A DNA stretch of 64,000 nucleotides from Escherichia phage MIZ4. Location: sequence record OR167180; one strand, written 5' to 3'. Positions 1 to 64,000 of this stretch are shown piece after piece. A program made the translations under genes and the position numbers. Position 1 is the first letter of the stretch, and the number at the start of each line of letters is the position of its first letter. The notes under the pieces were generated by a model, which had not been told where the DNA came from, did no database searches, and worked only from the letters and a program-made list of their open reading frames with translations.

Positions 1-53
1 GGTTGGCGCGGTTCCGCTCAATGCGGTAATTGATTTTGGTACTTTCTAATATT

Positions 54-78
54 AGCGGGGATTCTCCCCGCTTTTCTA
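54..78 (+). terminator. Rho-independent terminator-like hairpin (GCGGGGA..TCCCCGC) followed by T-run, upstream of gene 37
   Basis: Inverted repeat gcgggga/tccccgc then ttttct read directly in sequence; sits before the gp37 start. Confidence 0.5.
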
Positions 79-117
79 AATAATATTATTCTAATAACCG
101 TTTAAGGATTTTATAAA

Positions 118-2886
118 ATGGCAGATTTAAACAGAATCCAGTTTAAACGCACTAGCGCAGCCGGACGTAAACCGGATGCTGGTACGATGAATCCGGGAGA
201 GTTGGCAATTAACTTAGCAGACCAATATCTGCTTACAAAAAATGATGGTGGGCAAATTGTTAATTTAAGTTGCCCACCAGTTTATGACAAGAGCGTTAAT
301 GTAAAAGGTCGTGTGGTTGCAGATGACCTTATGTGGAGTAATACCGCAAACTATTTCGATGACCCAACCGCACGAAATCTTGATAAATTTGGGGCATTTC
401 GTACTAATGATATGGATGGTCATCTAGCACTTGCTTTGCATATTCCCCATCCTAGCGGTATAAATCATGCTCGTGGGTTTGATTTTACTTATGGTTCTAA
501 CGTTGTTCCTACTGTAAAAACCTATGGTTATAACGCTGATGGTGTATTGGCATATTCATATCGCATGTATCACGAAGGTGATAAGCCTAGTCCGTCAGAA
601 TTAAATGTGTACAGCAAACAAGAAGTAGATCGGATGTTCCAGAAGACACTTGATTTTGGAATTGAGTCCGGTTGGTTTAAAATCGCTACAGTATATCTAC
701 CACAACAATATGGGCGTAGTGCTAAAATTAGATTGGTTGGTGGTAATGGTTATAATGTAGGACAGACCGGGCAAGCTAATATTATTGAATTGGTTCTGCG
801 TAGCGGGAATGGAAATCCGGTTGGTGTTGTGTTTAACGCTTATATGACCATCTGGTATATAGACCAGAAGTTTTGTGCTATTCCTACTGGTGGTGACTCT
901 TATGATATATACGGTAGCTATTCCGGTCATAGTGGATTTGTGTTGGCTGAATACCAGACTAGCCCTGATGTTAACCTGACTTTATATGATAAACCACAAT
1001 TTATAGGAAGTCAATTACCGGAAGCTGAAACAAAGTTCGATGCTTATACAATCACTTCATTTAGTAATTATCGCAACCGCGGGACATTAAATTTTGGTGC
1101 TAATTCTCAAGGCCAATATGACATTGAGCATTTGAACGAACAACCGACAAATGCTAAAAAGATGTTGCGTCGCTTCCGTAGTTGTGCTCCTGCCACTATC
1201 TGGCATGAGACAGTTGATGATAACTCATATCGTCTTGCTACTGGATACGAAGATACAAATCAGGAATTATTGCTTTCGGCTGTAACCGGGTTACATGTCA
1301 AGAGATTAACATTGGATGGCGGTGTTGGTAATGCCGGTATTGACATTCGTCGAGGACCAAACGAAGCAAGCCATTTTAATTTCATGGACTATCGCACTGG
1401 ACAAGATGTTCGTAATGGCTGGTTTGGCTTCGGTGATGGTCAGACCAAAGATTTTATTTGGTGGAACGATAACGGTCAAAACTCGATAAACCTGATTGAA
1501 GATGGTGAATTGCATATTACTGGAGGTAAAGGGCAGAAAATTGTAATGAATAGCGAAGTTGCATTATCCGAAAATGCTCGTTTGGCTGTCAAAGGCGGTA
1601 ACTATGGTTTGATTTTACGCAATGATGGTTCTGGTTTCCATATTCTTACTACCAACTTAAAAGATTCTTTTGGTAGTTGGAATAATCGCAGACCATTCAG
1701 TTATGATTTTGCGGACGGTGGATTATATTTAGGTGGTACTGAAACCGCTCGTTGTTTGCATCTTGGAATTGATGGTAGCACTCGTCTTGAAGACAACCTG
1801 TTCTTTAAAGCTGGTTCTCGTCAATCTATGGACTATATGGAACTCGTCCATTGGGGGGCAAGCAATACAGGTCGAAATAACGTTTTAAGTCTTCGTGACT
1901 CAAAAGGATTTTTAGCAGAATTTGAACGATTGGGTGATAATACCATTAAAAACACCTTCTTCGGGAAACTGAAAGTTAATCGTGGTTCTGACGCTATTAC
2001 CATTAATGCCGAAACGGGAGATTCGTCGGTATATTTGTTGGGTACGTGTGCCGATAATAACAACTGGTATATCGGTAAAGGTGGTGCGGATAATGGATTA
2101 GCGTTCTATAGTTATGCTACTAATGCTGCTGTAAACATTACAAACGGAGGGGATATCGCACTAAGTCCAAAAGGCATCGAAATGACTCATGTCAATAACG
2201 TTCGATTCTATGTTCATGGTGAACGTTGGACTGCTAGCCAATCTGGAGGTTGGAACGACCAATGGGGATTAGAAGCGCCGATATTTGTTGACCACGGCTA
2301 TGTTGGACCAGACAGTTATTATCCGATTATCAAAGGAAGAAGTTTAATCACCAATCAAGGATATACAACTGCCGTTGATCTTGGTATTCGTCGTGTCCCT
2401 AACAATTGGGGGCAAGCAATTATTCGTGTTGGATCTGCGGAGGCATCGCCAGCGGCTGGTCACCCTCAAGCTGTATTCGAGTTCCATCATGATGGTACTT
2501 TCTATTCTCCTGGTAATGGTAACTTTAACGATGTTTATATTCGTTCTGATGATCGTCTTAAGATTAATAAAGAAGAGTTAGAATATGGAGCACTTGAAAA
2601 AGTATGCCGTCTGAAAGTTTATACTTACGATAAAGTTAAGTCTATTAAAGACCGTAGTGTTATTAAACGTGAAGCTGGTATTATTGCTCAGGATCTTGAA
2701 AAAGAACTACCGGAAGCTGTATCTAAAGTTGAAGTTGATGGATCTGATGTTCTGACAATTTCTAACTCGGCAGTGAATGCTCTTTTAATTAAGGCTATTC
2801 AGGAAATGAGTGAAGAAATTAAAGAATTGAAAACTCCTTTCTTTACTAAAATTGCTCGCAAAATTAGTAAATATTTTAAATTCTAA
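118..2886 (+). CDS. 37: Long tail fiber distal subunit gp37 with C-terminal intramolecular chaperone-like (S74-type) segment
   Basis: N-terminus MADLNRIQFKRTSAAGRKPD..GELAINL matches the conserved gp37 N-terminus (T4 MATLKQIQFKRSK..GELAINL); 922 aa; C-terminal ~110 aa SDDRLK..AIQEMSEEIKELK resembles auto-cleaving chaperone domains; AAGGA SD before ATG. Confidence 0.9.
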   Translation: MADLNRIQFKRTSAAGRKPDAGTMNPGELAINLADQYLLTKNDGGQIVNLSCPPVYDKSVNVKGRVVADDLMWSNTANYFDDPTARNLDKFGAFRTNDMDGHLALALHIPHPSGINHARGFDFTYGSNVVPTVKTYGYNADGVLAYSYRMYHEGDKPSPSELNVYSKQEVDRMFQKTLDFGIESGWFKIATVYLPQQYGRSAKIRLVGGNGYNVGQTGQANIIELVLRSGNGNPVGVVFNAYMTIWYIDQKFCAIPTGGDSYDIYGSYSGHSGFVLAEYQTSPDVNLTLYDKPQFIGSQLPEAETKFDAYTITSFSNYRNRGTLNFGANSQGQYDIEHLNEQPTNAKKMLRRFRSCAPATIWHETVDDNSYRLATGYEDTNQELLLSAVTGLHVKRLTLDGGVGNAGIDIRRGPNEASHFNFMDYRTGQDVRNGWFGFGDGQTKDFIWWNDNGQNSINLIEDGELHITGGKGQKIVMNSEVALSENARLAVKGGNYGLILRNDGSGFHILTTNLKDSFGSWNNRRPFSYDFADGGLYLGGTETARCLHLGIDGSTRLEDNLFFKAGSRQSMDYMELVHWGASNTGRNNVLSLRDSKGFLAEFERLGDNTIKNTFFGKLKVNRGSDAITINAETGDSSVYLLGTCADNNNWYIGKGGADNGLAFYSYATNAAVNITNGGDIALSPKGIEMTHVNNVRFYVHGERWTASQSGGWNDQWGLEAPIFVDHGYVGPDSYYPIIKGRSLITNQGYTTAVDLGIRRVPNNWGQAIIRVGSAEASPAAGHPQAVFEFHHDGTFYSPGNGNFNDVYIRSDDRLKINKEELEYGALEKVCRLKVYTYDKVKSIKDRSVIKREAGIIAQDLEKELPEAVSKVEVDGSDVLTISNSAVNALLIKAIQEMSEEIKELKTPFFTKIARKISKYFKF

Positions 2887-2890
2887 CAAC

Positions 2891-2910
2891 AAGGGGGCAA
2901 CGCCCCCTTT
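2891..2910 (+). other. GC-rich stem-loop in the 37-38 intercistronic region
   Basis: aaggggg-caacg-ccccctt inverted repeat immediately before the gp38 SD. Confidence 0.4.
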
Positions 2911-2922
2911 GGAGTATAAATT

Positions 2923-3705
2923 ATGGCAGTAGTTGGTGTTCCTGGTTGGATTGGAAGTTCAGCCGCAAATGAAACAGGGCAACGATGGATGAGTCAAGCG
3001 GCTGGTCAACTAAGATTGGGTGTTCCTTGCTGGATGAGTCAATTTTCAGGTCGCTCGCGAGAAATTATTCATACACTTGGTGCAGACCATAACTTCAATG
3101 GTCAGTGGTTCCGTGATAGATGCTTTGAGGCAGGTAGTACACCTATAGTGTTTAATATTACAGGTGATTTAGTATCATATTCTAAAGATGTTCCTTTATT
3201 CTTCATGTACGGGGATACACCAAATGAATATGTTCAGTTGAATATACATGGCGTAACGATGTATGGTCGTGGCGGGAATGGCGGTAGCAATGGTCCTGGA
3301 TCAGCCGGGGGGCATTGTATTCAAAATGATATTGGTGGGAGGCTAAGAATTAATAATGGCGGTGCTATCGCTGGCGGCGGTGGCGGTGGCGGTGGCGGGT
3401 ATTATTCTCCTTTTTCACAAATGAGATTAACCTTTGGCGGTGGCGGTGGGCGTCCGTTTGGTGCGCCCGGCGGATCTATTGATATGCAATCAGGCGCAAC
3501 TGCTGGTACTCTTTATGCGCCCGGATCGGGGTCCGTGAACGGTATCTATAATGGCGGAAGCGGTGGTGAGGTAGGCGCCGCAGGAGGTAGATGTAATATT
3601 CGTGGTCAAGGATCTGAATATAATGGCGGCGATTCTGGATATGCTGTTATAGGGTCTTCTCCAACGTGGCAAAATCGCGGAGCTATTTACGGACCGGCTG
3701 TTTAG
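2923..3705 (+). CDS. 38: Long tail fiber tip adhesin gp38 (T2/T6-type with glycine-rich motifs)
   Basis: 260 aa; conserved N-terminal gp37-binding region [13 protein letters not shown]..; multiple poly-Gly motifs ([24 protein letters not shown]) separating short variable segments; located directly after gene 37. Confidence 0.85.
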
Positions 3706-3769
3706 ATGTAATTATAAAAAGAATTAAGGAAAACTCCCACGGAAGGGGAACTACTAAGGAGAAACGGCT

Positions 3770-4009
3770 ATGGTCTATAATATCGTCATTGGTGCTTTGT
3801 CTAATTTCGGAATGAAACTATTGTCAAAGTTAATTAGTGAAAAGATGCTCACTAAAATTTTCTTCTATTGCGCTCGTCGTCTTGCGGCTTATACCAATAC
3901 GCCAATTGATGATCGTTTTGTGGAAGAACTTTATAAGGAGTTTAATAAAGATCAGTCAGAAGATAGTAACGAGCAAGATAAACCTAGTGATAGTCAAGTA
4001 CCTAAATAA
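3770..4009 (+). CDS. Hypothetical small protein (hydrophobic N-terminus, acidic C-terminus)
   Basis: 79-aa ORF with strong SD (AAGGAG) 7 nt upstream; same strand as 38 and t. Confidence 0.45.
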   Translation: MVYNIVIGALSNFGMKLLSKLISEKMLTKIFFYCARRLAAYTNTPIDDRFVEELYKEFNKDQSEDSNEQDKPSDSQVPK

Positions 4010-4042
4010 GAGTACACTGTCATAGTTATCTTAGGGCATTAT

Positions 4043-4699
4043 ATGCAAGTTTCTGAAAAAGGGAAAGACTTTGCTATCTCAAATGTCCTGCGCGCTATTT
4101 TCACAACTAAAAGCACGGAGTTGCTCGTACTTCGTGTTTTTGCTGCCGTCGTGTTGTCCATATTAGCATTTGTCGTTTATAGTAAAAACGAGTTATTTGC
4201 GCTTTATAAAGAGACTCGTTATGAGACTTATGCTCACGTTCTCCAGGTAGAGAAAGACCGCAATTTTGATAATGCAGCACAGGAGCAGTTACAGATAGTT
4301 CATGTGTCGGCTGATGCCGATTTTTCTGCTGTTTTTAGTTTTCGTCCGAAAAACCTAAACTATTTTGTTGATTTGGTGGCATATGAAGGAAAGTTACCGC
4401 ATACAATCGATGAAAAAAATTTAGGCGGATTCCCTATCAATAAAACGAGTGAAGAATATCGTAGGCATCTTTTAGGTAAATCCTATTTTACCGATAAAGA
4501 TTTCCAGTATATTCCATCAAGAGAAAAGAAATTAGAGAGTATCGATATAGGGGTTATGTATTCTTGTCCTATATTCAATCTCGACAATGTCTATTCTGGT
4601 AGTATCTCCATTGCATGGAAGAATAAACCGGATATTGACATTGAGAATTTAGATACTCTTTGCAATCAATCTGCCAGAATCCTCGGAAGGATTAGATAA
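4043..4699 (+). CDS. t: Holin (lysis protein T)
   Basis: 218 aa, same length as T4 holin T; shared blocks ..ETYAHVL..EQLQIVHVSADADFSAVFSFRPKNLNYFVDLVAYEGKLP..MYSCPIFNLDNVY..ARILGR; N-terminal TM segment; position after 38. Confidence 0.9.
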   Translation: MQVSEKGKDFAISNVLRAIFTTKSTELLVLRVFAAVVLSILAFVVYSKNELFALYKETRYETYAHVLQVEKDRNFDNAAQEQLQIVHVSADADFSAVFSFRPKNLNYFVDLVAYEGKLPHTIDEKNLGGFPINKTSEEYRRHLLGKSYFTDKDFQYIPSREKKLESIDIGVMYSCPIFNLDNVYSGSISIAWKNKPDIDIENLDTLCNQSARILGRIR

Positions 4700-4703
4700 C
4701 TTA

Positions 4704-4737
4704 AAGGGGAAGCCTTTCGGCCTCCCCTTCTTTTTTA
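4704..4737. terminator. Bidirectional terminator hairpin at convergent junction (t vs leftward genes)
   Basis: aaggggaagcc-tttc-ggcctcccctt imperfect inverted repeat followed by tttttt. Confidence 0.5.
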
Positions 4738-4983
4738 TTGGCGCATAGAAGCCCCTGAATCACATTTTGACGCTGTATGATGAAAACATGTAGCGTACCA
4801 GTCATCGGCTTGTTTGTCTTCGTCAGAGAACGCATAATTTCGTTGTATACCGTTTTCTACTTTGACCAGTGCAATAGCTGTTTCTGGAAGATCAATCAAT
4901 CGGACAAAATCACCATCTTCCCACTCTACACGAGCAATATCATAACCCATCTCAAAATATACAATCGCTTGTTCTAATTTCAT
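4735..4983 (-). CDS. Hypothetical protein (82 aa)
   Basis: ORF in leftward gene array; no recognisable domain. Confidence 0.4.
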   Translation of the reverse strand: MKLEQAIVYFEMGYDIARVEWEDGDFVRLIDLPETAIALVKVENGIQRNYAFSDEDKQADDWYATCFHHTASKCDSGASMRQ

Positions 4984-5312
4984 TCTGGAAACTTCCCGTA
5001 AATGTTCTCTGCCAACATACGCGCATCGCTAATGATATCTTTCATGCTATGACCGTAGTGTTCAGTCATTGAGTTGACACAATCAACAAAGAAATTATAA
5101 CGGCGACGGTTTAAGATTTCTTCTCTGTTATAGTTTTCATACTTGACGGTCGAGTGTGCTTTCTCGATTGCCTTAATCGCTATATTGACTTCATTAATAA
5201 TGGTTTTAGCATTATATGCGCCACGACGGATCAGGATATTTGTCAATTCTCTTGCAATATCTTGCAATTCTTCATATTCATGTTCAAACATAATCAACCT
5301 CTCAAAATACAA
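4980..5312 (-). CDS. Hypothetical protein (110 aa)
   Basis: ORF with 4-nt overlap to neighbour (translational coupling pattern). Confidence 0.5.
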   Translation of the reverse strand: MYFERLIMFEHEYEELQDIARELTNILIRRGAYNAKTIINEVNIAIKAIEKAHSTVKYENYNREEILNRRRYNFFVDCVNSMTEHYGHSMKDIISDARMLAENIYGKFPE

Positions 5313-5315
5313 TCC

Positions 5316-5660
5316 TTACAGATGAAAACCCGTTACGATCACCGCATCGATCATACCGCTAGGGATAAACGGTTCACCCTCTTTTATCTCAACTTTGAAT
5401 TGATGCCATTTCGCTAATACTTCTTCCGGTACACCCAGCGATTCGGCGTCTGCTTTAGTTTCATCCATAATCCAGCTAGGCTGCATGAGAGCATAGTTTA
5501 CATAGTCCATTTCTGGGGTCATGTCATCAATGTTAATATATTTGCAGTTGACGCGTTTCAGAATTTCAAATTCTTTATCATCAACCTGTACCATGTACAA
5601 TTCGGTAGTTTCTGGAATCAGTTCCCATACAATCAGTACATTTTTCATAATTAGCCTCAC
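5316..5660 (-). CDS. Hypothetical protein (114 aa)
   Basis: ORF in tight leftward array. Confidence 0.5.
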   Translation of the reverse strand: MRLIMKNVLIVWELIPETTELYMVQVDDKEFEILKRVNCKYINIDDMTPEMDYVNYALMQPSWIMDETKADAESLGVPEEVLAKWHQFKVEIKEGEPFIPSGMIDAVIVTGFHL

Positions 5661-6025
5661 TTAACAAAGATTTTCTTTAATGCTTTCAGGATAGTTGCTT
5701 CCGGTGATTCTTCCGGTGGAGGAAGCAATTCTACCACTTCCTCTTCCAACTCGATATAGTCTACCAGATATTCTACATAGAATGCAAGTGCTTCCATGAA
5801 ATTAGATGCTACATCCGATTCACCACAAGCGCCTACATGCATTGTATAAACATCACTGCGATCAAGTTTGTGGATGCTTCCCAGATAGTTTCGGTTATAC
5901 CAGACTTCCCACACTTTCAGCTTTCCGGTTTTGGTTGCTGTTTTATAATCGGTTTCGTAATGATGCAATTGACGTTGCAAATCATTGATAATAACACATT
6001 TTTCGTAATTGTTTTGAATTTCCAT
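5657..6025 (-). CDS. Hypothetical protein (122 aa)
   Basis: ORF in tight leftward array; start overlaps upstream stop. Confidence 0.5.
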   Translation of the reverse strand: MEIQNNYEKCVIINDLQRQLHHYETDYKTATKTGKLKVWEVWYNRNYLGSIHKLDRSDVYTMHVGACGESDVASNFMEALAFYVEYLVDYIELEEEVVELLPPPEESPEATILKALKKIFVK

Positions 6026-6035
6026 GATGTAATCC

Positions 6036-6227
6036 TCACTTATCGTTAAGAAGTTCTAAAACTTTCTGTCGTACTTTGTCAATATTAGTTGATTCAAAAA
6101 CTGTACGGTATCCCCAGCTTTGACCGTATGATCGCGAGCAATCCCCATATCCCCATTGTTCAACCTGATAGTATTCAAGGAATGGGTGCTGCCGAACTAT
6201 GATACCATCGCGATTAAAAATTACCAT
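6036..6227 (-). CDS. Hypothetical protein (63 aa)
   Basis: Short ORF in array. Confidence 0.35.
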   Translation of the reverse strand: MVIFNRDGIIVRQHPFLEYYQVEQWGYGDCSRSYGQSWGYRTVFESTNIDKVRQKVLELLNDK

Positions 6228-6250
6228 AATATAATCCTCACGTCAACAAC

Positions 6251-6538
6251 TTATTTTCGGTTGTGGTCACGATATGTTTTAAAATATCCCTCGTACCACG
6301 GTAAAACATCTGGATTTTTACCACTATACAGACCTTTAACCATCATGTCAATAAGGCCATCTGGTGTTTGATAGTTTCCAGCTTTTATAAGCTCTCTGAT
6401 TAAAATCTCTCTGTATATGTCTTTCGGATCTTCGTAATCAACTTGTATTGTGGTTGTGGTCTCATTCAATTTGGTTTCTGGAGTATCTCGCATTGCATCC
6501 CACCAATCTTTTGTGATCTTCATGTTATTGAATTGCAT
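6251..6538 (-). CDS. Hypothetical protein (95 aa)
   Basis: ORF in array. Confidence 0.45.
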   Translation of the reverse strand: MQFNNMKITKDWWDAMRDTPETKLNETTTTIQVDYEDPKDIYREILIRELIKAGNYQTPDGLIDMMVKGLYSGKNPDVLPWYEGYFKTYRDHNRK

Positions 6539-6549
6539 AATTTAACCTC

Positions 6550-7308
6550 TTACTTGCACACGTATTGATCTACATCAATTGCGCCACCGAATGTAGGATG
6601 ACGTTTTTCAAATCGAATCGTTCCGTCGTTTGGTTCGAAAACGGAGTATTCATATAGATCTTTCTTGCCAACATTCTTATAAAACCCGCCTTTAGTCATA
6701 ACGGTTTCTTGTACGTTTGCTTTGTGTACGTTGTATTCGTCAATGTATACAAAATCAACCATCTTCCCATTTTTAATGGTTACTTTAAGATCTCCTGGTT
6801 GGTTTCCATATTTTGCATACAGTGGAGCTTCTTTAATTTTGGTGGAAATTCCATCTTTCATACTCCACTCATAACGAACGGTGCATTGATAGGTAAAAGT
6901 TTCGACCTTCGGTTCTTCCACCACTTTTTCTTCCTGTTTCGGTTGTTCTTCTTCAACCTTCGCAGAAGTCTCTGAATCGCTTTCTGACGCGGTTTCTTCT
7001 TTAGGTAATACATTCATCAAGTTTTGGATTTGAGCGTTGTATACAGCCTCCAGTGGCTGAATCTGCCCGATATTGATCATTGTATCACGAACAGTTTTAT
7101 TCCAGTTGCGTTGCTCTTGTTTAAGAGACGGATCAATCTTAACAGCCTTAACATATACTTCATGAAGTTTCGAATCCAGTGCGGAGATTGACTCATTAGC
7201 ACAAATAAACTTCTCTGATTTGGTAGTGGCTTTAGCGCAATCAAAGGACGCAGCATTAGCACCGAAAGCAGTAGCGGAAAGAACGATAGCAGCGATAATG
7301 TTTTTCAT
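6550..7308 (-). CDS. Secreted protein with N-terminal DUF1311/LprI-like (lysozyme-inhibitor-like) domain
   Basis: Signal peptide MKNIIAAIVLSATAFGANA; Cys-framed motif FDCAKATTKSEKFICANESISALDSKLHEVY..QRNWNKTVRD typical of DUF1311; acidic/Lys-rich linker; own promoter upstream. Confidence 0.6.
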   Translation of the reverse strand: MKNIIAAIVLSATAFGANAASFDCAKATTKSEKFICANESISALDSKLHEVYVKAVKIDPSLKQEQRNWNKTVRDTMINIGQIQPLEAVYNAQIQNLMNVLPKEETASESDSETSAKVEEEQPKQEEKVVEEPKVETFTYQCTVRYEWSMKDGISTKIKEAPLYAKYGNQPGDLKVTIKNGKMVDFVYIDEYNVHKANVQETVMTKGGFYKNVGKKDLYEYSVFEPNDGTIRFEKRHPTFGGAIDVDQYVCK

Positions 7309-7342
7309 AATATATTCCTCAATGTTTTGTCTTGATGGGAGT

Positions 7343-7372
7343 ATCTTACTACTCCCTTAATCCGGTGTCAAC
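7343..7372 (-). promoter_or_regulatory. Sigma70-like early promoter (TTGACA-18-TAAGAT) with GGGAGTA/TACTCCC palindrome around the -10
   Basis: Minus-strand read of 7372..7343; conserved upstream AAAAAGTAGTTGACA block. Confidence 0.55.
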
Positions 7373-7378
7373 TACTTT

Positions 7379-7591
7379 TTAATTTTTACCCGCTCGTGCA
7401 TTAATACGCATTTTCTGCATAGCCATGATCTGGTTTACTGCTTCTTCTTTACGTTCTTGCGTGATAACGTGACTAGATTCAGCAAACTCTCCCGCAACTT
7501 CTTCGACGATCTCGCGAACTTGAGAACGTCCAAAGATGCGGTTTCCTTCGTAGCTCATAAATTCAGTCACTACTTGCTCAATAGATTTCAT
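7379..7591 (-). CDS. Hypothetical small protein (70 aa)
   Basis: ORF with GGAGAA SD, preceded by promoter. Confidence 0.5.
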   Translation of the reverse strand: MKSIEQVVTEFMSYEGNRIFGRSQVREIVEEVAGEFAESSHVITQERKEEAVNQIMAMQKMRINARAGKN

Positions 7592-7624
7592 GTGATTCTC
7601 CTTCTTTCGTTTCGGTGTGGGAGT

Positions 7625-7653
7625 ATGTTAATACTCCCATTTCTTTACGTCAA
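7625..7653 (-). promoter_or_regulatory. Sigma70-like early promoter (TTGACG-17-TAACAT) with GGGAGTA palindrome
   Basis: Minus-strand motif; upstream AAAAACTGGTTGAC block. Confidence 0.45.
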
Positions 7654-7660
7654 CCAGTTT

Positions 7661-7903
7661 TTAGAAATTTTTCGCTTCTTCTTCGGTCATCATCACCGCG
7701 CATTCGTGCATAACTTTGAAAACCGGGTCAATCATATCGAATGCTTCGCGGGACAGTTTACGAGAAGCGATTTTGATTGCTTCAACGTCTTCTACTACAG
7801 GAACAAAAACAGTTTTCAGTTCGTCGAGCATGGCAGCTTCTTTTTCATTCAGGAAGATTCCAGCGTCGTACAATGCAACTTCGATAACATTAACTTTAAC
7901 CAT
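7661..7903 (-). CDS. Hypothetical small protein (80 aa; start moved to internal ATG with GGAGG SD)
   Basis: ORF-track start at 7966 would overlap the promoter; ATG at 7903 has AACTGGAGGAAATAAAA upstream. Confidence 0.5.
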   Translation of the reverse strand: MVKVNVIEVALYDAGIFLNEKEAAMLDELKTVFVPVVEDVEAIKIASRKLSREAFDMIDPVFKVMHECAVMMTEEEAKNF

Positions 7904-7937
7904 TTTTATTTCCTCCAGTTCGTTTCGGTATGGGAGT

Positions 7938-7966
7938 ATAATACTACCGATGACCTTTGGCGTCAA
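7938..7966 (-). promoter_or_regulatory. Sigma70-like early promoter (TTGACG-17-TATTAT)
   Basis: Minus-strand motif with GGGAGTA palindrome arm nearby. Confidence 0.5.
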
Positions 7967-8167
7967 CTAGTTTTTGTTATTTTCGTGAAAATTTTTAGTC
8001 GCCTCATGTGCTTTTCGCTGGGCTTCTTGTTGTGCTTGCTGGCGTGCTGCCTCTTGTGAAGCCATAACGGAAGCATTTGCAGCAGTTACAGCCGCTACCA
8101 TCGCTGCGGTATTAGCATTTACAGTACATGCACTAGCCAGCAAAGCAATTGCAATCATTTTCTTCAT
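7967..8167 (-). CDS. Small secreted/lipoprotein-like protein (66 aa)
   Basis: N-terminal signal MKKMIAIALLASAC with lipobox-like LASAC; Ala/Gln-rich body. Confidence 0.45.
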   Translation of the reverse strand: MKKMIAIALLASACTVNANTAAMVAAVTAANASVMASQEAARQQAQQEAQRKAHEATKNFHENNKN

Positions 8168-8334
8168 AGTTTCCCCTTTAGGTTATTTTCGACCTTCATC
8201 CATTCCGCGTATTCTTGTGCGGCTACTTTCGGATCTAGTCCGTCTTCGTACATTGCATCAAGTAATTCTTTGTCGGTGGGCTTATATCCTAGATAAGCCT
8301 CCACCCGATTTTTCCAAATTTTATACCAGTTCAT
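8164..8334 (-). CDS. Hypothetical small protein (start at internal ATG)
   Basis: Trimmed from ORF 8164..8403 to avoid overlap with upstream gene; start uncertain. Confidence 0.35.
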   Translation of the reverse strand: MNWYKIWKNRVEAYLGYKPTDKELLDAMYEDGLDPKVAAQEYAEWMKVENNLKGKL

Positions 8335-8338
8335 ATTA

Positions 8339-8611
8339 TCACCAATCAAGAGCGCGTGTCTCTGCGTCTTCCCATGCTTGATCCATAACAGCCTTGAAAA
8401 CATATTCTAAAGTATCATCTTTAGAGAATCCGAAGACCTTAGACGGGATATCTTCAATTGCTACTCCAGCAACTTCTGCATTACGCGCTTGGCAATAATG
8501 CAACTCTAAGTTATCGAGATAGCGACCGCCTAATTTCTCCATATCATCCCAGCATTTCCAGTAACCTACTTTATTTGCAATTGCTAACACTTTGCTGTTT
8601 TCGTTGCACAT
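8339..8611 (-). CDS. Hypothetical protein (start at internal ATG with AAGGAGAATCAAAG SD)
   Basis: ORF 8339..8674 trimmed to ATG preceded by strong SD; promoter upstream. Confidence 0.45.
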   Translation of the reverse strand: MCNENSKVLAIANKVGYWKCWDDMEKLGGRYLDNLELHYCQARNAEVAGVAIEDIPSKVFGFSKDDTLEYVFKAVMDQAWEDAETRALDW

Positions 8612-8642
8612 CTTTGATTCTCCTTTTGTTTGGTATGTGTGT

Positions 8643-8672
8643 ATTATGCGAGGCTGGATTCGTGAAGTCAAC
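8643..8672 (-). promoter_or_regulatory. Sigma70-like early promoter (TTGACT-18-CATAAT)
   Basis: Minus-strand motif immediately downstream of a terminator hairpin. Confidence 0.45.
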
Positions 8673-8676
8673 AACT

Positions 8677-8711
8677 TTTTAAAATAAAAAAGCCGACCAC
8701 AAGGATCGGCT
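8677..8711 (-). terminator. Rho-independent terminator-like hairpin after ORF 8722..9117
   Basis: agccgacc..ggatcggct inverted repeat followed on the minus strand by a T-run. Confidence 0.45.
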
Positions 8712-8721
8712 TAATAATCAG

Positions 8722-9117
8722 TTACTTACTAAATTTCTTTTTGGCTTCGTCTACCGCATGAGATGCCAGTACCGCAGCCGCATGTGCACTTTTATCTGTG
8801 TTGCAGAGAACGCCCAGATAAACATCACGCCAAAGTTTAATCATCTCGTAGATCATATCAATATCATTTTCTTGTTTGTTGGCGATGCTATTCGTTGTTA
8901 TCTGGTAAGGTAACGGCTTAATCTGTACTGGTTCCGCCATAGGGCTAATCGGTTGCGGATCAGTCATAATAGGTGCTGTTGTGGGTGGTGTTTTCCATAC
9001 GCCATTATTCCACGGTTTAATCGTTGTATCGTAAAGTTTATAAGGATTTTTGTCTGGGTCAACCATCCAGGCATGATGAGTACCCAAACCATTTGAAGTA
9101 ATGCGTCGTTCAGTCAT
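8722..9117 (-). CDS. Hypothetical protein (131 aa)
   Basis: ORF in array. Confidence 0.5.
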   Translation of the reverse strand: MTERRITSNGLGTHHAWMVDPDKNPYKLYDTTIKPWNNGVWKTPPTTAPIMTDPQPISPMAEPVQIKPLPYQITTNSIANKQENDIDMIYEMIKLWRDVYLGVLCNTDKSAHAAAVLASHAVDEAKKKFSK

Positions 9118-9319
9118 ACTTTCCCTCCAAAAATTCTTTCATCAAATAGTCTATCGTTGCTCTGTGTTCTGGTGTGTTTGTTATCTCTGCTAACTTGTTC
9201 AGAGATTCAATAGTGATCCGGTTGGCTTCTTCCATAGTCTCAACGACCATTGGTACAATCTTTTTATTGTTGTACACGAAAGCCACATAACCGCCTTCTG
9301 GATATTCTTTCATAATCAA
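9110..9319 (-). CDS. Hypothetical protein (69 aa)
   Basis: ORF overlapping neighbours by a few nt. Confidence 0.45.
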   Translation of the reverse strand: MIMKEYPEGGYVAFVYNNKKIVPMVVETMEEANRITIESLNKLAEITNTPEHRATIDYLMKEFLEGKYD

Positions 9320-10695
9320 CCCTTCTTAAGTTCTTTAAGATCTTTCTTATATTCCTTCATTGCGGTCGTCTTTGTCCAATACTCATATTCACTATGATGT
9401 TTATCGGCATCTTTGACCAGTCGATCATACTCTTCTTGAGTAACGCTATACAATGGCATAGAAACTAGCTTATCGGCGTATGGACGCAGTTTTTCATGTC
9501 CATTGATGGATTGCATTACCTCGGCCTTTTTCTTGCCCTGTAGCTCGATTTCGCCCTTAATTACGCGATCGATAAATTCAGCTTTAGCCATTGCATAATT
9601 GTATGCTTCCAGCGTTTCCGCTTGCATCAATTCAATTCGTTTATCTACATACCCTAATCGGATTTCGACGAATCGACGGATCAGATCGCTCGCTTTCTCG
9701 AATACTTCTACTAAACCACGTTCATTAACCACTACGATATTCTGGGCTACTAACTGTGTTAGTTTAAAATCCTTCATGATTTGCTCATGTCGAGCGGATT
9801 CATCTTCGCTTTTGAAATAATCGCGTTTCAGTGTTACTTCAAATCTGAATCCATCCTTAGAGCAACGGTCATTATACGATACAATCAGATCTTTTTCTTC
9901 CAGTGCATCCAGTACCGCTACATATTCTTCACGGTCGAACTTATAAGGAACTTCTGATATTGTCAGCTTAGTCTTGCCGTTTAGTTCATATGTACCCTCA
10001 AGAATCACACCATCGCGGTCATCACGAGGGATAACTTTACCCGTGAATTTCGGGAATTGAACACTAGGTTCTTTATCCAGTTTTCCGGCGAGTGCTAGCT
10101 CTGTGCATTCAATAAGGCTTTCCAGTGAATGCGGTAAAATGTCAGTTTTATACCCTGTAGCAATACCACTAATACCATTAGCCAATACCATTGGCACAAC
10201 TGGCAAGTAGAACGCTGGCGGGATGTGTTCCAGATCTTCGTGCTTAGGTGCGCAATTCATATCTTTATAGATTTTAAAGAAGTTTTCATGCACACGAGCA
10301 AAAATATAACGTGCTGCACCTGCTTTCTGGACTAAACGCGATCCGAAGTTACCTTGACCGTCAAGCAGTGGAGTATTATTGCTCCATGTATTCGCCATGA
10401 GTGATCCGGCTTCTACGGCATTAGTTTCCCCGTGGTGATACCCCAACTCAGCGACACCAGATCCAATATCTGCCATCTTACGGAATTTCTTACGGTCGCC
10501 TTTACTCTTTTGCAAAGCACATTCCATAACAAAGCGTTGCACTGGTTTAAGCCCATCCACTAATTGAGGAATCCCGCGTTCCTCGGCAGAATAGATCGCA
10601 TATTCCTTAGCTTCATTATGTACAATGCTTTCAAGGCTGCGGTAAGTAAATGTGTTTACAATTTGACTAATTTTATCCATCTTCACCTCATACAC
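9316..10695 (-). CDS. 52: DNA topoisomerase II medium subunit gp52 (GyrA-like)
   Basis: 459 aa; GyrA-type N-terminal motif GLKPVQRFV; extensive block similarity to T4 gp52 as recalled (..ADLGYHHGE..LLDGQGNFGSR..YIFARV..). Confidence 0.9.
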   Translation of the reverse strand: MYEVKMDKISQIVNTFTYRSLESIVHNEAKEYAIYSAEERGIPQLVDGLKPVQRFVMECALQKSKGDRKKFRKMADIGSGVAELGYHHGETNAVEAGSLMANTWSNNTPLLDGQGNFGSRLVQKAGAARYIFARVHENFFKIYKDMNCAPKHEDLEHIPPAFYLPVVPMVLANGISGIATGYKTDILPHSLESLIECTELALAGKLDKEPSVQFPKFTGKVIPRDDRDGVILEGTYELNGKTKLTISEVPYKFDREEYVAVLDALEEKDLIVSYNDRCSKDGFRFEVTLKRDYFKSEDESARHEQIMKDFKLTQLVAQNIVVVNERGLVEVFEKASDLIRRFVEIRLGYVDKRIELMQAETLEAYNYAMAKAEFIDRVIKGEIELQGKKKAEVMQSINGHEKLRPYADKLVSMPLYSVTQEEYDRLVKDADKHHSEYEYWTKTTAMKEYKKDLKELKKG

Positions 10696-11050
10696 GCTTA
10701 CAAATCACATTCTTTACTTTATCAGATTTATCAGCCCAATCCAATAGCCATTTTAACGGAAGGATTGACACAATAAACGGGGCAGCAATCAAAGCAAACA
10801 TGATACACCTGATAATCAGGAAAACGCAAGTGACAAAACTAGCGATAGAGATCCCGACAAAACAAAATACCATAGAAAACAGAGTAATGATATAGAAAGG
10901 CCAGAATACCCACTCCCGCATCTTAACGCCTTTGTATTCTCTGAATTGCTTAAAATCTACAAACAACTCTCGGATAGACGCGTACAGGACCGAAAAATCA
11001 TCTTTCATTGCTCTGAATGAGCAATCTTCTATTTTAGAATGACCTAGCAT
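10688..11050 (-). CDS. Hypothetical membrane protein (120 aa, 2-3 TM helices)
   Basis: Long hydrophobic stretches; occupies the rIIB-52 interval where T4 has ac/stp/ndd. Confidence 0.45.
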   Translation of the reverse strand: MLGHSKIEDCSFRAMKDDFSVLYASIRELFVDFKQFREYKGVKMREWVFWPFYIITLFSMVFCFVGISIASFVTCVFLIIRCIMFALIAAPFIVSILPLKWLLDWADKSDKVKNVICKRV

Positions 11051-11052
11051 TA

Positions 11053-11346
11053 TTAACCGCCTTTAACCATTGATACCGGAATTGTTTTCTGATTTGTGTA
11101 TAATTGGCCTACTTCAATTTTTTCTTGAATCACCACGACGTTACAATATCCACTGTCTTTAAGTTTTCTGATAATAACTCGCTTTTGTTCGTCGGTGATA
11201 GGATTGACTGTTCTCACCAATTCACCGCAAATAATAGCACCATCTTTACAATTACCAGTAACTTTCATGCTACGACCGTGAACAACAACCGCATCACCGT
11301 AAATCACATTTTCGTCGTCGTATTTGGTAATAACCGTGACCGTCAT
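11053..11346 (-). CDS. Hypothetical protein (97 aa)
   Basis: ORF in array. Confidence 0.45.
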   Translation of the reverse strand: MTVTVITKYDDENVIYGDAVVVHGRSMKVTGNCKDGAIICGELVRTVNPITDEQKRVIIRKLKDSGYCNVVVIQEKIEVGQLYTNQKTIPVSMVKGG

Positions 11347-11391
11347 AATGTATTCCCTCTAAGAAAGGCCGCGCAAAGCGGCCTATGTTGA

Positions 11392-11718
11392 TTATTGTTC
11401 TACAGTATAGCCGTTGTTTTCAAGCCATGCAATAACAATCTTTTCGCCAATTTCATCGAGCATTTCATCAGCGCCATATTCTTTAATGAAAGTCGATGGA
11501 TCATTATTGCTTACTACGTGCTGGATCACAACATGTTCAGGAATTGCGTCTAGCAGTTCGCTATGATCATACTCATTAACGATATCTTCAACACTAACAT
11601 TATTAACCAAATCAACATCATCCATAGTCACAGTAACGCGACCGGACGGACGCAATGAATATTGGCTACTTTCAACTTCAACATGTGCACTTTCGCAAGT
11701 AACTTTCATATCAACCAT
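11392..11718 (-). CDS. Hypothetical acidic protein (108 aa)
   Basis: ORF in array, Asp/Glu-rich. Confidence 0.45.
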   Translation of the reverse strand: MVDMKVTCESAHVEVESSQYSLRPSGRVTVTMDDVDLVNNVSVEDIVNEYDHSELLDAIPEHVVIQHVVSNNDPSTFIKEYGADEMLDEIGEKIVIAWLENNGYTVEQ

Positions 11719-11732
11719 AATTAATTCCTCTG

Positions 11733-12734
11733 TTAGTAATGGCTAAAACCTTCGGTTACATCTTCAACCACATAGTAACGATGACAGCGCATTTTGGCAT
11801 TCGCATAATCTTTCGGGATACTTACAACGTGACGCGGATCAACTTTACATTTAATGATTCGGCCTCGTCCACCGCCATAGTGCGGAATATAGTGTTTCGC
11901 TGCAACGTGGAGTCCATTAGAGCAAGTGCGATCATCATCTGGGTCCACGTCTTTACGCTTCATTTTAACCGTGCGCCCTGGGCTATTATCAAACGTATGC
12001 GTAAAGAAATCTTTATAATCAACATCAACACGTTTCCATGCATAGAAACAACCATCTTCCCCGATCTCAATGTCGTTGTGCTCTAAGAAGTCAAATAGAC
12101 GATCTACCGCCTTACGGCTAGGGTTTTTCTTGCACTTCTCAAAGAAGTTCAGATAGTGCGTATATGGCTTATTCTCTTTAATCGACTCCACAACTCGACG
12201 AGTCAGATTATTATCAAGAACAATATTATGATAATACACAATACCATTTTCGATACGGAAAGCGCCGTGATAATATACTTCAACCGCTTTCTTAATGTCA
12301 ATCAGCGTAATAGCTTTGATGAAATCATTATGTTTAATCACTTCCAGTGCTTCATTAAAGTTAACATGCGACGGATCAGCAGTATAAACAATGTCACCAC
12401 ATGTAATAGTAATAAACTTAGTTGAGGCTATTGCTACGATTTTTGAGGAAGTAGTCACGGGCTTTTTTGCGCGTTCACCTCCTTTTCCTTTACTGGTTTT
12501 ACGGCGTGCTTTACGTTTTTCTAGTGCCTTGCGACCTTCCGCTACTGCGTCTTTCTGAATCAGTAATACACGGGAAGCAGTACGACGAGATACCCCAAAT
12601 GCTGCCGCAAGTGCTTCGCGGGTAGTAAACTTACCTTCGCCCCACTGTTTAGCCAGTTTGATTTGTTTTTCAGAATCCAGGCATTGAACGTTACGGTCAG
12701 AGACGGTGATTTTTGCTTTAGTCATAGTATTCAT
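11733..12734 (-). CDS. rIIB: rIIB protein
   Basis: 333 aa; conserved rIIB blocks AVDRLFDFLEHNDIEIGEDGCFYAWK, TFDNSPGRTVKM, TCSNGLHV, PRHVVSIPKDYANAKMR, YVVEDVTE; adjacent to rIIA. Confidence 0.85.
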   Translation of the reverse strand: MNTMTKAKITVSDRNVQCLDSEKQIKLAKQWGEGKFTTREALAAAFGVSRRTASRVLLIQKDAVAEGRKALEKRKARRKTSKGKGGERAKKPVTTSSKIVAIASTKFITITCGDIVYTADPSHVNFNEALEVIKHNDFIKAITLIDIKKAVEVYYHGAFRIENGIVYYHNIVLDNNLTRRVVESIKENKPYTHYLNFFEKCKKNPSRKAVDRLFDFLEHNDIEIGEDGCFYAWKRVDVDYKDFFTHTFDNSPGRTVKMKRKDVDPDDDRTCSNGLHVAAKHYIPHYGGGRGRIIKCKVDPRHVVSIPKDYANAKMRCHRYYVVEDVTEGFSHY

Positions 12735-12787
12735 TCCTCTATTAGTTGGGCGACTATCGCCGCCCGATTCACATCATTATACCAGAA

Positions 12788-12919
12788 TTATTTTGCTTCT
12801 ACAACCTTGCGGATTGTGCGGTCTGATACATTATAGATTCGTGCCAGTTCGCCTTTAGTCAAGCCGCGAGCGTATTGTTTACGGATGGTTTCTTTCTGGA
12901 TAGCGGTCAGTTTAGTCAT
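12788..12919 (-). CDS. Small HTH protein resembling the rIIB N-terminal domain (43 aa)
   Basis: Hand-translated minus-strand ORF MTKLTAIQKETIRKQYARGLTKGELARIYNVSDRTIRKVVEAK with strong GAGGTGAT SD; resembles the T4 rIIB N-terminus as recalled. Confidence 0.5.
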   Translation of the reverse strand: MTKLTAIQKETIRKQYARGLTKGELARIYNVSDRTIRKVVEAK

Positions 12920-12930
12920 AATATCACCTC

Positions 12931-15039
12931 TTAAAATTTAACATTCTTAACCAGTTTCATAAAGTCTTGTGCGCGTTTGTCGTTATGCAGAATACGATAC
13001 CAGTTATCTACAATATCATACAGTAACGGGCTATTCTCTTTAAACTTCGCACAAACTGCTTTAATTCGTTCGTTTGCTGCCGTGAATTTTTCATCACAGA
13101 TCTTTTTAGTTTCTTCGTCCATAATCCAACGAGTATGAAGGAGTAACTTGGAAACCTCTTTATTATAATGACGACCGTACAGTCTGTCAATAAATTCTGG
13201 AACACAGCGTTCTAGTTCATCGTCATGAAACAACATAGTGATCACACCCAGATATTCGCCATACCCCAGATGATTGGTCTTAACCTTCTTAGCCAGACCA
13301 GCCAGCTTACCGCGAACAAATTCTAGCGCACATTCCAATTGTTCGTCAACGAGATATTTTTGTGTCTCGTTACGAGTAATAATATACTTTGTTACCCCGA
13401 AGTAGTCAAGCGCCGTGTGTAATGTATTTTCACTATAGATCGATTTACGACTACGGCTTTCGAATGCATCACCTACGCGGAACATGTGCAAGCCGGATAA
13501 CTCGCGAATCTCTGCCGATTTCATGTGATGGCTGGTTTTATGCCAACTGTCACCAATCTTTTCCATAATATACACGTTAGGCAGCTTAGGAGTCGCTTCA
13601 CGTTGTGTGCGCTCGGTCTTCTCCGGTTTAACTGCTTTAGCACGCAGATCATCGGCCTCAGACACTTTAATCACGGTCATTTCAGAATCATCATAATACT
13701 GTTTGATGTACTCGAAAGTCTCCATATGTTTTTCGTTGCGCTGACGGAACACAAGTACCTTTTTATTGATGCCGTATTCCTGGACCATACCGTTAAGAGT
13801 CAGTGCACGCAGTTTCGGTTTATCGGTATCATCAATAAGACACGTAATATCTTCTTTATGCATCCATACAAAATGCGTAATGTTGTATTGACTGCTAACG
13901 AAAGCAGGGCGCAATTTACTGATTGTGTGACGAGTACGATACAGAGTATACACCTGACCTTCTACGTCATTAGGCGAATCTTTACCCGCATTCACAAACT
14001 TATTATAGATTGCTACCGGATCATCCCACTTCCCGATCTTACCCATCTTGCTAATAATATTGCGTTGAGTCGATGAATACTCGCTCATAAATTGCGCAAG
14101 TTTACGCTCTGTTTTAATGTTGGCGATCTTTTCTTTAACCTTTTCCAACATCATTTCATTGATTTCTGCAATACGTTTTTCGATGTTTGCTTTAGTCTCA
14201 ATTGACAAGTGAACTTCTTCACGCGATGGCATCAGGTCCAGATCACCCAACTCAAAATTAATGTAAATGGTCTGGTGCTGGCGGTTTACAGCTTCTAACC
14301 ATGTTCCGCGAACATATTCATACGGGATCGGATACTGAATCTTACCCATGATTGCATATACTACCCAGGAATCGTTATCACGCCCATTACACACATAATA
14401 ATTATCAAAGCTAGGGAAATAATTAATTTCGATTGCATTGATATTAGGTTTATGTTCCCCAAAATGACGCAGTACAAATTGCGCTTCTCGATGCCATGTC
14501 TGAATATCTTTTTCTTTCACCGGAATAGTGATTTTCAGACCATTGTCTTCATAGGTCGGTTCGTCGAAAATCTGCACCATTTTCGGCATCGAGTTTTGCA
14601 CAAATGCCGTAAAGCCATAAGCGCGACCATTGTAATAGTTTACGATTGTAAAGGTGTCGGTATAGCTATAAGCAGACTTCGCACCCAAACCAAAAGACCC
14701 GATATAGTCATTAGTCTGGTCTTTTGTTGATTCAAAGTAAACCGTAAACAGTTGTTCTAATTCTTTCTTAGACGGAATACCAGTACCATAATCACGCACA
14801 GAAAAATACGGTTCGATTGCAGTCGGTAAATGAATATCAAACGGACGATCTAAGGTTCCGGCTTCTTTGTGAGTGTCGGTAGCATTGCACGAATACTCAC
14901 GGACGCAAGCACGCTCACAATATTGATAAGTGTTCTTAGAAAGCACCATAAAAGCCTTGCTACTTGCTTTCAGTGAAAAATCAACCGCACCGCTCAAGTC
15001 ACTGCCAAATACTTCTTCATTATCAATATGCATTTTCAT
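12931..15039 (-). CDS. rIIA: rIIA protein
   Basis: 702 aa (T4 rIIA ~725 aa); position between 39 and rIIB in T4 synteny; conserved SD-spacer GAGGATTATATTATG at the start. Confidence 0.75.
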   Translation of the reverse strand: MKMHIDNEEVFGSDLSGAVDFSLKASSKAFMVLSKNTYQYCERACVREYSCNATDTHKEAGTLDRPFDIHLPTAIEPYFSVRDYGTGIPSKKELEQLFTVYFESTKDQTNDYIGSFGLGAKSAYSYTDTFTIVNYYNGRAYGFTAFVQNSMPKMVQIFDEPTYEDNGLKITIPVKEKDIQTWHREAQFVLRHFGEHKPNINAIEINYFPSFDNYYVCNGRDNDSWVVYAIMGKIQYPIPYEYVRGTWLEAVNRQHQTIYINFELGDLDLMPSREEVHLSIETKANIEKRIAEINEMMLEKVKEKIANIKTERKLAQFMSEYSSTQRNIISKMGKIGKWDDPVAIYNKFVNAGKDSPNDVEGQVYTLYRTRHTISKLRPAFVSSQYNITHFVWMHKEDITCLIDDTDKPKLRALTLNGMVQEYGINKKVLVFRQRNEKHMETFEYIKQYYDDSEMTVIKVSEADDLRAKAVKPEKTERTQREATPKLPNVYIMEKIGDSWHKTSHHMKSAEIRELSGLHMFRVGDAFESRSRKSIYSENTLHTALDYFGVTKYIITRNETQKYLVDEQLECALEFVRGKLAGLAKKVKTNHLGYGEYLGVITMLFHDDELERCVPEFIDRLYGRHYNKEVSKLLLHTRWIMDEETKKICDEKFTAANERIKAVCAKFKENSPLLYDIVDNWYRILHNDKRAQDFMKLVKNVKF

Positions 15040-15053
15040 AATATAATCCTCAC

Positions 15054-15311
15054 TTAATTAAAATCTTCTTTGTCCATCTCTGCGTAGATTACATCCCACG
15101 CCCATAAATCAATAAACGCATTATATGTCACGGTGCAATCGTTGTCAATCACTTCTTTCGCATATTTCTTGATGTTTTCGTAGGAAACTTGCGGGTCAAT
15201 TTTGTGTTTACGAAGGTGCGCATATTCATATCTCAGACATTTCATAAATAGGTCCATCGATTTCTTTTCTCGATGACACTTGGCGATCATAAAATCAAAA
15301 CTTCGACTCAT
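15054..15311 (-). CDS. Hypothetical protein (85 aa)
   Basis: ORF in array. Confidence 0.45.
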   Translation of the reverse strand: MSRSFDFMIAKCHREKKSMDLFMKCLRYEYAHLRKHKIDPQVSYENIKKYAKEVIDNDCTVTYNAFIDLWAWDVIYAEMDKEDFN

Positions 15312-15322
15312 TTTTCTACTCC

Positions 15323-15517
15323 TTATACATTTTCAATTACCCATTGCAGATGGGCTTCTGCGTCAACCAGTTCAGCGCGGCTTTTCTCTAAGCACTTGCT
15401 GTATTCTTTACGTTCCCACTCGGCAATTTCGTTTTTCAGGACTTCTTCATAGTAAGCAATTACGCCTTTCAGGTCTGAAACTTTACGGCTTGCCAATTCG
15501 ATGTAATGGTTACGCAT
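15323..15517 (-). CDS. Hypothetical protein (64 aa)
   Basis: ORF in array. Confidence 0.4.
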   Translation of the reverse strand: MRNHYIELASRKVSDLKGVIAYYEEVLKNEIAEWERKEYSKCLEKSRAELVDAEAHLQWVIENV

Positions 15518-15713
15518 TTTGATTCTCCTTTGTTACTAGATAACGAATTTGGTCTTGCATTGCGATCAGTTCCCAGCGTGCTACTTTCATCATGGAAACT
15601 GACTCTTTGAACATAATATTAGCTTTTTCCTTCTCCCCTGTCAAGTAGATTTCTGCAATTTTTTCACAAAATTTTTGAGTTTCTTCATTCTTAAACGGTT
15701 TCATATAAGTCAA
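15510..15713 (-). CDS. Hypothetical protein (67 aa)
   Basis: ORF preceded by promoter. Confidence 0.45.
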   Translation of the reverse strand: MTYMKPFKNEETQKFCEKIAEIYLTGEKEKANIMFKESVSMMKVARWELIAMQDQIRYLVTKENQNA

Positions 15714-15734
15714 CCTTTTGTTTTCGATGGGGAC

Positions 15735-15763
15735 ATTATGATATATCCCCGATCCAGTGTCAA
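15735..15763 (-). promoter_or_regulatory. Sigma70-like early promoter (TTGACA-17-CATAAT) with GGGGAT/ATCCCC spacer palindrome
   Basis: Minus-strand motif; upstream AAAAATCTGTTGACA. Confidence 0.5.
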
Positions 15764-15770
15764 CAGATTT

Positions 15771-16070
15771 TTAATCTTTTTTCAGTGCATCCATTACTCG
15801 CTCTGCGATCAGTTCTCGTAAGCACTGATAACCATGATATTTGATGGCAATGTCACGCAGATCATTAACCAGTTCCCGTACTTCATGGTCTTTCAGATCG
15901 TCTCTGTATTTCGATTTAACCGTGTCTTTAGGTGGATTGCGGATAACCTGAAAACCTTGTTCTGCAATCACTGCGGCTTCGCGCTGGCGTTCATGTTGTA
16001 CTGTATTTTTGATCAGGTCTGCTTCCATGAACTTTGCCATACTCATCATCATGTTATTCTTTTTGCTCAT
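15771..16070 (-). CDS. Hypothetical protein (start at internal ATG MSKKNN..)
   Basis: ORF 15771..16151 trimmed because the promoter lies at 16095..16122; ATG at 16070 has GAGGA SD. Confidence 0.45.
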   Translation of the reverse strand: MSKKNNMMMSMAKFMEADLIKNTVQHERQREAAVIAEQGFQVIRNPPKDTVKSKYRDDLKDHEVRELVNDLRDIAIKYHGYQCLRELIAERVMDALKKD

Positions 16071-16094
16071 TATTAAATCCTCATAAAAGAAAAG

Positions 16095-16122
16095 GGAGAC
16101 TCCCATTATAGAGAATCTCCCT
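16095..16122 (-). promoter_or_regulatory. Sigma70-like early promoter (TTGACA-16-TATAAT) with GGGAGA..TCTCCC palindrome
   Basis: Consensus -35 and -10 hexamers on the minus strand just downstream of the gp39 stop. Confidence 0.55.
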
Positions 16123-16135
16123 TGTCTGTCAAGTG

Positions 16136-17959
16136 TTATGATTGCATCCAAATTTTGCGCTGATCTGCATCTTCACTATAGAGCAAATCGAATAGCTCTT
16201 TATAGTTTTCCGGTAACGTGATGATCTCCATGACAGGATCGTTGATCACGCGATGATAGTCTGATTCTGTGAGCGATGCTAAACCTTTGATATATCGAAT
16301 GTTGTAACCTTTGATATTATCTCGGTCGTTCTCGAAATCTTCTAGGTCATAATACCATCGAACATCATCACCTTTCTTTGGTTCAGCAATGATAATAGGT
16401 GTTTTGATAAACCGGATTCGTCCATCTTCGAACAATTCAGGCCAACGTGCAAAGAAAGAGATCAGACTAGGTTTAATAGACCCGATCCCGTCAGTATCAG
16501 CGTCGGTCATAATCGCAATATTTTTGTATTGCATAACTTCCAATGCATCAACACCAAATTGCAAGCCAGTGATCGCCATGATGTTAAAAATTTCGGCGTT
16601 CTTAACGATCTTTGCCTCCGGTTGTTCCCACGTTGTAAGAGTTTTGCCTCGCAACGGGAAACCTCCATGTAAATCTTGATCGCGTACAGAGATCAGATAG
16701 TTGATCGCGGAATCACCTTCCGTCAAAAACAGGGTAGTTTCTGCGTCAGTTCCAATAAGGTTAGCTTTAACGTGTTTTGCCACCTTAGCCCGTTTCGCTG
16801 CCTTTGCTGCCTTAGTCGCTGCCGCTTTATCTGCTGCCTCTTTGCGTGCCAGGACTACAGCAATAATAGGCATGATAATGTTTTCTTTCTTAGCAATGAC
16901 TTTAGCCAGCTTTTTAAAATCAAGATCAATATGACGCTTGATATCACCAGTTGGATTAGTCAATCGTTCTTTTGTCTGTGAATCAAAACGGAGGTTTGGC
17001 AATTCACGAACAATAAGAATACAGGTCAATCCAGACTTAACCGCAGCTTTAGTAACATCAACCTTATATTCTTTCTTGATTCGTTTTACAATCTCTTCAC
17101 AAAGATCATCTGTCACATAATCAACGTGTGTTCCCCCGTTTTTGGTAAACAGACCATTAGCAAAGGATACTGATTTAAAACCTTCTCCCTCGACCGCAGG
17201 AACTAGGGCAAGTGAAAAGTTTTTATCTTCAATGACAAACGGATCATCATTGTATAGTTTAGCATAATCCTTGAACTTGCTGGTTATCTTTTTTCCATTA
17301 AACTTAAACGTGATCTTAGGAAAGATTACACTTAAGGAATACATACGGTCACAAATTACATCTGAAATTTCTTGTGACATGATCATACCTTCAAAATGAT
17401 CGAAATCGGGGCAGAACGTAACCTTAGTTCCTTTCAGTTTTGACGGCTTAGATGACCAGCTAATATTTTCTGCACCATTGGTACATTGAACGGTCAGTTC
17501 ATTCTCTCCGTCACACGTCACACCAGTAAACCAGGACGAGAAAAATGATGTGAGCGCGCTTCCGATCCCATTCATACCCATAGTAACACGATTTGTATCA
17601 TCAAAGTTAGACCCTGCTTTAGCTCGTGTCCATGCAGCAACTGGTTGTGGAATCTGTTTCCCTTCTGGCGTCGTAACAATATGTTGCGGAATACCGCGAC
17701 CATTATCTGTTACTGACACAATGTTATCTTTTATATCCACACTAATAACATTAGCGTACTCAAAATTAGTGCGGATCGCCTCGTCTACAGAATTGTCGAT
17801 AATTTCATCAATAATTTTAACTAGACCGGGAACGTATGAAACTTTGGTCCATTTTCCAAATAGGAAACGATTGTGTGATTCATAAGTCGTTGACCCGATG
17901 TACATTGAAGGTCTCTTAAGACAGTGAGCGCGATCATCCAACAGCAAAAATTCAGACAT
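16136..17959 (-). CDS. 39: DNA topoisomerase II large subunit, fused gp39+gp60 (GyrB-like)
   Basis: 607 aa; GHKL ATPase N-terminus ..MYIGS..DEIIDNSVDE..DNGRGIP; C-terminal region continues through gp60-like sequence without interruption. Confidence 0.9.
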   Translation of the reverse strand: MSEFLLLDDRAHCLKRPSMYIGSTTYESHNRFLFGKWTKVSYVPGLVKIIDEIIDNSVDEAIRTNFEYANVISVDIKDNIVSVTDNGRGIPQHIVTTPEGKQIPQPVAAWTRAKAGSNFDDTNRVTMGMNGIGSALTSFFSSWFTGVTCDGENELTVQCTNGAENISWSSKPSKLKGTKVTFCPDFDHFEGMIMSQEISDVICDRMYSLSVIFPKITFKFNGKKITSKFKDYAKLYNDDPFVIEDKNFSLALVPAVEGEGFKSVSFANGLFTKNGGTHVDYVTDDLCEEIVKRIKKEYKVDVTKAAVKSGLTCILIVRELPNLRFDSQTKERLTNPTGDIKRHIDLDFKKLAKVIAKKENIIMPIIAVVLARKEAADKAAATKAAKAAKRAKVAKHVKANLIGTDAETTLFLTEGDSAINYLISVRDQDLHGGFPLRGKTLTTWEQPEAKIVKNAEIFNIMAITGLQFGVDALEVMQYKNIAIMTDADTDGIGSIKPSLISFFARWPELFEDGRIRFIKTPIIIAEPKKGDDVRWYYDLEDFENDRDNIKGYNIRYIKGLASLTESDYHRVINDPVMEIITLPENYKELFDLLYSEDADQRKIWMQS

Positions 17960-17965
17960 ATTATA

Positions 17966-18799
17966 TCATTCTCCGTCAGTTCGTTTCAGATATTCCAATG
18001 CCGCATATAATCTCTGAGGATCGTCTTTGAACATCCCTAATCCGGCATTACATTTTCCACAAAGAACACCTCTTATCTTACCAGTCTTATGATTATGGTC
18101 AAGATGTTTCCACTTTTGGCGTTTTCTCACGCCGCATCGTTCATTTATGAATTTTACACCGCATATCTCGCAATTGTCAACTCTGCCTAAAATTTCTAAC
18201 GCTTCTCTTTTTGATATTTTTATACCATTTTCGGCATGATGATATGGCCTATCTAGTTCTCGCTCTCGCTTCTCAAACAATCGACACTCATCAGAACAAT
18301 ACTTTTGAGATACGTTTATTGCAACAAATGGTTTACCACATTTAGCGCATTCTCGTTCAATCTTTATGTTTTGTGCTTGGTCCAACGATGCGCAACGAGA
18401 ACAGCAAAATTTATGATATCCTTTAGAGTATGTATGATAATTTACAGGATTTGGGCATCTTGCACATTTAACTATTCCTGTTATTCCGTGGCGCAATCTA
18501 TAAACAGCCTCGTTATATGGTTGTTGATTTCTGAGACCTCCATTACAGAACTTAAACTCATTCCTTATAATCTGAAATTCCGCAGGATACAATTTTTCCA
18601 TTTCTGGAATTTTATTTTCTTTAAAAAGATTTGAGTTTAGTCTATTTCCGCTTTTCGCCTCCAGAACATCAACAATAAACTTTTTGATGTTCACTTTTTC
18701 TCTCCAATACATAACATAACCATAACTTACTGCAACCGCCACAAAGACGGCTGCAACAATCATATTAAAAATTGAGTGATTGTCAAGTATATGACTCAT
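17966..18799 (-). CDS. Membrane-anchored Cys-rich protein with endonuclease VII-type HNH motif
   Basis: N-terminal TM helix (MIVAAVFVAVAVSYGYVMYW); multiple CxxC clusters; C-terminal LDHNHKTGKIRGVLCGKCNAGLGMF resembles the EndoVII/HNH His-Cys box. Confidence 0.55.
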   Translation of the reverse strand: MSHILDNHSIFNMIVAAVFVAVAVSYGYVMYWREKVNIKKFIVDVLEAKSGNRLNSNLFKENKIPEMEKLYPAEFQIIRNEFKFCNGGLRNQQPYNEAVYRLRHGITGIVKCARCPNPVNYHTYSKGYHKFCCSRCASLDQAQNIKIERECAKCGKPFVAINVSQKYCSDECRLFEKRERELDRPYHHAENGIKISKREALEILGRVDNCEICGVKFINERCGVRKRQKWKHLDHNHKTGKIRGVLCGKCNAGLGMFKDDPQRLYAALEYLKRTDGE

Positions 18800-18969
18800 G
18801 ACACGCGCACATTTTTATCATAGTACCCGCCATTAATCCCGCGCGGGGCAGTTAATCCCTGTTTGCATTCTTTACCACATTCAGGGCATTCTGCCTTTTC
18901 ACGCTCGGAAATTTTGCGGATTTTCTGAAATTGACCGTGTTCTTCACAAGAATAATCGTATAATGGCAT
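18796..18969 (-). CDS. Small zinc-ribbon protein (FmdB-like; start at MPLYDY)
   Basis: MPLYDYSCEEHGQF..CPECG pattern; ORF 18796..19050 trimmed so it does not overlap dexA. Confidence 0.45.
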   Translation of the reverse strand: MPLYDYSCEEHGQFQKIRKISEREKAECPECGKECKQGLTAPRGINGGYYDKNVRVS

Positions 18970-18970
18970 A

Positions 18971-19639
18971 TTATCCCCTTTGTTTCTTAACTGAATTTGG
19001 ATCTGGATTTTCTGGTAGGTCTTCCAGACCCATAGCATAACGTTGTGCATAGATTAGCATAAGAATATCGCGAGCGCAATCATGAATTGCATCATGTGCG
19101 ATAAAACCATCTAGCGTACCCATTGGTAACGGACACTCACACATCCCGCGATGCATCAATGTACGCTCAATGGCGGTGCGAACATCTCGGATATTCCAGA
19201 ATCGCACAGGTTCAAGGCTGAACGTCTCTCGTGTATTGTGTGCACGGCGGATCATATCAACTAGTAACGGAATATCAAACGCATTACCGCGTGACCACAA
19301 TACGGATTTAACCGGATCTACTCCTACGGCTTCACAGAATGCGTTAAAACGCGCTAAACCTTCTTTAGTTGATACTTCCGTACCATTTGTGATTAATTGC
19401 TTTCTCATGCCTTCTGAGGCGGTATTCTTCCACCATTCAACCACACCATGATCAAACACCCTTACACCTTTCTGGGAAGGAATATCAAATTTTACCAGAA
19501 AGGAATTGTCAACCAGTTCTTTAAATGTAGGTGGATTGTGCGGATCTTCTTTAAATCCGATTGCCGCCATATTGATATCCGCCCCATCAGGCGGATAACC
19601 TAAACTTTCAAAGTCAATCATTAAATCCACTGGAAGCAT
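18971..19639 (-). CDS. dexA: Exonuclease A (DnaQ-like 3'-5' exonuclease)
   Basis: DEDD-type motif MIDFESLG near the N-terminus; ~222 aa from ATG at 19639 with GGAGG SD; adjacent to dda as in T4. Confidence 0.75.
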   Translation of the reverse strand: MLPVDLMIDFESLGYPPDGADINMAAIGFKEDPHNPPTFKELVDNSFLVKFDIPSQKGVRVFDHGVVEWWKNTASEGMRKQLITNGTEVSTKEGLARFNAFCEAVGVDPVKSVLWSRGNAFDIPLLVDMIRRAHNTRETFSLEPVRFWNIRDVRTAIERTLMHRGMCECPLPMGTLDGFIAHDAIHDCARDILMLIYAQRYAMGLEDLPENPDPNSVKKQRG

Positions 19640-19640
19640 T

Positions 19641-19883
19641 TTAAATATCCTCCGCGATATGCCGGAACAACTCCAGATCGTTTTTATCCAGAATGAAACC
19701 GCTACAATCAATAATCCCGTTACCGTAATTATCGGTTAACAGTCGTTCCGTTGCCATGTATGCGCGTACTTTGTTGTTAAAATTCATTACATGTTGTGCA
19801 TAGTCACAATGAATCTTTTGACGGTTCCACGCGACAATTGATTGTAGATGTATTACATTAGCCACATTATTAATAACAACCAT
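19641..19883 (-). CDS. Hypothetical protein (80 aa)
   Basis: ORF with ATGA overlap to upstream small ORF. Confidence 0.4.
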   Translation of the reverse strand: MVVINNVANVIHLQSIVAWNRQKIHCDYAQHVMNFNNKVRAYMATERLLTDNYGNGIIDCSGFILDKNDLELFRHIAEDI

Positions 19884-19884
19884 A

Positions 19885-20052
19885 TCAAAACCCTCGCTTA
19901 GTGAAATATTCGATCATTTTATTGATACATTCAGCTTCACTGTCGCCGGATACGTTCCATCCATAATGACCCCAACTAAAACACATGGTAACAGTTCCAT
20001 TGTGACGGCGTACCGTCACATCATCAAATTCTGGGATACTTCGCATAATCAT
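19885..20052 (-). CDS. Hypothetical small protein (55 aa)
   Basis: Hand-translated ORF MIMRSIPEFDDVTVRRHNGTV.. with GAGGAAATTATTATG SD; not in ORF track (<60 aa). Confidence 0.4.
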   Translation of the reverse strand: MIMRSIPEFDDVTVRRHNGTVTMCFSWGHYGWNVSGDSEAECINKMIEYFTKRGF

Positions 20053-20062
20053 AATAATTTCC

Positions 20063-21454
20063 TCAAATATAGTCTACTCGATACCGCGCACGGGTAACAC
20101 CCACATATAATAACTGCATTGCCAATTCAAAGTCAACATTGTCTGTACACATGCAAGGAGTATACAGGAACACGCGGTCTACGCTGATCCCTTGTGACTT
20201 ATGAATGGTGCAAGCTGGTAATGCTTTTACATTCAAGAACATACGCTTCATCGTCCAGAATGAATCCCAATCTGGTTTAAATTTTGGATTCTCTTTCTTC
20301 ATTTCGCGATATTGTCCGGCGACCGTATTCAGATAGATAGAGAAAATGTTCTTCTGACGTTGTTCTGTCAGAATGTTGATTTCTACCAAATCCGGTTTAT
20401 CTGTAGTGATTCCGACTGCATCTAAACCTACTTTCTGATTTAGGATTTCTTTGTCTTCGTCATCATCGACGCTTTCCACTTTCAGAGTATATCCTAAAAC
20501 TGGTTGCGGATCTACCCCCGTGCAACGTAATGTAAATTCACGCGGGATGACCTCTTTAACTCGGATCATCTCACCATTGTTAAAAATAACATTGGGAATC
20601 TTCTTCCCGCGTTCATCTCGCAGATATTCGATCAATGGTTCCTGAGTAACCAGAATTTCATCTACAATCACTGGTTCATCGGTGTTATAAACGCGCTTAC
20701 GTACAATTTCATTGAGTTTTTCGACGCTCTTGTTAGTGTAGGCCAGAATACGGTTTTCTAGAAGGTCTTCCGGCGTTTTAACGGTTTCGAAATAATGCTT
20801 CATAAACTCCGGCAGAGTTGAGCTATGGAATACACCCTCGTTACCGCACTGCTTTTCGAATACCCATTTACCGTTACGGACAGCGGTCGCCACATCAATT
20901 ATTGGTGCATTGGACCGTTTAATCTCTGTGAGTTCTACATTCTGGAATCTTTCATCGGTGAAGAAAGGAGAGATCGACGTTGCACCGCTCGGATCAACTG
21001 GTCGTAACTGGTGCGGATCGCCAACTGCAATAACAACAATTCGACCGTTGATACTCTTCATGAGAATATCAAATAGTTTCTTATCGACCATACTCGCTTC
21101 ATCCACAATGATGATCTGAACATCATCTAGCTTAGGAGTATCTTTTTGTTCAAATACTTGAGTATCTTCATAGTTGGTCGGGTTTAGTCGCAGTAGTGCA
21201 TGTAAAGTAAATGCTTGACGACCTACCGCTTTACTCAAAACTTTTTTAGCCTGGTGTGTAGGCGTTGCCAAAACCACACCAGTTACACCACGGCGGACCA
21301 TTTCCTGAACAATGAATTTCATCATTGCGGTTTTACCAGTACCCGCCGCACCCCGGACAGTTGTATGCTTCTTTTGTTCAATGCGTTTCATTAGAACATC
21401 AAAAGCATGTTTTTGCCCGTCTGTTAACATATCGAAAGTTAATACTCTGCTCAT
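20063..21454 (-). CDS. dda: Dda DNA helicase (SF1)
   Basis: 463 aa; Walker A GAAGTGKT; strong block similarity to T4 Dda as recalled (FD.LT.GQK.AF..VMK.I..KKH, PTH.AKK.LSK, IIDVATAVRNGKW, LLYVGVTRARY). Confidence 0.9.
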   Translation of the reverse strand: MSRVLTFDMLTDGQKHAFDVLMKRIEQKKHTTVRGAAGTGKTAMMKFIVQEMVRRGVTGVVLATPTHQAKKVLSKAVGRQAFTLHALLRLNPTNYEDTQVFEQKDTPKLDDVQIIIVDEASMVDKKLFDILMKSINGRIVVIAVGDPHQLRPVDPSGATSISPFFTDERFQNVELTEIKRSNAPIIDVATAVRNGKWVFEKQCGNEGVFHSSTLPEFMKHYFETVKTPEDLLENRILAYTNKSVEKLNEIVRKRVYNTDEPVIVDEILVTQEPLIEYLRDERGKKIPNVIFNNGEMIRVKEVIPREFTLRCTGVDPQPVLGYTLKVESVDDDEDKEILNQKVGLDAVGITTDKPDLVEINILTEQRQKNIFSIYLNTVAGQYREMKKENPKFKPDWDSFWTMKRMFLNVKALPACTIHKSQGISVDRVFLYTPCMCTDNVDFELAMQLLYVGVTRARYRVDYI

Positions 21455-21768
21455 TATCCTAAAATCCTCACCTTGCGAACACAGATAGTATTGAGTTCTC
21501 GCCGTACCCGTTCTTTTTCATATTCAGGAATTTTGTATTCTATACCATCCCGAACAATTTCAGAAGACCGGATTATACCAAATTTTCTTTTAGGCACAAC
21601 CTTGTATTTCGGTTCACCTGCTAATAGACTCTCACAATAATCTATCTGATCACACATTGACGCTAACGCAGCATCATGTGTTTCGCAAGTTAGGACGCGA
21701 CCTTTCGCGTCCACTGAGTATTGAAAGAATCCGTCTTTATCACGATAACATACAGCAAATACATGCAT
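21454..21768 (-). CDS. Hypothetical protein (104 aa; dda.1 position)
   Basis: ORF immediately downstream of dda. Confidence 0.45.
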   Translation of the reverse strand: MHVFAVCYRDKDGFFQYSVDAKGRVLTCETHDAALASMCDQIDYCESLLAGEPKYKVVPKRKFGIIRSSEIVRDGIEYKIPEYEKERVRRELNTICVRKVRILG

Positions 21769-22523
21769 TATAAACCTACCTTCGCTTTCATCAATTCAAT
21801 CCACGACGCATCAATCGGAAGCCCGTATTTCACGCGTTCTTTTTGTGCTGGCGTTAAGTTCTCATACTTAGAAAGAGATTCAATCAAAACGCTGGTATAT
21901 TTTAGCACGATTTCGGTATTGTTTGCAATAGCCTTAAGTTTTTCTTCTTTCTTGTTGATTTCGCTAAGGGCTTGCTTGAGATCTGCAATTTTCTGATAAC
22001 GTTCTTCCATACGGAAGAGAGTATTTTTAATCGCTCGCTCGGCTGCCTCTGCTTTCTCCGGTTCGTTGTGCTTTTTGTGGCGCTCGATTGCTAATTTCTT
22101 TTCTTCGATTGCCAGTTCCTGATTTTTGATTCGATTCTCGTTAAGTTCGATCCACTCGATGTACTTCGCACGTAGGGCAATTTCATCATCAGAAAGTTTA
22201 CCGTTAGTTCCTAGTTCCTGGATCTCTTTAAGAGATTCGATAGTGTGATTGCCACGGAAAGAATTATATTTCAGTTTAACCGGAATTACATTGCCATCAA
22301 CATATCCCAGATTGCAATCAATGCGCTCTAAGGATAGTCCATCATCACCTTCACCGAAAGCCTCACCGGAATAGGCGCAATGAGTCTGTCGGTAAATGTT
22401 ACGCACAGTGACTAAGCTCATAGAGAAGTCTTTGTTGCGACGTGAAGCACCAGCCATGATAGAGTTCAGCCGGAAAACAACCAGCGCCAATTCTTCGTTA
22501 GATTTAAAAGCAAACAGTTTCAT
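21768..22523 (-). CDS. Hypothetical coiled-coil protein (251 aa; Srd-like by position)
   Basis: Size and location match T4 srd; sequence identity not verified. Confidence 0.45.
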   Translation of the reverse strand: MKLFAFKSNEELALVVFRLNSIMAGASRRNKDFSMSLVTVRNIYRQTHCAYSGEAFGEGDDGLSLERIDCNLGYVDGNVIPVKLKYNSFRGNHTIESLKEIQELGTNGKLSDDEIALRAKYIEWIELNENRIKNQELAIEEKKLAIERHKKHNEPEKAEAAERAIKNTLFRMEERYQKIADLKQALSEINKKEEKLKAIANNTEIVLKYTSVLIESLSKYENLTPAQKERVKYGLPIDASWIELMKAKVGL

Positions 22524-22551
22524 AATTGATTCTCCTTAGTTGGCATGTGTG

Positions 22552-22581
22552 TATTATTGTCTATCTGGTTTGTGCTGTCAA
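22552..22581 (-). promoter_or_regulatory. Sigma70-like early promoter (TTGACA-18-ATAATA)
   Basis: Minus-strand motif upstream of ORF 21768..22523. Confidence 0.4.
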
Positions 22582-22584
22582 CAC

Positions 22585-23088
22585 TTAAATTAAAGAAAAT
22601 TTGTAAATCTCTATCAGATCGCCATTACACGCGTAAACTTCCTCGATCTCATCAAGGATCATGGTCGTCCCTGTCTTGTATATGCACTCGCGCTCATCTG
22701 CCAACATAGCATACAAAGACAGTCGAGTAGTCGGATTGTCATACTCTTTAGACACCACTCGGTCAATAGCATGTTCGTAATAATTCATGCAAGGCTTGGT
22801 AGGTTTTATTGCAATAATCTTTCCTGTTGCATAAACATCGGTTGCAAAGTCCTCTGCTGTTGATTGCAGTGGCGTAAAGCTCATAGGACGCTCTACAACG
22901 AAAGAATCACCTACAATTAAGGTATCCAGCTTACGACCTTCTCTTTTGCTCACACCGCGATACAAGGCTTCATGATGCACTAACCGCTCAGTCTTTTCAA
23001 TCAATCCATTAAGGATCGACATATCGATATTTTCTTTAGAGTTCATCACCTCATCAATGATGTTAAGTTCTTCTGGTGTAAATTGCAT
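22585..23088 (-). CDS. Putative ADP-ribosyltransferase (ModA/ModB-like)
   Basis: R / S-x-T / E-x-E catalytic triad candidates (ALYRGV, MSFTPL, DERECIY); size and position match the T4 mod genes. Confidence 0.55.
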   Translation of the reverse strand: MQFTPEELNIIDEVMNSKENIDMSILNGLIEKTERLVHHEALYRGVSKREGRKLDTLIVGDSFVVERPMSFTPLQSTAEDFATDVYATGKIIAIKPTKPCMNYYEHAIDRVVSKEYDNPTTRLSLYAMLADERECIYKTGTTMILDEIEEVYACNGDLIEIYKFSLI

Positions 23089-23157
23089 AATAAAAAAGCC
23101 TCCAATCTTTCGATGGGAGGCATAATAAAACCATTATAGAGTAGTGTCAACTAATTT

Positions 23158-23682
23158 TTAGTAGCCGCGTTCTTGACGGGCGAAGTTTTCAGCATTTTTC
23201 AGATAGTACAGAATAAAGAGTTCTTGAGCGTCAATACCCAGCGGGATCATCTTTGACAGAATGAAGTGGATCGCGTCCACAAATTCAAATTTCACTTCAA
23301 GCTGATCTTCTGGTGACAGTTCAGAGAATTTACGCGCTCGCGCTTCTCCGTGGTTCTTTTTCCACATTTTCCAGATTGCACTTGCATCTTTACCATTGGA
23401 CATTCCACCCAGCGATGTGTAAAGCTCTCGTGTTTCGTCTGCGATAGCGTCATCCATCCGTTGCATCCAATCCAGCATTTCACCGCAAGTCTCTAGCTTA
23501 GTTGGATTTGGGACCCAATCAAATTTTTCGGATAATGCAACCTGCAAACCAGTTTGCATTTCGAGCATCACCTGAAACGGATCTTTACCTTCTGCAATCG
23601 CGTGATGATATGCGGCGATAGCCGCGTTAATATCTTTTTCGTTAACCAGACCAGCACAAGAATTAAATTCTGACATATTCAC
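23158..23682 (-). CDS. 56: dCTP pyrophosphatase gp56-like (MazG-type NTP pyrophosphohydrolase)
   Basis: 174 aa; block similarity to T4 gp56 as recalled (DPFQVMLEMQ, PEDQLEVKFEFVD, LYYLKNAENFARQERGY); position upstream of primase. Confidence 0.7.
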   Translation of the reverse strand: MNMSEFNSCAGLVNEKDINAAIAAYHHAIAEGKDPFQVMLEMQTGLQVALSEKFDWVPNPTKLETCGEMLDWMQRMDDAIADETRELYTSLGGMSNGKDASAIWKMWKKNHGEARARKFSELSPEDQLEVKFEFVDAIHFILSKMIPLGIDAQELFILYYLKNAENFARQERGY

Positions 23683-23690
23683 CTCATTAA

Positions 23691-24719
23691 TTAAAATTTA
23701 CAATATTTCATAAACCGCATTTTAGCCATCAGACCTTGTACGGTGTTCTCTTTGATGTATTCCATGATCTGGTCGCGTGTAGCGCCCTCGTCCTGAATCA
23801 TGGCGTTAACGTCTTTAGAATGCCACGGGCAACGATCCCACAATACAATCTTTTCCCCTGCATTGATAAACTTTTCCAGTCGGTGCATTGTATCGGCAGA
23901 CCGTGGTTCCGCATCAAGTACAAACACTCGCTGGTCTGGGAAAGGGATTTCATCTAATCCCAAAGTACCGCCAGTAATTGCACACCCGTTATCAATAAAC
24001 AATGAATCGATCGGACCTTCTAAGAAATACACTGGTTTACTCGGATCGGCGCGTTCAAGACCATAGACCTTACTCGCTAACTCATGAGTTTTAATCGTCA
24101 TATATTTGGTCTTTCCGTAATCCTTTCTCAATGCTCGCCCCTGAATGGATTCTATCTTGTTCTCGCGGTTAAAGATAGGAATCACTAAACGCGGTTCAGG
24201 TTGTGGATTCTTGAAAGTATCAGCCTTAATGTGATTTGCTACCTTTTGCCATTCTCTCGTGAAATACAGAAGATCCCATTTATCGTGAGGGATGCAACGA
24301 TCACTGACATACTTTATTATAGGATGATTAGCCGGAAGAGTATCTAATCTCTCGCAGAAAGGCAATGTTTGCACTTTCTTAATCTCCGGCTTTTCTACCT
24401 TTTTCAGTGGCTTGAACGTGGTGTTCTTGTGGTCGCCTTGTTCCTTCCGTCGTTCCATAAGCCATTCCCTGAATAGGTCCGGCTTATACTGTTTGAGAAA
24501 TTCACCTAACGGCTGATTGTAGTTACAGTTGAAACAGCCGCAACGCAAACTATCCTTATAGGTATAGATACGGAATCGCGCTTGAGTATGATTTTTCTTT
24601 GAGTCACCGCAGATCGGACAACTACAGACCAGCGTAAATGAACTAGTATGCAACCGTTTAAAATTTCGTTCGCCGTATATGGCTTTTTCCGCTATTTCAT
24701 AATCTGCGTAGTAAATCAT
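23691..24719 (-). CDS. 61: DNA primase gp61
   Basis: 342 aa, same length as T4 gp61; N-terminal zinc-binding region CSCPICGDS..C..C; synteny with 41. Confidence 0.85.
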   Translation of the reverse strand: MIYYADYEIAEKAIYGERNFKRLHTSSFTLVCSCPICGDSKKNHTQARFRIYTYKDSLRCGCFNCNYNQPLGEFLKQYKPDLFREWLMERRKEQGDHKNTTFKPLKKVEKPEIKKVQTLPFCERLDTLPANHPIIKYVSDRCIPHDKWDLLYFTREWQKVANHIKADTFKNPQPEPRLVIPIFNRENKIESIQGRALRKDYGKTKYMTIKTHELASKVYGLERADPSKPVYFLEGPIDSLFIDNGCAITGGTLGLDEIPFPDQRVFVLDAEPRSADTMHRLEKFINAGEKIVLWDRCPWHSKDVNAMIQDEGATRDQIMEYIKENTVQGLMAKMRFMKYCKF

Positions 24720-24728
24720 AATAACCTC

Positions 24729-24932
24729 TTATAGCTCAAATTTCATGAAAGTTCCTACACTTTCATTTTCATTCTCTCCGTTTTCATCTAAGCCAAATTT
24801 GTAGACACTACCATCTGGCGATGTGTAAGAGAATACACGAAAACGTCCTACTGGGTCAAGTTCTGTAAATTCATATTCTTTTCCGGCTTCAAAAAGTGCA
24901 TATGTGCTTTTAAGACATTTCATCGTAATCAT
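24729..24932 (-). CDS. Hypothetical protein (67 aa)
   Basis: ORF; ATGA overlap with upstream small ORF. Confidence 0.45.
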   Translation of the reverse strand: MITMKCLKSTYALFEAGKEYEFTELDPVGRFRVFSYTSPDGSVYKFGLDENGENENESVGTFMKFEL

Positions 24933-25072
24933 TTAAGCGCCACCGACAACAGAATGAGAACTACACCAACATACATTGTGATCTCGGATAACTTTTCTGT
25001 TTTTGTTTTGTGTCCAGATAATCCGAAAACAACAACACCGATAATAGCGGACAGCAAGCCAACGATAAACAT
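24929..25072 (-). CDS. Small two-TM membrane protein (47 aa)
   Basis: Hand-translated MFIVGLLSAIIGVVVFGLSGHKTKTEKLSEITMYVGVVLILLSVALK; stop overlaps the next start (ATGA). Confidence 0.4.
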   Translation of the reverse strand: MFIVGLLSAIIGVVVFGLSGHKTKTEKLSEITMYVGVVLILLSVALK

Positions 25073-25079
25073 GATGATA

Positions 25080-25256
25080 CTAAGCACCGTCTTTCTCCTT
25101 TTTGCGTTTTTCTTTACCCGCTACACTAGGTCCACGATTGGTAATAGATCCGCTCGTTTCACCTGCTGCGATCTTCTCAGGATTGCCGCCAGCATCGCCA
25201 GCGGTCATATCTTCTTTGAGTTTATTTTCTTCAACAAACTGTTTAAATCCAATCAT
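25080..25256 (-). CDS. Small hydrophilic protein (58 aa)
   Basis: Hand-translated MIGFKQFVEENKLKEDMTAGDAGGNPEKIAAGETSG..; start overlaps upstream stop (ATGA). Confidence 0.35.
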   Translation of the reverse strand: MIGFKQFVEENKLKEDMTAGDAGGNPEKIAAGETSGSITNRGPSVAGKEKRKKEKDGA

Positions 25257-25630
25257 AGAATAATCTCTTTCAGTAAGTCAACAATCTGGTCTTTCGTCAG
25301 TTTATCCTGATTCTCTACAATCTTGATAACACAAGCATTAACATCTTTTCGAGTCACGCGGGAGATCGTTTTAATACGATGAAACGGTTCGTAGAAATAT
25401 ACTGCTTCATTATAGAGAGCGGATACTTTACGACGCATTTGATCTTTATCTGACAAGAAAACAAGTGCTGTTTTATGACCTTCTACACCCGCCACGTTAT
25501 ATAGTTCAGCAACACCCCAGCGACCTTCCGGTTCAATCATTCCGGCGTGTTTACCGTCGATAAAAATAAGAATATCTCCGTTGAATGCGGTTTTGAATGC
25601 TACATCTTCCGGCGTAATCATATTTTTCAT
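25253..25630 (-). CDS. Hypothetical protein (125 aa)
   Basis: ORF in the 41-61 interval. Confidence 0.5.
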   Translation of the reverse strand: MKNMITPEDVAFKTAFNGDILIFIDGKHAGMIEPEGRWGVAELYNVAGVEGHKTALVFLSDKDQMRRKVSALYNEAVYFYEPFHRIKTISRVTRKDVNACVIKIVENQDKLTKDQIVDLLKEIIL

Positions 25631-25660
25631 AATATAGTCTCCTTAGAGTTTCATTATAGA

Positions 25661-26296
25661 TCAAGCGAATGTAGAAAGCAAATGTTTTGTTTCTTTCAGT
25701 TGTCGTTCAAGATCTTTGCGTTTCTCTTTAAGTTGCATTTTAGCATTATTTCGCTGTTTTTCAACATCTTTATCAATGCTCTTATTCCAGTTATCAATAT
25801 CAGAATAAGTTGGCATACCCAATTCTAGACCTAATGCGGTTGGATACAGGGTAACAGTCCATAAACCGCTAATCTTCTTAAATAGGTCTGGGTGTAGTGT
25901 ACTATCTACATCTTCCGGTGTCAACTCTTTTTCTTCTTTCGGTGGTGGGATCTCGTCATATGGTTCCAGTGCATTTACTTTAATATCAGATACCTCATCA
26001 AAGAATCCGCGTACATCCGCAGGAAATACACAAGCAATTTCCCAACCGTGATCACGCAGAGAAGTAATATTTTTCACTCCCCCACCATGTGTGATGATTG
26101 ATGTGACATTGCCATCGAGGTCCACCGAATTTACGAGAAATGGCTTATCGTCTGTCAGATCATTATAAAACTGTGCTTCGGCTGTAGTCATCTCCAGAAA
26201 CAGATCTCGGATCGGACGACCATCAGGTGCGTTACCTTCCTTGAGAGTATAAAAGCGACTTACGATCCATTTTGGCGGTAAAGCATTAGCGATCAT
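25661..26296 (-). CDS. Hypothetical protein (211 aa)
   Basis: ORF in the 41-61 interval. Confidence 0.5.
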   Translation of the reverse strand: MIANALPPKWIVSRFYTLKEGNAPDGRPIRDLFLEMTTAEAQFYNDLTDDKPFLVNSVDLDGNVTSIITHGGGVKNITSLRDHGWEIACVFPADVRGFFDEVSDIKVNALEPYDEIPPPKEEKELTPEDVDSTLHPDLFKKISGLWTVTLYPTALGLELGMPTYSDIDNWNKSIDKDVEKQRNNAKMQLKEKRKDLERQLKETKHLLSTFA

Positions 26297-26346
26297 GTTA
26301 TATCTCCTATCAAATCATTCACCAGCGCCCCGCAGGGCGCGTTTTA

Positions 26347-27759
26347 TTAGAAAGTCATGTTATTTGCTAGCTCGTCGAGTTTTTCTCGTTTCTCGGCTTG
26401 CTGTGCGCTTTGTGGTTTAACTTGTGCATTCTCCTGATCTGCGATCTGGTTTGGTACTTCATACCAACGCTGATTGCCTTTCTTCACACCAACGTTAAAC
26501 CGTGAATAATAGTTCTTATCACCGTAACGAGACTTGATCTGCTTCATGAGTTGGACGCCCATTTTAGCCAGGTCTTCGGTTTCGATAACACCCAACATAA
26601 AGTCGGCAGTAGCCGGAAGACCTGCTGATTCAGCGGTATCACTCATGTTAAGGTCGGAAGCATCCCAACCCGCGCGGGTAGTCTGTGCCGCAGTCCAACC
26701 AACAACATCCCACTTAACAAAAAATCCTCGCAGTTCTTCCGCAATCGCCTTAACTAGTGTGTAACTATTTTCAGAGTATACACGCAAGCGAGACGATGCG
26801 CAAATCCCAAGATAGTCAACAATCACAACATCAGGTTTAAACTGTTTCTTGAGTCGCAATTCATTCATTAACGCCTCAAAGTGATTGGAGTTCGCGCCAC
26901 CAGTCGGATACTGCTTGATCATCAATTTTCCAACCGGACGATCTCCGATCTTCTTATTCTTAACACGCTTCATGCGTGCGGAATATTCCGCAAAAGAAAC
27001 ATTACCATTATCCAATTCATCTAATGTAATGTCAAGCAAGTTTGCGTCGATACGTTTGGCTACGACATGCTCTGCCATCTCCATTGAGATATACAATACA
27101 TCATAACCACATTCCATATAATCCGCAGCAAGAGAACACAATCCAAGCGATTTACCAACGTTTACACCAGCAAGCAACACATTTAGCGTTTTTCTTTCCG
27201 CCCCTCCTTTCGTGATTTTATTCAACATCGGCAGCTTAAACGGGATCTTATTCGCCTTAGTCTGATATAGCAAGAATCGTTTTTCAAAGTCATTAAACCA
27301 GTCATGACCTACATCAGAATCAAACGTAATGGATAGTGCTTCCTGCATGATCTCAGGAATAGCACCCTCACTAGGCAATTTCTTATTCTGTTTCTCTTTT
27401 GGTAGTTGTGCGTTCGCCTGAATCTCTAGCGCCCGTGACATTGCATTGTACATAGCACGGTCACGAATAAATTTTTCGGTTTCCTTCATTAACCAATCAA
27501 GGTCTTCCGGTGTATTCTCAAGCGAATCAAGAAGAGTTTTAGCCCCTTCATATGTTGTCTGATTGCCTCTCTCCTTGTCTAAAGCAATCTGTAATGCAGT
27601 TGGCGTAGGAATATTGGAATATTCGTCTACGTGCTTTTTAATCAGCTTATAAATCAGTTTTTCTTCGTCTTCGGTGAAGTAGTCCGCTTTAAGGTGAGGC
27701 CATACATTCGTAAAGAATGCGCCATTGTAAATCAACTGTGAAAAGATAGTTTTAATCAT
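26347..27759 (-). CDS. 41: Replicative DNA helicase gp41 (DnaB-like)
   Basis: 470 aa; Walker A GVNVGKS; DnaB-family layout; synteny 41-61. Confidence 0.9.
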   Translation of the reverse strand: MIKTIFSQLIYNGAFFTNVWPHLKADYFTEDEEKLIYKLIKKHVDEYSNIPTPTALQIALDKERGNQTTYEGAKTLLDSLENTPEDLDWLMKETEKFIRDRAMYNAMSRALEIQANAQLPKEKQNKKLPSEGAIPEIMQEALSITFDSDVGHDWFNDFEKRFLLYQTKANKIPFKLPMLNKITKGGAERKTLNVLLAGVNVGKSLGLCSLAADYMECGYDVLYISMEMAEHVVAKRIDANLLDITLDELDNGNVSFAEYSARMKRVKNKKIGDRPVGKLMIKQYPTGGANSNHFEALMNELRLKKQFKPDVVIVDYLGICASSRLRVYSENSYTLVKAIAEELRGFFVKWDVVGWTAAQTTRAGWDASDLNMSDTAESAGLPATADFMLGVIETEDLAKMGVQLMKQIKSRYGDKNYYSRFNVGVKKGNQRWYEVPNQIADQENAQVKPQSAQQAEKREKLDELANNMTF

Positions 27760-28073
27760 ACATAGCCCCCAACTACACGCATAACAAAGGTCTTGAGTTT
27801 ATACCAGAAAGTTTCTTTTTTCAACTTTTCTTCTGCTTCTTTGATTTGCGCGGTTAACGCCTTAATGACGTGTGGATATACCACATCACGATCTGACGGC
27901 GTGGAGTAGTCGACCACAATACCTTTAGTGTCTGGATCGTATTCAACATTATGAATATAGACAATATGATGTTCTCCCTCTTCATCAACAATTATCAATT
28001 CCTGAATAACTGTCTTCATTGCTTCTTGAATCAAGCTGTGTGCTTCTTCTAAACTTGTTGGTTTCTTATCCAT
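27756..28073 (-). CDS. Hypothetical protein at the gene 40 position (105 aa)
   Basis: Located between uvsX and 41 as T4 gene 40; identity not verified. Confidence 0.4.
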   Translation of the reverse strand: MDKKPTSLEEAHSLIQEAMKTVIQELIIVDEEGEHHIVYIHNVEYDPDTKGIVVDYSTPSDRDVVYPHVIKALTAQIKEAEEKLKKETFWYKLKTFVMRVVGGYV

Positions 28074-28128
28074 AATATAATCCTCTCTAGATATGAAAAA
28101 GGGGCACGTAGCCCCTTTACTACCATTG

Positions 28129-29199
28129 TTATGCTAACATATCTTCGATTTCTTTGTCAACTGCTTCGTCGCTGATCACTTGCCCCAGCTTATAATGATC
28201 GTTGATTGCTTCGTTAAACTTATCGTTTGTCAGAAGTGGTTTCCAGAACTCAATGCTATTGGTTTCTTTAGCACGGAACTTGCGTTCTTCTGTTTCCATC
28301 TCTCCGGTCTCGGTATTTAGGATTGAACGAGAATACCAGCCGTTTGACGGTTTCACTACCCAGCCTAACTCTACAGCCAATTCCAGCAAGCCGGAATAAG
28401 GATCGATGCCACCGCTAAATGTTACGCTAATCGGGAACTTCGATTTTTCTTTAACGGTTCGTGATTTTTCCGCATTCAGGATAAAATCATAACCAGTAAT
28501 TTCGGTTCCTTCTTTCTGCTGACGACGACCAATAATGAAAACTTCATTGGCTGAATACATCGCGCCCGTACCGCCGGACATAACGGTCTTACTAAACATT
28601 TCTTGCGTTTCGTAAGTGTGGTTAATAGCGATGCACGGGATATCATTCATAGTCAGATACGGCGTAACCATACGGAACAAGCCTTTAAGTGCTTTCGCTC
28701 GCGTCATATCCTGTGCGGATTTCTCATTAATCGCGTCTTCAACTTCTTTTTTACTTGCCAAGTTACCGATTGAGTCAATAAAGATGATCACTTTATCTTC
28801 ACGGGTAATTTGCTCAAGCTGGTTCATGATTTCAAATTTAAGTTCTTCGATGTTCTTGATTGGAACATGCACTACGCGATCAGGATCTACGCCCATAGAT
28901 TCCAGATAAGCGGGCGTAATACCGAACTCAGAATCAAAGAACAAACAAGCCGCATCGGGATTCTGTTTCATGTATGCACTAACACAAGTTAATCCCATGT
29001 TTGATTTAAAGTGCTTAGACGGACCAGCAAAGAAAATCAGACCAGATTGAAAGCCTTTTTTAAGATCACCGGAAAACGCAATATTCAGCATCGGGATCTT
29101 AGTGCGAGTATTTGTTTTTTCGTTAAAGAAGCTGGATTTAGACAGTACCGCAGTAGTTTTCAGGGTAGAGTTCTTTTTCAGTTTTTCCAGTACAGACAT
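28129..29199 (-). CDS. uvsX: UvsX recombinase (RecA-like)
   Basis: Strong block similarity to T4 UvsX as recalled (RTKIPMLNIAFSG, GLIFFAGPSKHFKSN, CIAINHTYETQEMFSKTVMSGGTG, EKSRTVKEKSKF). Confidence 0.9.
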   Translation of the reverse strand: MSVLEKLKKNSTLKTTAVLSKSSFFNEKTNTRTKIPMLNIAFSGDLKKGFQSGLIFFAGPSKHFKSNMGLTCVSAYMKQNPDAACLFFDSEFGITPAYLESMGVDPDRVVHVPIKNIEELKFEIMNQLEQITREDKVIIFIDSIGNLASKKEVEDAINEKSAQDMTRAKALKGLFRMVTPYLTMNDIPCIAINHTYETQEMFSKTVMSGGTGAMYSANEVFIIGRRQQKEGTEITGYDFILNAEKSRTVKEKSKFPISVTFSGGIDPYSGLLELAVELGWVVKPSNGWYSRSILNTETGEMETEERKFRAKETNSIEFWKPLLTNDKFNEAINDHYKLGQVISDEAVDKEIEDMLA

Positions 29200-29210
29200 T
29201 ATTAATACCT

Positions 29211-29438
29211 CTATTCAGTTAATCCGTAATACTTTAATTGCTTCATTGTTATTCGACCTTTGTAGTGCTCTTGAATTAACTTTTTCATCGCATCAACATC
29301 GATCGTCACAAATACTTCGTTGCTGTGATTTCCGTGAACTTTCTTGAAATGCTCTATGCCTTCCTCACGTTCACGTTTAATCTTTTCAATGTCTCTCATA
29401 ATATATTTCTCACGTTGGCGGGTATCGTCACCCAACAC
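29211..29438 (-). CDS. Hypothetical protein (75 aa), the only ORF between uvsX and 43
   Basis: Charged soluble ORF; occupies the locus where T4 carries beta-gt, 42 and imm. Confidence 0.45.
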   Translation of the reverse strand: MLGDDTRQREKYIMRDIEKIKREREEGIEHFKKVHGNHSNEVFVTIDVDAMKKLIQEHYKGRITMKQLKYYGLTE

Positions 29439-29460
29439 CCGCCATTATACACACTTTATC

Positions 29461-30937
29461 TTAAATGTCAAACAGGTCAGTCAGAGATGCCACTTTTTCA
29501 TATTGCAGCTTTGCAGCCGTGGTAATGTTCTCCAGTGGTTTGACGAAAGTCTTATTAAACAACAAAGGCCAGTCCAACCACTTCAACACCTCTGATTCAA
29601 TTTCTGGCGGAATACGAGTACCAGACAACCAACCAAAACAGATTTCACCAAACGGATTTCGATCTTTCAGCGGTACAATCATAACCTTCTCGCCCTCACG
29701 AATCGGATCTAGTCCGAATTTTCGAGCATTACGATTATAACACAATACACTCTTAACCGCATACGGACAACCCTTAATCGGATACCCGTTTGAATCGCTG
29801 TATTTCTGTAGGTTGTTTGCAGATGATACCGCAGCAACATCAAGATAGTCAAGTTTTCTAAATTCTTGCTCAAAAATACCGTAGTATTCCTGCAATGAAT
29901 CTTCACCTTCCTGCAACATACGGCGAATACATTCTTTCAGTGATTTCTGACATGCTTTAGGGGTGGAGCTACGTTGCGTTTCCAAGCCCATGATTTTTAG
30001 CTTAGGTTCAGCAAAGCGCGTTCCTTCCATATCCCAAACATTAAGAGCATACCGCTTTTTACCAGTCCAGAATCCACCGATACCCGCAGATTTCAACGGA
30101 GGACCAGCAATTGCCTCTCGGTCCATAAACATCAAGTGCTCATAGTTGTTCATGTACTCGCATAACTCGCGATATCCCTTGTCGATAATAGGTTCCATTC
30201 GATGTTTACCGAAATTATCAAGGAAGTCAACAAGTTTTTCGGTATCGTCGAAACGGTCTTCCCCGCCAACCTTATCAATAACATTGTTAACCAGCACATA
30301 AACGGAGTCAGTATCACAATAACGAACATATGCAAAATCAGTCGTTCCGCAAAGCTCGTTTAAGTATTCGTTAATCTTACGCTCAATCCACTGAATTGCA
30401 AGCTGACCGAACAGTGTGATCGCACTAGCGTTACGGAGATCATAAAAACGGAATTTAGGATTCCCCAACGCACCATAAAGGGAGTTGATCAAAACTTTTC
30501 GAGAAAGCTGGTTTGTATTGCACAAGATCGACTCGTCTTTACATTCTTCCAGCAATTTCTCTAAGGCATCTTTACTTAATTCAGAAAGCATCGATTTAAA
30601 CGCTTCATCAAAGTCGTGACGCACTTCAACGCTATAGCTAATGGTTCCCCCATAAACATGATTTTCATCGTGTAGAATCGCTTTACATAGTTCAGCATTG
30701 CGATCACATGCCAACATCATGTTTTTGTACTGCTTACGCTGATCGAATACCTTTTTAATCTCAATCGGTACGATACCATGAATATCTTTTCGATACATCC
30801 ATCCGTTAGGCGAGCAAGAATACTCATCACTAGGACGCGGTGCAGTTTTATTGATATACTCGTGCATCGGTGCAGCATCAAAAGATCCAGCGATTGTTTC
30901 AGGCGAAATATTAACCTGACGGATGATTGATGGATAC
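29461..30937 (-). CDS. 43: DNA polymerase gp43, exon 2 (palm C-terminal part, fingers and thumb)
   Basis: Contains family-B motif B KVLINSLYGALGN and motif C YCDTDSVY; reading frame continues upstream of the annotated ATG through YPSIIRQVNISPETIAGSFDAAP to the intron 3' end. Confidence 0.85.
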
Positions 30938-32051
30938 CATTATGTTCAGCGCGGTTCGCTACTCCCGCGCCCGTTCTCTTGCGAACTGCTACATGTCACC
31001 ATGTAGATCAGACTATATCACATTCTCATAGAGAATCCTGCCATTTCGAATCGCTTGATTCTACTCTACTCGGTTCGTTACCCTTTCGATAGTCGTTGAA
31101 CAACTGCATCTTTAAGCTCATTTTGATCAAACGGTGTTCTCTTACAGTACCCGCTATAATTCTTGGCAAAAGGTTTCTTCTTACCAAAGATCTCTTTTCC
31201 TGAATTATGTGCTTCAACAAGAAAATTCACCATTTCATCAAATGTGAAACTTGTAAATTTAGCATAAGTTTCATTACGTTTTGACATTATTTTACTCATA
31301 ACTTCCGGTCGTTTAGACGCTGAATTTTCGCGCTTCTCGCCAGCATTAAATGATACTAACTCACCGGAAACATATCTAGGATCATCACAACTAACTCTAA
31401 ACCGATTTCCTTCCTTATCCTTAACGATAACAGTATTCTTTAGCTTTTCTGCCATAGAATCAAGACCTTTTCGTATAGTGTCCTCATCAGCCCCGAAATA
31501 TTTCTTTCCGCTCATATCGGTTCTGGCTTTTCCGGTCTTGTTTTCGGATATTTTCAGTCTAACTTCCTCTCGCTTGGCTGGGTTATTGTCTCCAGCGAAT
31601 GCATCTTTGGTTAACGCCTTCACTTTATCGTCATAAGATCCTCTAGAGATGAAAGCATATGCTCTCTTGCATTCACCGTTATTGAATATTAAGCACAATA
31701 ACCGATGCGCCTCGACGTGGTCTTCAAACTTAAGCCTAACAAGATTCCATTTATCTAACCGATATTCAGGGAACATTGACTTCGGGCATATATGATGCAC
31801 CTCGGAATATTCTTCACCCTGATACGGATTAGACACCAGTTTAATGTAGTCGTTTAATGCTTCCTCGTTATGTATTTCGTACTTTCTTAAAATGTCTTTC
31901 ATCTCGCGCCTCCAATGTATATCAATATTTATATACATTATAAGACACGTTAGCTCAAAATGCAACTGCTGCTGATTGTCTCCTTAGAGATTTCCCAGCA
32001 ATTAAGCAGGTTATTCGATCACTGTCACCAGTGAAAGCCCCATATCAGTTT
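30938..32051 (-). mobile_element. Group I self-splicing intron (td-like) interrupting gene 43 in motif A, carrying an HNH homing endonuclease gene
   Basis: Exon junction restores DLTSL|YPSIIRQ; intron ends ..GATATAGTCTG..CATGGTGACATG..CTGAACATAATG (resembles the T4 td intron 3' terminus as recalled); 5' part contains GACAATC-type core element; 5' exon ends in T, intron ends in G. Confidence 0.75.
31078..31902 (-). CDS. Intron-encoded HNH homing endonuclease
   Basis: HNH motif ..EVHHICPKS..EDHVEAHRLL; start set at ATG with GGAGG SD (ORF track uses upstream TTG); TATAAATA late-promoter-like element upstream inside the intron. Confidence 0.7.
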   Translation of the reverse strand: MKDILRKYEIHNEEALNDYIKLVSNPYQGEEYSEVHHICPKSMFPEYRLDKWNLVRLKFEDHVEAHRLLCLIFNNGECKRAYAFISRGSYDDKVKALTKDAFAGDNNPAKREEVRLKISENKTGKARTDMSGKKYFGADEDTIRKGLDSMAEKLKNTVIVKDKEGNRFRVSCDDPRYVSGELVSFNAGEKRENSASKRPEVMSKIMSKRNETYAKFTSFTFDEMVNFLVEAHNSGKEIFGKKKPFAKNYSGYCKRTPFDQNELKDAVVQRLSKG

Positions 32052-33253
32052 AGGGAAGTAAGGTCAAAGCTCATCATCCAACGGTAAGCATTCGGCACAG
32101 GTTCTTTTACGAATGCGCCAGGATAAGTCTGCTTAGGCTGTATCTTGTTCTCCGGTACTACTTTACCCTCAGCTTTCAGAGATCCGAAGATAATAGCATC
32201 CCATACTTTCATCGGGTTATAAACATGGTTAAATTTAATCTTTGCATAGAAACATAGGCTATACACCAGATCGATAAATCCACGCTTTTTATCAATCGCC
32301 AGCACACGGTCAACGTCGCCGATGTTATAATCTATGTAAAGTTGATGGTTATCATCACGCAATTTCTTTAACGGACCATCATAATCAACCTTACCGATTC
32401 CTGTCTCATATTCAGCAACATAATCTAACGCATATGTTGGTTGAGTCGTAAAGCTAAATTTCTTGTACAGGTCAATATAATCAAGGCTTTCGATCCCCAT
32501 GATCGTAAATGCTTCACGCTCGTTGCCAAAATCATCCTGTGAGATTCGGGATTTAATCTTACCGCACGGGCTTAGACGGTTAGCGGTTCTACTTCCGAAC
32601 TTATTACTGATACGTTTAATGATATATGGAATATCGAATGTTTCTGTGTTCCAGCCAGTGAAACCAACGGGTCGGTTTTCCTCAAAGAATCGGATGTATT
32701 CTAACAGCAATTCATCTTCTGTGTCATAGACGTTATAAACAACGCGCTCTACAATATCAGGTCGAAGAATAGACTTGCTTGCTTCCCAGATTTCACCGCT
32801 TTTTCCTTTCAAATCAAATACAAAGAAACGATCATGTACGGAATCATAATGCGTAATTGCATCGATAGGATATTTCGCTTCTTCTGGTTTAGGAAATTCC
32901 GGTGCAGTGACCTCGATATCAACCCATGCTACACGGATTTTATTTCGGTCATATCGAATCTCGCCTTTATATGTATCGGACAGATAGGAGATGATAAAAT
33001 CATCCATCCCTAGTGCCTCCTGCCCCATTTCTCCCATCTTTTTACGCCATTTGTTGGCCTCGTTCATAGATGGGAATTTTTTAGCAATGCAAGGCTTGCC
33101 ATAGATATCTTTATAATTCGTAACCATACCAGGCGCGGCATGATGAAATAAAGTTGGCGTATATTCAACGTAACGCTCTTGTTCTTGTCCAGCATCATCA
33201 ATATAACGCTCGTAGATCTTATCACCCACTCGCTCACATGACAGAAAATACAT
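32052..33253 (-). CDS. 43: DNA polymerase gp43, exon 1 (N-terminal and 3'-5' exonuclease domains to motif A)
   Basis: Block similarity to T4 gp43 N-terminus (ERYID, FPSMNEA, DIEVT, YDSVHDRF, GWN.E.FDIPY, YNIGDV, SFDLTSL); start set at ATG 33253 with GAAGGAG SD. Confidence 0.85.
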
Positions 33254-33335
33254 AATATAAACTCCTTCACTTACGAAAGACACTCATTATAGGGGAATCG
33301 ACTTAGTTTGTCAATACCCCTATCCCATCAGTATC

Positions 33336-33698
33336 TTAGCGTCCGATCTGATATTTCTCGATCAGCGTCCACTCTTCTTTCTGTTTGAAAGACAGTACAC
33401 GGAAATTATTAACTTCGGTAGTTTCAAAATCACTATCAATCAGGGTACACAGATTCCACTGCGCAAGAAGTTTTGCAATGTTATTACGGCGCAATTCATC
33501 TTCCCACGTCATTTTAACACTACGACCATCTAATTTCAACAACTCCTTGAAATGAACGATGTAATAGCGCCCTTTCTTCTGGAGAATATGACAAGACTGA
33601 TACAGCGTCTTGTCTCGATTGTTGGCAATGCCGCAGCGGGTTAAAGTTTCCTTAATTTTAAGGAAGTTTTCAGGACTAATCAAATTAATTTCAATCAT
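33336..33698 (-). CDS. regA: Translational repressor RegA
   Basis: 120 aa; near-identical blocks to T4 RegA (KETLTR.GIANN.DK.LYQSCHILQKKG.YYIVHFKE, NNFRV.SFKQK.EW). Confidence 0.9.
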   Translation of the reverse strand: MIEINLISPENFLKIKETLTRCGIANNRDKTLYQSCHILQKKGRYYIVHFKELLKLDGRSVKMTWEDELRRNNIAKLLAQWNLCTLIDSDFETTEVNNFRVLSFKQKEEWTLIEKYQIGR

Positions 33699-33699
33699 T

Positions 33700-34278
33700 T
33701 TACCACCTTTCTATAATCTTTTTAAGTCGTTTCCTTTCTGTCTGATTCTTAGTAACACCCGCCAAAAGTTCATCGGTCGCATACGGTTTAATGTGCTTCA
33801 ATAACTTGTCCATATATCCCTTTTCATTAGCCAAATCGAGATAAAACCGGGCGTCATCCATATTTACACAATATGCTTTCGCCACTGCCATTAAAACCAA
33901 TTTTTGGTCCAATTCTTCTGTTAGTTTAGCCCATTTACCGTATCGTTTCCCCTTAGAAATACTCTGTAAGAGATAATCAAAATGCATTTGATCTGGGAGG
34001 CCATGACCGATTAAATTCATCACATACGCGCTATATAGGCAATCTGCGTGCTGGGAAAGAGCGGTGTTAATCCATCTCTGGTTATATGCAGAATTGTTTC
34101 CCACATTAACACGCTGTTTATCTAAGGTGATATGATCCATCAGAGCAAATAATGCATTGTCGGTTTTCTCGGTGAATGTGTCAGCTAATTCAGACACCTT
34201 TTCCCAATCACGAGAGCGCCATGCAATTTCATGCTCGTTTAATTGTGTATCATCTTCACCGAAAAATTGACCTAACAT
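33700..34278 (-). CDS. 62: Clamp loader small subunit gp62
   Basis: 192 aa; blocks shared with T4 gp62 (QLNEH..AW.S.DW, KRYGKWAKL); synteny. Confidence 0.85.
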   Translation of the reverse strand: MLGQFFGEDDTQLNEHEIAWRSRDWEKVSELADTFTEKTDNALFALMDHITLDKQRVNVGNNSAYNQRWINTALSQHADCLYSAYVMNLIGHGLPDQMHFDYLLQSISKGKRYGKWAKLTEELDQKLVLMAVAKAYCVNMDDARFYLDLANEKGYMDKLLKHIKPYATDELLAGVTKNQTERKRLKKIIERW

Positions 34279-35252
34279 TATACGAACTCCAATTCAACCA
34301 TTAATTGCATTAACAAAAAGACAATGTGAATCTCTTTATCAGCCGCGTGCGCAAACATCTGATTATTTTCACCGATAATCTCAGTGAGACGAATAATAGA
34401 AGCTGGCTTAACTTGAGTATACAACTCATTATAAAGTTTCTTGACAAATTGAGCGTATGTATTGGTATATCGCGGTGCAAGTTTACGTACATTAGCAAAC
34501 TGTTTAGTTTTAAGTGCTTCCACCACATCGGTTACTTCGGTATTGCTACTTTCGATAACCATGCTCAATACGCCAGCATCAATTTTACCATGTTTAGCGT
34601 AGCGGTCCAAAAGTTTCATTACGCGTCGGAAGTCTGGGAAGTTCTGCTTAACCAGTTCCGCTAATACGCGCATTTCTTCTACTGGCACACCTTCTTTATC
34701 AAGAATTGCTTTACACCGGACGATCATTTCTTTCATCATGCGAAGCTGATCATCTTTAGTCGGAGATCCAAACGTGATGGGATCAAATCGAGATCGTAAC
34801 GCTGGGATAATACCTTCTAGATCGTTTGCTGTGATAATGAATGTCACATTGTTTGAGTATGCCTCAGAGAAACTACGCAAGTGTCTTTGAGCGTCAGCTA
34901 GCCCCGCTCGGTCATACTCATCGATAATAACAACTTTGCCTTTTTCTCGTTTTTCTTCATCGAGTGATACACTCTGCGCAAAGCGTGTAATCTCATCGCG
35001 GATAAAATCAATCTTACAATCTGCGCCGTTAACAAACAGATAATCAACACCCACATCTTCGCAAAGTGCCTTAGCAACGGTTGTTTTACCAGTACCCGGC
35101 GATGGGCTATGCAGGATCATAGAAGGGATTCGGCCTTGCTTAACAATCTGCGCGAAGATCTTTTTATCTGCTTCCGGCAGAATACATTCAGAAATTGATT
35201 TCGGACGGTATTTCTGTTCCCACTGAAACTCATTTTCATTAACACTCAGCAT
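34278..35252 (-). CDS. 44: Clamp loader large subunit gp44 (AAA+)
   Basis: Walker A HSPSPGTGKTTVAKAL; blocks shared with T4 gp44; start set at ATG 35252 with GAGGTG SD (track uses upstream GTG). Confidence 0.9.
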   Translation of the reverse strand: MLSVNENEFQWEQKYRPKSISECILPEADKKIFAQIVKQGRIPSMILHSPSPGTGKTTVAKALCEDVGVDYLFVNGADCKIDFIRDEITRFAQSVSLDEEKREKGKVVIIDEYDRAGLADAQRHLRSFSEAYSNNVTFIITANDLEGIIPALRSRFDPITFGSPTKDDQLRMMKEMIVRCKAILDKEGVPVEEMRVLAELVKQNFPDFRRVMKLLDRYAKHGKIDAGVLSMVIESSNTEVTDVVEALKTKQFANVRKLAPRYTNTYAQFVKKLYNELYTQVKPASIIRLTEIIGENNQMFAHAADKEIHIVFLLMQLMVELEFV

Positions 35253-35317
35253 ATAATCACCTCTCACAAATTACATCATTAAAACGGGGAGTATTTACAC
35301 TCCCCACAAACATTATA

Positions 35318-36007
35318 TTAGTCGGTGTAGCTGGAGTCAAGGTCACACGCGATCATATAAGATACGGTTTCACTTGCCAGCCATACAGCCTTACGGCGAG
35401 TGAAGCTCAGTTTGTAATCGCCGAAGTCAGTAGCAACCAGTTTCATGTTATCTTTACGAATAAAGAAATGGAAGTCTGCGGTTCCGGTATATTCGCCCAT
35501 ATCAAGACAAAACATCTCATTAGGATTATTTTTGTCAATCTCTTCCCAACCTTTGATCATCAGACGACCATCAATCGGAAGAAATTCAAGGCGGTCCACT
35601 TTAAGCTGATTGCTCATTTTCATAAGCTGTTTCAGATCGTCGTTGCTCAGTTCGTAATCTACATCGCTTGCAGGTGGAGTAACTCGGCCTTTCGGTGATA
35701 CGATAGCGGCAGCACTAGCACCAGGATAATTAATTTTCAGACGATCATTAGACACACGAATGTTTCCGGTGCGGTCATCAACCGTAATATCTGCTTCATC
35801 GCCCACCAGATTCAGAATACCCAAGAAAGAGTTAAGATCATAGATCCCAATTTCGTGTTCCAGTTCTTGATTCAGAGTCGCTTCACCATATACAACGTTT
35901 GTCATGTTTTTGGTGATCAGGACGTTTCCTTTTTTCAGGATGATACCTGGGTTAATAGCGGAAAAGTTTTTCAGGGTAGCAATGGTTTCTTTAGTCAGTT
36001 TCATCAA
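35318..36007 (-). CDS. 45: Sliding clamp gp45
   Basis: 229 aa; N-terminus MKLTKETIATLKNF.AINPGI resembles T4 gp45; synteny. Confidence 0.85.
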   Translation of the reverse strand: MMKLTKETIATLKNFSAINPGIILKKGNVLITKNMTNVVYGEATLNQELEHEIGIYDLNSFLGILNLVGDEADITVDDRTGNIRVSNDRLKINYPGASAAAIVSPKGRVTPPASDVDYELSNDDLKQLMKMSNQLKVDRLEFLPIDGRLMIKGWEEIDKNNPNEMFCLDMGEYTGTADFHFFIRKDNMKLVATDFGDYKLSFTRRKAVWLASETVSYMIACDLDSSYTD

Positions 36008-36034
36008 ATCACCTTTATCATGTTAATCAATTAA

Positions 36035-36433
36035 TTATGGGTTTACTGCGTGTTCGTTACGAATCTTGAGCATTTTGTTTTGGAAGTTTTCCGCAGCTTG
36101 CTCATCAATAGCATGAGTATACTTAAATCCAATGTATGCTGTCAAGTATTGTTGCAGAGCATAGACAGTAACAGGATTCTTTGCGGTCTTCTTGCCTTCG
36201 AGATATATCAGATCACCACGAACATCAAACGCAAGTTTACGACGAATCACATTATCAACAAACTCATCAACAACAAAATGCCAAATGTTGCTATCGGTTC
36301 CAATATCAAAATTAACCACACAGCCATGTTTGACATAATCAAACGGTATCGGGAATAGTTTATAGTCAAGTTCGATAAACATTAATTGTTCTTTTAAGCT
36401 CATACGTTTCATTCTATCACTTCCCATCAGCAA
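36035..36433 (-). CDS. Hypothetical protein at the rpbA position (132 aa)
   Basis: Position between 45 and 46; identity not verified. Confidence 0.4.
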   Translation of the reverse strand: MLMGSDRMKRMSLKEQLMFIELDYKLFPIPFDYVKHGCVVNFDIGTDSNIWHFVVDEFVDNVIRRKLAFDVRGDLIYLEGKKTAKNPVTVYALQQYLTAYIGFKYTHAIDEQAAENFQNKMLKIRNEHAVNP

Positions 36434-36809
36434 TTGCGATCAGACGAGTTACTACTACGCTAGCGGCTTCAATCAGCAGTTCATCAGTGTCAATCTGATA
36501 ACCCTTTTCGAGAATATCTTTACCTCGAATAGTTTTAGCGCCTTTAGCAATTGAATCATCGTAATACTTGCGCATTGCCGCGATCCATTCTTTTTGCACC
36601 ATATCATCAATATGCGCGTACAGTTCAAAGCGTGCTTGCTGCGGGATAACCTTCATTTTAGCTTTCTCGCTTTCCGGCATTTGTAGTACCCACGCTTTAC
36701 GGATCTTGTTCATTGCTCGGTCAAATTCGAGGCTGGTTTTCTTGTTCTGAATGTCTGCTACAGTAATTTTAGCCAGGTTTGCGGAAGTAGTCATAATATT
36801 AATCTCCAA
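36417..36809 (-). CDS. Hypothetical protein (130 aa)
   Basis: ORF in array. Confidence 0.45.
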   Translation of the reverse strand: MEINIMTTSANLAKITVADIQNKKTSLEFDRAMNKIRKAWVLQMPESEKAKMKVIPQQARFELYAHIDDMVQKEWIAAMRKYYDDSIAKGAKTIRGKDILEKGYQIDTDELLIEAASVVVTRLIAIADGK

Positions 36810-36824
36810 AATAAAATCAGTATA

Positions 36825-37055
36825 TCACGTTCTAAAGTTTGTTGCAACCCCAGCATCAGGGTAATCAAGTTTATCAAAGTTGGGGACCAGCATAAACTCA
36901 TGATGACGACAAGACAACATTTTTGTTATGTCTTCATCGCTGTATATGCTGTTTTTCATATCCCCCATACTAACTACATATTCTTCACCGGAATATAGAT
37001 TGATTAAGGTATACAATTCTAACTCCGGCTGCGTTACTCTGTCAAATGTTAACAT
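36825..37055 (-). CDS. Hypothetical protein (76 aa)
   Basis: ORF in array. Confidence 0.4.
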   Translation of the reverse strand: MLTFDRVTQPELELYTLINLYSGEEYVVSMGDMKNSIYSDEDITKMLSCRHHEFMLVPNFDKLDYPDAGVATNFRT

Positions 37056-38724
37056 TCATTTCAGTGAATCGCCCACGTTTAACCATCTTGAGATGACGGC
37101 TAAAATCATCAGGGTTATGGTCACGATGGCTGATAATATACACGTTATCATCTAACTTGTCAATGATGGAATCAAGTGCTTTTACGCCTTGAACGTCCGT
37201 AGCCCCATCATAAATTTCGTCGAGTACCAACAAAGAAATATTAGTACCAGATACCTTACCAGCAACATCACGCCATGTAAAGAGCATCGCAAGGTCAATA
37301 CGTGCTTTTTCTCCTTGACTGAATGATGTATACGAAAACGATTCACGCCCCCGTGATTTAATTGTTTCGTTAAACTCTTCATCTAACGTAAAGATATAAT
37401 CAGCTTCCATGATATCAAGATAATACGCAATCCGATCATTGAAATATGGAATATATTTCTTGACGATAGACGCCTTAACACCGGAATCCTTCAACATTTC
37501 TGTTACAAATCCACGGTGATATTTTTCAAGAACTAGCTTTGATTTTTCATTAGTAATCTCTACCAGTTCGTGTTCCAGTTTAGCAAGTTCTTCGGAATTG
37601 TCAACCCTTTCTTTTTGTAATTCCTGAATTGCTTTCTGGATCTGTTTAGCCCGACCTACAGATGCCGTTAAATTCGCTCTCTGTGACTCTATAGCGCGTT
37701 TAATTTCCAAGACCTTAGTTTGTGCTGTCTGGAAAGAATTGGCCTTCTCTGCGTATTCTACGCGTTTCTCGTCAATCAGAGACAGTTTATGTTCTGCTTG
37801 TGCTTTTTGTTCGCGTACAGCTTGATCATTACCCTGAATGATCGGTTGTGTGCACGTAGGACAGACCCCGCCTTTCTCATGCATATGAATAACACGGTCA
37901 AAGTTCTGGATCTGCGCACCAATCTGTGCGATAGCCGTATTAATTTTAGCCAATGCCGCGCTAGGATCTTCCGGCATAACAACAGCCAATAGCTCATCGG
38001 TCAAGCGCGTTTCTTCGGCTTTAAATGCTTTAGCCGATTCTACCTCTTTATCATACATATTCTGTAAACGCTGGAGATTCTCGGCACTCGCCTTGCTAGC
38101 GTCTTCTATGTACTTTTTATGAGTGTTGATTTGTTGCTGAACGTGATTAGCTTTCATTTCCTGCATTTGGATATTCTGGGTTATCTCGCGCACATACGCT
38201 TTATTCAGTTTATCCATTTCTCCCAATGTGGCAATATCAAGCAAATCCTCGACCAGCTTACGGCGACCCGCTGCCGGAAGACTCATAAACGGAACATAAC
38301 CAGCAGTGCCTAAAACAACGATCTGTTTAAAGCTGGCTAGGTTCATGCCTATGATACCTTCAAAATATTCCTGAAAGTCTTTGGTGCTTGCGCTCTCGTC
38401 GATCTTTTGTCCGTCGCGATGCACTTCGAATACTTCCGGCTTTTGTCCACGTTTAATATAAAATTCTTTCCCGTCCAGTTCAAACCAGACTTCGACTAAC
38501 AGTTTCTTTTTGTTGACGCTGTTAATCAATTGGCCTTTCTTGATACTACGAAACGGTTTACCAAACAATACAAAGCAAAGCGCCTCAATCATGGTCGATT
38601 TACCAGCACCGTTAACACCAGTGATTAGTGTCTTTTTGAATCCGTCTAGCTGAATCTCAACAGGTTCAGCACCCACGCTCATTATATTTTGATAGCGCAA
38701 GGTTTTAAAATTTAACTTTGCCAT
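37042..38724 (-). CDS. 46: Recombination endonuclease subunit gp46 (Rad50/SbcC-like ATPase)
   Basis: Walker A GVNGAGKST; N-terminus MAKLNFKTLRYQNIMSVG matches T4 gp46; Cys hook-like C..C; start set at MAKL. Confidence 0.9.
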   Translation of the reverse strand: MAKLNFKTLRYQNIMSVGAEPVEIQLDGFKKTLITGVNGAGKSTMIEALCFVLFGKPFRSIKKGQLINSVNKKKLLVEVWFELDGKEFYIKRGQKPEVFEVHRDGQKIDESASTKDFQEYFEGIIGMNLASFKQIVVLGTAGYVPFMSLPAAGRRKLVEDLLDIATLGEMDKLNKAYVREITQNIQMQEMKANHVQQQINTHKKYIEDASKASAENLQRLQNMYDKEVESAKAFKAEETRLTDELLAVVMPEDPSAALAKINTAIAQIGAQIQNFDRVIHMHEKGGVCPTCTQPIIQGNDQAVREQKAQAEHKLSLIDEKRVEYAEKANSFQTAQTKVLEIKRAIESQRANLTASVGRAKQIQKAIQELQKERVDNSEELAKLEHELVEITNEKSKLVLEKYHRGFVTEMLKDSGVKASIVKKYIPYFNDRIAYYLDIMEADYIFTLDEEFNETIKSRGRESFSYTSFSQGEKARIDLAMLFTWRDVAGKVSGTNISLLVLDEIYDGATDVQGVKALDSIIDKLDDNVYIISHRDHNPDDFSRHLKMVKRGRFTEMNVNI

Positions 38725-38968
38725 TAATCCACTCCGCAATCACACATTCCATAATATTAAATGCTAACACATCTTCATCAATGTTGTAAACACTTGCCGC
38801 CTTCACTTTAACTAATGTGTCTCTGCGATCTGGCAACATGATCACATAATCCAGTGTCGCCGGATCATATGTCATAAAGGGATCAACATAAATCCCTTTA
38901 TTCAATGCCAGATATTCGCGAAGACCTTCTATAACCCTGTGTCTAAGGTAGGTCATCGATAGAATCAT
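38705..38968 (-). CDS. Hypothetical protein (87 aa)
   Basis: ORF between 46 and 47. Confidence 0.45.
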   Translation of the reverse strand: MILSMTYLRHRVIEGLREYLALNKGIYVDPFMTYDPATLDYVIMLPDRRDTLVKVKAASVYNIDEDVLAFNIMECVIAEWINGKVKF

Positions 38969-39561
38969 TTTAGTTTATGTTCCTCTAAAAATTCTTCAAT
39001 TTCACCTTGCAGGTCTTCCGCTTGTTGTTCCAGAATATCGCGAAATTCACCTACAGTCAAGCGGTAATCACACTTCACTAGTCGATGCGGGAGAATATAC
39101 CCTTTATACATTGTCTCTGACGCTTCCAGGAATACCCCACTATGCATGACAGAGATCCAACCTGTTAGCGTCAATGGAGTATTCGGAAAATAATACTTGC
39201 TGGATTGTTTCCACTGGACGAAAGCACCATATACAATCGGATTATATTCACCAACCACACTCTTAATAATGGATTCTACTTTGTCTTTTACAAAGTCGCC
39301 AATGCCCATAGTCACCATCAACTCTTGTGGGTGAATCACTTTAAGGTAACGACGGTAGCCGTCATCATACCACAGCTTAACCACTGGCTGACCCCACATT
39401 TTAGCAATACGCGCTTTCAGATAACCATAGATCGGATTCTTGTAATATGATTGTTTTAGTGTGTATGCGTGCACCAATTCAATAAAATATTCCATTGCTA
39501 TCGAATCAGGATCAGCCGCGACCATAGTCGTATTCATAATATGTTCCTCGTTCAATTTCAT
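38965..39561 (-). CDS. Hypothetical protein (198 aa; start uncertain)
   Basis: ORF between 46 and 47; N-terminus overlaps the next ORF. Confidence 0.45.
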   Translation of the reverse strand: MKLNEEHIMNTTMVAADPDSIAMEYFIELVHAYTLKQSYYKNPIYGYLKARIAKMWGQPVVKLWYDDGYRRYLKVIHPQELMVTMGIGDFVKDKVESIIKSVVGEYNPIVYGAFVQWKQSSKYYFPNTPLTLTGWISVMHSGVFLEASETMYKGYILPHRLVKCDYRLTVGEFRDILEQQAEDLQGEIEEFLEEHKLK

Positions 39562-39829
39562 ATTGTTTCAGGTCTTCTAAAAGTTCATCCACTGCTTGTT
39601 TCAGTGTATGACGCAGCGTAAAGTAATAGCTTTCATCAAATTCTATTTCCGCGCGAGGAATAGAGCGAATCTTACACTTAACAGTAGTATCGGTGAGTCG
39701 CTTTTCGACCATCATCCGAACTTCTTCATGCTCTTTGGAATACCATACATCAACGGAGATTCCCTTACGGCGAGCGAACATAGGCAACGCTGCATTAAAT
39801 TCCATTACTTTTTGTGCAAGTGTTTTCAT
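39512..39829 (-). CDS. Hypothetical protein (105 aa)
   Basis: ORF between 46 and 47. Confidence 0.4.
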   Translation of the reverse strand: MKTLAQKVMEFNAALPMFARRKGISVDVWYSKEHEEVRMMVEKRLTDTTVKCKIRSIPRAEIEFDESYYFTLRHTLKQAVDELLEDLKQYEIERGTYYEYDYGRG

Positions 39830-40089
39830 CGTACAGACTCCATAGATCCACGGGCAATTACATTCTGGGTAATATCAGCAATCTTACGGGATACGATATT
39901 TGTTAGCCCCTCTTTGGTGATATTTTCACGATCAAATGGGATTTCGTCATGAGTCCATAAACCATAGTTAGACCGAAATGATAGCATATACTGACCATCT
40001 CGCACAACCTCAAATACATGGATCTTAGTGAATTTCGATAAACCTTCGTTGATTTCTTTCAGTGCATTAGTAATCATAACAACCTCCAA
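39826..40089 (-). CDS. Hypothetical protein (87 aa)
   Basis: ORF preceded by promoter. Confidence 0.45.
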   Translation of the reverse strand: MEVVMITNALKEINEGLSKFTKIHVFEVVRDGQYMLSFRSNYGLWTHDEIPFDRENITKEGLTNIVSRKIADITQNVIARGSMESVR

Positions 40090-40102
40090 TCAATTTTTAT
40101 AG

Positions 40103-40131
40103 AGTATAACGGGGATTTCTCCCCGCGTCAA
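40103..40131 (-). promoter_or_regulatory. Sigma70-like early promoter (TTGACG-17-TATACT) with CGGGGAGAAATCCCCG spacer hairpin
   Basis: Minus-strand motif; palindrome lies exactly between -35 and -10. Confidence 0.5.
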
Positions 40132-41166
40132 CTAACTTTTTGCGCTATTTACTTCGGCTAAAAGTTCATCAGAAATACGCTTGACCGCCGCAAGTTCTTC
40201 CGGTTCTAGGTTTTGTTCTTCCAGATATTCATAGACCATCTGAATAGTGCTTTTAACTTCAATAACACCTGTTTCCTGTGATGCGCTACTCTCCAGCTTA
40301 TGGACCACTTTTAGCTTGTGTACAACGGCCTCTAACGCGCTTTCTAACTTAGTTAACCCATTATCAGCGACCGTTGCGATAAGACGCACACTAAGCCCCT
40401 TAAAGCGTTCTACATCGATTTTATCATCTGACGGGTAAGTGATACGCACATGATAAGTTTTGTCATTCTGGATAAACTCTTTTTTGTGTGTATCGGTATC
40501 GAATACCCAAAACCCACGCGGATCGTTTTCGTCACCCGCCGTTAGTGTGTATGGTGTACCTATATACGTTACGTTACCGCCATCACTGATAGTATGAAAG
40601 TGACCCGAAAACACTTCACGGTATTTCTTTAGGAAGTCCGCGCTATAACCTTCGGATTTTAGCCCTTTATAGAAATAGTAACCGGACAATTCCCAATGGC
40701 CTACACAATATTCGCTGAATGAGTTTTGAATAAACTCTAAAATCTCTGATTTATTGTCATCACAAAACCACGGGAACAGATCAAATGATACACCATCAAA
40801 GGTGACTGTTTCCGGCTTATCAATAACCTTAATGCAATCATACTGGCTTAACACTTCACGCGGTGCGTTAGGCTGGATCTTGTTTCGTTTAAACATATCA
40901 TGATTCCCAACCGTGATATAACAAGTAATACCAGCCTCTTCCAGTAGCGGGATGATTTTCGTTCTATTAAAACGCATAGTTGCATGTGTGATTGCTTTTC
41001 GGCAATCAAACCAGTCCCCTGTCTGAATCCATGCCTTAATATTATGTTTTTTTGAATAATCGACTGCCTTTTTAATAGTATCAAGAATATACTCATGTAT
41101 CCACGGATCATCGTTGCCGATACCAGTATGCAGATCACCCAAAAGCAAAATTTTCATATTATACAT
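40132..41166 (-). CDS. 47: Recombination endonuclease subunit gp47 (Mre11/SbcD-like phosphoesterase)
   Basis: Metallophosphatase motifs LLGDLH, GDWFD, GNHD; blocks shared with T4 gp47 (GHWEL.G, SGHFHTIS, TAGDENDPRGFW). Confidence 0.9.
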   Translation of the reverse strand: MYNMKILLLGDLHTGIGNDDPWIHEYILDTIKKAVDYSKKHNIKAWIQTGDWFDCRKAITHATMRFNRTKIIPLLEEAGITCYITVGNHDMFKRNKIQPNAPREVLSQYDCIKVIDKPETVTFDGVSFDLFPWFCDDNKSEILEFIQNSFSEYCVGHWELSGYYFYKGLKSEGYSADFLKKYREVFSGHFHTISDGGNVTYIGTPYTLTAGDENDPRGFWVFDTDTHKKEFIQNDKTYHVRITYPSDDKIDVERFKGLSVRLIATVADNGLTKLESALEAVVHKLKVVHKLESSASQETGVIEVKSTIQMVYEYLEEQNLEPEELAAVKRISDELLAEVNSAKS

Positions 41167-41172
41167 AATCTC

Positions 41173-41727
41173 CTAAAAATTTTTAACACCATATTCACCA
41201 AAATAAAGATCAACCGCTTTGTCATAAGCTCTGGCCGCATCTTCTTCGTTGACATAATACCCAAGAGATATTAGTTTATCATTATTTCGTATTCTTGCAA
41301 CCCATTTCTTCGTATGTTTATGCCAGCTAACCCCTTTATACTTGCTTGCTTTATTCTTGTACTTTCCAACGTTACAAGCATTTTTCTTTGCGTCGGACTC
41401 TCTAAGATTGCGTGGTGCGTTGTTTAAAGGATTTCGGTCTATATGATCTATAATTTCTGGTTGTGTTCCATGCTCAAGAAACCATACAATACGATGTACA
41501 TATGGCTTTAAAACCCTCCCATTATCCATAACAATTGCAATTTGGAGATGATCCTGACTTTTAAAAGTTTTTACTTTATCTCCTGCCTTATAAAACTTTC
41601 CTTCGTAATTCTTTCCTCCGGCTCGGCTATTCTTTAAATGATAAAGAATACCATCGTCGTCATGTCTATATCTTTCTCGTATAATTCGTTGCGTTTCTTC
41701 ATCCCACAATTTGGAACGTCTACTCAT
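41173..41727 (-). CDS. HNH homing endonuclease with AP2 DNA-binding domain
   Basis: HNH core HRIVWFLEHG..IDHIDRNPLNN..N; C-terminal AP2-like YKGVSWHKHTKKWVARIRN..LGYYVNEEDAARAYD; sits where T4 has alpha-gt. Confidence 0.7.
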   Translation of the reverse strand: MSRRSKLWDEETQRIIRERYRHDDDGILYHLKNSRAGGKNYEGKFYKAGDKVKTFKSQDHLQIAIVMDNGRVLKPYVHRIVWFLEHGTQPEIIDHIDRNPLNNAPRNLRESDAKKNACNVGKYKNKASKYKGVSWHKHTKKWVARIRNNDKLISLGYYVNEEDAARAYDKAVDLYFGEYGVKNF

Positions 41728-41770
41728 AGTCTCTTCCTCTCTTCGTTTTCGATGCTCTCACTATATCACA

Positions 41771-41794
41771 GAAAAATAAAAAGGGAAACCCCTT
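41771..41794 (-). terminator. Terminator-like hairpin (AAGGG-AAAC-CCCTT) with T-run on the minus strand
   Basis: Inverted repeat and flanking A/T-run read in sequence. Confidence 0.35.
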
Positions 41795-41817
41795 TCAGAG
41801 TCTCCCTTATAAAGCCA

Positions 41818-42105
41818 TTACAGCATACTTAATACCGTTTGCCGTGTACTAATCCACATAGCAGAAAGCAGTTCTGGTGTGTGTGGCTGTTTGTAGATAT
41901 CACGTAATTTTCCGATAGCGTAGATATACGCATCACGATTATCATCGATGATAGCTTGCTCAGCCCACCGCTTAAGTCGTGCAATCTCTCGCGAGTTCTT
42001 ACGCAAGATCTTTTCCGCTTTCTTAGCGGCTTTAGCCTCTAGTTCTGCTTGTACTTTGTCTACTTCATTCACTGCAATCTTGTCATGCTGTTCATTGCAA
42101 GTCAT
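41818..42105 (-). CDS. Hypothetical protein (95 aa)
   Basis: ORF downstream of 55. Confidence 0.45.
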   Translation of the reverse strand: MTCNEQHDKIAVNEVDKVQAELEAKAAKKAEKILRKNSREIARLKRWAEQAIIDDNRDAYIYAIGKLRDIYKQPHTPELLSAMWISTRQTVLSML

Positions 42106-42106
42106 A

Positions 42107-42340
42107 TTATTTTACCTCTGGGATATAATCAATTATTAAAGAAAATTCATCTTCTGATACATTATAGCTATGTGAGATTGTACCCGTCAAGACCTCAAGA
42201 TCCGGTGATTTGATATTGCACGGATCGATAATCACCGGAACGCCGCAATCTCTCAAAAATAATTTGGCGAAATACGGCACAAGGTCAGTTTCAAACTCTG
42301 CTTCTTCCAGCAAACGGGAAATGTTAATTTTCAATCTCAT
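42107..42340 (-). CDS. Hypothetical protein (77 aa)
   Basis: ORF downstream of 55. Confidence 0.4.
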
Positions 42341-42857
42341 AAAATTGGTCCAGGCTAGGCAATTCCTCGGTCAATACATCTTCAACCTTTGGCGCTTTCG
42401 GTTTATTGACCGATTCCTCGTAGTTGTTGATTTTATCGTAAATGTCCTGTATGAATGCCTCATCAGCAATCTGGCACATATCAGCGTCGCGTTCGTCATA
42501 TACATGATGCACAAAATATTTGTATTTTGCGGCTGTCGCTGTTCTTTCTTTTTTAATGCGCTGCACAAAAGCATTAAAGCACGCTTGCGTGATGTAAGCA
42601 TGAGGATTTTTATACTTTGTCTCGTCAAAATTAATCAAACCCTTGACCGCCGCTTCGATTCCATCGTCGATCATTTCTTCGCGCCATGTTTGACTATAGC
42701 CAGAAAAGTTAAAACGCCGTGATAGATTTTTAGAGATTTGCATAATTGCCAGGCCGATTTGGTCACTCATTGGCACTTGCCGACCTTCTGCTGCAATTCG
42801 TTGTTTCCAACGGCAAATTTCTTCGTAAAGCTCTTTATTGTTTACATAATCAGACAC
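42324..42857 (-). CDS. 55: Late sigma factor gp55
   Basis: 177 aa; long near-identical block to T4 gp55 ([57 protein letters not shown]). Confidence 0.95.
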
Positions 42858-42897
42858 TTCGCACCCTCGCTATTATTTAGGAAATAACCCTTTCGGG

Positions 42898-44367
42898 CTA
42901 TTCCCCATTACCATTATACTTTCTTTGCTTAGTTATCCACACTCTAACCATCTCTACTGATTCACCGTCAGAGGGATCAAGAGTTTTTCCTTTTTTCTTC
43001 ATGCGGTACTTAAATCCGTTAAATCTTGCATTCTCTTGCTCGTTAAAGTCGAACATCTTTTTAAATGATTTTCTCCCTTTACGCTCACCGCATTCTAGCG
43101 GAATCATTCGGTCTGTTATTACATTGGCATTAGGTAGAAACGTTTTTAGATAATCTACCAACGCCCAATCAGGAACATATAGATTAACATTCTCCTTGCT
43201 CTCGTTGTCTCTCAGGTTACAACGCAAACATAATTGAAATGCTGGTTCCAGATAATCAGACACATGACGCGCTTTCAAAAACTCATTTGTCGGGAGATCA
43301 CAACTATTAGCAAGACCTTTTAAAATATCAATCTCCCATCGTTGAGGGTTAAAGCTGAACATCACAGCAACATTTTTATGATGAATGTAAGAGTTAAGAC
43401 CATAAGATCCGTAAGGTATCCGCTCACCAATACCATTTGTACACGCTTCACGGTCCCGATTCACGGTATAAATGAAGTCATCACCACATTCATTTTTAAC
43501 CATATCAACCAGACGTTCAAAGGTATTGTTTGTTTCTGACTGGTGACGCGACCATCGTTCGGAGTCCGTCATAAGGATGATGTTAACTCTATCTGTATTT
43601 TTATACTCTTTGAAATATAGTCTGGATTCTAGCGCACTCGGAACAAAATCGCAATTTGCATAGTATCGTAGATACTTCCCACTATATGTATCAAAGAGAT
43701 TTGCACATGCTATCGTAACCTTTTTAAAGTCTCCCCACGTACCGTGTTTGTTATCGTTCAAGAAAACAATTTTCGACCCATTCTTCCGGTGGCCTTCGTT
43801 ATGTTTTACCATAACGTTGATTTTCTTCTCTAATAACGCCTCATAAAGCCCTCTAAGAGAAGAATCGATCATATCAGTACCATCCTTTGCACTTTCTATC
43901 TTTTCTTTGATAGCGGCCTTCTCAGAGTCTTTTAGAACTAAGTTCTGTAGGCATTCCGATTCGTCGGCGATTGGTTCGCAATGCTTCGTGATAAGTTCAA
44001 GATTAGACTTAAACGGATACTCATTAAATTCAACCAGTTGAGGAACTTCATCAATGTAAAGAGCATAATCACCAAACATTTTTGAACGTTCCATATTAGA
44101 TAACGCTGTATGTGTAATGAATATCACATCAGCACCATCTTTAACTGATTGCATTATCGACGCTTGCACTGTCTTAAGGCTTCTTAGTCTTGTGCTATCA
44201 ATCAAGACAGCACGACCGCCCATTCTTTTAAACTTATTGTAAGATTGTTCACTTAAAACACGAGATGGCGAAGCAATAACCGCTTTTTCTTTTGTCTCTA
44301 GGACGTGGGAAAGTATAGCATCAGTTTTCCCCGCCGCTGGCAATGCGATTAATGTTTCAATCTTCAT
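42898..44367 (-). CDS. P-loop NTPase / helicase-like protein of unknown function (489 aa)
   Basis: Walker A-like ALPAAGKT at residues 8-15, Walker B-like LYIDEV ~100 aa downstream; Cys/His-rich basic C-terminal half; no confident family assignment. Confidence 0.55.
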   Translation of the reverse strand: MKIETLIALPAAGKTDAILSHVLETKEKAVIASPSRVLSEQSYNKFKRMGGRAVLIDSTRLRSLKTVQASIMQSVKDGADVIFITHTALSNMERSKMFGDYALYIDEVPQLVEFNEYPFKSNLELITKHCEPIADESECLQNLVLKDSEKAAIKEKIESAKDGTDMIDSSLRGLYEALLEKKINVMVKHNEGHRKNGSKIVFLNDNKHGTWGDFKKVTIACANLFDTYSGKYLRYYANCDFVPSALESRLYFKEYKNTDRVNIILMTDSERWSRHQSETNNTFERLVDMVKNECGDDFIYTVNRDREACTNGIGERIPYGSYGLNSYIHHKNVAVMFSFNPQRWEIDILKGLANSCDLPTNEFLKARHVSDYLEPAFQLCLRCNLRDNESKENVNLYVPDWALVDYLKTFLPNANVITDRMIPLECGERKGRKSFKKMFDFNEQENARFNGFKYRMKKKGKTLDPSDGESVEMVRVWITKQRKYNGNGE

Positions 44368-44672
44368 TAGAAACCCTTACGTCGTGCTTTCTGGCATTTC
44401 TTGATCATTTTATCAGAAATTTCGCGCTTAGGTGCAATCTCTTTCACACCGAAAGCACTAATGCCAAATTCAGAGAGAATATATTCAACTAACAATTCAC
44501 GCACACGCGCTTTACCGATATTCACGCCGTTATTTTTCAGATATGTCTGGCCTTCGACTTGCATCAGATCTAAATCAGCGTCGGTAATATTGATTTCTTC
44601 CATGCGCCCAAATCGAGAATAAACCATGTGTGCGATTGCATTGTGTACTAACATAATATATTCCTCACTCAA
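44367..44672 (-). CDS. Hypothetical protein (101 aa)
   Basis: ORF whose stop abuts the NTPase start. Confidence 0.45.
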   Translation of the reverse strand: MSEEYIMLVHNAIAHMVYSRFGRMEEINITDADLDLMQVEGQTYLKNNGVNIGKARVRELLVEYILSEFGISAFGVKEIAPKREISDKMIKKCQKARRKGF

Positions 44673-44675
44673 GAA

Positions 44676-44834
44676 TTACTTAATGATACTTACTTTACCA
44701 GATCCATGACAATGAGCGCAACACCCATCACCACGCAATCCTGTTCCGTTACAGTGTTTACACTTCTTCAACGGTAAAGCCATTATAGCAAATAAAGCAA
44801 TAATGAACACCGAAACTAAATTCTCAATAATCAT
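44676..44834 (-). CDS. Small membrane peptide with tandem CxxCxGxG (DnaJ-type) zinc-finger motifs (52 aa)
   Basis: Hand-translated MIIENLVSVFIIALFAIMALPLKKCKHCNGTGLRGDGCCAHCHGSGKVSIIK; not in ORF track (<60 aa). Confidence 0.4.
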   Translation of the reverse strand: MIIENLVSVFIIALFAIMALPLKKCKHCNGTGLRGDGCCAHCHGSGKVSIIK

Positions 44835-45093
44835 AAATCTCCCTCAGTTCTTTATAGCCTCCAATGTGCTCGTTGTCAATGAATATCTGGGGGTATACAA
44901 ATCGGAGGCTCTTTGAGTTCAGCCTCCCCGCCAGTTCTTCAATCATATCACGGTCGGGAATAATGTCAACCCCAACCTGCTTGAATACTGGTTTAAGTGT
45001 ATACGGAATACCCAGATCATCCAGTAGCTTCATTGCACTAATACAACCATAACAATGATAAGCCTCTTTCGGTATGCCGTATATCTCGATCAT
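44824..45093 (-). CDS. Glutaredoxin/NrdH-like redoxin
   Basis: 89 aa; CYGC active-site motif near the N-terminus; thioredoxin-fold pattern. Confidence 0.6.
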   Translation of the reverse strand: MIEIYGIPKEAYHCYGCISAMKLLDDLGIPYTLKPVFKQVGVDIIPDRDMIEELAGRLNSKSLRFVYPQIFIDNEHIGGYKELREIYDY

Positions 45094-45611
45094 TTCTCAG
45101 CCTTTAATCTTTCTAGTTCTTCTTCCAGTTCCTTGATCCGTTGGTCACGTTCAAAGTCACGCTGCAACTTAGTGGCGAATACTCGTTTAAACTGATTGTA
45201 ATCATCGATTTTAAACACTTCTTCTTCGCCATAGCGACGCACAGAAACTTCGTAGTTGTTGAAAAATTGTTCCAACATTGCATCAGTAGTCAGTTCTGAC
45301 GACACCACTTTAAAATAACGTTCTTCGGATTGCAAAAACCAGTTGTGCGCGTATTCCCGTACATCATCAACATCTCGACAGGTGTATGTTTTTCCATCAA
45401 TTTCAATCGCAGAAACATATTCGATATCTGATGCAATTTTTTCAAAAGCGATAACTTTAAATGTACGGTCACCGATAAAGTCTGCTATTGCATCATTTGC
45501 AACACTGGTTGCAAAGGCTTTCCGCGCTCGCTCGTTTTTCCACTGATAGGTCATACCAACAACAAACATATTACCATCAACAAACATATTACCATCCTCG
45601 CTCTTTACCAA
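45090..45611 (-). CDS. Paralog family A member (173 aa; true start possibly internal)
   Basis: N-terminal G(K/M)TY.WK motif; DGNMFV repeat from an 18-bp tandem duplication; C-terminal coiled coil. Confidence 0.45.
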   Translation of the reverse strand: MVKSEDGNMFVDGNMFVVGMTYQWKNERARKAFATSVANDAIADFIGDRTFKVIAFEKIASDIEYVSAIEIDGKTYTCRDVDDVREYAHNWFLQSEERYFKVVSSELTTDAMLEQFFNNYEVSVRRYGEEEVFKIDDYNQFKRVFATKLQRDFERDQRIKELEEELERLKAEK

Positions 45612-46413
45612 TCAAAAATTCAACTTCACGACGTTTAATGTCTTCTTGAAGGTCTTTAATCTTCTGGCGATCTTGCATTATTTCGTCCATCTTGTCAAGT
45701 GCTGCGATGAAATCATCGAAACGTTCAAAGGTTTTACCTTCATTTGCTTCGCCAAATTTAACCATTGTCAGGCCGTAACGACTACTAAACAGACGTTTCA
45801 ACTGTCCAACGATTTTAGAATCAGTGGTTATAACTTCCAATTCTTCTACTTCACGAAAGAATTTTCTATCAGAATCAATAAACCAGCTAGTTCCTTTATG
45901 GTTGCTATCTTCGGTTGCACTCATTAGAGTATGGTCTTTACCATCAATTTCAATTACATCAATTTGCCCACATGGACGAACATTTTTAACAGTAAAAGGT
46001 CTATAATTTATTGCTCGTGCAATAACATAATTAAGATTAGATACGTTTTCAGCATAATGGCAGAAGTCGGTCATAGCATTCACGTCTTTCCAAGTATAAG
46101 TTTTACCAACTTCCCATTTCTGGGGAACTTCTTCAACTTCACGAAAGAATTTTCTATCGAATGGACTAAAGAAATATGTTGCAGTCCAAATGTCTTTTCC
46201 TGTAGCAGTTTTCGCCGTATGATAAACACCGTCTAGCTCTATTGCATTAATCCAACCGTTGCCATCGATCTCGATGATGGTAAATGGCTTGTCACCAATA
46301 GCTGCACTAATATCGCTGTTAAGTGGAGAAAGAACACCTTCTCCGTTAGTAATAAACTCAGTTTTAGCGTTTACATCTTTCCAAGTGTAAGTTTTACCAA
46401 TTTCCCATTTCAT
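45589..46413 (-). CDS. Paralog family A member with internal domain duplication (274 aa)
   Basis: Two copies of KWE.GKTYTWKDVNA..DRKFFREVEE module. Confidence 0.5.
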   Translation of the reverse strand: MKWEIGKTYTWKDVNAKTEFITNGEGVLSPLNSDISAAIGDKPFTIIEIDGNGWINAIELDGVYHTAKTATGKDIWTATYFFSPFDRKFFREVEEVPQKWEVGKTYTWKDVNAMTDFCHYAENVSNLNYVIARAINYRPFTVKNVRPCGQIDVIEIDGKDHTLMSATEDSNHKGTSWFIDSDRKFFREVEELEVITTDSKIVGQLKRLFSSRYGLTMVKFGEANEGKTFERFDDFIAALDKMDEIMQDRQKIKDLQEDIKRREVEFLIGKERGW

Positions 46414-46425
46414 AATATATTCCCC

Positions 46426-46905
46426 TTAACCGATTTTATCAAGTTCGTTTAATGCTTTCTCAGCTTCCTGTATAGCTTGCACCCTTTCCGGCATTTTGTC
46501 AAGAAAATCTTTCAACTCTTCAAAACTGGAGATATGACGCAAGGCATTAGCACCGATAGCCGCATGTGATTTGCATTCAAAGCGAATTTTATAATTATCC
46601 ATAGCCAATTTGAGAAGATCAATTAATTTAGATTCTTCTGGAATAATAATTTCTTCAAATCTGCTACGGTCATGATCCAGAAACCAACAAGATAGACCTA
46701 CATCGGTTGAACTCATATAAGTTCCATCATGAAGATAAACAGACCGCACGTATCCTTTTTTCGCATCAACCGACGCAACTTTAAACGGTAATCGCAGATA
46801 TTTCAAATAATCAACATCATACCATTTAAAAAATTGATTTGCATCTTTTACATCTTTCCACGCATAGGTCTTACCAGCTTCCCATTTCATAATATCATCT
46901 CTCAT
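46426..46905 (-). CDS. Paralog family A member (159 aa)
   Basis: MKWEAGKTYAWKDV.. N-terminus shared with neighbours. Confidence 0.5.
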   Translation of the reverse strand: MRDDIMKWEAGKTYAWKDVKDANQFFKWYDVDYLKYLRLPFKVASVDAKKGYVRSVYLHDGTYMSSTDVGLSCWFLDHDRSRFEEIIIPEESKLIDLLKLAMDNYKIRFECKSHAAIGANALRHISSFEELKDFLDKMPERVQAIQEAEKALNELDKIG

Positions 46906-47431
46906 TTTTGATACGTGATTCTAATTGGATCATACGGTCGCGCGTTTGTTTGTATTCTCGGATAGCACCGATCCGGCTAGGCATACCATCCAGTACGCTC
47001 TTAATACCTTCTAGGGTAGTAATTTTGGCAATGCTATTATGTAACCCCATCTTATCGATCAACTGAATGTCGTAGGCTTCCATAAGCAGACCCAGGCGTT
47101 CTAAAGTTAGGTCTTCTTCTTTTTCTTCCGAATCTGGAATCTTATGTTCAATAGTAACTTCGGTAAAGAAACGACGCTCACCCGACCAAAACCACACGCC
47201 GGAACAGCCAATAGGGGATTCTTTTAACGTCATAGAGTCGAAATTACTACCAATAATAGTAATTTCTCTAACATCACCATCATCGTCAAGGTCTTCTACC
47301 CTAAACGGGCGACCAGCCAACAAGTCAACAATACATCTGTTAATAGACGACGAAAATTTAGTCAGTTCGGCTTTCGACGCTTCGCATTCAATCTTGTAAG
47401 TTTTACCAACTTCCCATTCCATAATAATCAC
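46895..47431 (-). CDS. Paralog family A member (178 aa)
   Basis: MEWEVGKTYK.. and ERRFFTEV motifs shared with neighbours. Confidence 0.5.
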   Translation of the reverse strand: MIIMEWEVGKTYKIECEASKAELTKFSSSINRCIVDLLAGRPFRVEDLDDDGDVREITIIGSNFDSMTLKESPIGCSGVWFWSGERRFFTEVTIEHKIPDSEEKEEDLTLERLGLLMEAYDIQLIDKMGLHNSIAKITTLEGIKSVLDGMPSRIGAIREYKQTRDRMIQLESRIKNER

Positions 47432-47432
47432 C

Positions 47433-47942
47433 TCAAATAATTTTCACTGGAATACTATTAACAATCTTGTATTGTACTTGATTGTCAGACCCCCGCCACG
47501 GCTTCTTCGTTGGCATATCTTTAATATAACGCCCATCGATGAACATGTCAACTGATTCTACAATTTTTCTTTGCTCATCATTCAATTGGTCAAGGGTATA
47601 ACCAGACCATAGCCAAATATCTTTATTTGGCATCCATGATTTTACTTCATCGATGATCCGCTGTACACCCTTTAAATTGCGTTTATACAGTGGATCGCCA
47701 CCTAAGAATGTTAGCCCCTGAATAAAATCAGGTCTAAGCAGATCCAGAATCAATCCCATTGTATCATCGGTGAATGGTTCCCCGTTCTTAGGATTGAGTA
47801 GGCTAGCATTAAAGCAACCATCACATGCGTGTGAACATCCGGTAACGTAAAGGGAGACTCTCACTCCCTCACCGTTCACCATATCACAATCTTTAATATC
47901 GGCATAGCGTAGTTTGCCGTATGTATCAGAACTCATATTCAA
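47433..47942 (-). CDS. nrdG: Anaerobic ribonucleotide reductase activating protein NrdG (radical SAM)
   Basis: CSHACDGC cluster plus GGDP motif; 169 aa; adjacent to the nrdD region. Confidence 0.85.
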   Translation of the reverse strand: MNMSSDTYGKLRYADIKDCDMVNGEGVRVSLYVTGCSHACDGCFNASLLNPKNGEPFTDDTMGLILDLLRPDFIQGLTFLGGDPLYKRNLKGVQRIIDEVKSWMPNKDIWLWSGYTLDQLNDEQRKIVESVDMFIDGRYIKDMPTKKPWRGSDNQVQYKIVNSIPVKII

Positions 47943-48078
47943 TTACCCCGAACTCGTTTACAATCTGCGCTTTATAGTAACCACCGCGAGATGCTAATAG
48001 ATAAGCTGGGCTTAGGTATTCGTATTCACGGATTTCTACTTGTGCGTTTTCAGTTTCCCAAATCAGTAAAGTCCACAT
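47926..48078 (-). CDS. Hypothetical small protein (50 aa; start at internal ATG with GGAGAAT SD)
   Basis: ORF 47926..48153 trimmed; promoter at 48121..48149. Confidence 0.35.
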   Translation of the reverse strand: MWTLLIWETENAQVEIREYEYLSPAYLLASRGGYYKAQIVNEFGVIEYEF

Positions 48079-48120
48079 ATTTGATTCTCCTGTAAAGTTG
48101 TATCTCGTCTTGATGAATAT

Positions 48121-48149
48121 AGTATAGGGGATCTCGTGATCCCCGTCAA
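48121..48149 (-). promoter_or_regulatory. Sigma70-like early promoter (TTGACG-17-TATACT) with GGGATC/GATCCC spacer palindrome
   Basis: Minus-strand motif. Confidence 0.45.
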
Positions 48150-48153
48150 GCAT

Positions 48154-48687
48154 TTATTTTAAATTTTTTCGAATGTATTCAGACCATTCCTTCCCTGTCA
48201 TTTCGGACCCATTCTGGAAACTGAAATATTCATACGGCATCGAGTCAAGATAAAACAGGATCATACATCGCGCCATATAATACCAATCACGATTAAAGTA
48301 AACTACGTTATCGCCAGTACCATCAACCCCTTTATCATAACCATCGCGGGTACGGGCGACCCATTGAATAGTATCAGTTTTCTCACGGATAGTAACAGGT
48401 TCCCAATATCCAGCACATCCAGCATGACCACACGAACAAGTAAGGAAATATTGACCTTTTGCTTTGTTGTCATCCCATTCACGATGAATTGGTTTGATTT
48501 CGTGAAACAGTGCCAAACAATCATGATTATGCAACACTGGCTTACCATCAATCAATGCATGGAATGTATACAAACGACCCGTAGACAAATAGCTATCCTC
48601 ACGCTCAACCAGTTCAATAGCAATCTTTTTAGCTCGTTCTTTGTGTCGTTGTGCTTTACGTTTACGGTTTAATGATTTCATAGTCAC
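48154..48687 (-). CDS. Hypothetical protein (177 aa)
   Basis: ORF between nrdD and nrdG. Confidence 0.5.
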   Translation of the reverse strand: MTMKSLNRKRKAQRHKERAKKIAIELVEREDSYLSTGRLYTFHALIDGKPVLHNHDCLALFHEIKPIHREWDDNKAKGQYFLTCSCGHAGCAGYWEPVTIREKTDTIQWVARTRDGYDKGVDGTGDNVVYFNRDWYYMARCMILFYLDSMPYEYFSFQNGSEMTGKEWSEYIRKNLK

Positions 48688-48698
48688 CTCACATTATT

Positions 48699-49238
48699 TC
48701 AAAGATCGCGATATTGTACATTATGAAAATGAGAACTTGCATTACCAATATTGTAGATAACAAATTCTTCATCCGGCGCTTGCGCTACAAATTGAGTATG
48801 AGCAACCGCTACGACTTTAAAAATACGATCCGTGATCTTGTGCTTAATTTCTGCCCCTACTTCCATAGGAACATATTCATTTGTTTCTGTTTCAGTCGCA
48901 AAACAGCCATCTTCTTCATAAGCACGAACAAATCGGTCGCAATCAGTACGCTTAACAAATTCAAGAGTATATAATTCTCGTGAATTGTCGGTATAGACCA
49001 ATACAGAATTATTATGATAGCGAATCACATACAGGTTATTATCATCGTCAATTACGCAAAAGCTACGGATTCCTTCGCCTTGACTCCAGCAGACATTAAC
49101 CACCGTTCCTCTAATAAAAAAACTTTCCTTTAAATTAAAACTAGTCAATGTGCTAGCGTGCATTTTAACAACAACACCATCACCAATTTCCAGTTTACGA
49201 AGTTTAACTTCTTTGCTCAGTACACAAAACATCATCAT
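48699..49238 (-). CDS. Hypothetical protein (179 aa)
   Basis: ORF between nrdD and nrdG. Confidence 0.5.
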   Translation of the reverse strand: MMMFCVLSKEVKLRKLEIGDGVVVKMHASTLTSFNLKESFFIRGTVVNVCWSQGEGIRSFCVIDDDNNLYVIRYHNNSVLVYTDNSRELYTLEFVKRTDCDRFVRAYEEDGCFATETETNEYVPMEVGAEIKHKITDRIFKVVAVAHTQFVAQAPDEEFVIYNIGNASSHFHNVQYRDL

Positions 49239-49267
49239 GTTGTCCTCTCGTTGTTTTCGATGTGAGC

Positions 49268-49295
49268 ATTATACATTAGCTAATCATATTGTCAA
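49268..49295 (-). promoter_or_regulatory. Sigma70-like early promoter (TTGACA-16-TATAAT)
   Basis: Minus-strand consensus hexamers immediately downstream of the nrdD terminator. Confidence 0.55.
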
Positions 49296-49300
49296 CACCC

Positions 49301-49332
49301 CAAAACGAAAAGCCGACCCTTTCGGATCGGCT
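49301..49332 (-). terminator. Terminator-like hairpin after nrdD
   Basis: agccgaccctttcggatcggct imperfect inverted repeat with flanking T-run on the minus strand; near-identical copy at ~61691. Confidence 0.45.
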
Positions 49333-49337
49333 AAAAA

Positions 49338-51200
49338 TTACATGTGCTTAACGCGGTTTACCATCTCGGAGTGTTTCCCGTGGTTGAATGGACGCAGATC
49401 AACAGATCCAAGATATCCACTAACGCGACGGATAACATTCATCTTTTCCAGATTGTCATTGCCGCAATCAGGACAAACAAAACCAGACTCGGTCGCTCTC
49501 ATTTCCTTAGTAGATCCGCATACATGACATACATCAGAAGGAGTATTAACACCGAAGTAGTGCAATTTATCCATTGCATAATCGACTACAGTTTCAAGAC
49601 CTTTCAGGTTGTTTTTCATGTCTGGGAACTCAACATAAGAGATCATGCCACCGGACGCCAGCCAGTGATAATCTTTCTCAAAGTCGATTTTCTCAAATGG
49701 AGTGACTTTCCGGTCTACGTCAAGGTGGAATGAGTTTGTGTACCAGTCTTTATCGGTAGCACCCTTAACAATACCAAACTGCTCTCTGTCCAGTCGATTA
49801 AATCGATAGCAAAGGCTCTCGGCTGGCGTACCGTAAAGACTAAACCCAAGTCCGGTTTCGTCCTTCCATTTTTCAGTATAATGACGCAAGATCTTAAGAA
49901 TATGTTTACCGTATCGCTGCGCATCTTCCGAATCAAACGGATGAACACCAAACAGGACGCTCAATACCTCATGTAAACCAATATATCCAAGAGAGATACT
50001 AGCGCGACCATCTTTCAACACTTCCAAAATTTCATCGTTTTGATGAATACGGAAAAATGCACCTTCTGTATACAGCACCGGAGCAACATTGGCTTTAGCC
50101 CCTTTTAAAGCGTCTACGCGACTCATGAGCGCATCAAAGCAAATATGCATACGATTAGCTAGCTCTTGTTCGAATAGCTCAATTCTGCGCATTACAGACG
50201 CTTTACCAGCACGACGAGCGGCAATAAGGGCAATACGCGGAAGATTCAGAGTCACAACACCTAAGTTATTACGTCCGTCTAATACTTCCTCGCCTTTCTC
50301 ATTATGCCACACACCCAGGAAGCTACGACAACCCATCGGGCTAACCGGAACACTAGATCCAGTGATGCTACGGTTATTCTTCGCAGAGATATAATCAGGG
50401 TAAAGACGCTTACTAGAACATTCCAATGCAAGTTGCTTAATGTCGTAGTTCGGATCTTCCGGTTTAAGGTTTAATCCTTCTTCTAAGAACATCACCAGCT
50501 TAGGAAACACCGGAGTGATACCATCTTTACCTAAACCTTTAGTTCGAACGTTCAGGATCGCTTTCTGAATCAGTTTTTCTTCCCAGCTAGTACCCATACC
50601 AAAGGTTAAAGTCACAAAAGGCGTTTGACCGTTGGTGGAGAACAAAGTGTTGATTTCATATTCCAACGCTTGATACCCGTCTAGCGTTTCTTTTTCTGTC
50701 TTCTCTTGTGCATAGAGAGTATCAGCTTTGATTCCGTAGGTCTCGGCATCAGCAAGGTGTTTATGATATGTTTTCTCAACGTATGGCGCTAAAACCTGAT
50801 CGATGTTTGCAATTGTGGTCCCGCCATATTGATGACTTGCCACCTGTGCGATAATTTGAGCGGTTACAGCACAAGCAACGCCGATTGATTTCGGACTTTC
50901 GATTTGTGCGCTACCCAATTTAAAACCATTCTCTAACATGTCTTTGAGATTAACAAGACAGCAGTTAGTAAACGGCATAGCGGGTGCATAATCCATATCA
51001 TGATAATGAATGTCACCGTCTACATGCGCTTTATAGATGTGCTCAGGTAACACGGTTTTAGCAATCTGTTTAGACACAGCACCAGCAATCAGATCTCGAC
51101 GTGTCGGGAATGTTCGCGCGTCTTTGTTCGCGTTCTCTTTGCTTACTTCGTTTTCTTTACCCGTTGCGATCTCTGTAATGTCTTTGATTAGTTTTTCCAT
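49338..51200 (-). CDS. nrdD: Anaerobic ribonucleoside-triphosphate reductase NrdD (uninterrupted)
   Basis: 620 aa; glycyl-radical motif RVSGYLG and C-terminal Zn ribbon CHVCGS..CPDCG; no intron. Confidence 0.9.
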   Translation of the reverse strand: MEKLIKDITEIATGKENEVSKENANKDARTFPTRRDLIAGAVSKQIAKTVLPEHIYKAHVDGDIHYHDMDYAPAMPFTNCCLVNLKDMLENGFKLGSAQIESPKSIGVACAVTAQIIAQVASHQYGGTTIANIDQVLAPYVEKTYHKHLADAETYGIKADTLYAQEKTEKETLDGYQALEYEINTLFSTNGQTPFVTLTFGMGTSWEEKLIQKAILNVRTKGLGKDGITPVFPKLVMFLEEGLNLKPEDPNYDIKQLALECSSKRLYPDYISAKNNRSITGSSVPVSPMGCRSFLGVWHNEKGEEVLDGRNNLGVVTLNLPRIALIAARRAGKASVMRRIELFEQELANRMHICFDALMSRVDALKGAKANVAPVLYTEGAFFRIHQNDEILEVLKDGRASISLGYIGLHEVLSVLFGVHPFDSEDAQRYGKHILKILRHYTEKWKDETGLGFSLYGTPAESLCYRFNRLDREQFGIVKGATDKDWYTNSFHLDVDRKVTPFEKIDFEKDYHWLASGGMISYVEFPDMKNNLKGLETVVDYAMDKLHYFGVNTPSDVCHVCGSTKEMRATESGFVCPDCGNDNLEKMNVIRRVSGYLGSVDLRPFNHGKHSEMVNRVKHM

Positions 51201-51244
51201 TGTATCACCTATGAAAAAGCGGGATTTCTCCCGCTCGTTGATAG

Positions 51245-51739
51245 TTATTTTACCAGTTCTGCTAATTCTTTTTCCGCCGCTTCCAGTTCAGCTTTAAGCT
51301 GTTTAATCTCTTGTCGCTTCTTATTAGCGGCTTCCTGCTTACTATTTCGGATAACCTGATCTAGATACAACTCCCAATCCTGAATATTTTTGATAATGTA
51401 TCCGTCAACATTAATTGGTCGGAGATTCAGTACAGCTTCCAGTTTAGTCGCAAAAACTTTAATTGCTGGTGTGAAGTATTCATATTCGTTATCTTCAAAC
51501 CAATAACCTAGACTTGCATTATCAATACGAAGACGAAGTTTAAGATCAAGGTCTTTATCGTCGGTGTAAAGATCTTTCACCTGCCCCATCGAGCTAACAA
51601 CAACTTTAAAACGAATTTTATCTACACCGCCAAAAACATCTTCAAGAATATCAGCAATTGAGCTATTAGCGCAAGATTGGTCGCTGAATGCGTCAAGGTT
51701 TTCTTTAGTTACAGTATACCAAACATCTTGTACCCACAT
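51245..51739 (-). CDS. Paralog family B member (164 aa)
   Basis: C-terminal coiled coil; conserved SD-spacer; promoter upstream. Confidence 0.45.
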   Translation of the reverse strand: MWVQDVWYTVTKENLDAFSDQSCANSSIADILEDVFGGVDKIRFKVVVSSMGQVKDLYTDDKDLDLKLRLRIDNASLGYWFEDNEYEYFTPAIKVFATKLEAVLNLRPINVDGYIIKNIQDWELYLDQVIRNSKQEAANKKRQEIKQLKAELEAAEKELAELVK

Positions 51740-51769
51740 AATATAATCCTCTCGTTGTTAAGTGGGAGT

Positions 51770-51798
51770 ATTATAGCATACTCCCTTCGCATGTCAAG
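51770..51798 (-). promoter_or_regulatory. Sigma70-like early promoter (TTGACA-17-TATAAT) with GGGAGTAT/ATACTCCC palindrome
   Basis: Minus-strand motif. Confidence 0.55.
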
Positions 51799-52972
51799 CA
51801 CTAACTTTTTTCTTTACTGCTTTCACCTTCTGGCGAATTGCTCGAATCTCTTCGATCTCTTTTTCAGTATCTTTAACAATTTCTTTGCGATTCTGAATAT
51901 CTTTATCGAGATTATCATCAAGTTTAGGCAGCATGTCAATCAAGAACTTTTTAAGGTCTTTCAGGTTGCGAATAACAGTACCTTCACCCATTACCGCCAC
52001 GCCTACACCATCCGGCAGATCACCAAACAGTTTAACCAGTTCAGACAGATGATCATGATCTTCTAGTGCTTCTTCCGGTTCAGATGGCAGTTCAACAAAG
52101 TAATAACGTTCATCATTGCTGATCAGGTGATACCAGCAAAGCCCAAAAGATTTAGGAGTATATTCTACACCACCAACTTCAACTGCGTCAACACTTCCAT
52201 AATCATCTACTTTAGTTACCTTAAATCCTTGTCCCAGCTTTTGAACAATTTCAACAACATGACTTGATACAGTTTCAGCGGTAAACCAATATGGCAAATT
52301 ATGCTGATTTGGCTTGTAGCGTTCACCTACTTTAAATCTCTGACCAGCCGCTTGCATAGAATGAAATTGTTGTTTCGTGATTTCCGCGAAGTATTCAAAT
52401 TCGCCACCATCAAACACACAAGCCCATTGATCACAAAAACGATCTGCCTTAACAGTTTCACCTTTCGCGGTGATCATGGTAGCTGATCCGTGCAATTCTT
52501 CTTCAACTAAAAAGCCATATTCGACAAAATCAACAAGTTTCATAGCTTCTTTGTGATCTGGATCATGCTCTCCCCAGAATCGCTTAAATTCTTGCAAACC
52601 TTCTGGGGTAAACGAATAACATTTACCTTTTTCAAAGTAAGTCGGCATTGCATCCTCTTTCTTGTTCATCGCTTCGTATGCCTCTTTTGAGATGCGTTTA
52701 AAGTATTTACGCTCATTGTGCATAATCATAGTAGCCCAATAATCAACAATATCATTAGCGGAATAAACTACATCTCCAGCTTCAATAGTAATAACATGAC
52801 CGTGGTCATCTTTTTCTAATACTTTAAAGCCCTTTTCTACGATTTCAGCAACTCGAATATGACCACGGCGCGAAGCATCGGTCAGAATAATTGAATAGCG
52901 AGAAAAGTCTAGAAACTCATCTTTACCGCCTTCACGGAATGCATAGTAATGACCTTCAAAGAATTTAGCCAT
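51794..52972 (-). CDS. Paralog family B member, multi-repeat (392 aa)
   Basis: Repeated GFKVL..VD..G and NERKYFKRI(S/T)K modules shared with 53036..53596 and 53611..53883. Confidence 0.5.
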   Translation of the reverse strand: MAKFFEGHYYAFREGGKDEFLDFSRYSIILTDASRRGHIRVAEIVEKGFKVLEKDDHGHVITIEAGDVVYSANDIVDYWATMIMHNERKYFKRISKEAYEAMNKKEDAMPTYFEKGKCYSFTPEGLQEFKRFWGEHDPDHKEAMKLVDFVEYGFLVEEELHGSATMITAKGETVKADRFCDQWACVFDGGEFEYFAEITKQQFHSMQAAGQRFKVGERYKPNQHNLPYWFTAETVSSHVVEIVQKLGQGFKVTKVDDYGSVDAVEVGGVEYTPKSFGLCWYHLISNDERYYFVELPSEPEEALEDHDHLSELVKLFGDLPDGVGVAVMGEGTVIRNLKDLKKFLIDMLPKLDDNLDKDIQNRKEIVKDTEKEIEEIRAIRQKVKAVKKKVSA

Positions 52973-53003
52973 AATATAATCCTCTCGTTGTTTAGATGGG
53001 AGT

Positions 53004-53032
53004 ATCTTACTACTCCCGTTTCATCATGTCAA
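53004..53032 (-). promoter_or_regulatory. Sigma70-like early promoter (TTGACA-17-TAAGAT) with GGGAGTA/TACTCCC palindrome
   Basis: Minus-strand motif. Confidence 0.5.
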
Positions 53033-53035
53033 GCG

Positions 53036-53596
53036 TTAAAGTGACTTTTTAATCTCTTTCAGTTCTTCCACTTTCTCGGCGCTGAATTTAGCGTAGGTAT
53101 CATGTCGAATAATTTCACTTTCAAGAAAGGTTTCCAGTCGAGATCTATTTTCAATAAGGAACTCTTTCAGGTCTTCCGCGTTCTTGACAAAGATTTTATT
53201 GTCGGTAATGTCATCTTCAATCGCAAAGGAGATAGAGCGAACTTTACCAAACAAGTTAATCAGATCTTCCAGAGATTCTTCTTTCTTAACTGGTTTCATT
53301 TCTTCAAACTGCTTTTTAGTGATGCGTTTAAAGTATTTGCGCTCGTTTGCAGCAATCAGAACAGATGCACCTTCATACCCATGAGTTTCTACCAGATACA
53401 CACGCCCCATCGCATCAACAGTGAGAACTTTAAAGCCGTTACAAAGCACGTCATACAAGAACTTATTATGTTGCGGACATCGTTTGATAAATTCTGCGGC
53501 TGTTTCTGCACTACGGAAAGTGTAATAACGACCTCGTTCAAAAACAGCATCATTTGAAGACTTAGCCGGATACAATTTATACATTTTCTGTACCAT
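53036..53596 (-). CDS. Paralog family B member (start at MVQKMYKLY with GAGGATTATATT SD)
   Basis: NERKYFKRITKKQFEEM module; ORF 53036..53614 trimmed to the ATG with SD. Confidence 0.5.
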   Translation of the reverse strand: MVQKMYKLYPAKSSNDAVFERGRYYTFRSAETAAEFIKRCPQHNKFLYDVLCNGFKVLTVDAMGRVYLVETHGYEGASVLIAANERKYFKRITKKQFEEMKPVKKEESLEDLINLFGKVRSISFAIEDDITDNKIFVKNAEDLKEFLIENRSRLETFLESEIIRHDTYAKFSAEKVEELKEIKKSL

Positions 53597-53610
53597 AATA
53601 TAATCCTCTA

Positions 53611-53883
53611 TCATTTCACTAATTGAACAGCACGAAACAGAATGCGGTCACACGGAAGCAGCATAAATTCCCAACGCGGATCAAAGTCTTTAGCGGTGTA
53701 TGTTTTCCCATCAACAGAGATTTCACTTACATAACCAATAGGTGACACTTTAAGAACAGTAAATCCATTCTTGATTGCTTCGTAGGTATCTTTCAGACCT
53801 TCGTAGTCATCCTCTAGGAAGTCTTTACGTGCTTGCTCAGATTTAAAAACATAGGCCACACCAGCTTTAAACATCTTACGCAT
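53611..53883 (-). CDS. Paralog family B member (90 aa)
   Basis: GFTVLKV..GKTYTAKDF module. Confidence 0.45.
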   Translation of the reverse strand: MRKMFKAGVAYVFKSEQARKDFLEDDYEGLKDTYEAIKNGFTVLKVSPIGYVSEISVDGKTYTAKDFDPRWEFMLLPCDRILFRAVQLVK

Positions 53884-53914
53884 TGTTGATTCTCCTTCTT
53901 GATTAGATGGGAGT

Positions 53915-53943
53915 ATTTTACTACTCCCGTTTCATGTTGTCAA
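53915..53943 (-). promoter_or_regulatory. Sigma70-like early promoter (TTGACA-17-TAAAAT) with GGGAGTA/TACTCCC palindrome
   Basis: Minus-strand motif just downstream of gene 49. Confidence 0.5.
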
Positions 53944-53946
53944 CTC

Positions 53947-54420
53947 CTATCTTAATCTTTGTATGAATTGTTTCTTATACTTCTTCGTGATTTCTTCTCG
54001 TGTATCAGCGTCGCAGTATTCGAAACCTTCTGCGTCCATAATATCAACCATCTCCGCGCGTGTCAAGCGTGAAAATCGTTTTACTTTATCAACAGCATAT
54101 TGAGGATGTAAATGATTGTTGGTGTAGTCTCCTTTGATGTAATTAACATAGTTTGTAGCCCAAACAACGAAATCAGCACCTAAAGCACCAACACCAAACC
54201 GTTTAAAGTCTCCGGTCAACGATCCTTCTAGGCGGTTGCAACACGAATGAAGCAATCCCCTTACGCGGCCTTGCCCTTTCCCATCTAGATCATGATCATG
54301 GTCAAGATGGTTTTTGCTCATATCCTCAAAAAGTGGCAATTGACAAAGGGGGCAAATGCCCCCCTGTTTTTCGAATAGTTCTTGTTTGTACTCTTTAGCA
54401 CTCTTAGCAGTCAGTAACAT
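53947..54420 (-). CDS. 49: Endonuclease VII (Holliday junction resolvase) gp49
   Basis: Blocks matching T4 EndoVII (C.LCQ, NHLDHDH, VRGLL, IKGDYTNNHLHP, FSRL..EM, GFEY, KKQ); start set at MLLTAK with GGAGGG SD. Confidence 0.9.
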   Translation of the reverse strand: MLLTAKSAKEYKQELFEKQGGICPLCQLPLFEDMSKNHLDHDHDLDGKGQGRVRGLLHSCCNRLEGSLTGDFKRFGVGALGADFVVWATNYVNYIKGDYTNNHLHPQYAVDKVKRFSRLTRAEMVDIMDAEGFEYCDADTREEITKKYKKQFIQRLR

Positions 54421-54444
54421 AAATTCACCCTCCAAAGAAGGTAT

Positions 54445-54726
54445 TTAACCATTAATCTTGTTTTTGACTACAAAGGATCTGAACTCATCAAAACCACCTA
54501 TATAATCACCATTATAGAAAATCTGCGGCATGGTGGCAATAACTTCTACCCCTGCGCGATCCTGAATGTCGGCAATGATAGAATCAATCTTTACCGGACG
54601 ACCGTTTTCGTCCACACCATCATTAACCGGAATGTAGATGTAAGGGATCTTACGCGATTCACAAAGGCGCTTTGCATTCTGGCAATACTTACAGTTGTAA
54701 CCTTCAAAACCAAAAATTTCTACCAT
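54445..54726 (-). CDS. nrdC: Glutaredoxin/thioredoxin NrdC-like
   Basis: CKYCQNAKRL active site resembling T4 NrdC CVYCDNAKRL; ..MPQIF..IGGFD.. Confidence 0.8.
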   Translation of the reverse strand: MVEIFGFEGYNCKYCQNAKRLCESRKIPYIYIPVNDGVDENGRPVKIDSIIADIQDRAGVEVIATMPQIFYNGDYIGGFDEFRSFVVKNKING

Positions 54727-54734
54727 GTTATACC

Positions 54735-55547
54735 TCAATCTACGTTAGTTACATAAACTTCTTGCGTATCAGAAGACTTACCACCTGAACGATCTAGGCA
54801 ATAGGTCTTATTCAACAAGACGCAGTTTAAATCATTCCGCTTGATAAAGTCAAGAAGATGATCATTTACCTTTCCCTTATGATGTGTGACATTACTGATA
54901 CCAAACTGAAAACCACGCGCCATAATAGATTCTACCCACTGATAGAATTTAATCTCTTCTTCTTCACTCCAGAACTTATTATATTCTGCCGATGTGATCC
55001 AATATGGCGGGTCCAAATAAACGAAATCACCTGGCAAGATCTCGATCTCGTCATAGCGACCAGACGTAAAACTGATTCGACCGTCTTTGTTTTCTTCCTT
55101 AAAATTCAGGACACGCTCTACCGCGTTTTCGTTAAAAGTCCGGCGACCAAAATTAGCATTAAATTCTCCCTTCCTGTTATGGCGGTTAATGTTGCTAAAA
55201 CTGTGCTGAATCAGAACAAACAGAGATAGCGGATCTGGATTCTCATTATACTTCTTACGGAATGCCATGTAAGCGTCTTTATCTTCGCGAGACAAACCAT
55301 TTTCGGCAATAATACGCTTGATCGTAGAAACCGGATCAGGACACTCGTCAATCGCTTTGTACGCGTCAATTAAGCGGTGATCATAGTCATTAGCCAGCAC
55401 ATCCCCTTCTACGTACAGAGACACGCTCAAGCCACCACAAAAGGCATCGACAAAGCGGTTATAGTGCTTAGGGAAATACTTACTAACACCAGGCAATAAC
55501 TTTTCCTTATTGCCCGTATAGGGAATTAAACCTAATGCTTTCTTCAT
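54735..55547 (-). CDS. dam: DNA adenine methyltransferase (Dam-like, N6-adenine)
   Basis: Motif I FCGGLSV and motif IV DPPY; 270 aa. Confidence 0.85.
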   Translation of the reverse strand: MKKALGLIPYTGNKEKLLPGVSKYFPKHYNRFVDAFCGGLSVSLYVEGDVLANDYDHRLIDAYKAIDECPDPVSTIKRIIAENGLSREDKDAYMAFRKKYNENPDPLSLFVLIQHSFSNINRHNRKGEFNANFGRRTFNENAVERVLNFKEENKDGRISFTSGRYDEIEILPGDFVYLDPPYWITSAEYNKFWSEEEEIKFYQWVESIMARGFQFGISNVTHHKGKVNDHLLDFIKRNDLNCVLLNKTYCLDRSGGKSSDTQEVYVTNVD

Positions 55548-55978
55548 TATCCCTTCCTCAAATAAGTTCGCTCAATCTCTACCAGTTCGAAAAATTCATC
55601 CCAATCACACGGAAAGTTGCAGTTTCCAAAATGGTCTTCGTTATAGAGTTCTTTACCGGATGGCAGCTTAATATCTGTTACAGTATACCAACCGCAACAA
55701 TCGCAATCACCCTCAGCAACAGAAACCTTCGTAGGAATTTGCATCATTGCCAGATAGGTCGGTACGTCAGACTGCTCAAAGATCATGTAACCTTCATGGT
55801 CAAACGAGACAAAATTGTCATCACCCAAAAAAGGAATGTAATGGTCATAATCGGTTACAGGTTGACCGTGCAATTCCCATTCTACAATTTTAACATTACC
55901 ACTAAACTTTATACCCATCATATCAACCATAAAATGGGTATCATCAATGTAAATCTTACTAGGAGTTGGATAAACCAT
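55547..55978 (-). CDS. Hypothetical Cys-rich protein (143 aa)
   Basis: ORF in array. Confidence 0.45.
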   Translation of the reverse strand: MVYPTPSKIYIDDTHFMVDMMGIKFSGNVKIVEWELHGQPVTDYDHYIPFLGDDNFVSFDHEGYMIFEQSDVPTYLAMMQIPTKVSVAEGDCDCCGWYTVTDIKLPSGKELYNEDHFGNCNFPCDWDEFFELVEIERTYLRKG

Positions 55979-55988
55979 TATATAATCC

Positions 55989-56285
55989 TCATATCTCAGA
56001 GAATAGAATCTCTGTTAGCTTCACTGACTGCTCTCTGAATGTTAGCGTATACTCGAAAGGAAAGTCAACACCTAATTTCAGAAGAGAATAGCCTACCGCC
56101 TCTTTATGCTTATCGGTTAGGGCGATCCTAACCAATTCCCGTTGAATCTCTTTAGGAGGTGAATGGATAGTAACACGGGTATCATGCAATGTCCAGTCAC
56201 CATTACGAATCAAGATTAACGGTTTATCGTCATTGAAGATCACCGACCCCTTTCCGGTCGGTGAGTGTTTTATACTAATCATCAA
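55989..56285 (-). CDS. Hypothetical protein (98 aa)
   Basis: ORF in array. Confidence 0.4.
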   Translation of the reverse strand: MMISIKHSPTGKGSVIFNDDKPLILIRNGDWTLHDTRVTIHSPPKEIQRELVRIALTDKHKEAVGYSLLKLGVDFPFEYTLTFREQSVKLTEILFSEI

Positions 56286-56496
56286 ATTCTAAGAAATATT
56301 CTGGAACGATATAACCGTTAAAGTCATTACACTTATAAAAATGTGGTGCATTTAATGCTGGATGAGCATTAGTAAAGAGTTTACCCTCTAGAAACAGAAT
56401 GTAATTAATAGGTCTAATACCTACAGAATCAGGGTCTAAACCTTTTTCTTTCAGTTCAGCCAGCGTTAAAACTCGTCCAGATCGTAACTTAGCCAT
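56275..56496 (-). CDS. Hypothetical protein (73 aa)
   Basis: ORF in array. Confidence 0.4.
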   Translation of the reverse strand: MAKLRSGRVLTLAELKEKGLDPDSVGIRPINYILFLEGKLFTNAHPALNAPHFYKCNDFNGYIVPEYFLEFDD

Positions 56497-56782
56497 GATT
56501 TACCCCTAATTCATCAAGATTATGTCGCAGCATTTCAGAGTATTTTTCTACTTCCTTGATCTTAGTGTGGATCTCCACGATCTCATCTTCACTATCAGAT
56601 AGTTTAATGGCAATCGCGAGCGTGCTTTTACCAGCCTTGATCGCTTCTTTCAGTTCAACCAACATGTCCGCGTGTTTCAATAGCAATTCTTCACGTCGAA
56701 CATAAGCGACGGTCAAAGCCTCATCAGCGATTTCTAAAGCATTTTCAGCGACACCAACAACCATTTTACGAGTAGACAGCAT
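56489..56782 (-). CDS. Hypothetical protein (97 aa)
   Basis: ORF in array. Confidence 0.4.
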   Translation of the reverse strand: MLSTRKMVVGVAENALEIADEALTVAYVRREELLLKHADMLVELKEAIKAGKSTLAIAIKLSDSEDEIVEIHTKIKEVEKYSEMLRHNLDELGVNHG

Positions 56783-56796
56783 AAATTCACCTCACA

Positions 56797-57105
56797 TTAT
56801 TTCACATTAACGCCGTTATCAATCCAGCCGACGCTATTTGGTTTAACAGTTTTACCATAGGATGCATACTTAATCAAGCATGGTTTAACATAATTATCAA
56901 ATCTTCCTAAACGTACTCCCAAATCAGGAATATCCATGTATGCGGCTTTATATCCCCATGTGCCATATTCAGAATCAATCTCAACCGGACGGCCTTTAAA
57001 AGCATAAACTACACCGTGACGGTCAACGATAACATAACAATAACCAGCCGGAAGATACACAGTTTCGCCGTAAACTTTAACTGGAGTAGCAGAAGAGATA
57101 AACAT
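56797..57105 (-). CDS. Hypothetical protein (start at MFISSATPV with GAGGATTATATT SD)
   Basis: ORF 56797..57141 trimmed to the ATG with conserved SD. Confidence 0.45.
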   Translation of the reverse strand: MFISSATPVKVYGETVYLPAGYCYVIVDRHGVVYAFKGRPVEIDSEYGTWGYKAAYMDIPDLGVRLGRFDNYVKPCLIKYASYGKTVKPNSVGWIDNGVNVK

Positions 57106-57139
57106 AATATAATCCTCACATCGTTCATTTGATGCGGTC

Positions 57140-57169
57140 ATTATATGATAACCGCATTTTCATGTCAAC
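57140..57169 (-). promoter_or_regulatory. Sigma70-like early promoter (TTGACA-18-TATAAT)
   Basis: Minus-strand motif; upstream AAAAACTGTTGACA. Confidence 0.5.
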
Positions 57170-57174
57170 AGTTT

Positions 57175-57549
57175 TTAAAAATCTTCTTCCGGTTTATATC
57201 GACCGTCATCGACTGGTTTTGGACTGAATCCTTTATGTGTGCGCGGCTTCGCTTCCGGTTTACCAGCAATCATCAAACCAAAACATTTCAGCCCTTTATA
57301 ACACATAACAATATTAACCACGGTCCAAGTTATAGGCCATATAATAGAACAAATGGCATATGCTCCAATATCGACCTCTTTGGTGTCCTTGTCGAATCTG
57401 GCGTACAAGCAAATTATAAGATAGGTGATCATTGCACCAGTAGGCCAAATATAAAGCACATTAACAATATCTTGTGTTGTCACGTTATCCTCCTTACATG
57501 TCTTGCAGTGCATAAAAGCATTTTTCTTCGTAGTCATAGAAAATGTCAA
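57175..57549 (-). CDS. Hypothetical membrane protein (124 aa)
   Basis: Several hydrophobic helices; start uncertain. Confidence 0.4.
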   Translation of the reverse strand: MTFSMTTKKNAFMHCKTCKEDNVTTQDIVNVLYIWPTGAMITYLIICLYARFDKDTKEVDIGAYAICSIIWPITWTVVNIVMCYKGLKCFGLMIAGKPEAKPRTHKGFSPKPVDDGRYKPEEDF

Positions 57550-57772
57550 AGTATGCTTTTTCTACATACTCACCATTGATCCAAGCGGCAGTAACAATCA
57601 GAGTGGTCCAGTTAGATCCGCTCTCAACGGTAAAGGTTTTAATACCCAGCTTAACAGCCAAGTCACGAGCAAACTGGTCGCAACCACGGCAGGAAGTGAT
57701 ATTGGAAGTTTTGATTTTAAAGCCACCGCGAGTTTTAGAAATTTCTACTTTAGCGAAAGACAGGTTGCTCAT
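57494..57772 (-). CDS. Hypothetical protein (92 aa)
   Basis: ORF with AAGGAGAATCAAAA SD, promoter upstream. Confidence 0.45.
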   Translation of the reverse strand: MSNLSFAKVEISKTRGGFKIKTSNITSCRGCDQFARDLAVKLGIKTFTVESGSNWTTLIVTAAWINGEYVEKAYFDIFYDYEEKCFYALQDM

Positions 57773-57815
57773 TTTTGATTCTCCTTAAGAAAGTATGTTT
57801 CGTTTTGATGTGTGT

Positions 57816-57844
57816 AGTATAGGGGATACGTGATCCCCTGTCAA
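57816..57844 (-). promoter_or_regulatory. Sigma70-like early promoter (TTGACA-17-TATACT) with GGGGAT/ATCCCC spacer palindrome
   Basis: Minus-strand motif. Confidence 0.5.
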
Positions 57845-57851
57845 CAACTTT

Positions 57852-58181
57852 TTATGATTTTAGTGAATTAACTAATACATCAAAATGATGTACAGAGCAC
57901 ACCTTATTAAACACATATTCATCATGTTTAGGAATAGCGCCTAACCGCTTTATTTCGCTCGTTGACACGATAAACCGTTTATCCGGTGCATTTACCTTAT
58001 ATGCTTCAACAACGCACGGGAAACGCGTTTCAGAGAGTTCTGGATAGTTTTCTGAATCCATCAGGACAATGAATACCCTGTTACATTGATTGTAGAATCC
58101 TGTTTTTGATTTCATCAAGTTTTCTTCTCTGTACAATTCGTGCAATCTTCCTTTCATGATTTCGTTGGTTCTTGTCTTCAC
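57852..58181 (-). CDS. Hypothetical protein (109 aa; overlaps next ORF, start uncertain)
   Basis: ORF overlapping 58081..58422 by ~100 nt in a different frame. Confidence 0.35.
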   Translation of the reverse strand: MKTRTNEIMKGRLHELYREENLMKSKTGFYNQCNRVFIVLMDSENYPELSETRFPCVVEAYKVNAPDKRFIVSTSEIKRLGAIPKHDEYVFNKVCSVHHFDVLVNSLKS

Positions 58182-58422
58182 AGTTTACCCACTCAACAAG
58201 ATCTTTACCTAACTCGAAAGCCCATTCTCGGTCTTGCTTTACATTTTGTAGGTATGGACTTTCCGACACTCGACGAAGTGATCTTGTCGTAACAAGAATG
58301 ATCCCAGGAATGTTCGGATGTTCCTTTCCATATACAATAGGACGCGAGTCACTATCAATACCCTGTAAGAAGGTGTATCCTGAATCACTTAGGATCATAT
58401 ACATTTTCATTTCATCCATCAC
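58081..58422 (-). CDS. Hypothetical protein (113 aa)
   Basis: ORF in array. Confidence 0.4.
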   Translation of the reverse strand: MMDEMKMYMILSDSGYTFLQGIDSDSRPIVYGKEHPNIPGIILVTTRSLRRVSESPYLQNVKQDREWAFELGKDLVEWVNCEDKNQRNHERKIARIVQRRKLDEIKNRILQSM

Positions 58423-58676
58423 AGTTTCCTCAACCAGTTATTAAAGCGAGTAAACCATGATGCTTTTCGTGCTTCTTTTACTTTATATGCACGCAAACCA
58501 CTGAAACACCATTCATAATCATCACTGAAACATGATTCAACAGGAACACCCGCATTTCGTAGTTCTCTGGTCTTTATCATAAATCCTTGACATAAGGGGC
58601 GACCTTCAACAATGATAGGAAGTTTAACTTTTTCCATGAAAGTATACCCAGCACGGTCAATAATTTCAATCTTCAT
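58419..58676 (-). CDS. Small paralog family C member (85 aa)
   Basis: G(Y/F).FM.(K/G).KLPIIVEGRP motif shared with 58695..58898 and 60145..60366. Confidence 0.45.
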   Translation of the reverse strand: MKIEIIDRAGYTFMEKVKLPIIVEGRPLCQGFMIKTRELRNAGVPVESCFSDDYEWCFSGLRAYKVKEARKASWFTRFNNWLRKL

Positions 58677-58694
58677 AATATAATCCTCAATTGA

Positions 58695-58898
58695 TTACAC
58701 TTCCCAGGCTTCTTTGCTAAGAAAACACCATTTATACTCAGGAGAATAACCTTTAATCGGTACTCCAGCTTTTTGTAATTCCTGCGTTTCAACAACATAA
58801 TCATGCCCATACGGTCGGCCTTCCACGATGATAGGAAGTTTAACACCTTTCATGAAAGAATATCCACCATCGTCAAAAATTTCAATTTTAATTTTCAT
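58695..58898 (-). CDS. Small paralog family C member (67 aa)
   Basis: MKIKIEIFDDGGYSFMKGVKLPIIVEGRP.. shared motif. Confidence 0.45.
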   Translation of the reverse strand: MKIKIEIFDDGGYSFMKGVKLPIIVEGRPYGHDYVVETQELQKAGVPIKGYSPEYKWCFLSKEAWEV

Positions 58899-59143
58899 TT
58901 TACATTATCTCCATAGATCTTTCCATCAATATCAATTTCACCAGCGCGAACATCTAGGATAAGATGCGGTAGGTGTATGCAATTTTCCCAACCAATGCGC
59001 TTCATTTCTTCTACGGTAACGTAAGCCCACCCGTTCGCTGTAATAAAGTCTACTTCAACCTTGAGAGGAAAGCAAGACTTTTCTATGTTTTCAAATCCGA
59101 TAATGTGTTTTGTCGTTGAATATGGAATATATCCGGTGATCAT
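58895..59143 (-). CDS. Hypothetical protein (82 aa)
   Basis: ORF in array. Confidence 0.4.
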   Translation of the reverse strand: MITGYIPYSTTKHIIGFENIEKSCFPLKVEVDFITANGWAYVTVEEMKRIGWENCIHLPHLILDVRAGEIDIDGKIYGDNVK

Positions 59144-59601
59144 TTTGTGATCTCCTTATACTCAACACACCATAAGCGGGTAGCCCATGATAAACGCTCA
59201 TAACGCTGGCAGAAATCGGACCATAGATATTGTTTACCGTCTTGCATAGTTGAAATATGCGTTTTCTCGCCTACTTTCACGAAAGAAGTATTCGATTTTG
59301 TGATCTCGACCGGAGTATATCCGAAAGCGGGTTCCAAGTCAACATCTAAACTAAATGCCAATTTAACAGAATTTGTTTTTCTGACCGCTGTCCGGTTTCC
59401 TTCTGGGTATAGCACAGCAGGTTTAGCGCCTAAGCGGATAAACTCAGTATTTTTAATGAACAGAATATCATGATCACCGTCATATTCCGACACTTCCATA
59501 GTAACAGGAAAATCGATATGTGCTAAACCTGGTAGATCTCGCATATCATGAAATGTAGCCATCAACTTTTTCATCCTGTATTCCTCACTCTTCTGTTTCA
59601 T
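59140..59601 (-). CDS. Hypothetical protein (153 aa)
   Basis: ORF in array. Confidence 0.45.
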   Translation of the reverse strand: MKQKSEEYRMKKLMATFHDMRDLPGLAHIDFPVTMEVSEYDGDHDILFIKNTEFIRLGAKPAVLYPEGNRTAVRKTNSVKLAFSLDVDLEPAFGYTPVEITKSNTSFVKVGEKTHISTMQDGKQYLWSDFCQRYERLSWATRLWCVEYKEITK

Positions 59602-59821
59602 TTCTTTTATATGGTACTATAACAGGATTAATACAGCAAGCACCAATTACGTTATGAGCACCACAATTTAAGCATTTATAATCATGGAACTTATTAAGGA
59701 ATCGCCCGAACTCATAACCGACTAACGCCGCGTGTACTTGAGTCTCGATCTCATCCATATCAGCCAATGTTTTAACCTTCATAATATAATCCTCAAATAC
59801 TGGTTTTGCGAAGATGGTCAT
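59585..59821 (-). CDS. Hypothetical Cys-containing small protein (78 aa)
   Basis: C..C and CC clusters. Confidence 0.4.
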   Translation of the reverse strand: MTIFAKPVFEDYIMKVKTLADMDEIETQVHAALVGYEFGRFLNKFHDYKCLNCGAHNVIGACCINPVIVPYKRNETEE

Positions 59822-60083
59822 TACATGATTTTAATGCATCAGTCGAGGTGTCATAGCGAGTATTATCATAGCACCAATAACCATCTGTCAACTGATAAAT
59901 TAATCCATCCTTTTTAGCGTCGATGAAAGACAATTCTTTGAAAGTTTCTACTTTCTTTGCTGATACTCCACGGTCACGGCGTTTATAGAGTTTAGCTAAA
60001 ACGCGTTCAGCTTGTTCCTCTTTATCGCCAGACAGATCCCAGATGACGTTTCTGATATGCTTGATTAATTGTTCAGTGGTCAT
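59793..60083 (-). CDS. Hypothetical protein (96 aa)
   Basis: ORF with AAGGAGAATCAAAT SD, promoter upstream. Confidence 0.45.
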   Translation of the reverse strand: MTTEQLIKHIRNVIWDLSGDKEEQAERVLAKLYKRRDRGVSAKKVETFKELSFIDAKKDGLIYQLTDGYWCYDNTRYDTSTDALKSCNDHLRKTSI

Positions 60084-60113
60084 ATTTGATTCTCCTTAGT
60101 TGGTATGGTTATC

Positions 60114-60142
60114 ATTATACGGGGATTTCTCCCCGTGTCAAC
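60114..60142 (-). promoter_or_regulatory. Sigma70-like early promoter (TTGACA-17-TATAAT) with CGGGGAGAAATCCCCG spacer hairpin
   Basis: Minus-strand consensus hexamers; same spacer palindrome as the promoter at ~40103. Confidence 0.55.
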
Positions 60143-60144
60143 AA

Positions 60145-60366
60145 TTAAATGATCTCTGCTTCACCGTTAAGGAAGAAGGACCATGTTTTGTTAGGATAAC
60201 GAAGCGCCCATGATTCAGCAGTTTTAACACCAGCTTCGAACAATTGACGGCTGGTTACTTTAGCCATACCATCTTCGATGGCAACGTTTTCAATAATCAT
60301 CGGGTACTTAGCGCCACGCATGAAACCGAAGCCAGCGGAAGATTTGATAATTTTAACAGTTGCCAT
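60145..60366 (-). CDS. Small paralog family C member (73 aa; start at MATVKII)
   Basis: ..GFGFMRGAKYPMIIENV.. shared motif; ORF 60145..60420 trimmed to the ATG with AGGAGAATCAAAA SD. Confidence 0.45.
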   Translation of the reverse strand: MATVKIIKSSAGFGFMRGAKYPMIIENVAIEDGMAKVTSRQLFEAGVKTAESWALRYPNKTWSFFLNGEAEII

Positions 60367-60405
60367 TTTTGATTCTCCTAGAAAGTGTCGTGTTTCGATG
60401 GGTGT

Positions 60406-60434
60406 ATTATGCAATAACACCGGATCGCTGTCAA
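60406..60434 (-). promoter_or_regulatory. Sigma70-like early promoter (TTGACA-17-CATAAT)
   Basis: Minus-strand motif. Confidence 0.5.
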
Positions 60435-60452
60435 CACTTTATAAGAAAAATT

Positions 60453-60737
60453 TTAAATTAATCGAATATAACCAAGAATTTCAGCGCCTTTAGCCAGTCC
60501 TAAAACTTCCCATTCAAGGTCGCCGTAGTCATAATTTGCAACCATCAACTGACCATTTTTCATGCAGCAATCATGAGAGAAAATTTGCCCAGCATAAACT
60601 ACGATAGTAATAAACTTTCCTGATTCTGGCGGTGTGGAAGACAAAGCGACCATATGACCATTCAGCTTAGTAACCAGTGATGGAACAATAAAATTCGGGC
60701 TTACCTTAATACCGTTAAATTCGTTTGTGTCTTTCAT
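60453..60737 (-). CDS. Hypothetical protein (94 aa)
   Basis: ORF in array. Confidence 0.4.
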   Translation of the reverse strand: MKDTNEFNGIKVSPNFIVPSLVTKLNGHMVALSSTPPESGKFITIVVYAGQIFSHDCCMKNGQLMVANYDYGDLEWEVLGLAKGAEILGYIRLI

Positions 60738-61084
60738 GCCAGACCTCGCAAAACACTAATAGCATAATCATGCTGGTTATTCATAATATCAATTGCATTG
60801 TGATAACGAGCTAAACCATCAAGGATAAATTCTTGTTTATCCTGTTTCAGTTTGGTATCACGCGCAGCCATAAGAGCATCGAGAACAGGTCCAAAGTGAT
60901 TATCTAATTCATCTTCGGTTGCAATGTTTCCTATTGCCTCGTCGATCCGTGATTCTAATGCTTGCTTTTCGTTGATCACTTGCTGGGTATATTCCAACAC
61001 ATCAAGAATATCGCGGGTAACGTCGCCATGATAAGGTATTCCCGCATGAAGATGATCAATTAATCGCTGAATATCAATGTTCAT
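60734..61084 (-). CDS. Hypothetical protein (116 aa)
   Basis: ORF in array. Confidence 0.45.
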   Translation of the reverse strand: MNIDIQRLIDHLHAGIPYHGDVTRDILDVLEYTQQVINEKQALESRIDEAIGNIATEDELDNHFGPVLDALMAARDTKLKQDKQEFILDGLARYHNAIDIMNNQHDYAISVLRGLA

Positions 61085-61419
61085 TTGTAACCCTCCTCTG
61101 AAAGCACATCCCAGATCGTTGAGTCAAGATGCATTAAATTCCACATAATAGAGTCATAACTACCGAAGCCAGAAGTAAAAATTACATCACACTGGCGATA
61201 GGTCTTATGAAAATCGGTGGCTGTCTCTGCATCAATAGGCATATCGTCACCGGAAAGCACCAGACATTTAAGAATCATAACTCTGTTAGCCGTTGGCGCT
61301 TGCTTAGTCTTTTCAGCATATTTTTCGATGATCCGTTTTGCCTTTTCTTCTTTGATACGTCCAGACCAAATCCGGTTTCGGTATTGATTCATAATAATTT
61401 CAATCACATCATTTTGCAT
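61081..61419 (-). CDS. Hypothetical protein (112 aa)
   Basis: ORF in array. Confidence 0.45.
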   Translation of the reverse strand: MQNDVIEIIMNQYRNRIWSGRIKEEKAKRIIEKYAEKTKQAPTANRVMILKCLVLSGDDMPIDAETATDFHKTYRQCDVIFTSGFGSYDSIMWNLMHLDSTIWDVLSEEGYK

Positions 61420-61618
61420 TCTTCACGGTCTCCATAATTGTTTTGTAAGCCAGTTTAAGATGATCACCGAAAAACTTTGCATTGTTACCCTTCGGATCGC
61501 GGAGCATGGTTTCTACGATCTCATAGGCAGTAACAATTTCTCCTTTCTTTGCTGCATGTTCTACCATATACTTCAAAGTTTCTTCGGAGGAAAGTGCTGC
61601 GGCTACTGGATTAATCAT
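61409..61618 (-). CDS. Hypothetical protein (69 aa)
   Basis: ORF with AAAGGAGAACCAAA SD, promoter upstream. Confidence 0.45.
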   Translation of the reverse strand: MINPVAAALSSEETLKYMVEHAAKKGEIVTAYEIVETMLRDPKGNNAKFFGDHLKLAYKTIMETVKNAK

Positions 61619-61647
61619 TTTGGTTCTCCTTTGTTGTCGATGTGTGC

Positions 61648-61676
61648 ATTATGCTATACCATATTCCGGTTGTCAA
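61648..61676 (-). promoter_or_regulatory. Sigma70-like early promoter (TTGACA-17-CATAAT)
   Basis: Minus-strand motif adjacent to the terminator hairpin. Confidence 0.5.
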
Positions 61677-61688
61677 CACCTAAAAACG

Positions 61689-61718
61689 AAAAAGCCACCC
61701 TTTCGGATGGCTTTTTGA
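61689..61718. terminator. Terminator-like hairpin (AAAGCCACCC-TTTC-GGATGGCTTT) with T-runs on both strands
   Basis: Imperfect inverted repeat; near-identical copy at 49301..49332. Confidence 0.45.
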
Positions 61719-61946
61719 TTATATTTTATTCACGTCCATTTGTATAGTAGTGTTTGAATCGACCTTTGCTAAACTCGTTAAACATAGTAACCAATTCACC
61801 ATCCCTTTCCAATGATAAACCTTCCTCGTCTTAGACGGGTCTTCCGATTAGGTAGTAATTGAACACGCGAAAGTATGAGGAAGCCAAATAGTTGTGTTAA
61901 TGCTAGTATTCTTTTACTTCTGGTATGCATCCCACAGTGACTAACA

Positions 61947-62345
61947 TTAAGCCAGTCGAGTGAGTTTATAAATTGTTTTAAAGCATAGAGCTTTGATATC
62001 GTCTAAAACGCTCTGTAACGAGCTATCAACATCATTATAAATCTCACTAGCCATTTGCGTTAACTCTTGCAAATAGGCAATTTCGCTAATCTCCTTGCGG
62101 ACGACCAACTTTGGCTGATAACGACCAGTGATCCCAATATTGGTTTCAGTGAAATTATCAACCAATTCTTGCATTTCAAGATAGAACTCTTCTAGAGCCT
62201 TATGTTTTGCATAAGATCCAGGACCAGTTACCCCAAAATGCGCAGAATGCATATAAGTAACACTCATCAGACATTCACCGATAAAGCGGTCAACTTTATT
62301 AGCCTTTCCCTCTTCGGACGTCTTTAGAAAATCACTGAATTTCAT
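61947..62345 (-). CDS. Hypothetical protein (132 aa; rI.1 position)
   Basis: ORF immediately downstream of rI. Confidence 0.45.
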   Translation of the reverse strand: MKFSDFLKTSEEGKANKVDRFIGECLMSVTYMHSAHFGVTGPGSYAKHKALEEFYLEMQELVDNFTETNIGITGRYQPKLVVRKEISEIAYLQELTQMASEIYNDVDSSLQSVLDDIKALCFKTIYKLTRLA

Positions 62346-62634
62346 GTTCTCGATTCTCCATATTATTCAACAGAACAAATTGTTGTGCGGCATATCCCCC
62401 CATAATAAAACACTGCCTAGAATCCATACATTTACTACGAGCATACATCTTCATAATATGGGCATGAAATTTCTGGCTGGTTTCAATGGAAGGAGATATT
62501 TTGTTTACATATACTATCATTGCGCCGTCGAAATAATCAGTAAAGTCACCAGTTGGATCATATTGATCAGCACTGACACTTCCGACCGCAGTCAAGCATA
62601 TTGCCGCTGTTAGAGTTTTACGAATAAATGACAT
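62332..62634 (-). CDS. rI: Lysis inhibition antiholin RI-like protein
   Basis: 100 aa; N-terminal signal-anchor MSFIRKTLTAAICLTAVGSVSA; periplasmic domain with a Cys pair (..KCMDSRQC..) and SQKFHAHIMKMYA resembling T4 RI as recalled; adjacent to tk. Confidence 0.65.
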   Translation of the reverse strand: MSFIRKTLTAAICLTAVGSVSADQYDPTGDFTDYFDGAMIVYVNKISPSIETSQKFHAHIMKMYARSKCMDSRQCFIMGGYAAQQFVLLNNMENREHEIQ

Positions 62635-62702
62635 AAGTCATTCCCCCAGATTGAAAATATTCAATTATATTTATAATCTGGGGCTTTATTTATGATTAAC
62701 TC

Positions 62703-63299
62703 TTATTTGGTAGTACCGTCAATAAAATGTTTACGGCACACAGAAACATATTTATCCTCTGCACCAACTTCTATTTGAGCACCATCGCGAATAACATTAC
62801 CCTCTTTATCTACACGAAGGACCATTGTTGCTTTCTTACCACAATGACAAATACCCTTCATTTCGACCAGTTTATCAGCAAATGCCATTAATGCCGCAGA
62901 TCCTTCAAATAGATTGCCCTGAAAGTCAGTGCGAAGGCCATAGCACAGTACAGGGATATTAGCATCATCAACAAGCGCACACAAGCCTAAAACATGCTCT
63001 TTAGTCATAAATTGGGCTTCGTCTACAAAAACTGCATCTGGACGCCATCGATCCGGTCTACGCTTACCTAACGATTCACGATAAACCAAGTCGAAAAGAT
63101 CATCCGATTTAGTGAAGGTGATCGCTGGAGCACTTAGACCAATTCGGGAAACGACTTCACTTTCTGAATCTCGATTATCAATCGCTGGCTTAAGAATTAA
63201 TACTCGCATATCACGTTCGGTATAGTTATAAGCACTTTGTAACAGGGAAGTTGATTTGCCAGCGTTCATAGATGCATAGTAGAAATATAATTGCGCCAT
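62703..63299 (-). CDS. tk: Thymidine kinase
   Basis: P-loop MNAGKST near the N-terminus; C-terminal zinc motif CHCGKKAT..C; 198 aa. Confidence 0.9.
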   Translation of the reverse strand: MAQLYFYYASMNAGKSTSLLQSAYNYTERDMRVLILKPAIDNRDSESEVVSRIGLSAPAITFTKSDDLFDLVYRESLGKRRPDRWRPDAVFVDEAQFMTKEHVLGLCALVDDANIPVLCYGLRTDFQGNLFEGSAALMAFADKLVEMKGICHCGKKATMVLRVDKEGNVIRDGAQIEVGAEDKYVSVCRKHFIDGTTK

Positions 63300-63592
63300 T
63301 AATTAATCTCCAAAAATCCAGCAAGACCTAAACCGATATAAGTCCAGATACAAAGGAAAAAGAAGCAAACACCCATAGCAAAGATAAATCCGCGTAGTGT
63401 CTTTGGATAACCTACCCAATATTCCCGACCATCTTCTAACCGGATCAGTTTATTTCCTTGCGAGTCCATATCAACTACAACATGTTTATTTCGAGATTGC
63501 AATAGATATTGTTTTACAATCTCAATACCCGCCATAATAACAATAACGAAAATAAAAGTCCACACAACAAGATTAATGATAGTCTCAAGCAT
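63299..63592 (-). CDS. Hypothetical membrane protein (97 aa, 2-3 TM)
   Basis: Hydrophobic helices at both ends. Confidence 0.45.
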   Translation of the reverse strand: MLETIINLVVWTFIFVIVIMAGIEIVKQYLLQSRNKHVVVDMDSQGNKLIRLEDGREYWVGYPKTLRGFIFAMGVCFFFLCIWTYIGLGLAGFLEIN

Positions 63593-63827
63593 TTTCTATC
63601 ACCTCCACCCAATCAGGTGTTTCCTGAAAGACTCCTTCACCTTCATGATGGTCACAACCTTTATTGCTGCAATACATCCACCAATCCCACATTCCCCACG
63701 GTAAACGCTGCATATCGTCGTTACAGCAAGTGAATATAATAGGCCAACCACATCTAACACATTGGCAGTTTTCTTTCATGTGAGCGGTATTCGGCTTCTT
63801 CATAGATGACTCCAATATAATCGACAT
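63585..63827 (-). CDS. Hypothetical Cys/Trp-rich small protein (80 aa)
   Basis: Cys clusters C.C..C, CC, C....C.HH. Confidence 0.4.
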   Translation of the reverse strand: MSIILESSMKKPNTAHMKENCQCVRCGWPIIFTCCNDDMQRLPWGMWDWWMYCSNKGCDHHEGEGVFQETPDWVEVIENA

Positions 63828-64000
63828 TTACATTTAGGGCAATGCGGTTCTTTAATATAATACCCGTCTGTCTTTGGAACACTAACAGGAGCGGTTTTTA
63901 TATTGTATTCAGTGAAACAACGAAAACAAGTTACGTTTTCTACAGACTGACGTTTCACCCAATCACCGGAATATAGATCATTTTTATTTGTCATATTCAA
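63800..64000 (-). CDS. Hypothetical Cys-rich protein; 5' end at or beyond the window edge
   Basis: ORF runs to the window end; first in-window ATG at 63994; zinc-ribbon-like C..C....CP.C.C. Confidence 0.35.
   Translation of the reverse strand: MNMTNKNDLYSGDWVKRQSVENVTCFRCFTEYNIKTAPVSVPKTDGYYIKEPHCPKCKCRLYWSHL

Follow-up and report, generated by a model that had tools for sequence, protein, structure and literature searches.

Background

The coliphages RB49 and phi1 carry composite regulatory cassettes known as PeSLs (promoter-early stem-loops; Arbiol et al. 2010, PMC2839356), a description later extended by Comeau et al. (2014, PMC4122927). Each cassette combines a sigma-70 consensus with AT-rich upstream sequence and a stem-loop, which lies mostly in the -35/-10 interval or over the -10 (PMC2839356). 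Fusions to lacZ in RB49/phi1 showed the promoter activity of such cassettes, including promoter strength, and gave in vivo evidence of termination by the only stem-loop tested, which is outside the region analyzed here (PMC2839356). For RB49, the early consensus reportedly matches mapped 5' ends (PMC1524935).

The early promoters of T4 (summarized by Nolan et al. 2006, PMC1524935) share several features with the units described below: dependence on host sigma-70, control of many small early ORFs, an A-rich UP-like region around positions -40 to -44, a G at -36, and a preference for C at -3 to -1. The -35 differs, being GTTTAC in T4 and TTGACA, with G at -33, in RB49-type phages. T4 also has weaker stem-loops with a higher AT content, usually located 5' of the promoter. 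Intercistronic regions of T4-type phages reportedly also contain Rho-independent terminators with extra-stable tetraloops (GNRA, UUCG), a finding credited to Tuerk et al. in 1988.

We analyzed 64,000 nucleotides of Escherichia phage MIZ4 (OR167180), referred to here as the window. Over the stretches searched, it is 100% identical to Escherichia phage MIZ5 (Krischvirus, RB49-like T4-type), and it is 95-97% identical to RB49, phi1, and GEC-3S. Judged by sequence comparison, the repeats in the window are real but not new: they correspond to the PeSL cassettes published for RB49-like T4-type phages, a family known since the work of Arbiol et al. (2010) and Comeau et al. (2014). The window comes from the same genus as RB49 and phi1, and identity between its units and the orthologous sites of RB49, phi1, and GEC-3S is 91-100%. 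Units and published cassettes share the TTGACA-N17-TATAAT consensus, the AT-rich upstream region with an upstream stop codon, Gn-loop-Cn stem-loops in the same positional classes (mostly spacer or over the -10), placement 5' of small ORFs in hyperplastic regions, and an association with cassette indels. We found no essential difference, and the window represents another isolate. We assign a probability of roughly 80% to the reading of these units as PeSLs, including its promoter, sense-strand stem-loop, and recombination steps.

A strand-specific family of promoters

We catalogued 22 intergenic near-consensus sigma-70 promoters on the minus strand, each just 5' of a minus-strand ORF (Table 1); the initial annotation had proposed a family of at least 18. 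The layout comprises a -35 (TTGAC in all 22 units, TTGACA in 16), a spacer of 16-17 nt, a TATAAT-like hexamer, a C-rich discriminator, and a predicted +1 A located 7 nt past the -10. Commonly, an A-rich block lies 5' of the -35 and often holds the TAA stop of the upstream gene. The claim that this block is conserved holds in part: the strict form AAAAA(c/g)t.G occurs in about 9 of 22 units, and the remainder are merely A/T-rich upstream.

TABLE 1 Promoter units of the window, their associated stem-loops, and a free-standing terminator for comparison
Feature	Span	Strand	Promoter elements and context	Stem-loop position	Stem-loop
u7371	7336..7380	(-)	A-block with upstream TAA stop; -35 TTGACA 7371-7366; -10 TAAGAT 7348-7343; orthologue annotated as promoter in GEC-3S	7356-7337	GGGAGTA-N6-TACTCCC; -10 in loop; end = -1; +1 A = 7336
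u7653	7618..7662	(-)	-35 TTGACG; -10 TAACAT	7639-7618	9-bp TGGGAGTAT-TAAC-ATACTCCCA spanning -10; longer stem reaches +1
u7966	7925..7975	(-)	-35 TTGACG; -10 TATTAT		Degenerate GGTAGTA/TACTCCC, one mismatch
u7966, alternative weak stem		(-)		7950-7925	TCGGTA..TACCGA
u8671	8636..8712	(-)	AAAAAGTTG, TTGACT-17-CATAAT; terminator and promoter annotated in GEC-3S	8712-8690	Upstream terminator: canonical hairpin, T-run
u15763	15728..15773	(-)	TTGACA-17-CATAAT	15750-15729	GGGGAT..GTCCCC spanning -10; includes G.U pair
u16132	16084..16132	(-)	Perfect TTGACA-16-TATAAT; overlapping promoter and terminator annotated in GEC-3S	16123-16092	13-bp, spanning -10, then TTTTCTTTT; canonical terminator overlapping promoter
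u22581	22546..22581	(-)	TTGACA-17-AATAAT; 5' of srd		None
u23150	23090..23159	(-)	TAAAAATTAG, TTGACA-17-TATTAT	23121-23098	Leader: GCCTCC..GGAGGC, T6; includes Shine-Dalgarno of ADP-ribosylase gene
u29471	29416..29471	(-)	Perfect TTGACA-16-TATAAT; -35 within end of gene 43	29444-29416	Leader, 12-bp
u33314	33279..33323	(-)	Perfect TTGACA-17-TATAAT; 5' of gene 43	33323-33289	ATAGGGG/CCCCTAT arms bracketing -35 and spacer
u35340	35284..35340	(-)	TTGACT-17-TATAAT; 5' of gene 45; "hypothetical early promoter" in RB49 record	35307-35284	GGGGAGT..ACTCCCC, TTTT; 3' of -10
u40131	40096..40141	(-)	TTGACG-17-TATACT; 5' of gene 47	40126-40109	CGGGGA-GAAA-TCCCCG, fills spacer
u48149	48114..48149	(-)	TTGACG-17-TATACT	48144-48127	Spacer: GGGGATC-ACGA-GATCCCC; loop in relatives GCGA 9/10 (one of these with outermost pair mismatched), TCGC 1/10
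u49295	49261..49332	(-)	Perfect TTGACA-16-TATAAT	49332-49311	Upstream terminator: GAAA loop, T-run
u51797	51763..51797	(-)	Perfect TTGACA-16-TATAAT	51785-51764	GGGAGTAT-N6-ATACTCCC spanning -10; end = -1
u53032	52997..53032	(-)	TTGACA-17-TAAGAT	53017-52998	GGGAGTA-N6-TACTCCC; end = -1
u53943	53908..53943	(-)	TTGACA-17-TAAAAT; 5' of endonuclease VII	53928-53909	GGGAGTA-N6-TACTCCC
u57168	57132..57177	(-)	TAAAAACTG, then perfect TTGACA-17-TATAAT	57157-57132	10-bp ATGCGGTTAT..ATGACCGCAT spanning -10; one G.U pair
u57844	57809..57854	(-)	TAAAAAGTTG, TTGACA-17-TATACT	57839-57821	Spacer: GGGGAT-CACGT-ATCCCC; stem kept in relatives, loop differs
u60141	60107..60141	(-)	Perfect TTGACA-16-TATAAT	60136-60119	Spacer: CGGGGAGAAATCCCCG
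u60434	60399..60434	(-)	TTGACA-17-CATAAT		Weak stem only, scored as none
u61676	61641..61716	(-)	TTGACA-17-CATAAT	61716-61689	Upstream terminator: 12-bp, GAAA loop, T-run
Comparator, non-promoter	51218..51235	(-)		51218-51235	Free-standing intrinsic terminator GCGGGAGAAATCCCGC = AGCGGGA-GAAA-TCCCGCT, then TTTTT

With at most one mismatch, AAAAASTNGTTGACD has 9 matches compared to 0.33 expected, and exact TTGACD-N16-18-TATAAT has 11 compared to 0.22 expected; every one of these matches (9/9 and 11/11) is on the minus strand. Relaxed hexamer matches number 55 on the minus strand versus 8 on the plus strand. At 47-62 kb, every one of the 13 sites that agree with the hexamers at 11 or more of 12 positions is on the minus strand. 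The recurring minus-strand unit described earlier is confirmed: the promoter motif exists, is specific to one strand, and greatly exceeds chance expectation.

Promoters annotated in the GEC-3S record coincide with 19 of the 22 units, and the RB49 record labels further sites as "hypothetical early promoter." Together with the near-consensus sigma-70 boxes, the published lacZ data, and the reported agreement of the RB49 consensus with mapped 5' ends, these annotations support the earlier proposal that the units are host-type early promoters. Just after infection, unmodified host sigma-70 RNA polymerase would read the two hexamers and the A-rich upstream block and initiate at the A within the conserved C-rich start region (CCCATC-type), so that every small early gene would have a strong promoter to itself. 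The literature establishes this step for RB49/phi1; for the window, we infer it from orthology and consensus.

Stem-loops within the promoter units

Stem-loops occur in 20 of the 22 units (one of them degenerate and one a long-loop pairing across the -35). They lie 5' with a T-run, occupy the whole spacer, straddle the -10, or sit in the leader. Folding of the region from -45 to +8 gave a mean z of -2.2 relative to dinucleotide shuffles, with z < -2 in 14 of 22 units. Loops are often GAAA or GCGA. Counted from the predicted start, hairpins that span the -10 have their last base at -1, 0, or +1; it is at -1 from the predicted +1 A in the four GGGAGTA-type copies whose stem is an exact 7-8 bp.

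The initial annotation sorted the palindromes into two classes. All six positions assigned to the first (7343, 7625, 7938, 51770, 53004, and 53915) have GGGAGTA..TACTCCC around the -10, that at 7938 being degenerate (GGTAGTA for GGGAGTA). Of the second class, spacer palindromes are found at 40103, 48121, 57816, and 60114; position 15735 was mis-assigned and belongs to the first class, because its GGGGAT..GTCCCC arms flank the -10.

The palindromes had been interpreted as double-stranded operators, through which a dimeric phage or host regulator would switch the early promoters off or on. Perfect palindromes do lie inside the spacers, between the hexamers or on top of them, in places where protein binding would obstruct RNA polymerase, and Arbiol et al. 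speculated that GGGG...CCCC is the target of a DNA-binding protein, though they meant a recombination protein (PMC2839356). However, the units lack a common half-site: there are at least six unrelated stem sequences (GGGAGTA, GGGGATC, CGGGGA, ATGCGGTTAT, AAGGGAGATTCTC, and others), the gap is 4, 7, 8, or 12 nt for GGGGA/TCCCC and 6 or 8 nt for GGGAGTA/TACTCCC, and position relative to the hexamers is variable. Spacer-embedded operators (lac/tet-type synthetic designs, MerR-family sites) have one conserved half-site, fixed spacing, and strand symmetry, whereas the units of the window vary in sequence, spacing, and position, and selection on them is strand-specific. The same hairpin type also forms the free-standing terminator at 51218-51235, whose hairpin is almost identical to the spacer palindromes in u40131 and u60141. 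In addition, early transcription in T4-type phages is shut off through modification of RNA polymerase (Alt/Mod, AsiA, Alc), and these phages are not known to use operator-binding repressors for this purpose. The argument that a palindrome located 5' of its own start site cannot work as RNA ignores how the genes are arranged: they run head-to-tail on one strand, so transcription of the upstream cistron includes the palindrome at its 3' end.

Substitutions also argue against operators, since a duplex site does not predict strand asymmetry in the stems. A comparison of 11 genomes gave nine stem transitions; on the minus (sense) strand, each of them exchanges a Watson-Crick pair for a G.U pair or the reverse, and none produces A.C. 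When hairpins were seeded on Watson-Crick runs only, the non-Watson-Crick pairs inside them were G.T nine times and A.C never, compared to six G.T and nine A.C in the unpaired outer controls. By a hand tally of the 11-genome comparison, per-nucleotide variation in loops is approximately 3.6 times that in stems. Changes in hairpin-bearing spacers are confined to the loop or outermost pair; the hairpin-free spacers of u8671 and u61676 have several substitutions each. On the opposite side, a stem-breaking C>A is tolerated at the same stem position in u7653 (GEC-3S, OZ035808) and u51797 (Makalu_001), two units have no hairpin, and one has a degenerate stem. At the level of genome comparison, the G.U-compatible transitions demonstrate sense-strand selection on the stems, and they support the view that the stem-loops behave like sense-strand hairpins rather than repressor-bound double-stranded sites. 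We consider the operator interpretation very improbable.

The G.U asymmetry fits RNA and equally a hairpin in sense-strand single-stranded DNA, and it cannot separate the two. The stem-loops might act as DNA structures, with hairpins or cruciforms (single-stranded or supercoiled) serving as hot spots or protein targets in the recombination that yields PeSL mini-circles and any RNA effects being secondary. Mini-circle junctions in RB49/phi1 were mapped within or beside the stem-loop, the phage encodes endonuclease VII and gp46/47, and the cassette replacement at u60141 described below is consistent with exchange at stem-loop elements. Yet 7-bp stems are too short for easy cruciform extrusion and, as the PeSL authors themselves point out, 70-100 bp of cassette homology suffices for T4-type recombination. 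An RNA role is favored by the GAAA/GCGA loops and by the identity with genuine terminators, and one stem-loop terminated transcription in vivo (PMC2839356). On balance, a primary role as DNA structure seems improbable.

Proposed function of the hairpins

Under the PeSL reading, the G-rich/C-rich inverted repeat occupies promoter sequence that is free or compatible, either the spacer alone or the spacer pairing with the C-rich discriminator. In the spacer and -10-spanning classes, the hairpin does not extend beyond +1, except by one base in one unit, and would therefore be essentially absent from the transcript of its own cassette. Only polymerases arriving from the upstream cassette would transcribe it, with the RNA folding right after the upstream stop, where it may attenuate or terminate read-through or stabilize the 3' end of the upstream RNA; we propose that neighboring cassettes would thereby be insulated.

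Stems rich in GC and loops of GAAA, GCGA, or CUUCGG (the last in a neighboring terminator of RB49) are shared with the extra-stable-tetraloop terminators of T4-type phages, and a T-run is present in the upstream (class A) and leader (class D) units. In contrast, no U-tract follows the spacer-class and -10-spanning hairpins, where the -10 hexamer or the transcription start (TATACT/TATAAT or ATC..) is found instead. Because these hairpins also fail a terminator scan, efficient intrinsic termination by them is doubtful, and a terminator function for them is something we infer. They might instead be RNA elements other than terminators, protecting the 3' end of the upstream cistron from exonucleases or acting as processing signals. 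The missing U-tract, the sense-strand selection, and the location directly 3' of upstream stop codons are all consistent with such roles, but the only published test scored its stem-loop, whose positional class may differ, as a strong terminator (PMC2839356). We regard protection or processing as possible, if rather unlikely.

Cassette replacement

As tandem near-repeats of 70-100 bp, the cassettes would be substrates for homologous recombination, through which small genes may be added, removed, or swapped, as has been published. We observed one such replacement. In all 10 relatives fetched for the region of u60141, a gene-38 cassette occupies that position; RB49, phi1, and GEC-3S differ from the window in having this cassette where the window has a single spacer-class PeSL, with the same spacer as u40131. 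The three relatives read at the sequence level have the order terminator, gene 38, terminator, promoter. Gene content in the 7.3-8.7 kb array also differs among relatives.

Promoter units of the early region

Between window positions 7000 and 12000, the sequence shares 100% identity with Escherichia phage MIZ5 (OR167181.1, 71000-76000), and the region is 95 to 97% identical to at least 50 other Krischvirus genomes, including RB49, phi1, JSE, and GEC-3S. The minus strand holds all genes from 4.7 kb through the window end. These make up a T4-type early and replication region (rIIA/B, topoisomerase, dda, srd, modB, genes 61, 41, uvsX, 43, and 45, and further 46/47, 55, nrdD/G, gene 49, dam, rI, and tk), among which numerous small ORFs without known function are scattered.

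The motif AAAAASTNGTTGACD, with at most one mismatch, occurs nine times, on the minus strand every time, compared to 0.33 occurrences expected from shuffles. The pattern TTGACD-N16-18-TATAAT occurs 11 times, again always on the minus strand, compared to 0.22 expected. A relaxed two-hexamer scan returned 55 matches on the minus strand and 8 on the plus strand, and between 47 and 62 kb, the 13 sites with 11 or more of the 12 hexamer positions matched are all minus-strand sites. We went through the minus-strand gene array gap by gap and assigned the best promoter to each gene start. This gap listing and gene-start pairing yielded 22 intergenic units with -35 starts from 7371 to 61676, named here by those positions (e.g., u60141). 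An extra perfect-consensus site, u15148, lies within an ORF upstream of rIIA. The initial annotation had proposed a family of at least 18 early promoters, which the catalog of 22 bears out. Its coordinates also hold, except that the palindrome at 15735 surrounds the -10 rather than filling the spacer, and the conserved upstream block that it described is present in strict form in about nine units.

Every unit has a near-consensus sigma-70 promoter (TTGACA-N16-18-TATAAT); all contain TTGAC, and 16 of the 22 contain TTGACA. When the units are aligned on the hexamers, A predominates at positions -9 to -5 and G at -1, with G directly before TTGAC in 15 units. Positions 2 (A) and 6 (T) of the -10 hexamer are invariant among the 22 units. 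The discriminator is rich in C, and 16 units have an A 7 nt past the -10, with T and C next. The upstream gene's TAA stop often falls inside the conserved A-block (e.g., TAAAAAGTAGTTGACA), and TAA is found within this block in at least six units. The units are intergenic and clustered in hyperplastic regions, and they precede small ORFs with their Shine-Dalgarno sequences and start codons.

Many good sense-strand matches to TTGACA-N17-TAnnnT also lie inside genes (e.g., 13190, 15148, 27035, 36145, 37045, and 59891). The RB49 record carries "hypothetical early promoter" labels inside 41, 46, and ORF031, genes that have matches in the window as well; the correspondence is at the level of genes. 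A scan of IMG/VR with the upstream block and both hexamers returned at least 120 loci, and among the 80 listed nearly all were single matches on unrelated contigs. Because these look like generic A-tract sigma-70 promoters, we consider them uninformative for the family described here.

Promoter-hairpin units by position of the stem-loop, named by the start of the -35 hexamer
Class	Arrangement	-35 start	Strand
A	Canonical hairpin and T-run upstream of -35	8671, 49295, 61676	minus
B	GC-rich palindrome of 6-7 bp filling the spacer	40131, 48149, 57844, 60141	minus
C	Arms flank -10, hexamer in loop	7371, 7653, 15763, 51797, 53032, 53943, 57168	minus
C	Degenerate copy	7966	minus
C	13-bp version, followed by TTTTCTTTT	16132	minus
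	Arms bracketing -35 and spacer, long-loop pairing	33314	minus
D	Hairpin in leader	23150, 29471, 35340	minus
	No hairpin	22581, 60434	minus

Stem-loops and identity with published cassettes

A stable stem-loop, as in PeSLs (the promoter-early stem-loops of RB49 and phi1), is present in 18 of the 22 units, with dG between -9 and -21 kcal/mol; in addition, there is one degenerate copy (-5.4) and one long-loop pairing across the -35. The stable stem-loop lies upstream in three units, in the spacer in four, over the -10 in eight (plus the degenerate copy), and in the leader in three, and the long-loop pairing lies over the -35 in one. The -45 to +8 segment exceeds dinucleotide shuffles in structure, with a mean z of -2.2 and z below -2 in 14 of the 22 units. 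The class B palindrome begins with the final base of the -35 hexamer or right after it and ends at the -10 or one base inside it. The class C 3' arm ends at -1 of the predicted +1 A in five of seven units and at 0 or +1 in the other two. The whole window has no Rfam matches at gathering thresholds, so the hairpins do not belong to a curated RNA family.

Approximately 50 PeSLs were described in each of RB49 and phi1 by Arbiol et al. (2010; PMC2839356). In that description, a PeSL comprises a sigma-70 consensus promoter, an AT-rich stretch before it that takes in the stop codon of the upstream gene, a stem-loop that is often polyG followed by polyC, and, at the 3' end, a Shine-Dalgarno sequence with a start codon. 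The same study reported strong promoter activity (about 13,000 Miller units, published for PeSL206/205 only), a stem-loop that terminates comparably to rrnB T1 (published for PeSL211/210 only), and recombination between neighboring PeSLs to give mini-circles; a protein target for the stem-loop was left open. Comeau et al. (2014; PMC4122927) extended the concept to other T4-like phages. According to Nolan et al. (2006; PMC1524935), the early consensus of RB49 fits the mapped 5' ends of its early transcripts, and RB49 has neither MotA nor middle promoters. Our literature search found no Krischvirus transcriptome paper and no follow-up work on PeSL mechanism.

The window units match the published PeSL anatomy point for point. 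In comparison to RB49, phi1, and GEC-3S, 21 of the 22 units and u15148 have an orthologue with 91 to 100% identity, and u60141 is a replacement. The GEC-3S record has deposited promoters and -35/-10 signals at 19 of the 22 units, and additional sites are labeled "hypothetical early promoter" in the RB49 record. Judged by sequence, the elements are members of the PeSL family, with every defining feature at this level present. The promoter interpretation is supported and already known.

Published PeSLs are also associated with cassette insertion, deletion, or replacement between close relatives, and the window provides two such cases. At the site of u60141, a gene-38 (adhesin) cassette is present in all 10 relatives fetched for that region; in RB49, phi1, and GEC-3S, which we read at the sequence level, the order is terminator, gene 38, terminator, class A promoter. 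The window and MIZ5 instead have one class B PeSL, and its spacer and that of u40131 are identical. In the tandem array at 7.3 to 8.7 kb, the small ORFs differ among RB49, phi1, Makalu_001, and MIZ5. Both the u60141 replacement and this array fit the published modular-shuffling role. Set against the site at 60081-60147, the gene annotated in MIZ5 as "tail fiber protein; host specificity" adjoins the distal tail-fibre gene on the plus strand (2923-3705).

PeSLs explain both the expression of dozens of small accessory genes of T4-type phages immediately after infection and the shuffling of these genes between phages as self-contained cassettes. Because both points are published for this genus, the window contributes one more isolate without new biology. 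The observation in the initial annotation is confirmed.

Duplex operators or sense-strand hairpins

The initial annotation argued that palindromes upstream of their own transcription start must act on DNA, as operators for a dimeric regulator. The first step fails because the genes are packed head-to-tail on one strand, so that transcription of the upstream cistron includes the palindrome at its 3' end. An operator of this kind would also be expected to have a shared half-site, fixed spacing, and strand symmetry, and we found none of these. There are at least six unrelated arm sequences, including GGGAGTA, GGGGATC, CGGGGA, ATGCGGTTAT, and AAGGGAGATTCTC. The spacing from GGGGA to TCCCC is 4, 7, 8, or 12 nt, and that from GGGAGTA to TACTCCC is 6 or 8 nt. 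The free-standing terminator GCGGGAGAAATCCCGC-TTTTT at 51218-51235 and the spacer palindrome CGGGGAGAAATCCCCG form nearly identical hairpins. Among the class A terminators, GAAA loops recur, the u48149 loop is GCGA in 9 of 10 relatives, and a CUUCGG loop is present in a neighboring terminator of RB49.

We compared orthologues from 10 other Krischvirus genomes (phi1, RB49, GEC-3S, Makalu_001, OZ035808, LF73P4, JSE, Whisky, 011D4, and SSG23). A distant-mode blastn search with the gene-47 promoter region, seeking orthologous promoter-hairpins in other genera, matched only 58 Krischvirus records, which limits the comparison to relatives that are mostly 90 to 99% identical (one 86%). Read on the sense strand, nine stem transitions interconvert Watson-Crick and G.U pairs and none creates A.C, with events counted unpolarized and uncorrected for phylogeny. 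Since each Watson-Crick pair offers one transition of each kind, a 9:0 split is unlikely by chance (binomial, approximately 0.002 one-sided). In the static count, which is symmetric by construction because hairpins were seeded on Watson-Crick runs only, inner non-Watson-Crick pairs are G.T nine times and A.C never, and unpaired outer neighbors are G.T six times and A.C nine times. Neither count has the strand symmetry of a duplex site.

By hand tally, loops have approximately 17 changes in 97 nt and stems 15 in 310 nt. Substitutions in hairpin-bearing spacers are confined to the loop or the outermost pair, and the hairpin-free spacers of u8671 and u61676 have several substitutions each. By these comparisons, selection acts on pairing in the sense strand: strand-specific G.U tolerance, the variability of loops relative to stems, and identity with free-standing terminators indicate selection as sense-strand hairpins rather than as duplex protein-binding sites, and the operator interpretation is not supported. 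The carrier is most likely RNA, although it may instead be a sense-strand DNA hairpin. This comparative evidence is a modest addition that narrows the question left by the original authors. GATC (Dam) sites in several palindromes were considered as a regulatory feature and set aside; approximately six units contain GATC, close to the base-composition expectation in a rough estimate by hand. Another candidate feature, GGAG in the 5' arms as a putative RegB target, was set aside as well.

Terminator reading of the promoter-embedded hairpins

We defined an intrinsic terminator as a GC-rich hairpin with a U-tract directly after it (at least 5 T in 8 nt). The units overall do not have this structure, which is found only in the upstream-class hairpins and at 16132 and 23150; the T-run at 35340 is weaker than these. 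The 8 nt after the hairpin contain two to four T in all four class B units and zero to three in the seven -10-spanning units without a T-run and the degenerate copy. What comes after the hairpin is the -10 hexamer (UAUACU or UAUAAU) in class B and AUC.. at the start site in class C. In the terminator scan, no class B hairpin and no class C hairpin without a T-run passes. The sole published functional test concerns one stem-loop outside the window (PMC2839356). In classes B and C, full termination is no more plausible than attenuation, pausing, or protection of the 3' end.

The placement of these hairpins may reflect what the promoter tolerates. The spacer would be free of sequence constraint, and a hairpin could sit there without harming the promoter; the discriminator is C-rich even in units without a hairpin (ACACACATC, GCACACATC). 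Given these two properties, pairing would be possible without promoter damage, between a G-rich spacer segment and the C-rich discriminator in class C and between two spacer segments in class B. The end signal of one cassette would thereby be compressed into the start signal of the next.

Alternatively, the spacer and -10-spanning hairpins lacking a U-tract might not be terminators at all and instead constitute a distinct device, a sense-strand structure read by a phage factor. If it acts on DNA, the factor may be a recombination protein or a structure-specific one; if it acts on the upstream transcript, it may process the RNA or protect its 3' end. If true, such a device would couple the RNA end of one cassette to the start of the next; we consider this alternative unlikely.

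Two units, u7653 (in GEC-3S and OZ035808) and u51797 (in Makalu_001), tolerate the same C>A substitution in the TACTCCC arm (TACTCCC to TACTACC), which breaks the stem. The u7653 change lies at approximately 7622 in the window, and the two cases involve different PeSLs in different genomes. The repeated change could result from gene conversion between PeSL copies or from selection on the discriminator.

Additional observations in the window

The following three loci are on the minus strand. The leader of the ADP-ribosylase (modB-like) gene has a hairpin at 23098-23121, GCCTCC..GGAGGC followed by T6, which contains the Shine-Dalgarno sequence GGAGG and may therefore be an attenuator or translational control element in the gene's own transcript. 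The CDS at 15771-16106 in the MIZ5 record has its annotated start at the ATG within the TATAATG of the u16132 -10, ahead of a strong terminator hairpin; in phi1 and RB49 the start is annotated 36 nt further downstream (ORF of 300 nt), and this downstream start looks correct. In the gap upstream of the thymidine kinase gene (62632-62705), a T4-type late-promoter motif, TATAAATA, is found at 62675-62668; its first base is also the final one of the 5' arm in a 9-bp inverted repeat, CCCCAGATT..AATCTGGGG (62683-62644), and the motif continues into the loop.

Four gaps that are long and "intergenic" in the MIZ5 annotation (8165-8341, 24930-25082, 36792-37044, and 61616-61949) hold small ORFs, including one 56-aa ORF and one 47-aa hydrophobic peptide, and are not non-coding. 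At the positions that correspond to these, relatives annotate ORF018, gp45.2/ORF033, ORF084.1, and GEC-3S BN201_0267.

Gene 43 (DNA polymerase) is split by a 1.1-kb insert at 30938-32062 (minus strand) that is missing from phi1. The insert contains an HNH endonuclease ORF (31078-31902) and, at 30989-31249, a sub-threshold Rfam match to a group I intron (32.8 bits, gathering score 50, E = 3.4e-6). It is found in approximately 11 of 58 Krischvirus records, with part of it in JSE, and a portion also matches phages of Acinetobacter, Proteus, Providencia, and Erwinia.

Follow-up and report, generated by a model that had tools for sequence, protein, structure and literature searches.

The stretch of DNA analyzed here (the window, 64,000 nucleotides) comes from a Krischvirus lineage that lacks the network of T-even genes for cytosine hypermodification and uses ordinary dCTP for replication, a reading to which we assign a probability of about 0.85. 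The absence of the genes for hydroxymethylcytosine (hmC) and its glucosylation is real, but it is expected for an RB49-type phage, and the gene-content finding is already known, having been published since 2010 (PMC2993671; PMC12115623, Table 4). The window is identical to positions 64001 to 128000 of Escherichia phage MIZ5, and the genome searched was the complete MIZ5 record (OR167181.1; 165,508 bp), of which the window makes up 39%. An 8-kb query (window positions 26000 to 34000) was 100% identical to MIZ5 (Straboviridae, Krischvirus, RB49-like) and, over the shared parts, 98.6% identical to RB49, which places it within Krischvirus. The same segment is 97 to 99% identical to the Krischvirus genomes RB49, phi1, JSE, and ECD7 ("pseudo-T-even"); in all, about 60 RB49-type phages other than MIZ5 match the query at 97 to 99% nucleotide identity. 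No publications on MIZ phages were found in a literature search.

In T4, the two gene orders at issue are uvsX-segA-b-gt-42-imm-imm.1-43 and 47-47.1-a-gt-mobB-a-gt.2..5-55, which the preliminary description of the window had given correctly, and its observation that the hmC and glucosylation genes are missing from the corresponding intervals holds for these gaps and for the genome as a whole. When T4 proteins were compared by tblastn with the complete MIZ5 genome, b-gt and a-gt gave no match with an E value of <0.5; imm, imm.1, alc, denB, and ndd gave no match; and arn gave a match at chance level only (E = 0.016). In the same search, T4 gp42 matched td alone (E = 0.006). The td product, encoded by the sole TS-family gene of MIZ5, scored 283.6 bits on the ThyA equivalog TIGR03284 (cut-off, 108), compared to 30.6 bits for T4 gp42, and is a true ThyA in which the Asn of the LPFNVASY motif, the residue that selects dUMP, is present. 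A Pfam scan confined to 20 hypothetical proteins of at least 140 amino acids (aa), drawn from the whole genome, in which about 150 ORFs are smaller than this, found no glycosyltransferase, TS-like, or Tet/JBP domains.

The preliminary description had also considered that the modification genes might sit elsewhere in the genome, a thought favored by the small share of the genome that the window represents. This option is refuted, and we regard the chance that hmC and glucosylation genes exist outside the window as virtually nil: the search of the whole 165,508-bp record for homologs of gene 42, a-gt, and b-gt found none, the largest unannotated gap between coding sequences anywhere in the MIZ5 genome is about 415 nt, so that no gene of 250 to 400 aa can be hidden, and a published survey of Krischvirus genomes concurs (PMC12115623, Table 4). 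In Krischvirus, the dCTPase-dUTPase and denA are present and hmC, denB, ndd, and alc are absent (PMC12115623, Table 4; PMC8056088), and tables published in 2010 (PMC2993671), 2021, and 2025 show which T4 relatives carry genes 42, 56, a-gt, b-gt, alc, denB, and denA. HpaII and NheI cut RB49 DNA, which contains neither hmC nor glucosyl-hmC (PMC4041780), and the Krischvirus TB34 has canonical nucleosides by liquid chromatography-mass spectrometry (LC-MS) (PMC13390438).

With the T4 hmC/glucosyl-hmC system MIZ5 shares orthologs of 56, 1, cd, td, frd, denA, and dam (denA, cd, and frd were found as tblastn matches; td, nrdAB, tk, and gene 1 are annotated), and the replication genes that flank the two gaps are collinear with those of T4. 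The enzymes that define the T4 system (42, a-gt, and b-gt), however, are absent from the whole MIZ5 genome, as are alc, denB, ndd, and arn, which in T4 are dependent on the DNA being modified. With respect to gene 42, to the glucosyltransferases, and to alc/denB/arn, MIZ5 thus falls outside the T-even hmC/glucosyl-hmC system. The features of the window on which the analysis is based are listed in Table 1.

Table 1. Positions of genes and regulatory elements in the window (position 1 is the first nucleotide of the window)
Feature	Position	Strand	Basis
gp56 ortholog, all-alpha NTP pyrophosphohydrolase (dCTPase/dUTPase family)	23158..23676	-	T4 collinearity, Pfam, PHROG
uvsX (RecA-like recombinase), border of the uvsX-43 interval	28129..29199	-	64% identity to T4 UvsX; annotated DNA repair protein
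62-aa ORFan (phrog_12120), sole gene of the uvsX-43 interval	29211..29399	-	PHROG profile match
12-bp G/C-rich stem-loop, stem-loop half of the PeSL	29416..29444	-	RNA fold
Perfect sigma-70 early promoter TTGACA-16-TATAAT, promoter half of the PeSL	29444..29471	-	Overlaps the end of gene 43
Gene 43 DNA polymerase, C-terminal part, other border of the uvsX-43 interval	29461..30867	-	Pfam DNA_pol_B; annotation
HNH homing endonuclease inserted in gene 43	31078..31902	-	phrog_12434 HNH endonuclease
Gene 43 DNA polymerase, N-terminal (exonuclease) part	32045..33253	-	Pfam DNA_pol_B_exo1
Gene 47 (SbcD-like), border of the 47-55 interval	40132..41166	-	Annotation
HNH-AP2 homing endonuclease, at the T4 site of 47.1, a-gt, and mobB	41173..41727	-	Pfam HNH_3 and AP2
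T4 a-gt.4 homolog	41818..42105	-	tblastn E = 2.5e-12; Pfam DUF2654 E = 1e-22
T4 a-gt.5 homolog	42107..42340	-	tblastn E = 1.4e-7; DUF5491 21.2 bits, below the Pfam cut-off of 27
Gene 55 late sigma factor, border of the 47-55 interval	42324..42857	-	Annotation
Dam-family N6-adenine DNA methyltransferase	54735..55547	-	Pfam MethyltransfD12 (PF02086) E = 2e-29

The 47-55 interval does contain the HNH-AP2 endonuclease and the two small ORFs first described there, but the latter proved to be the homologs of T4 a-gt.4 and a-gt.5. Since both are kept, T4 synteny is kept too, and what is missing is confined to a-gt, mobB, a-gt.2, and a-gt.3. In the Krischvirus SAP, the HNH-AP2 endonuclease is absent and the a-gt.4 homolog comes immediately after gp47. 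Compared to its Krischvirus relatives, MIZ5 carries extra homing endonuclease insertions, namely, this one in the 47-55 gap and another that splits gene 43; the latter is absent from both RB49 and SAP, in which gene 43 is a single 2679-nt ORF without an HNH insertion.

The uvsX-43 interval (positions 29200 to 29460, 261 nt) holds one gene. This ORF, initially read as 75 aa (29211..29438), is real, but that length is too long: it is a 62-aa ORF starting from the ATG at 29399, because the PHROG profile covers only residues 14 to 75 and poor conservation is seen nowhere but in the 13-residue extension. The 62-aa length is the one annotated in MIZ5 and SAP, and the GTG at 29438 is a spurious start that sits within a stem-loop, with a perfect promoter immediately upstream of it. 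The order uvsX, 62-aa ORF, 43 is common to MIZ5, SAP, and one related metagenomic contig, and the ORF is also found in RB49. It is a genus-restricted ORFan that matches no Pfam or NCBIfam family, is represented by only four near-identical clusters (94 to 98% identity) among 5.8 billion proteins, has weak tblastn matches to 60-aa hypothetical proteins in unrelated 45- to 49-kb phages, and yields an AF2 model of low confidence (pLDDT 65). Nothing ties it to DNA modification.

The arrangement in front of this ORFan, a near-perfect sigma-70 promoter with a G-run/C-run stem-loop directly after it, is that of a PeSL (promoter-early stem-loop). The promoter matches the consensus at 12 of 12 positions and is one of 9 perfect sigma-70 promoters on the minus strand of the window, where 0.2 were expected; the stem-loop has a folding energy of -25.7 kcal/mol, better than that of every one of 200 shuffled sequences (z = -5.4). 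A second promoter of the PeSL type borders gene 43 at positions 33286 to 33314. Compared by layout, the cassette is the same as the PeSL cassettes bordering gene 43 in RB49 and phi1 (Arbiol et al. 2010, PMC2839356; Comeau et al. 2014, PMC4122927), in which PeSLs are found on both sides of that gene (PMC2839356). In MIZ5, the early-promoter/stem-loop cassette would drive the 62-aa ORFan.

The gp56-like gene noted in the preliminary description (23158..23682) is present, although its end coordinate needs correction, the annotated start being the ATG at 23676. Along its full length, the protein is collinear with T4 gp56 and has 49% identity to it (172 of 171 residues), and its scores on Pfam dUTPase_2 (24.8 bits; gathering threshold, 22.9) and phrog_173 (E = 5e-37) assign it to this family, for which homologs were found in 1,396 phage records. 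Its AF2 model is confident and all-alpha (pLDDT 94). gp56 shares the Pfam dUTPase_2 domain and the predicted all-alpha fold with the all-alpha NTP-PPases (dimeric dUTPase/MazG/DCTPP1 superfamily), and the best Foldseek matches were DCTPP1 and the MazG-like dUTPase DR2231; these matches are weak (E about 2, TM 0.4 to 0.6), and base-recognition residues are not transferable from DCTPP1 or DR2231 to gp56. In an alignment of 43 to 44 homologs, all 27 to 28 invariant columns are kept in MIZ5, including the acidic metal-binding residues D80, E81, E84, E127, E131, and D134.

Gene 56 occurs in nearly all T4 relatives, and giant phages without it carry host-like dUTPase genes (PMC2993671, Petrov et al.); gp56 belongs to the quasi-core of T4-like phages, both those that make hmC and those that do not. 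No trimeric Dut was found in the MIZ5 genome with an E. coli Dut sequence as the query, and gp56 is the only dUTPase candidate in that genome. We infer that its conserved, selected role here is that of a dUTPase/dUDPase. gp56 may have been kept as the only dUTPase/dUDPase of the phage, which would keep uracil out of DNA and supply dUMP to the phage Td/Frd pathway. Residual hydrolysis of dCTP/dCDP would have to be mild and, combined with dCMP deaminase, would shift the pyrimidine pool toward dTTP, as would suit a genome with 40% G+C.

A changed substrate of gp56, which the preliminary description had put forward, would be plausible on physiological grounds, but consistent support in the sequence was not found. 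In its strongest form, that of gp56 being now a strict dUTPase/dUDPase without dCTPase activity, adapted to ordinary-cytosine DNA, we consider the proposal tentative, although worth serious attention. From the established physiology of T4, a dCTPase of T4 strength would be expected to starve a phage that needs dCTP. Among the conserved positions, moreover, position 74, six residues before the catalytic D80-E81, is M in MIZ5 and M, W, or C in the six closest sequences, compared to Q or N in all 38 others, and two homologs with the hydrophobic residue at this position (P0005 and P0009) lie on contigs without gene 42 between 43 and uvsX (for P0011 and P0012, the 10-kb flank ends short of the 43-uvsX junction). 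Against this, only two conserved positions (L34F and Q74M) differ in the Krischvirus clade, and Pseudotevenvirus Margaery and Slopekvirus KP27 keep Q at position 74 although gene 43 adjoins uvsX in both, so the residue does not track the loss of gene 42 in general. Q74M was therefore rejected as a general marker of gene 42 loss.

The Dam methyltransferase was found where it had been placed. It scores 150.7 bits on TIGR00571 (cut-off, 114.85), is 46% identical to T4 Dam, and keeps the FCGG and DPPY motifs, by which it belongs to the Dam family and is, judged by sequence, the T4 Dam ortholog. Its locus differs from that in T4, where dam sits between 56 and 61.

Palindromic restriction sites are strongly depleted in MIZ5. 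As many as 21 of the 64 hexamer palindromes are absent genome-wide (23 of 64 in the window), compared to 2 of 3511 nonpalindromic hexamers with an expected count of at least 15. In the MIZ5 genome, GAATTC was observed 0 times versus 46 expected and TCCGGA once versus 71 expected; other absent palindromes, with their expected counts, are AAGCTT (39.5), ACCGGT (37), and GGATCC (35). Palindromes made up of A and T alone are about as frequent as expected. The same depletion is seen in SAP (2 observed versus 280 expected) and RB49 (0 versus 139), whereas T4, of which 81 kb was compared, shows none (summed observed/expected ratio, 0.94). GATC itself is not avoided in MIZ5 (917 observed versus 878 expected; T4 has GATC at 0.34 of expectation), and among the hexamers that contain it, TGATCA is unavoided (0.97) and GGATCC is absent. 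Dam methylation blocks BclI and does not block BamHI. The loss of palindromes fits a lineage whose unmodified cytosine DNA has long been open to attack by type II restriction enzymes, GATC being probably covered by Dam. Protection against restriction would then come from Dam methylation of GATC and the wholesale loss of type II palindromes instead of from base replacement. The preliminary suggestion of a different DNA-modification strategy is thus right insofar as canonical cytosine, Dam, and palindrome avoidance appear to stand in for the T-even system, and wrong insofar as some other hypermodification is meant. Depletion limited to palindromic hexamers is also what characterizes restriction site avoidance (Rusinov et al. 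2018, PMC6286503); compared to that description, the degree in MIZ5 is unusually strong, with one third of the hexamer palindromes gone, and contrasts with T4, a member of the same virus family. A literature search found no paper describing restriction site avoidance in RB49-type phages.

One report is at odds with ordinary cytosine in Krischvirus DNA. SAP DNA was described as containing about one third 5-hmdC and two thirds alpha-gentiobiosyl-mdC, by a pathway called unknown (PMC13390438, 2026), yet SAP is 99.96% identical to the unmodified TB34, and its hmC was called "curious and as yet unexplained" in the same paper (PMC13390438). A cryptic Krischvirus pathway of cytosine hypermodification, non-homologous to gene 42 and the glucosyltransferases and with gp56 still acting as a dCTPase that feeds dCMP into it, would account for SAP being modified and BrxU sensitive while no synthase or glycosyltransferase gene was found (PMC13390438), and would be in keeping with gp56 having retained all family-invariant residues. 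We nevertheless judge it very unlikely. SAP has the same gene order as MIZ5 and nothing extra in the syntenic gaps; the extreme palindrome depletion that it shares with RB49 is not found in the long-hypermodified T4; and both RB49 and TB34 are experimentally unmodified. In addition, the modification profile of SAP is that of seven co-isolated Tequatroviruses, and SAP DNA was the least cut by BrxU (PMC13390438).

The differences between SAP and TB34 also look like sequencing errors. Fourteen single nucleotide polymorphisms (SNPs) were published, and all 12 that could be checked fall on the central base of CCSGG; in one 50-kb stretch, 8 of 17 CCSGG sites bear a SNP, and in a second stretch, 4 of 10 do. 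The 10 indels checked are all in homopolymer runs, and the listed indels would frameshift essential genes (gp43, uvsX, gp45, gp47, and others). With SNPs and indels of this kind, SAP and TB34 appear to be genetically identical, which leaves no genetic basis for one being modified and the other not. At 6 of 7 comparable SNP sites, RB49 has the same base as SAP. Miscalls at Dcm sites (CCWGG) in SAP were considered as a source of the SNPs and rejected, since RB49 sides with SAP, so that it is TB34 that has the aberrant bases and the sites are true CCSGG. A mixed or swapped SAP DNA preparation would be likelier than a new pathway. That Krischviruses, including MIZ5, can replace cytosine with hmC or glycosyl-hmC by means of unrelated enzymes, with the retained gp56 a dCTPase feeding the hidden pathway, seems to us improbable in the extreme.

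The CCSGG pattern also bears on a second methyltransferase, encoded outside the window (record positions 153348 to 154187), that might add site-specific modification, possibly of CCSGG, to the antirestriction strategy. The gene has a conserved counterpart in RB49, annotated there as a DNA methyltransferase, and its product has an NPPF amino-methyltransferase motif and matches phrog_3820, a DNA methyltransferase family; the TB34 assembly, moreover, differs from SAP and RB49 only at CCSGG, a systematic miscall of the kind that base modification can cause. We consider such a role unlikely, however. The best profile matches of the protein are to the protein and rRNA methyltransferases PrmC and RsmC, all far below cut-offs; LC-MS found no modification in TB34 (PMC13390438); the miscalls could be a mere basecaller artifact; and CCSGG is itself strongly depleted (34 observed versus 95 expected), which argues against protection at this site.

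That the lineage of MIZ5 is without the T-even network and replicates with ordinary dCTP re-derives the textbook difference between T-even and pseudo-T-even phages and, as such, changes little. Taken together, the genome-wide negative result, the error-like differences between SAP and TB34, and the avoidance signature suggest that the SAP report needs retesting before a hunt for a pathway is started. The near-total loss of type II sites, beside the retained Dam and the Krischvirus-specific Q74M change in gp56, offers handles on the means by which a T4-like phage manages when its bases are not replaced.

Restriction-site palindromes, as judged from hexamer counts, were extremely avoided both in the window and in the whole genome of MIZ5, with 23 of the 64 hexamer palindromes absent from the former and 21 of the 64 from the latter. 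In MIZ5, GAATTC was not observed at all (46 expected) and TCCGGA was observed once (71 expected), and neither AT-only palindromes nor non-palindromic hexamers were depleted. Such avoidance was not seen in T4, the hydroxymethylcytosine-modified reference; conversely, GATC was depleted in T4 but not in MIZ5.

Among the related Krischvirus phages, SAP (OZ034687.1) carried CC[C/G]GG where TB34 carried CC[T/A]GG at all SNPs checked (12/12), and RB49 agreed with SAP at 6 of the 7 sites that could be compared. These CCSGG differences could reflect CCSGG-directed modification of TB34 DNA, or they could be an artefact of basecalling. A second methyltransferase gene of MIZ5, the product of which contains an NPPF motif, is annotated as a DNA methyltransferase; its best profile matches were to PrmC- and RsmC-type proteins, all of them far below the cut-offs.

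For gp56, a protein of the dCTPase/dUTPase family that is encoded at 23158-23676 of the window, two alleles were found among Krischvirus records: identity to the MIZ5 protein was at least 99% in 38 records and only 60 to 80% in 20 (e.g., MIZ3). The replacement of Q74 by M, W, or C in this protein was clade specific. The thymidylate synthase of MIZ5 reaches 410 aa through an inserted segment of about 135 aa, which lies in the variable small-domain region and is flanked by sequences matching ThyA at full score.

Coordinates of features of the MIZ5 genome
Feature	Position	Numbering	Strand	Remark
Perfect promoters	13162, 15120, 16105, 29444, 33286, 49268, 51770, 57140, 60114	window	minus	TTGACA-N15-18-TATAAT match
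Gene 43	29461-33253	window		two ORFs
HNH homing endonuclease	31078-31902	window		carried by the 1.1-kb insertion in gene 43
489-aa protein	42898-44367	window		directly downstream of gene 55
Five-paralogue family	45090-47422, 51245-51739	window		gene 55 on one side, nrdG/nrdD on the other
Large terminase	1-2817	record, outside window		938 aa
Thymidylate synthase	49325-50557	record, outside window		
Second methyltransferase	153348-154187	record, outside window	late	between baseplate genes 8 and 9

All nine perfect early promoters in the window, for which the chance expectation was 0.2, were located on one strand, and no tblastn match to motA or asiA of T4 was obtained anywhere in the MIZ5 genome. 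Near gene 55, which encodes the late sigma factor, a family of five paralogous genes was present, with 23 to 30% identity and the shared motifs W-E-x-GKTY-x-WKD ... IE-DG ... WF-D-ER-FF-EV; one member holds the domain as two tandem repeats. The 489-aa protein, a member of phrog_2467, gave a weak N-terminal match to a DEAD helicase (Pfam E = 3e-6).

The DNA polymerase gene (gene 43), which is an unsplit gene of 2,679 nt in RB49, SAP, and many other Krischviruses, is split in MIZ5, its two ORFs being separated by an insertion of 1.1 kb. The large terminase of MIZ5 is longer than that of RB49 (607 aa) and contains a LAGLIDADG_3 domain at residues 364 to 422, with the appearance of either an intein or a homing endonuclease inserted in frame.

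Follow-up and report, generated by a model that had tools for sequence, protein, structure and literature searches.

The seg and mob genes of phage T4 lie in intergenic positions, occur sporadically in close relatives and stand beside conserved essential genes. The target of such an endonuclease is expected in the neighbouring gene, and the flanking markers are expected to be co-converted. The endonuclease I-HmuI of the Bacillus phage SPO1, for which a structure is available (1U3E), is a nicking enzyme; it is encoded in a group I intron and carries helical and helix-turn-helix modules at its C-terminus. Endonucleases with an HNH and an AP2 domain from Trichodesmium erythraeum, Tetrahymena thermophila and phage Felix 01 were reportedly described in 2004 by Magnani et al. 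and by Wuitschick et al. The closest described gene is RB49ORF040c of phage RB49, which GenBank has contained since 2003 and which papers have covered since 2004-2006. The GenBank entry describes it as 'putative endonuclease; similar to HNH endonuclease; DNA-binding AP2 domain', and it has been listed among the 'Putative mobile DNA elements' of RB49 on the basis of AP2 and HNH Pfam matches (Nolan 2006, PMC1524935). The number of HNH-AP2 homing endonuclease genes is given as one in RB49 and none in phi1 (Petrov 2010, PMC2993671, Table 5). In PMC4237383 the RB49 protein is presented as one of the founding examples of the HNH-AP2 class, with reference to Magnani et al. 2004.

The open reading frame (ORF) examined here is located in a window of 64,000 nucleotides, by which we mean the whole stretch of DNA that was analysed. 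Over a region of 2.8 kb around the ORF the window shows 100% identity with Escherichia phage MIZ5 (OR167181.1), which belongs to Krischvirus, the RB49-like phages among the Straboviridae. Coordinates are given for the window and correspond to the coordinates of record OR167181.1 minus 64000. Over the same region the identity is 98.5% with Shigella phage JK32 and 98.0% with RB49. According to the ORF listing, the reading frame comprises 184 codons plus the stop codon and extends from ATG to TAG. The encoded protein shares 100% identity with its JK32 counterpart and 98.9% with RB49ORF040c (AAQ15315.1). The latter has the same length of 184 aa and occupies the same place between gene 47 and a-gt.4, whereas the surrounding genome backgrounds of the two copies are different mosaics. 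The gene is annotated as 'HNH endonuclease' in the MIZ5 record and as 'homing endonuclease' in the JK32 record. Both the gene and its architecture have thus been published before, and their identification is of little importance beyond correct annotation. Our literature search found neither a biochemical or genetic test of this ORF nor a phage HNH-AP2 enzyme whose target had been mapped. The ORF and its two domains are positioned as follows.

41173 to 41727, minus strand: HNH-AP2 endonuclease ORF, ortholog of RB49ORF040c (Pfam, phrog_99, RB49 annotation)
41377 to 41502, minus strand: HNH_3 catalytic core, aa 76-117, with H78, D94, H95, N107 and, at its end, N116 (Pfam)
41176 to 41346, minus strand: predicted AP2/ERF-type DNA-binding domain, aa 128-184 (Pfam AP2, structure matches)

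An earlier note, made from the sequence of the window, had claimed that the protein combines an HNH core with a C-terminal AP2 domain, and this was borne out. The strings it quoted are found in the translation, and the profile search which had been set beforehand as the refuting test matched both domains. Pfam HNH_3 (PF13392) matches aa 76-117 with 44.7 bits (curated cut-off 24.8, E 1e-11), and Pfam AP2 (PF00847) matches aa 128-171 with 41.0 bits (curated cut-off 33.3, E 2.4e-10). The PHROG family phrog_99, 'HNH endonuclease', matches the ORF at E 1.4e-50. Using phmmer, the AP2 region alone already matches the structure of the plant protein WRI1 (7WQ5) at 9.1e-10 and also that of TEM1 (7ET4). 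For the profile searches we used an alignment of the 184-aa protein with four relatives (five sequences), which are 27-47% identical to it. This profile matches 7WQ5 at 1.1e-18 and, in addition, TEM1 (7ET4), ERF096 (5WX9) and AtERF1 (2GCC, 1GCC). It further matches the I-HmuI structure 1U3E with E 3.2e-12 over I-HmuI residues 18-102, with D94, H95, N107 and N116 aligned in register with D74, H75, N87 and N96 of I-HmuI. These four residues and H78 are invariant in the five sequences. The identities of the HNH and the AP2 domain are settled by these profile matches to solved structures.

An AP2 domain is expected to fold into a three-stranded beta-sheet packed on one alpha-helix. The single-sequence AlphaFold2 model of the protein is of low confidence (mean pLDDT 41) and leaves the HNH region unstructured; in the AP2 region (pLDDT <55) it places strands at 133-138, 141-148 and 151-158, followed by a helix at 161-176, in the order expected of such a domain. 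The ORF product belongs to the same HNH_3 family as I-HmuI, and its N-terminal beta-rich region and HNH domain are homologous to those of I-HmuI. It differs from I-HmuI in being free-standing and in carrying an AP2 domain at the C-terminus. The enzymes of T. erythraeum, T. thermophila and Felix 01 are reported to show the same order of HNH and then AP2, but come from other hosts and other genomic contexts.

The gene is free-standing and lies outside any intron. A tblastn search of the window for further copies returned the ORF itself, all remaining matches having E values above 2. Another ORF annotated as a nuclease is situated at 31078-31902 within a split DNA polymerase gene, in agreement with the earlier note, which had counted the present gene as a second mobile nuclease besides the intron-borne one. 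Among the 58 Krischvirus records that match the region, the ORF is present in four (MIZ5, JK32 and two records of RB49). The site is empty in the other 54, and in all megablast matches listed the gap has the same size. Being sporadic and outside an intron, the gene stands as the free-standing homing endonuclease candidate that had been proposed.

The comparison of the 47-55 interval with phages lacking the insert, which had likewise been proposed, defined the boundaries of the insert. Aligned with Phi1 and RB49, the window shows a clean addition of 570 bp; the flanks are otherwise collinear and no flanking sequence is lost. The G+C content of the insert is 35.6% compared to about 40.5% in the flanks. 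The sequence ATGA (TCAT on the plus strand) occurs at both junctions of the insert and once in the empty site, and because of this repeat the boundary is ambiguous by 4 nt. The insertion point coincides exactly with the gene 47 start codon; gene 47 encodes the SbcD/Mre11-like subunit of a recombination nuclease. The following features are found at the junctions.

41154 to 41723 (equally 41158 to 41727), no strand assigned: 570-bp insert (alignment of the window with Phi1 and RB49)
40132 to 41157 (or 41166), minus strand: gene 47, SbcD/Mre11-like recombination nuclease subunit (Pfam Metallophos, phrog_100, RB49/Phi1 annotation)
41728 to 41745, minus strand: original ribosome-binding region of gene 47, GAGAGGAAGAGACT (same sequence directly 5' of the gene 47 ATG in Phi1)
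41158 to 41174, minus strand: replacement translation-initiation region of gene 47 (direct reading; missing in Phi1)

On the coding (minus) strand of Phi1 the sequence GAGAGGAAGAGACT-ATG-AAA-ATT-TTG constitutes the ribosome-binding site and the start of gene 47. In the window the identical ribosome-binding site is followed by ATG-AGT-AGA-CGT..., which is the start of the nuclease gene. From the stop codon of the nuclease onward the sequence reads TAG-GAG-ATT-ATG-TAT-AAT-ATG-AAA-ATT-TTG. An AGGAG supplied by the insert overlaps this stop codon and is followed by ATTATGTATAAT and then by the gene 47 ATG at 41157. It lies 12 nt 5' of the conserved MKILLLGD start and 3 nt 5' of an upstream in-frame ATG. 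The records disagree on the start of gene 47, whose product is given 341 aa in RB49 but 344 aa in both MIZ5 and JK32. Direct comparison of the sequences shows that the old ribosome-binding site and ATG of gene 47 now precede and begin the nuclease gene and that the insert carries new ones; the nuclease gene has therefore captured both the start codon of gene 47 and its translation-initiation region. Translation of the nuclease would begin from the original signals, and the last 15-17 nt of the insert, with the new AGGAG and ATG, would keep the essential recombination gene 47 expressed. The position of the junction on the start codon with a 4-bp ATGA repeat, together with the takeover and replacement of the ribosome-binding site, is a modest addition to what was known of this gene.

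We also searched for signals of transcription and for RNA structure around the ORF. One feature was found upstream of the nuclease gene.

41781 to 41808, minus strand: intrinsic terminator hairpin 3' of a-gt.4 (terminator scan, RNA fold)

The terminator is a strong one, with a predicted stem of 12 bp. The terminator is common to genomes with and without the insert and is annotated in the records of G2248 and GEC-3S. Besides this upstream terminator, no RNA hairpin was found that would mask either ribosome-binding site, that of the nuclease gene or that of gene 47 (z-scores -1.6 and +0.9). The T4-type late promoter TATAAATA does not occur near the ORF; the window contains only two copies, both elsewhere. 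A promoter-like sequence with 10 of 12 matches (41186-41158, minus strand) ends at the gene 47 ATG and would leave no leader; it is regarded as a chance match in AT-rich DNA.

A second difference between genomes with and without the insert was found within gene 47. We aligned 8.2-8.8 kb around the site from 12 genomes, three with and nine without the insert. Carriers and non-carriers are fixed for different bases at 15 columns, and all 15 are situated within a single short stretch, 38-110 bp from the insertion point.

41047 to 41116, minus strand: recoded 70-bp stretch, gene 47 codons 14-37 (12-genome alignment, blastn)

In an interval of 80 bp around the fixed columns the three carriers are identical to each other, and each differs from every non-carrier at 15-17 positions. 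When positions 41030-41157 were compared by blastn with all phage records, the four carrier records matched with at least 99% identity and all 54 others with 82-87.5%. The linkage of the insert and the recoded stretch is complete across the 58 GenBank phage records on which this test is based. The substitutions, which are mostly silent or conservative, form two clusters (41098-41116 and 41047-41077). In the first, GGT-GGC is changed to GGC-AAC and GTG to ATA; in the second, 10 of 11 consecutive codons are changed, eight of them by silent third-position substitutions. The fixed replacements in gp47 are G15N, V20I, E33D and E37K, and residue 42 is A in the carriers and V or T elsewhere. The 37-41 bp that separate the recoded stretch from the insert are identical in carriers and non-carriers, which is not how a simple, uninterrupted tract co-converted from an evenly divergent donor would look.

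AP2 domains belong to a family that binds GC-rich boxes. The substitutions of the carrier allele mostly lower the G+C content and remove GGTGGCG and GTGGGTGC motifs. Their loss would fit an escape from AP2 binding and is put forward as a lead. From its position and its linkage to the insert, the stretch 41047-41116 probably holds a target or immunity site and/or is a co-conversion tract. With 70 bp it exceeds the footprint of a monomer, so that the whole stretch cannot be the target site. Because it is 70 bp long and discontinuous, it probably combines resistance changes that were selected with sequence co-converted from a donor. The more specific proposal that the stretch is a natural immunity allele that pinpoints the recognition site of the HNH-AP2 endonuclease is a tentative one, to which we would give slightly less than an even chance. 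As to a donor of the recoded stretch, a blastn search in distant mode matched only Krischvirus records, none of them intermediate. IMG/VR contained no exact match to the carrier-type allele of gene 47 and one ORF relative, which is 42% identical, and a 27-mer of the carrier-type allele had no match in metagenome contigs.

Outside the tract formed by the insert and the recoded stretch, the carriers do not stand closest to one another. On the right-hand side of the insert, RB49 and the non-carriers differ at 7-10 sites, but RB49 and the carriers MIZ5 and JK32 at 26-31 sites. MIZ5 and JK32 in turn share an identical tract, beyond which they are about 1.7% divergent.

40948 to 41877, no strand assigned: 930-bp tract identical in MIZ5 and JK32, holding the insert and the recoded stretch (pairwise difference positions)

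The sporadic presence of the gene, the linked divergent allele and the varied backgrounds together form the pattern that would be expected of a free-standing homing endonuclease gene. The pattern does not prove homing, because general recombination could yield the mosaicism. The carriers represent three independent phages out of about 55, and therefore the gene is not sweeping through the genus.

The best explanation of these results is that the MIZ5 ORF, orthologous to RB49ORF040c, is an intact free-standing gene for a homing endonuclease of the HNH-AP2 class, with a putative role in homing; we assign to this reading a probability of roughly 0.8. We infer homing, cleavage and the position of the target from the sequence comparisons. 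The N-terminal and central part of the enzyme is I-HmuI-like: a beta-rich region for contact with DNA precedes the one HNH motif, with the predicted catalytic residues D94, H95, N107 and N116. The AP2 domain would take the place of the helix-turn-helix module by which I-HmuI recognizes its sequence. In a mixed infection with an insert-less Krischvirus, the enzyme would bind the 5' end of the insert-less gene 47 allele, where the AP2 domain and the I-HmuI-like N-terminal region would position the single HNH site, and would nick or cut the DNA. With one HNH active site in 184 aa, the enzyme may only nick, like I-HmuI, the nearest relative with a solved structure. Recombination-dependent repair would then copy the nuclease gene and the adjacent resistant allele from the co-infecting carrier, which itself would be protected by the recoded stretch at 41047-41116.

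Three other explanations were considered. The rarity of the gene (4 of 58 records), the lack of an evident promoter together with a terminator just upstream, the absence of activity data from the literature search and the fact that mosaic flanks are possible through the rampant general recombination of T4-like phages would all be compatible with a relic, a homing endonuclease gone inactive or in decay, passed on by vertical inheritance or by ordinary homologous recombination and cutting nothing. We nevertheless consider such a relic improbable: the ORF is full length and keeps all four of the residues equivalent to the catalytic residues of I-HmuI, it is placed on a strong and formerly functional ribosome-binding site, and the copies of phages isolated in three places are 98.9-100% identical in protein. 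Between RB49 and MIZ5 the nuclease genes differ by six synonymous changes and two conservative replacement changes (D25E and I80V). It is still harder to see the ORF as a domesticated nuclease or DNA-binding protein from which the phage benefits, either by cutting gene 47 of its competitors or by transcription regulation through the AP2 domain, and we regard this as very improbable. The target inferred here does lie within an essential recombination gene of the competitors, AP2 domains are those of plant transcription factors, and the nuclease took over the translation signals of gene 47, so that its expression would be coupled to that gene; but marker exclusion, known as a side effect of homing, is no alternative to it, and 54 of the 58 relatives manage without the gene. 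A weak PADLOC match to a generic 'homing endonuclease' model may be counted in its favour; no other defence-system model matched, and an NCBIfam search with the 184-aa protein returned no family.

The third explanation, that the endonuclease gene replaced alpha-gt, the gene for alpha-glucosyltransferase, and that the insertion event removed it, has practically no probability left. It goes back to the earlier note, according to which the ORF occupies the position of alpha-gt and alpha-gt synteny was lost along with its insertion. Genes 47 and 55 of T4 have between them 47.1, alpha-gt, mobB, a-gt.2, a-gt.3, a-gt.4 and a-gt.5. In the window the ORF has gene 47 on one side and a-gt.4, a-gt.5 and gene 55 (together 41818-42857) on the other, and the insert is indeed situated in an interval topologically equivalent to that from gene 47 to a-gt.4 of T4. 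We inspected nine Krischviruses lacking the insert (Phi1, G2248, ECD7, MIZ6, AV108, kvi, GEC-3S, TB34 and KFS-EC). In these genomes gene 47 is followed by a spacer of only 90 bp containing the terminator and then by a-gt.4, a-gt.5 and gene 55; alpha-gt is missing from all nine, and these empty sites refute a replacement. The 570 bp were added cleanly at the start codon of gene 47 and the insert displaced nothing. Since the insert-less relatives are also devoid of alpha-gt, the absence of this gene is a lineage trait, older than the insert and independent of it. In line with this, alpha-gt has been reported from 'T-even type phages only', and gene 42, coding for dCMP hydroxymethylase, is likewise missing from phages of the RB49 type (Petrov 2010, PMC2993671, Table 4). 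The supposed link of the missing alpha-gt with the insert is wrong, and its correction is a further modest addition.

The ORF has relatives in similar surroundings. Two genes annotated as 'putative homing endonuclease RB16 1' and 'RB16 2' and a gene of the Slopekvirus Matisse share the domain layout of the ORF at 27-47% identity. They too are situated within the gene 46/47 cluster, but upstream and downstream of gene 46 instead of on the gene 47 start; in RB16 the two HNH-AP2 genes bracket gene 46. Judged by their divergence, these genes are too distant from the ORF for a recent transfer of the same element. The next-closest proteins in the phage collection are only 45-52% identical to the ORF product; among them are HNH-AP2 proteins encoded at other Krischvirus loci and others whose genes adjoin gene 46 or 47 in RB16 and Klebsiella Slopekvirus phages. 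Evidently, the HNH-AP2 family recurs in the recombination-nuclease cluster at differing insertion points. The seg and mob genes of T4 share the lifestyle of the ORF, and mobB is situated in the same 47-55 interval; their DNA-binding module differs. Kinship with T4 mobB was considered and rejected, the two showing no sequence similarity (best BLASTP E 5).

The linked 70-bp stretch provides a concrete and testable candidate for a target or immunity site, which is again a modest addition. If the stretch is indeed the immunity allele, MIZ6 or Phi1 on the one hand and MIZ5 on the other would constitute a ready pair of sensitive and resistant substrates. It would also mean that a homing endonuclease targets an Mre11-like nuclease gene, needed for double-strand-break repair, and at the same time re-wires its translation start. 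The carrier MIZ5 and the non-carriers MIZ2, MIZ3 and MIZ6 have been deposited as phages of Escherichia coli B, MIZ6 on 'E. coli Bbest', and these carriers and non-carriers on E. coli B form a convenient natural set in which the function of an HNH-AP2 endonuclease from a phage could be tested for the first time.

The insert, the 570-bp HNH-AP2 endonuclease gene, ends at the start of gene 47, which codes for the SbcD/Mre11-like recombination nuclease subunit. Two features are situated at this junction.

41155-41166, minus strand: start of gene 47, disputed between records
41158-41186, minus strand: sigma-70-like promoter match, TTAAAA-17 nt-TATAAT (10/12)

In the MIZ5 and JK32 records gene 47 is annotated with 344 aa and begins with the ATG at 41166, 3 nt past AGGAG, the replacement ribosome-binding site carried by the insert. 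The RB49 record gives 341 aa and the ATG at 41157, 12 nt past AGGAG; this codon is the gene 47 start conserved in the genomes without the insert. The spacing between AGGAG and ATG is optimal for neither start codon, and therefore translation of gp47 may be altered by the insert. The sigma-70-like match lies at the insert's 3' end and stops exactly at the gene 47 ATG. Since no leader would be left before this ATG and the DNA is AT-rich, the match is probably due to chance and was not considered a real promoter. In Escherichia phage TB34, which lacks the insert, gene 47 is annotated as two overlapping CDS (3032-3409 and 3310-4056, own coordinates), for which a frameshift or an error in sequencing may be responsible.

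HNH-AP2 genes were also found in the gene 46/47 cluster of other phages (own coordinates).

RB16, 781-3570: two HNH-AP2 genes flanking gene 46, both overlapping a terminus of that gene
Klebsiella phage Matisse, 3067-3549: one HNH-AP2 gene directly after gene 46

The gene 46/47 cluster is a recurrent landing place of the HNH-AP2 family.

The earlier note had also mentioned an intron-borne homing endonuclease gene, which corresponds to an ORF within the split DNA polymerase gene.

29461-33253, minus strand: split DNA polymerase gene
31078-31902, minus strand: ORF of 274 aa between the two parts of this gene
31926-31933, minus strand: exact T4-type late-promoter motif (TATAAATA)

The position of the ORF in the split gene was confirmed. 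It is labelled 'HNH endonuclease' in the MIZ5 record, and a Pfam search with the 274-aa product gave no match at 1e-3. As to the intron, Rfam Intron_gpI matched 30989-31249 with E 3.4e-6 but only below threshold (32.8 bits, gathering score 50), and the intron is a plausible but weak proposal. The late-promoter motif, one of just two exact copies in the 64-kb window, is located 24 nt upstream of the ORF, which suggests that this endonuclease may be expressed late.

Across the 8.8-kb region around the insertion site, the nine Krischvirus genomes without the insert show 34-68 variable sites per 200 bp in 39300-39700 and 45100-45700, compared with a background of about 2-19. These hypervariable stretches overlap ORF036/037 and ORF048/049. 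A further ORF is found in the vicinity.

42898-44367, minus strand: ORF of 489 aa, RB49ORF044c family, phrog_2467

This ORF, which has a marginal DEAD-box helicase match (27.3 bits, cut-off 26), adjoins gene 55 on the upstream side in transcription order; T4 has the small gene 55.1 in this place.
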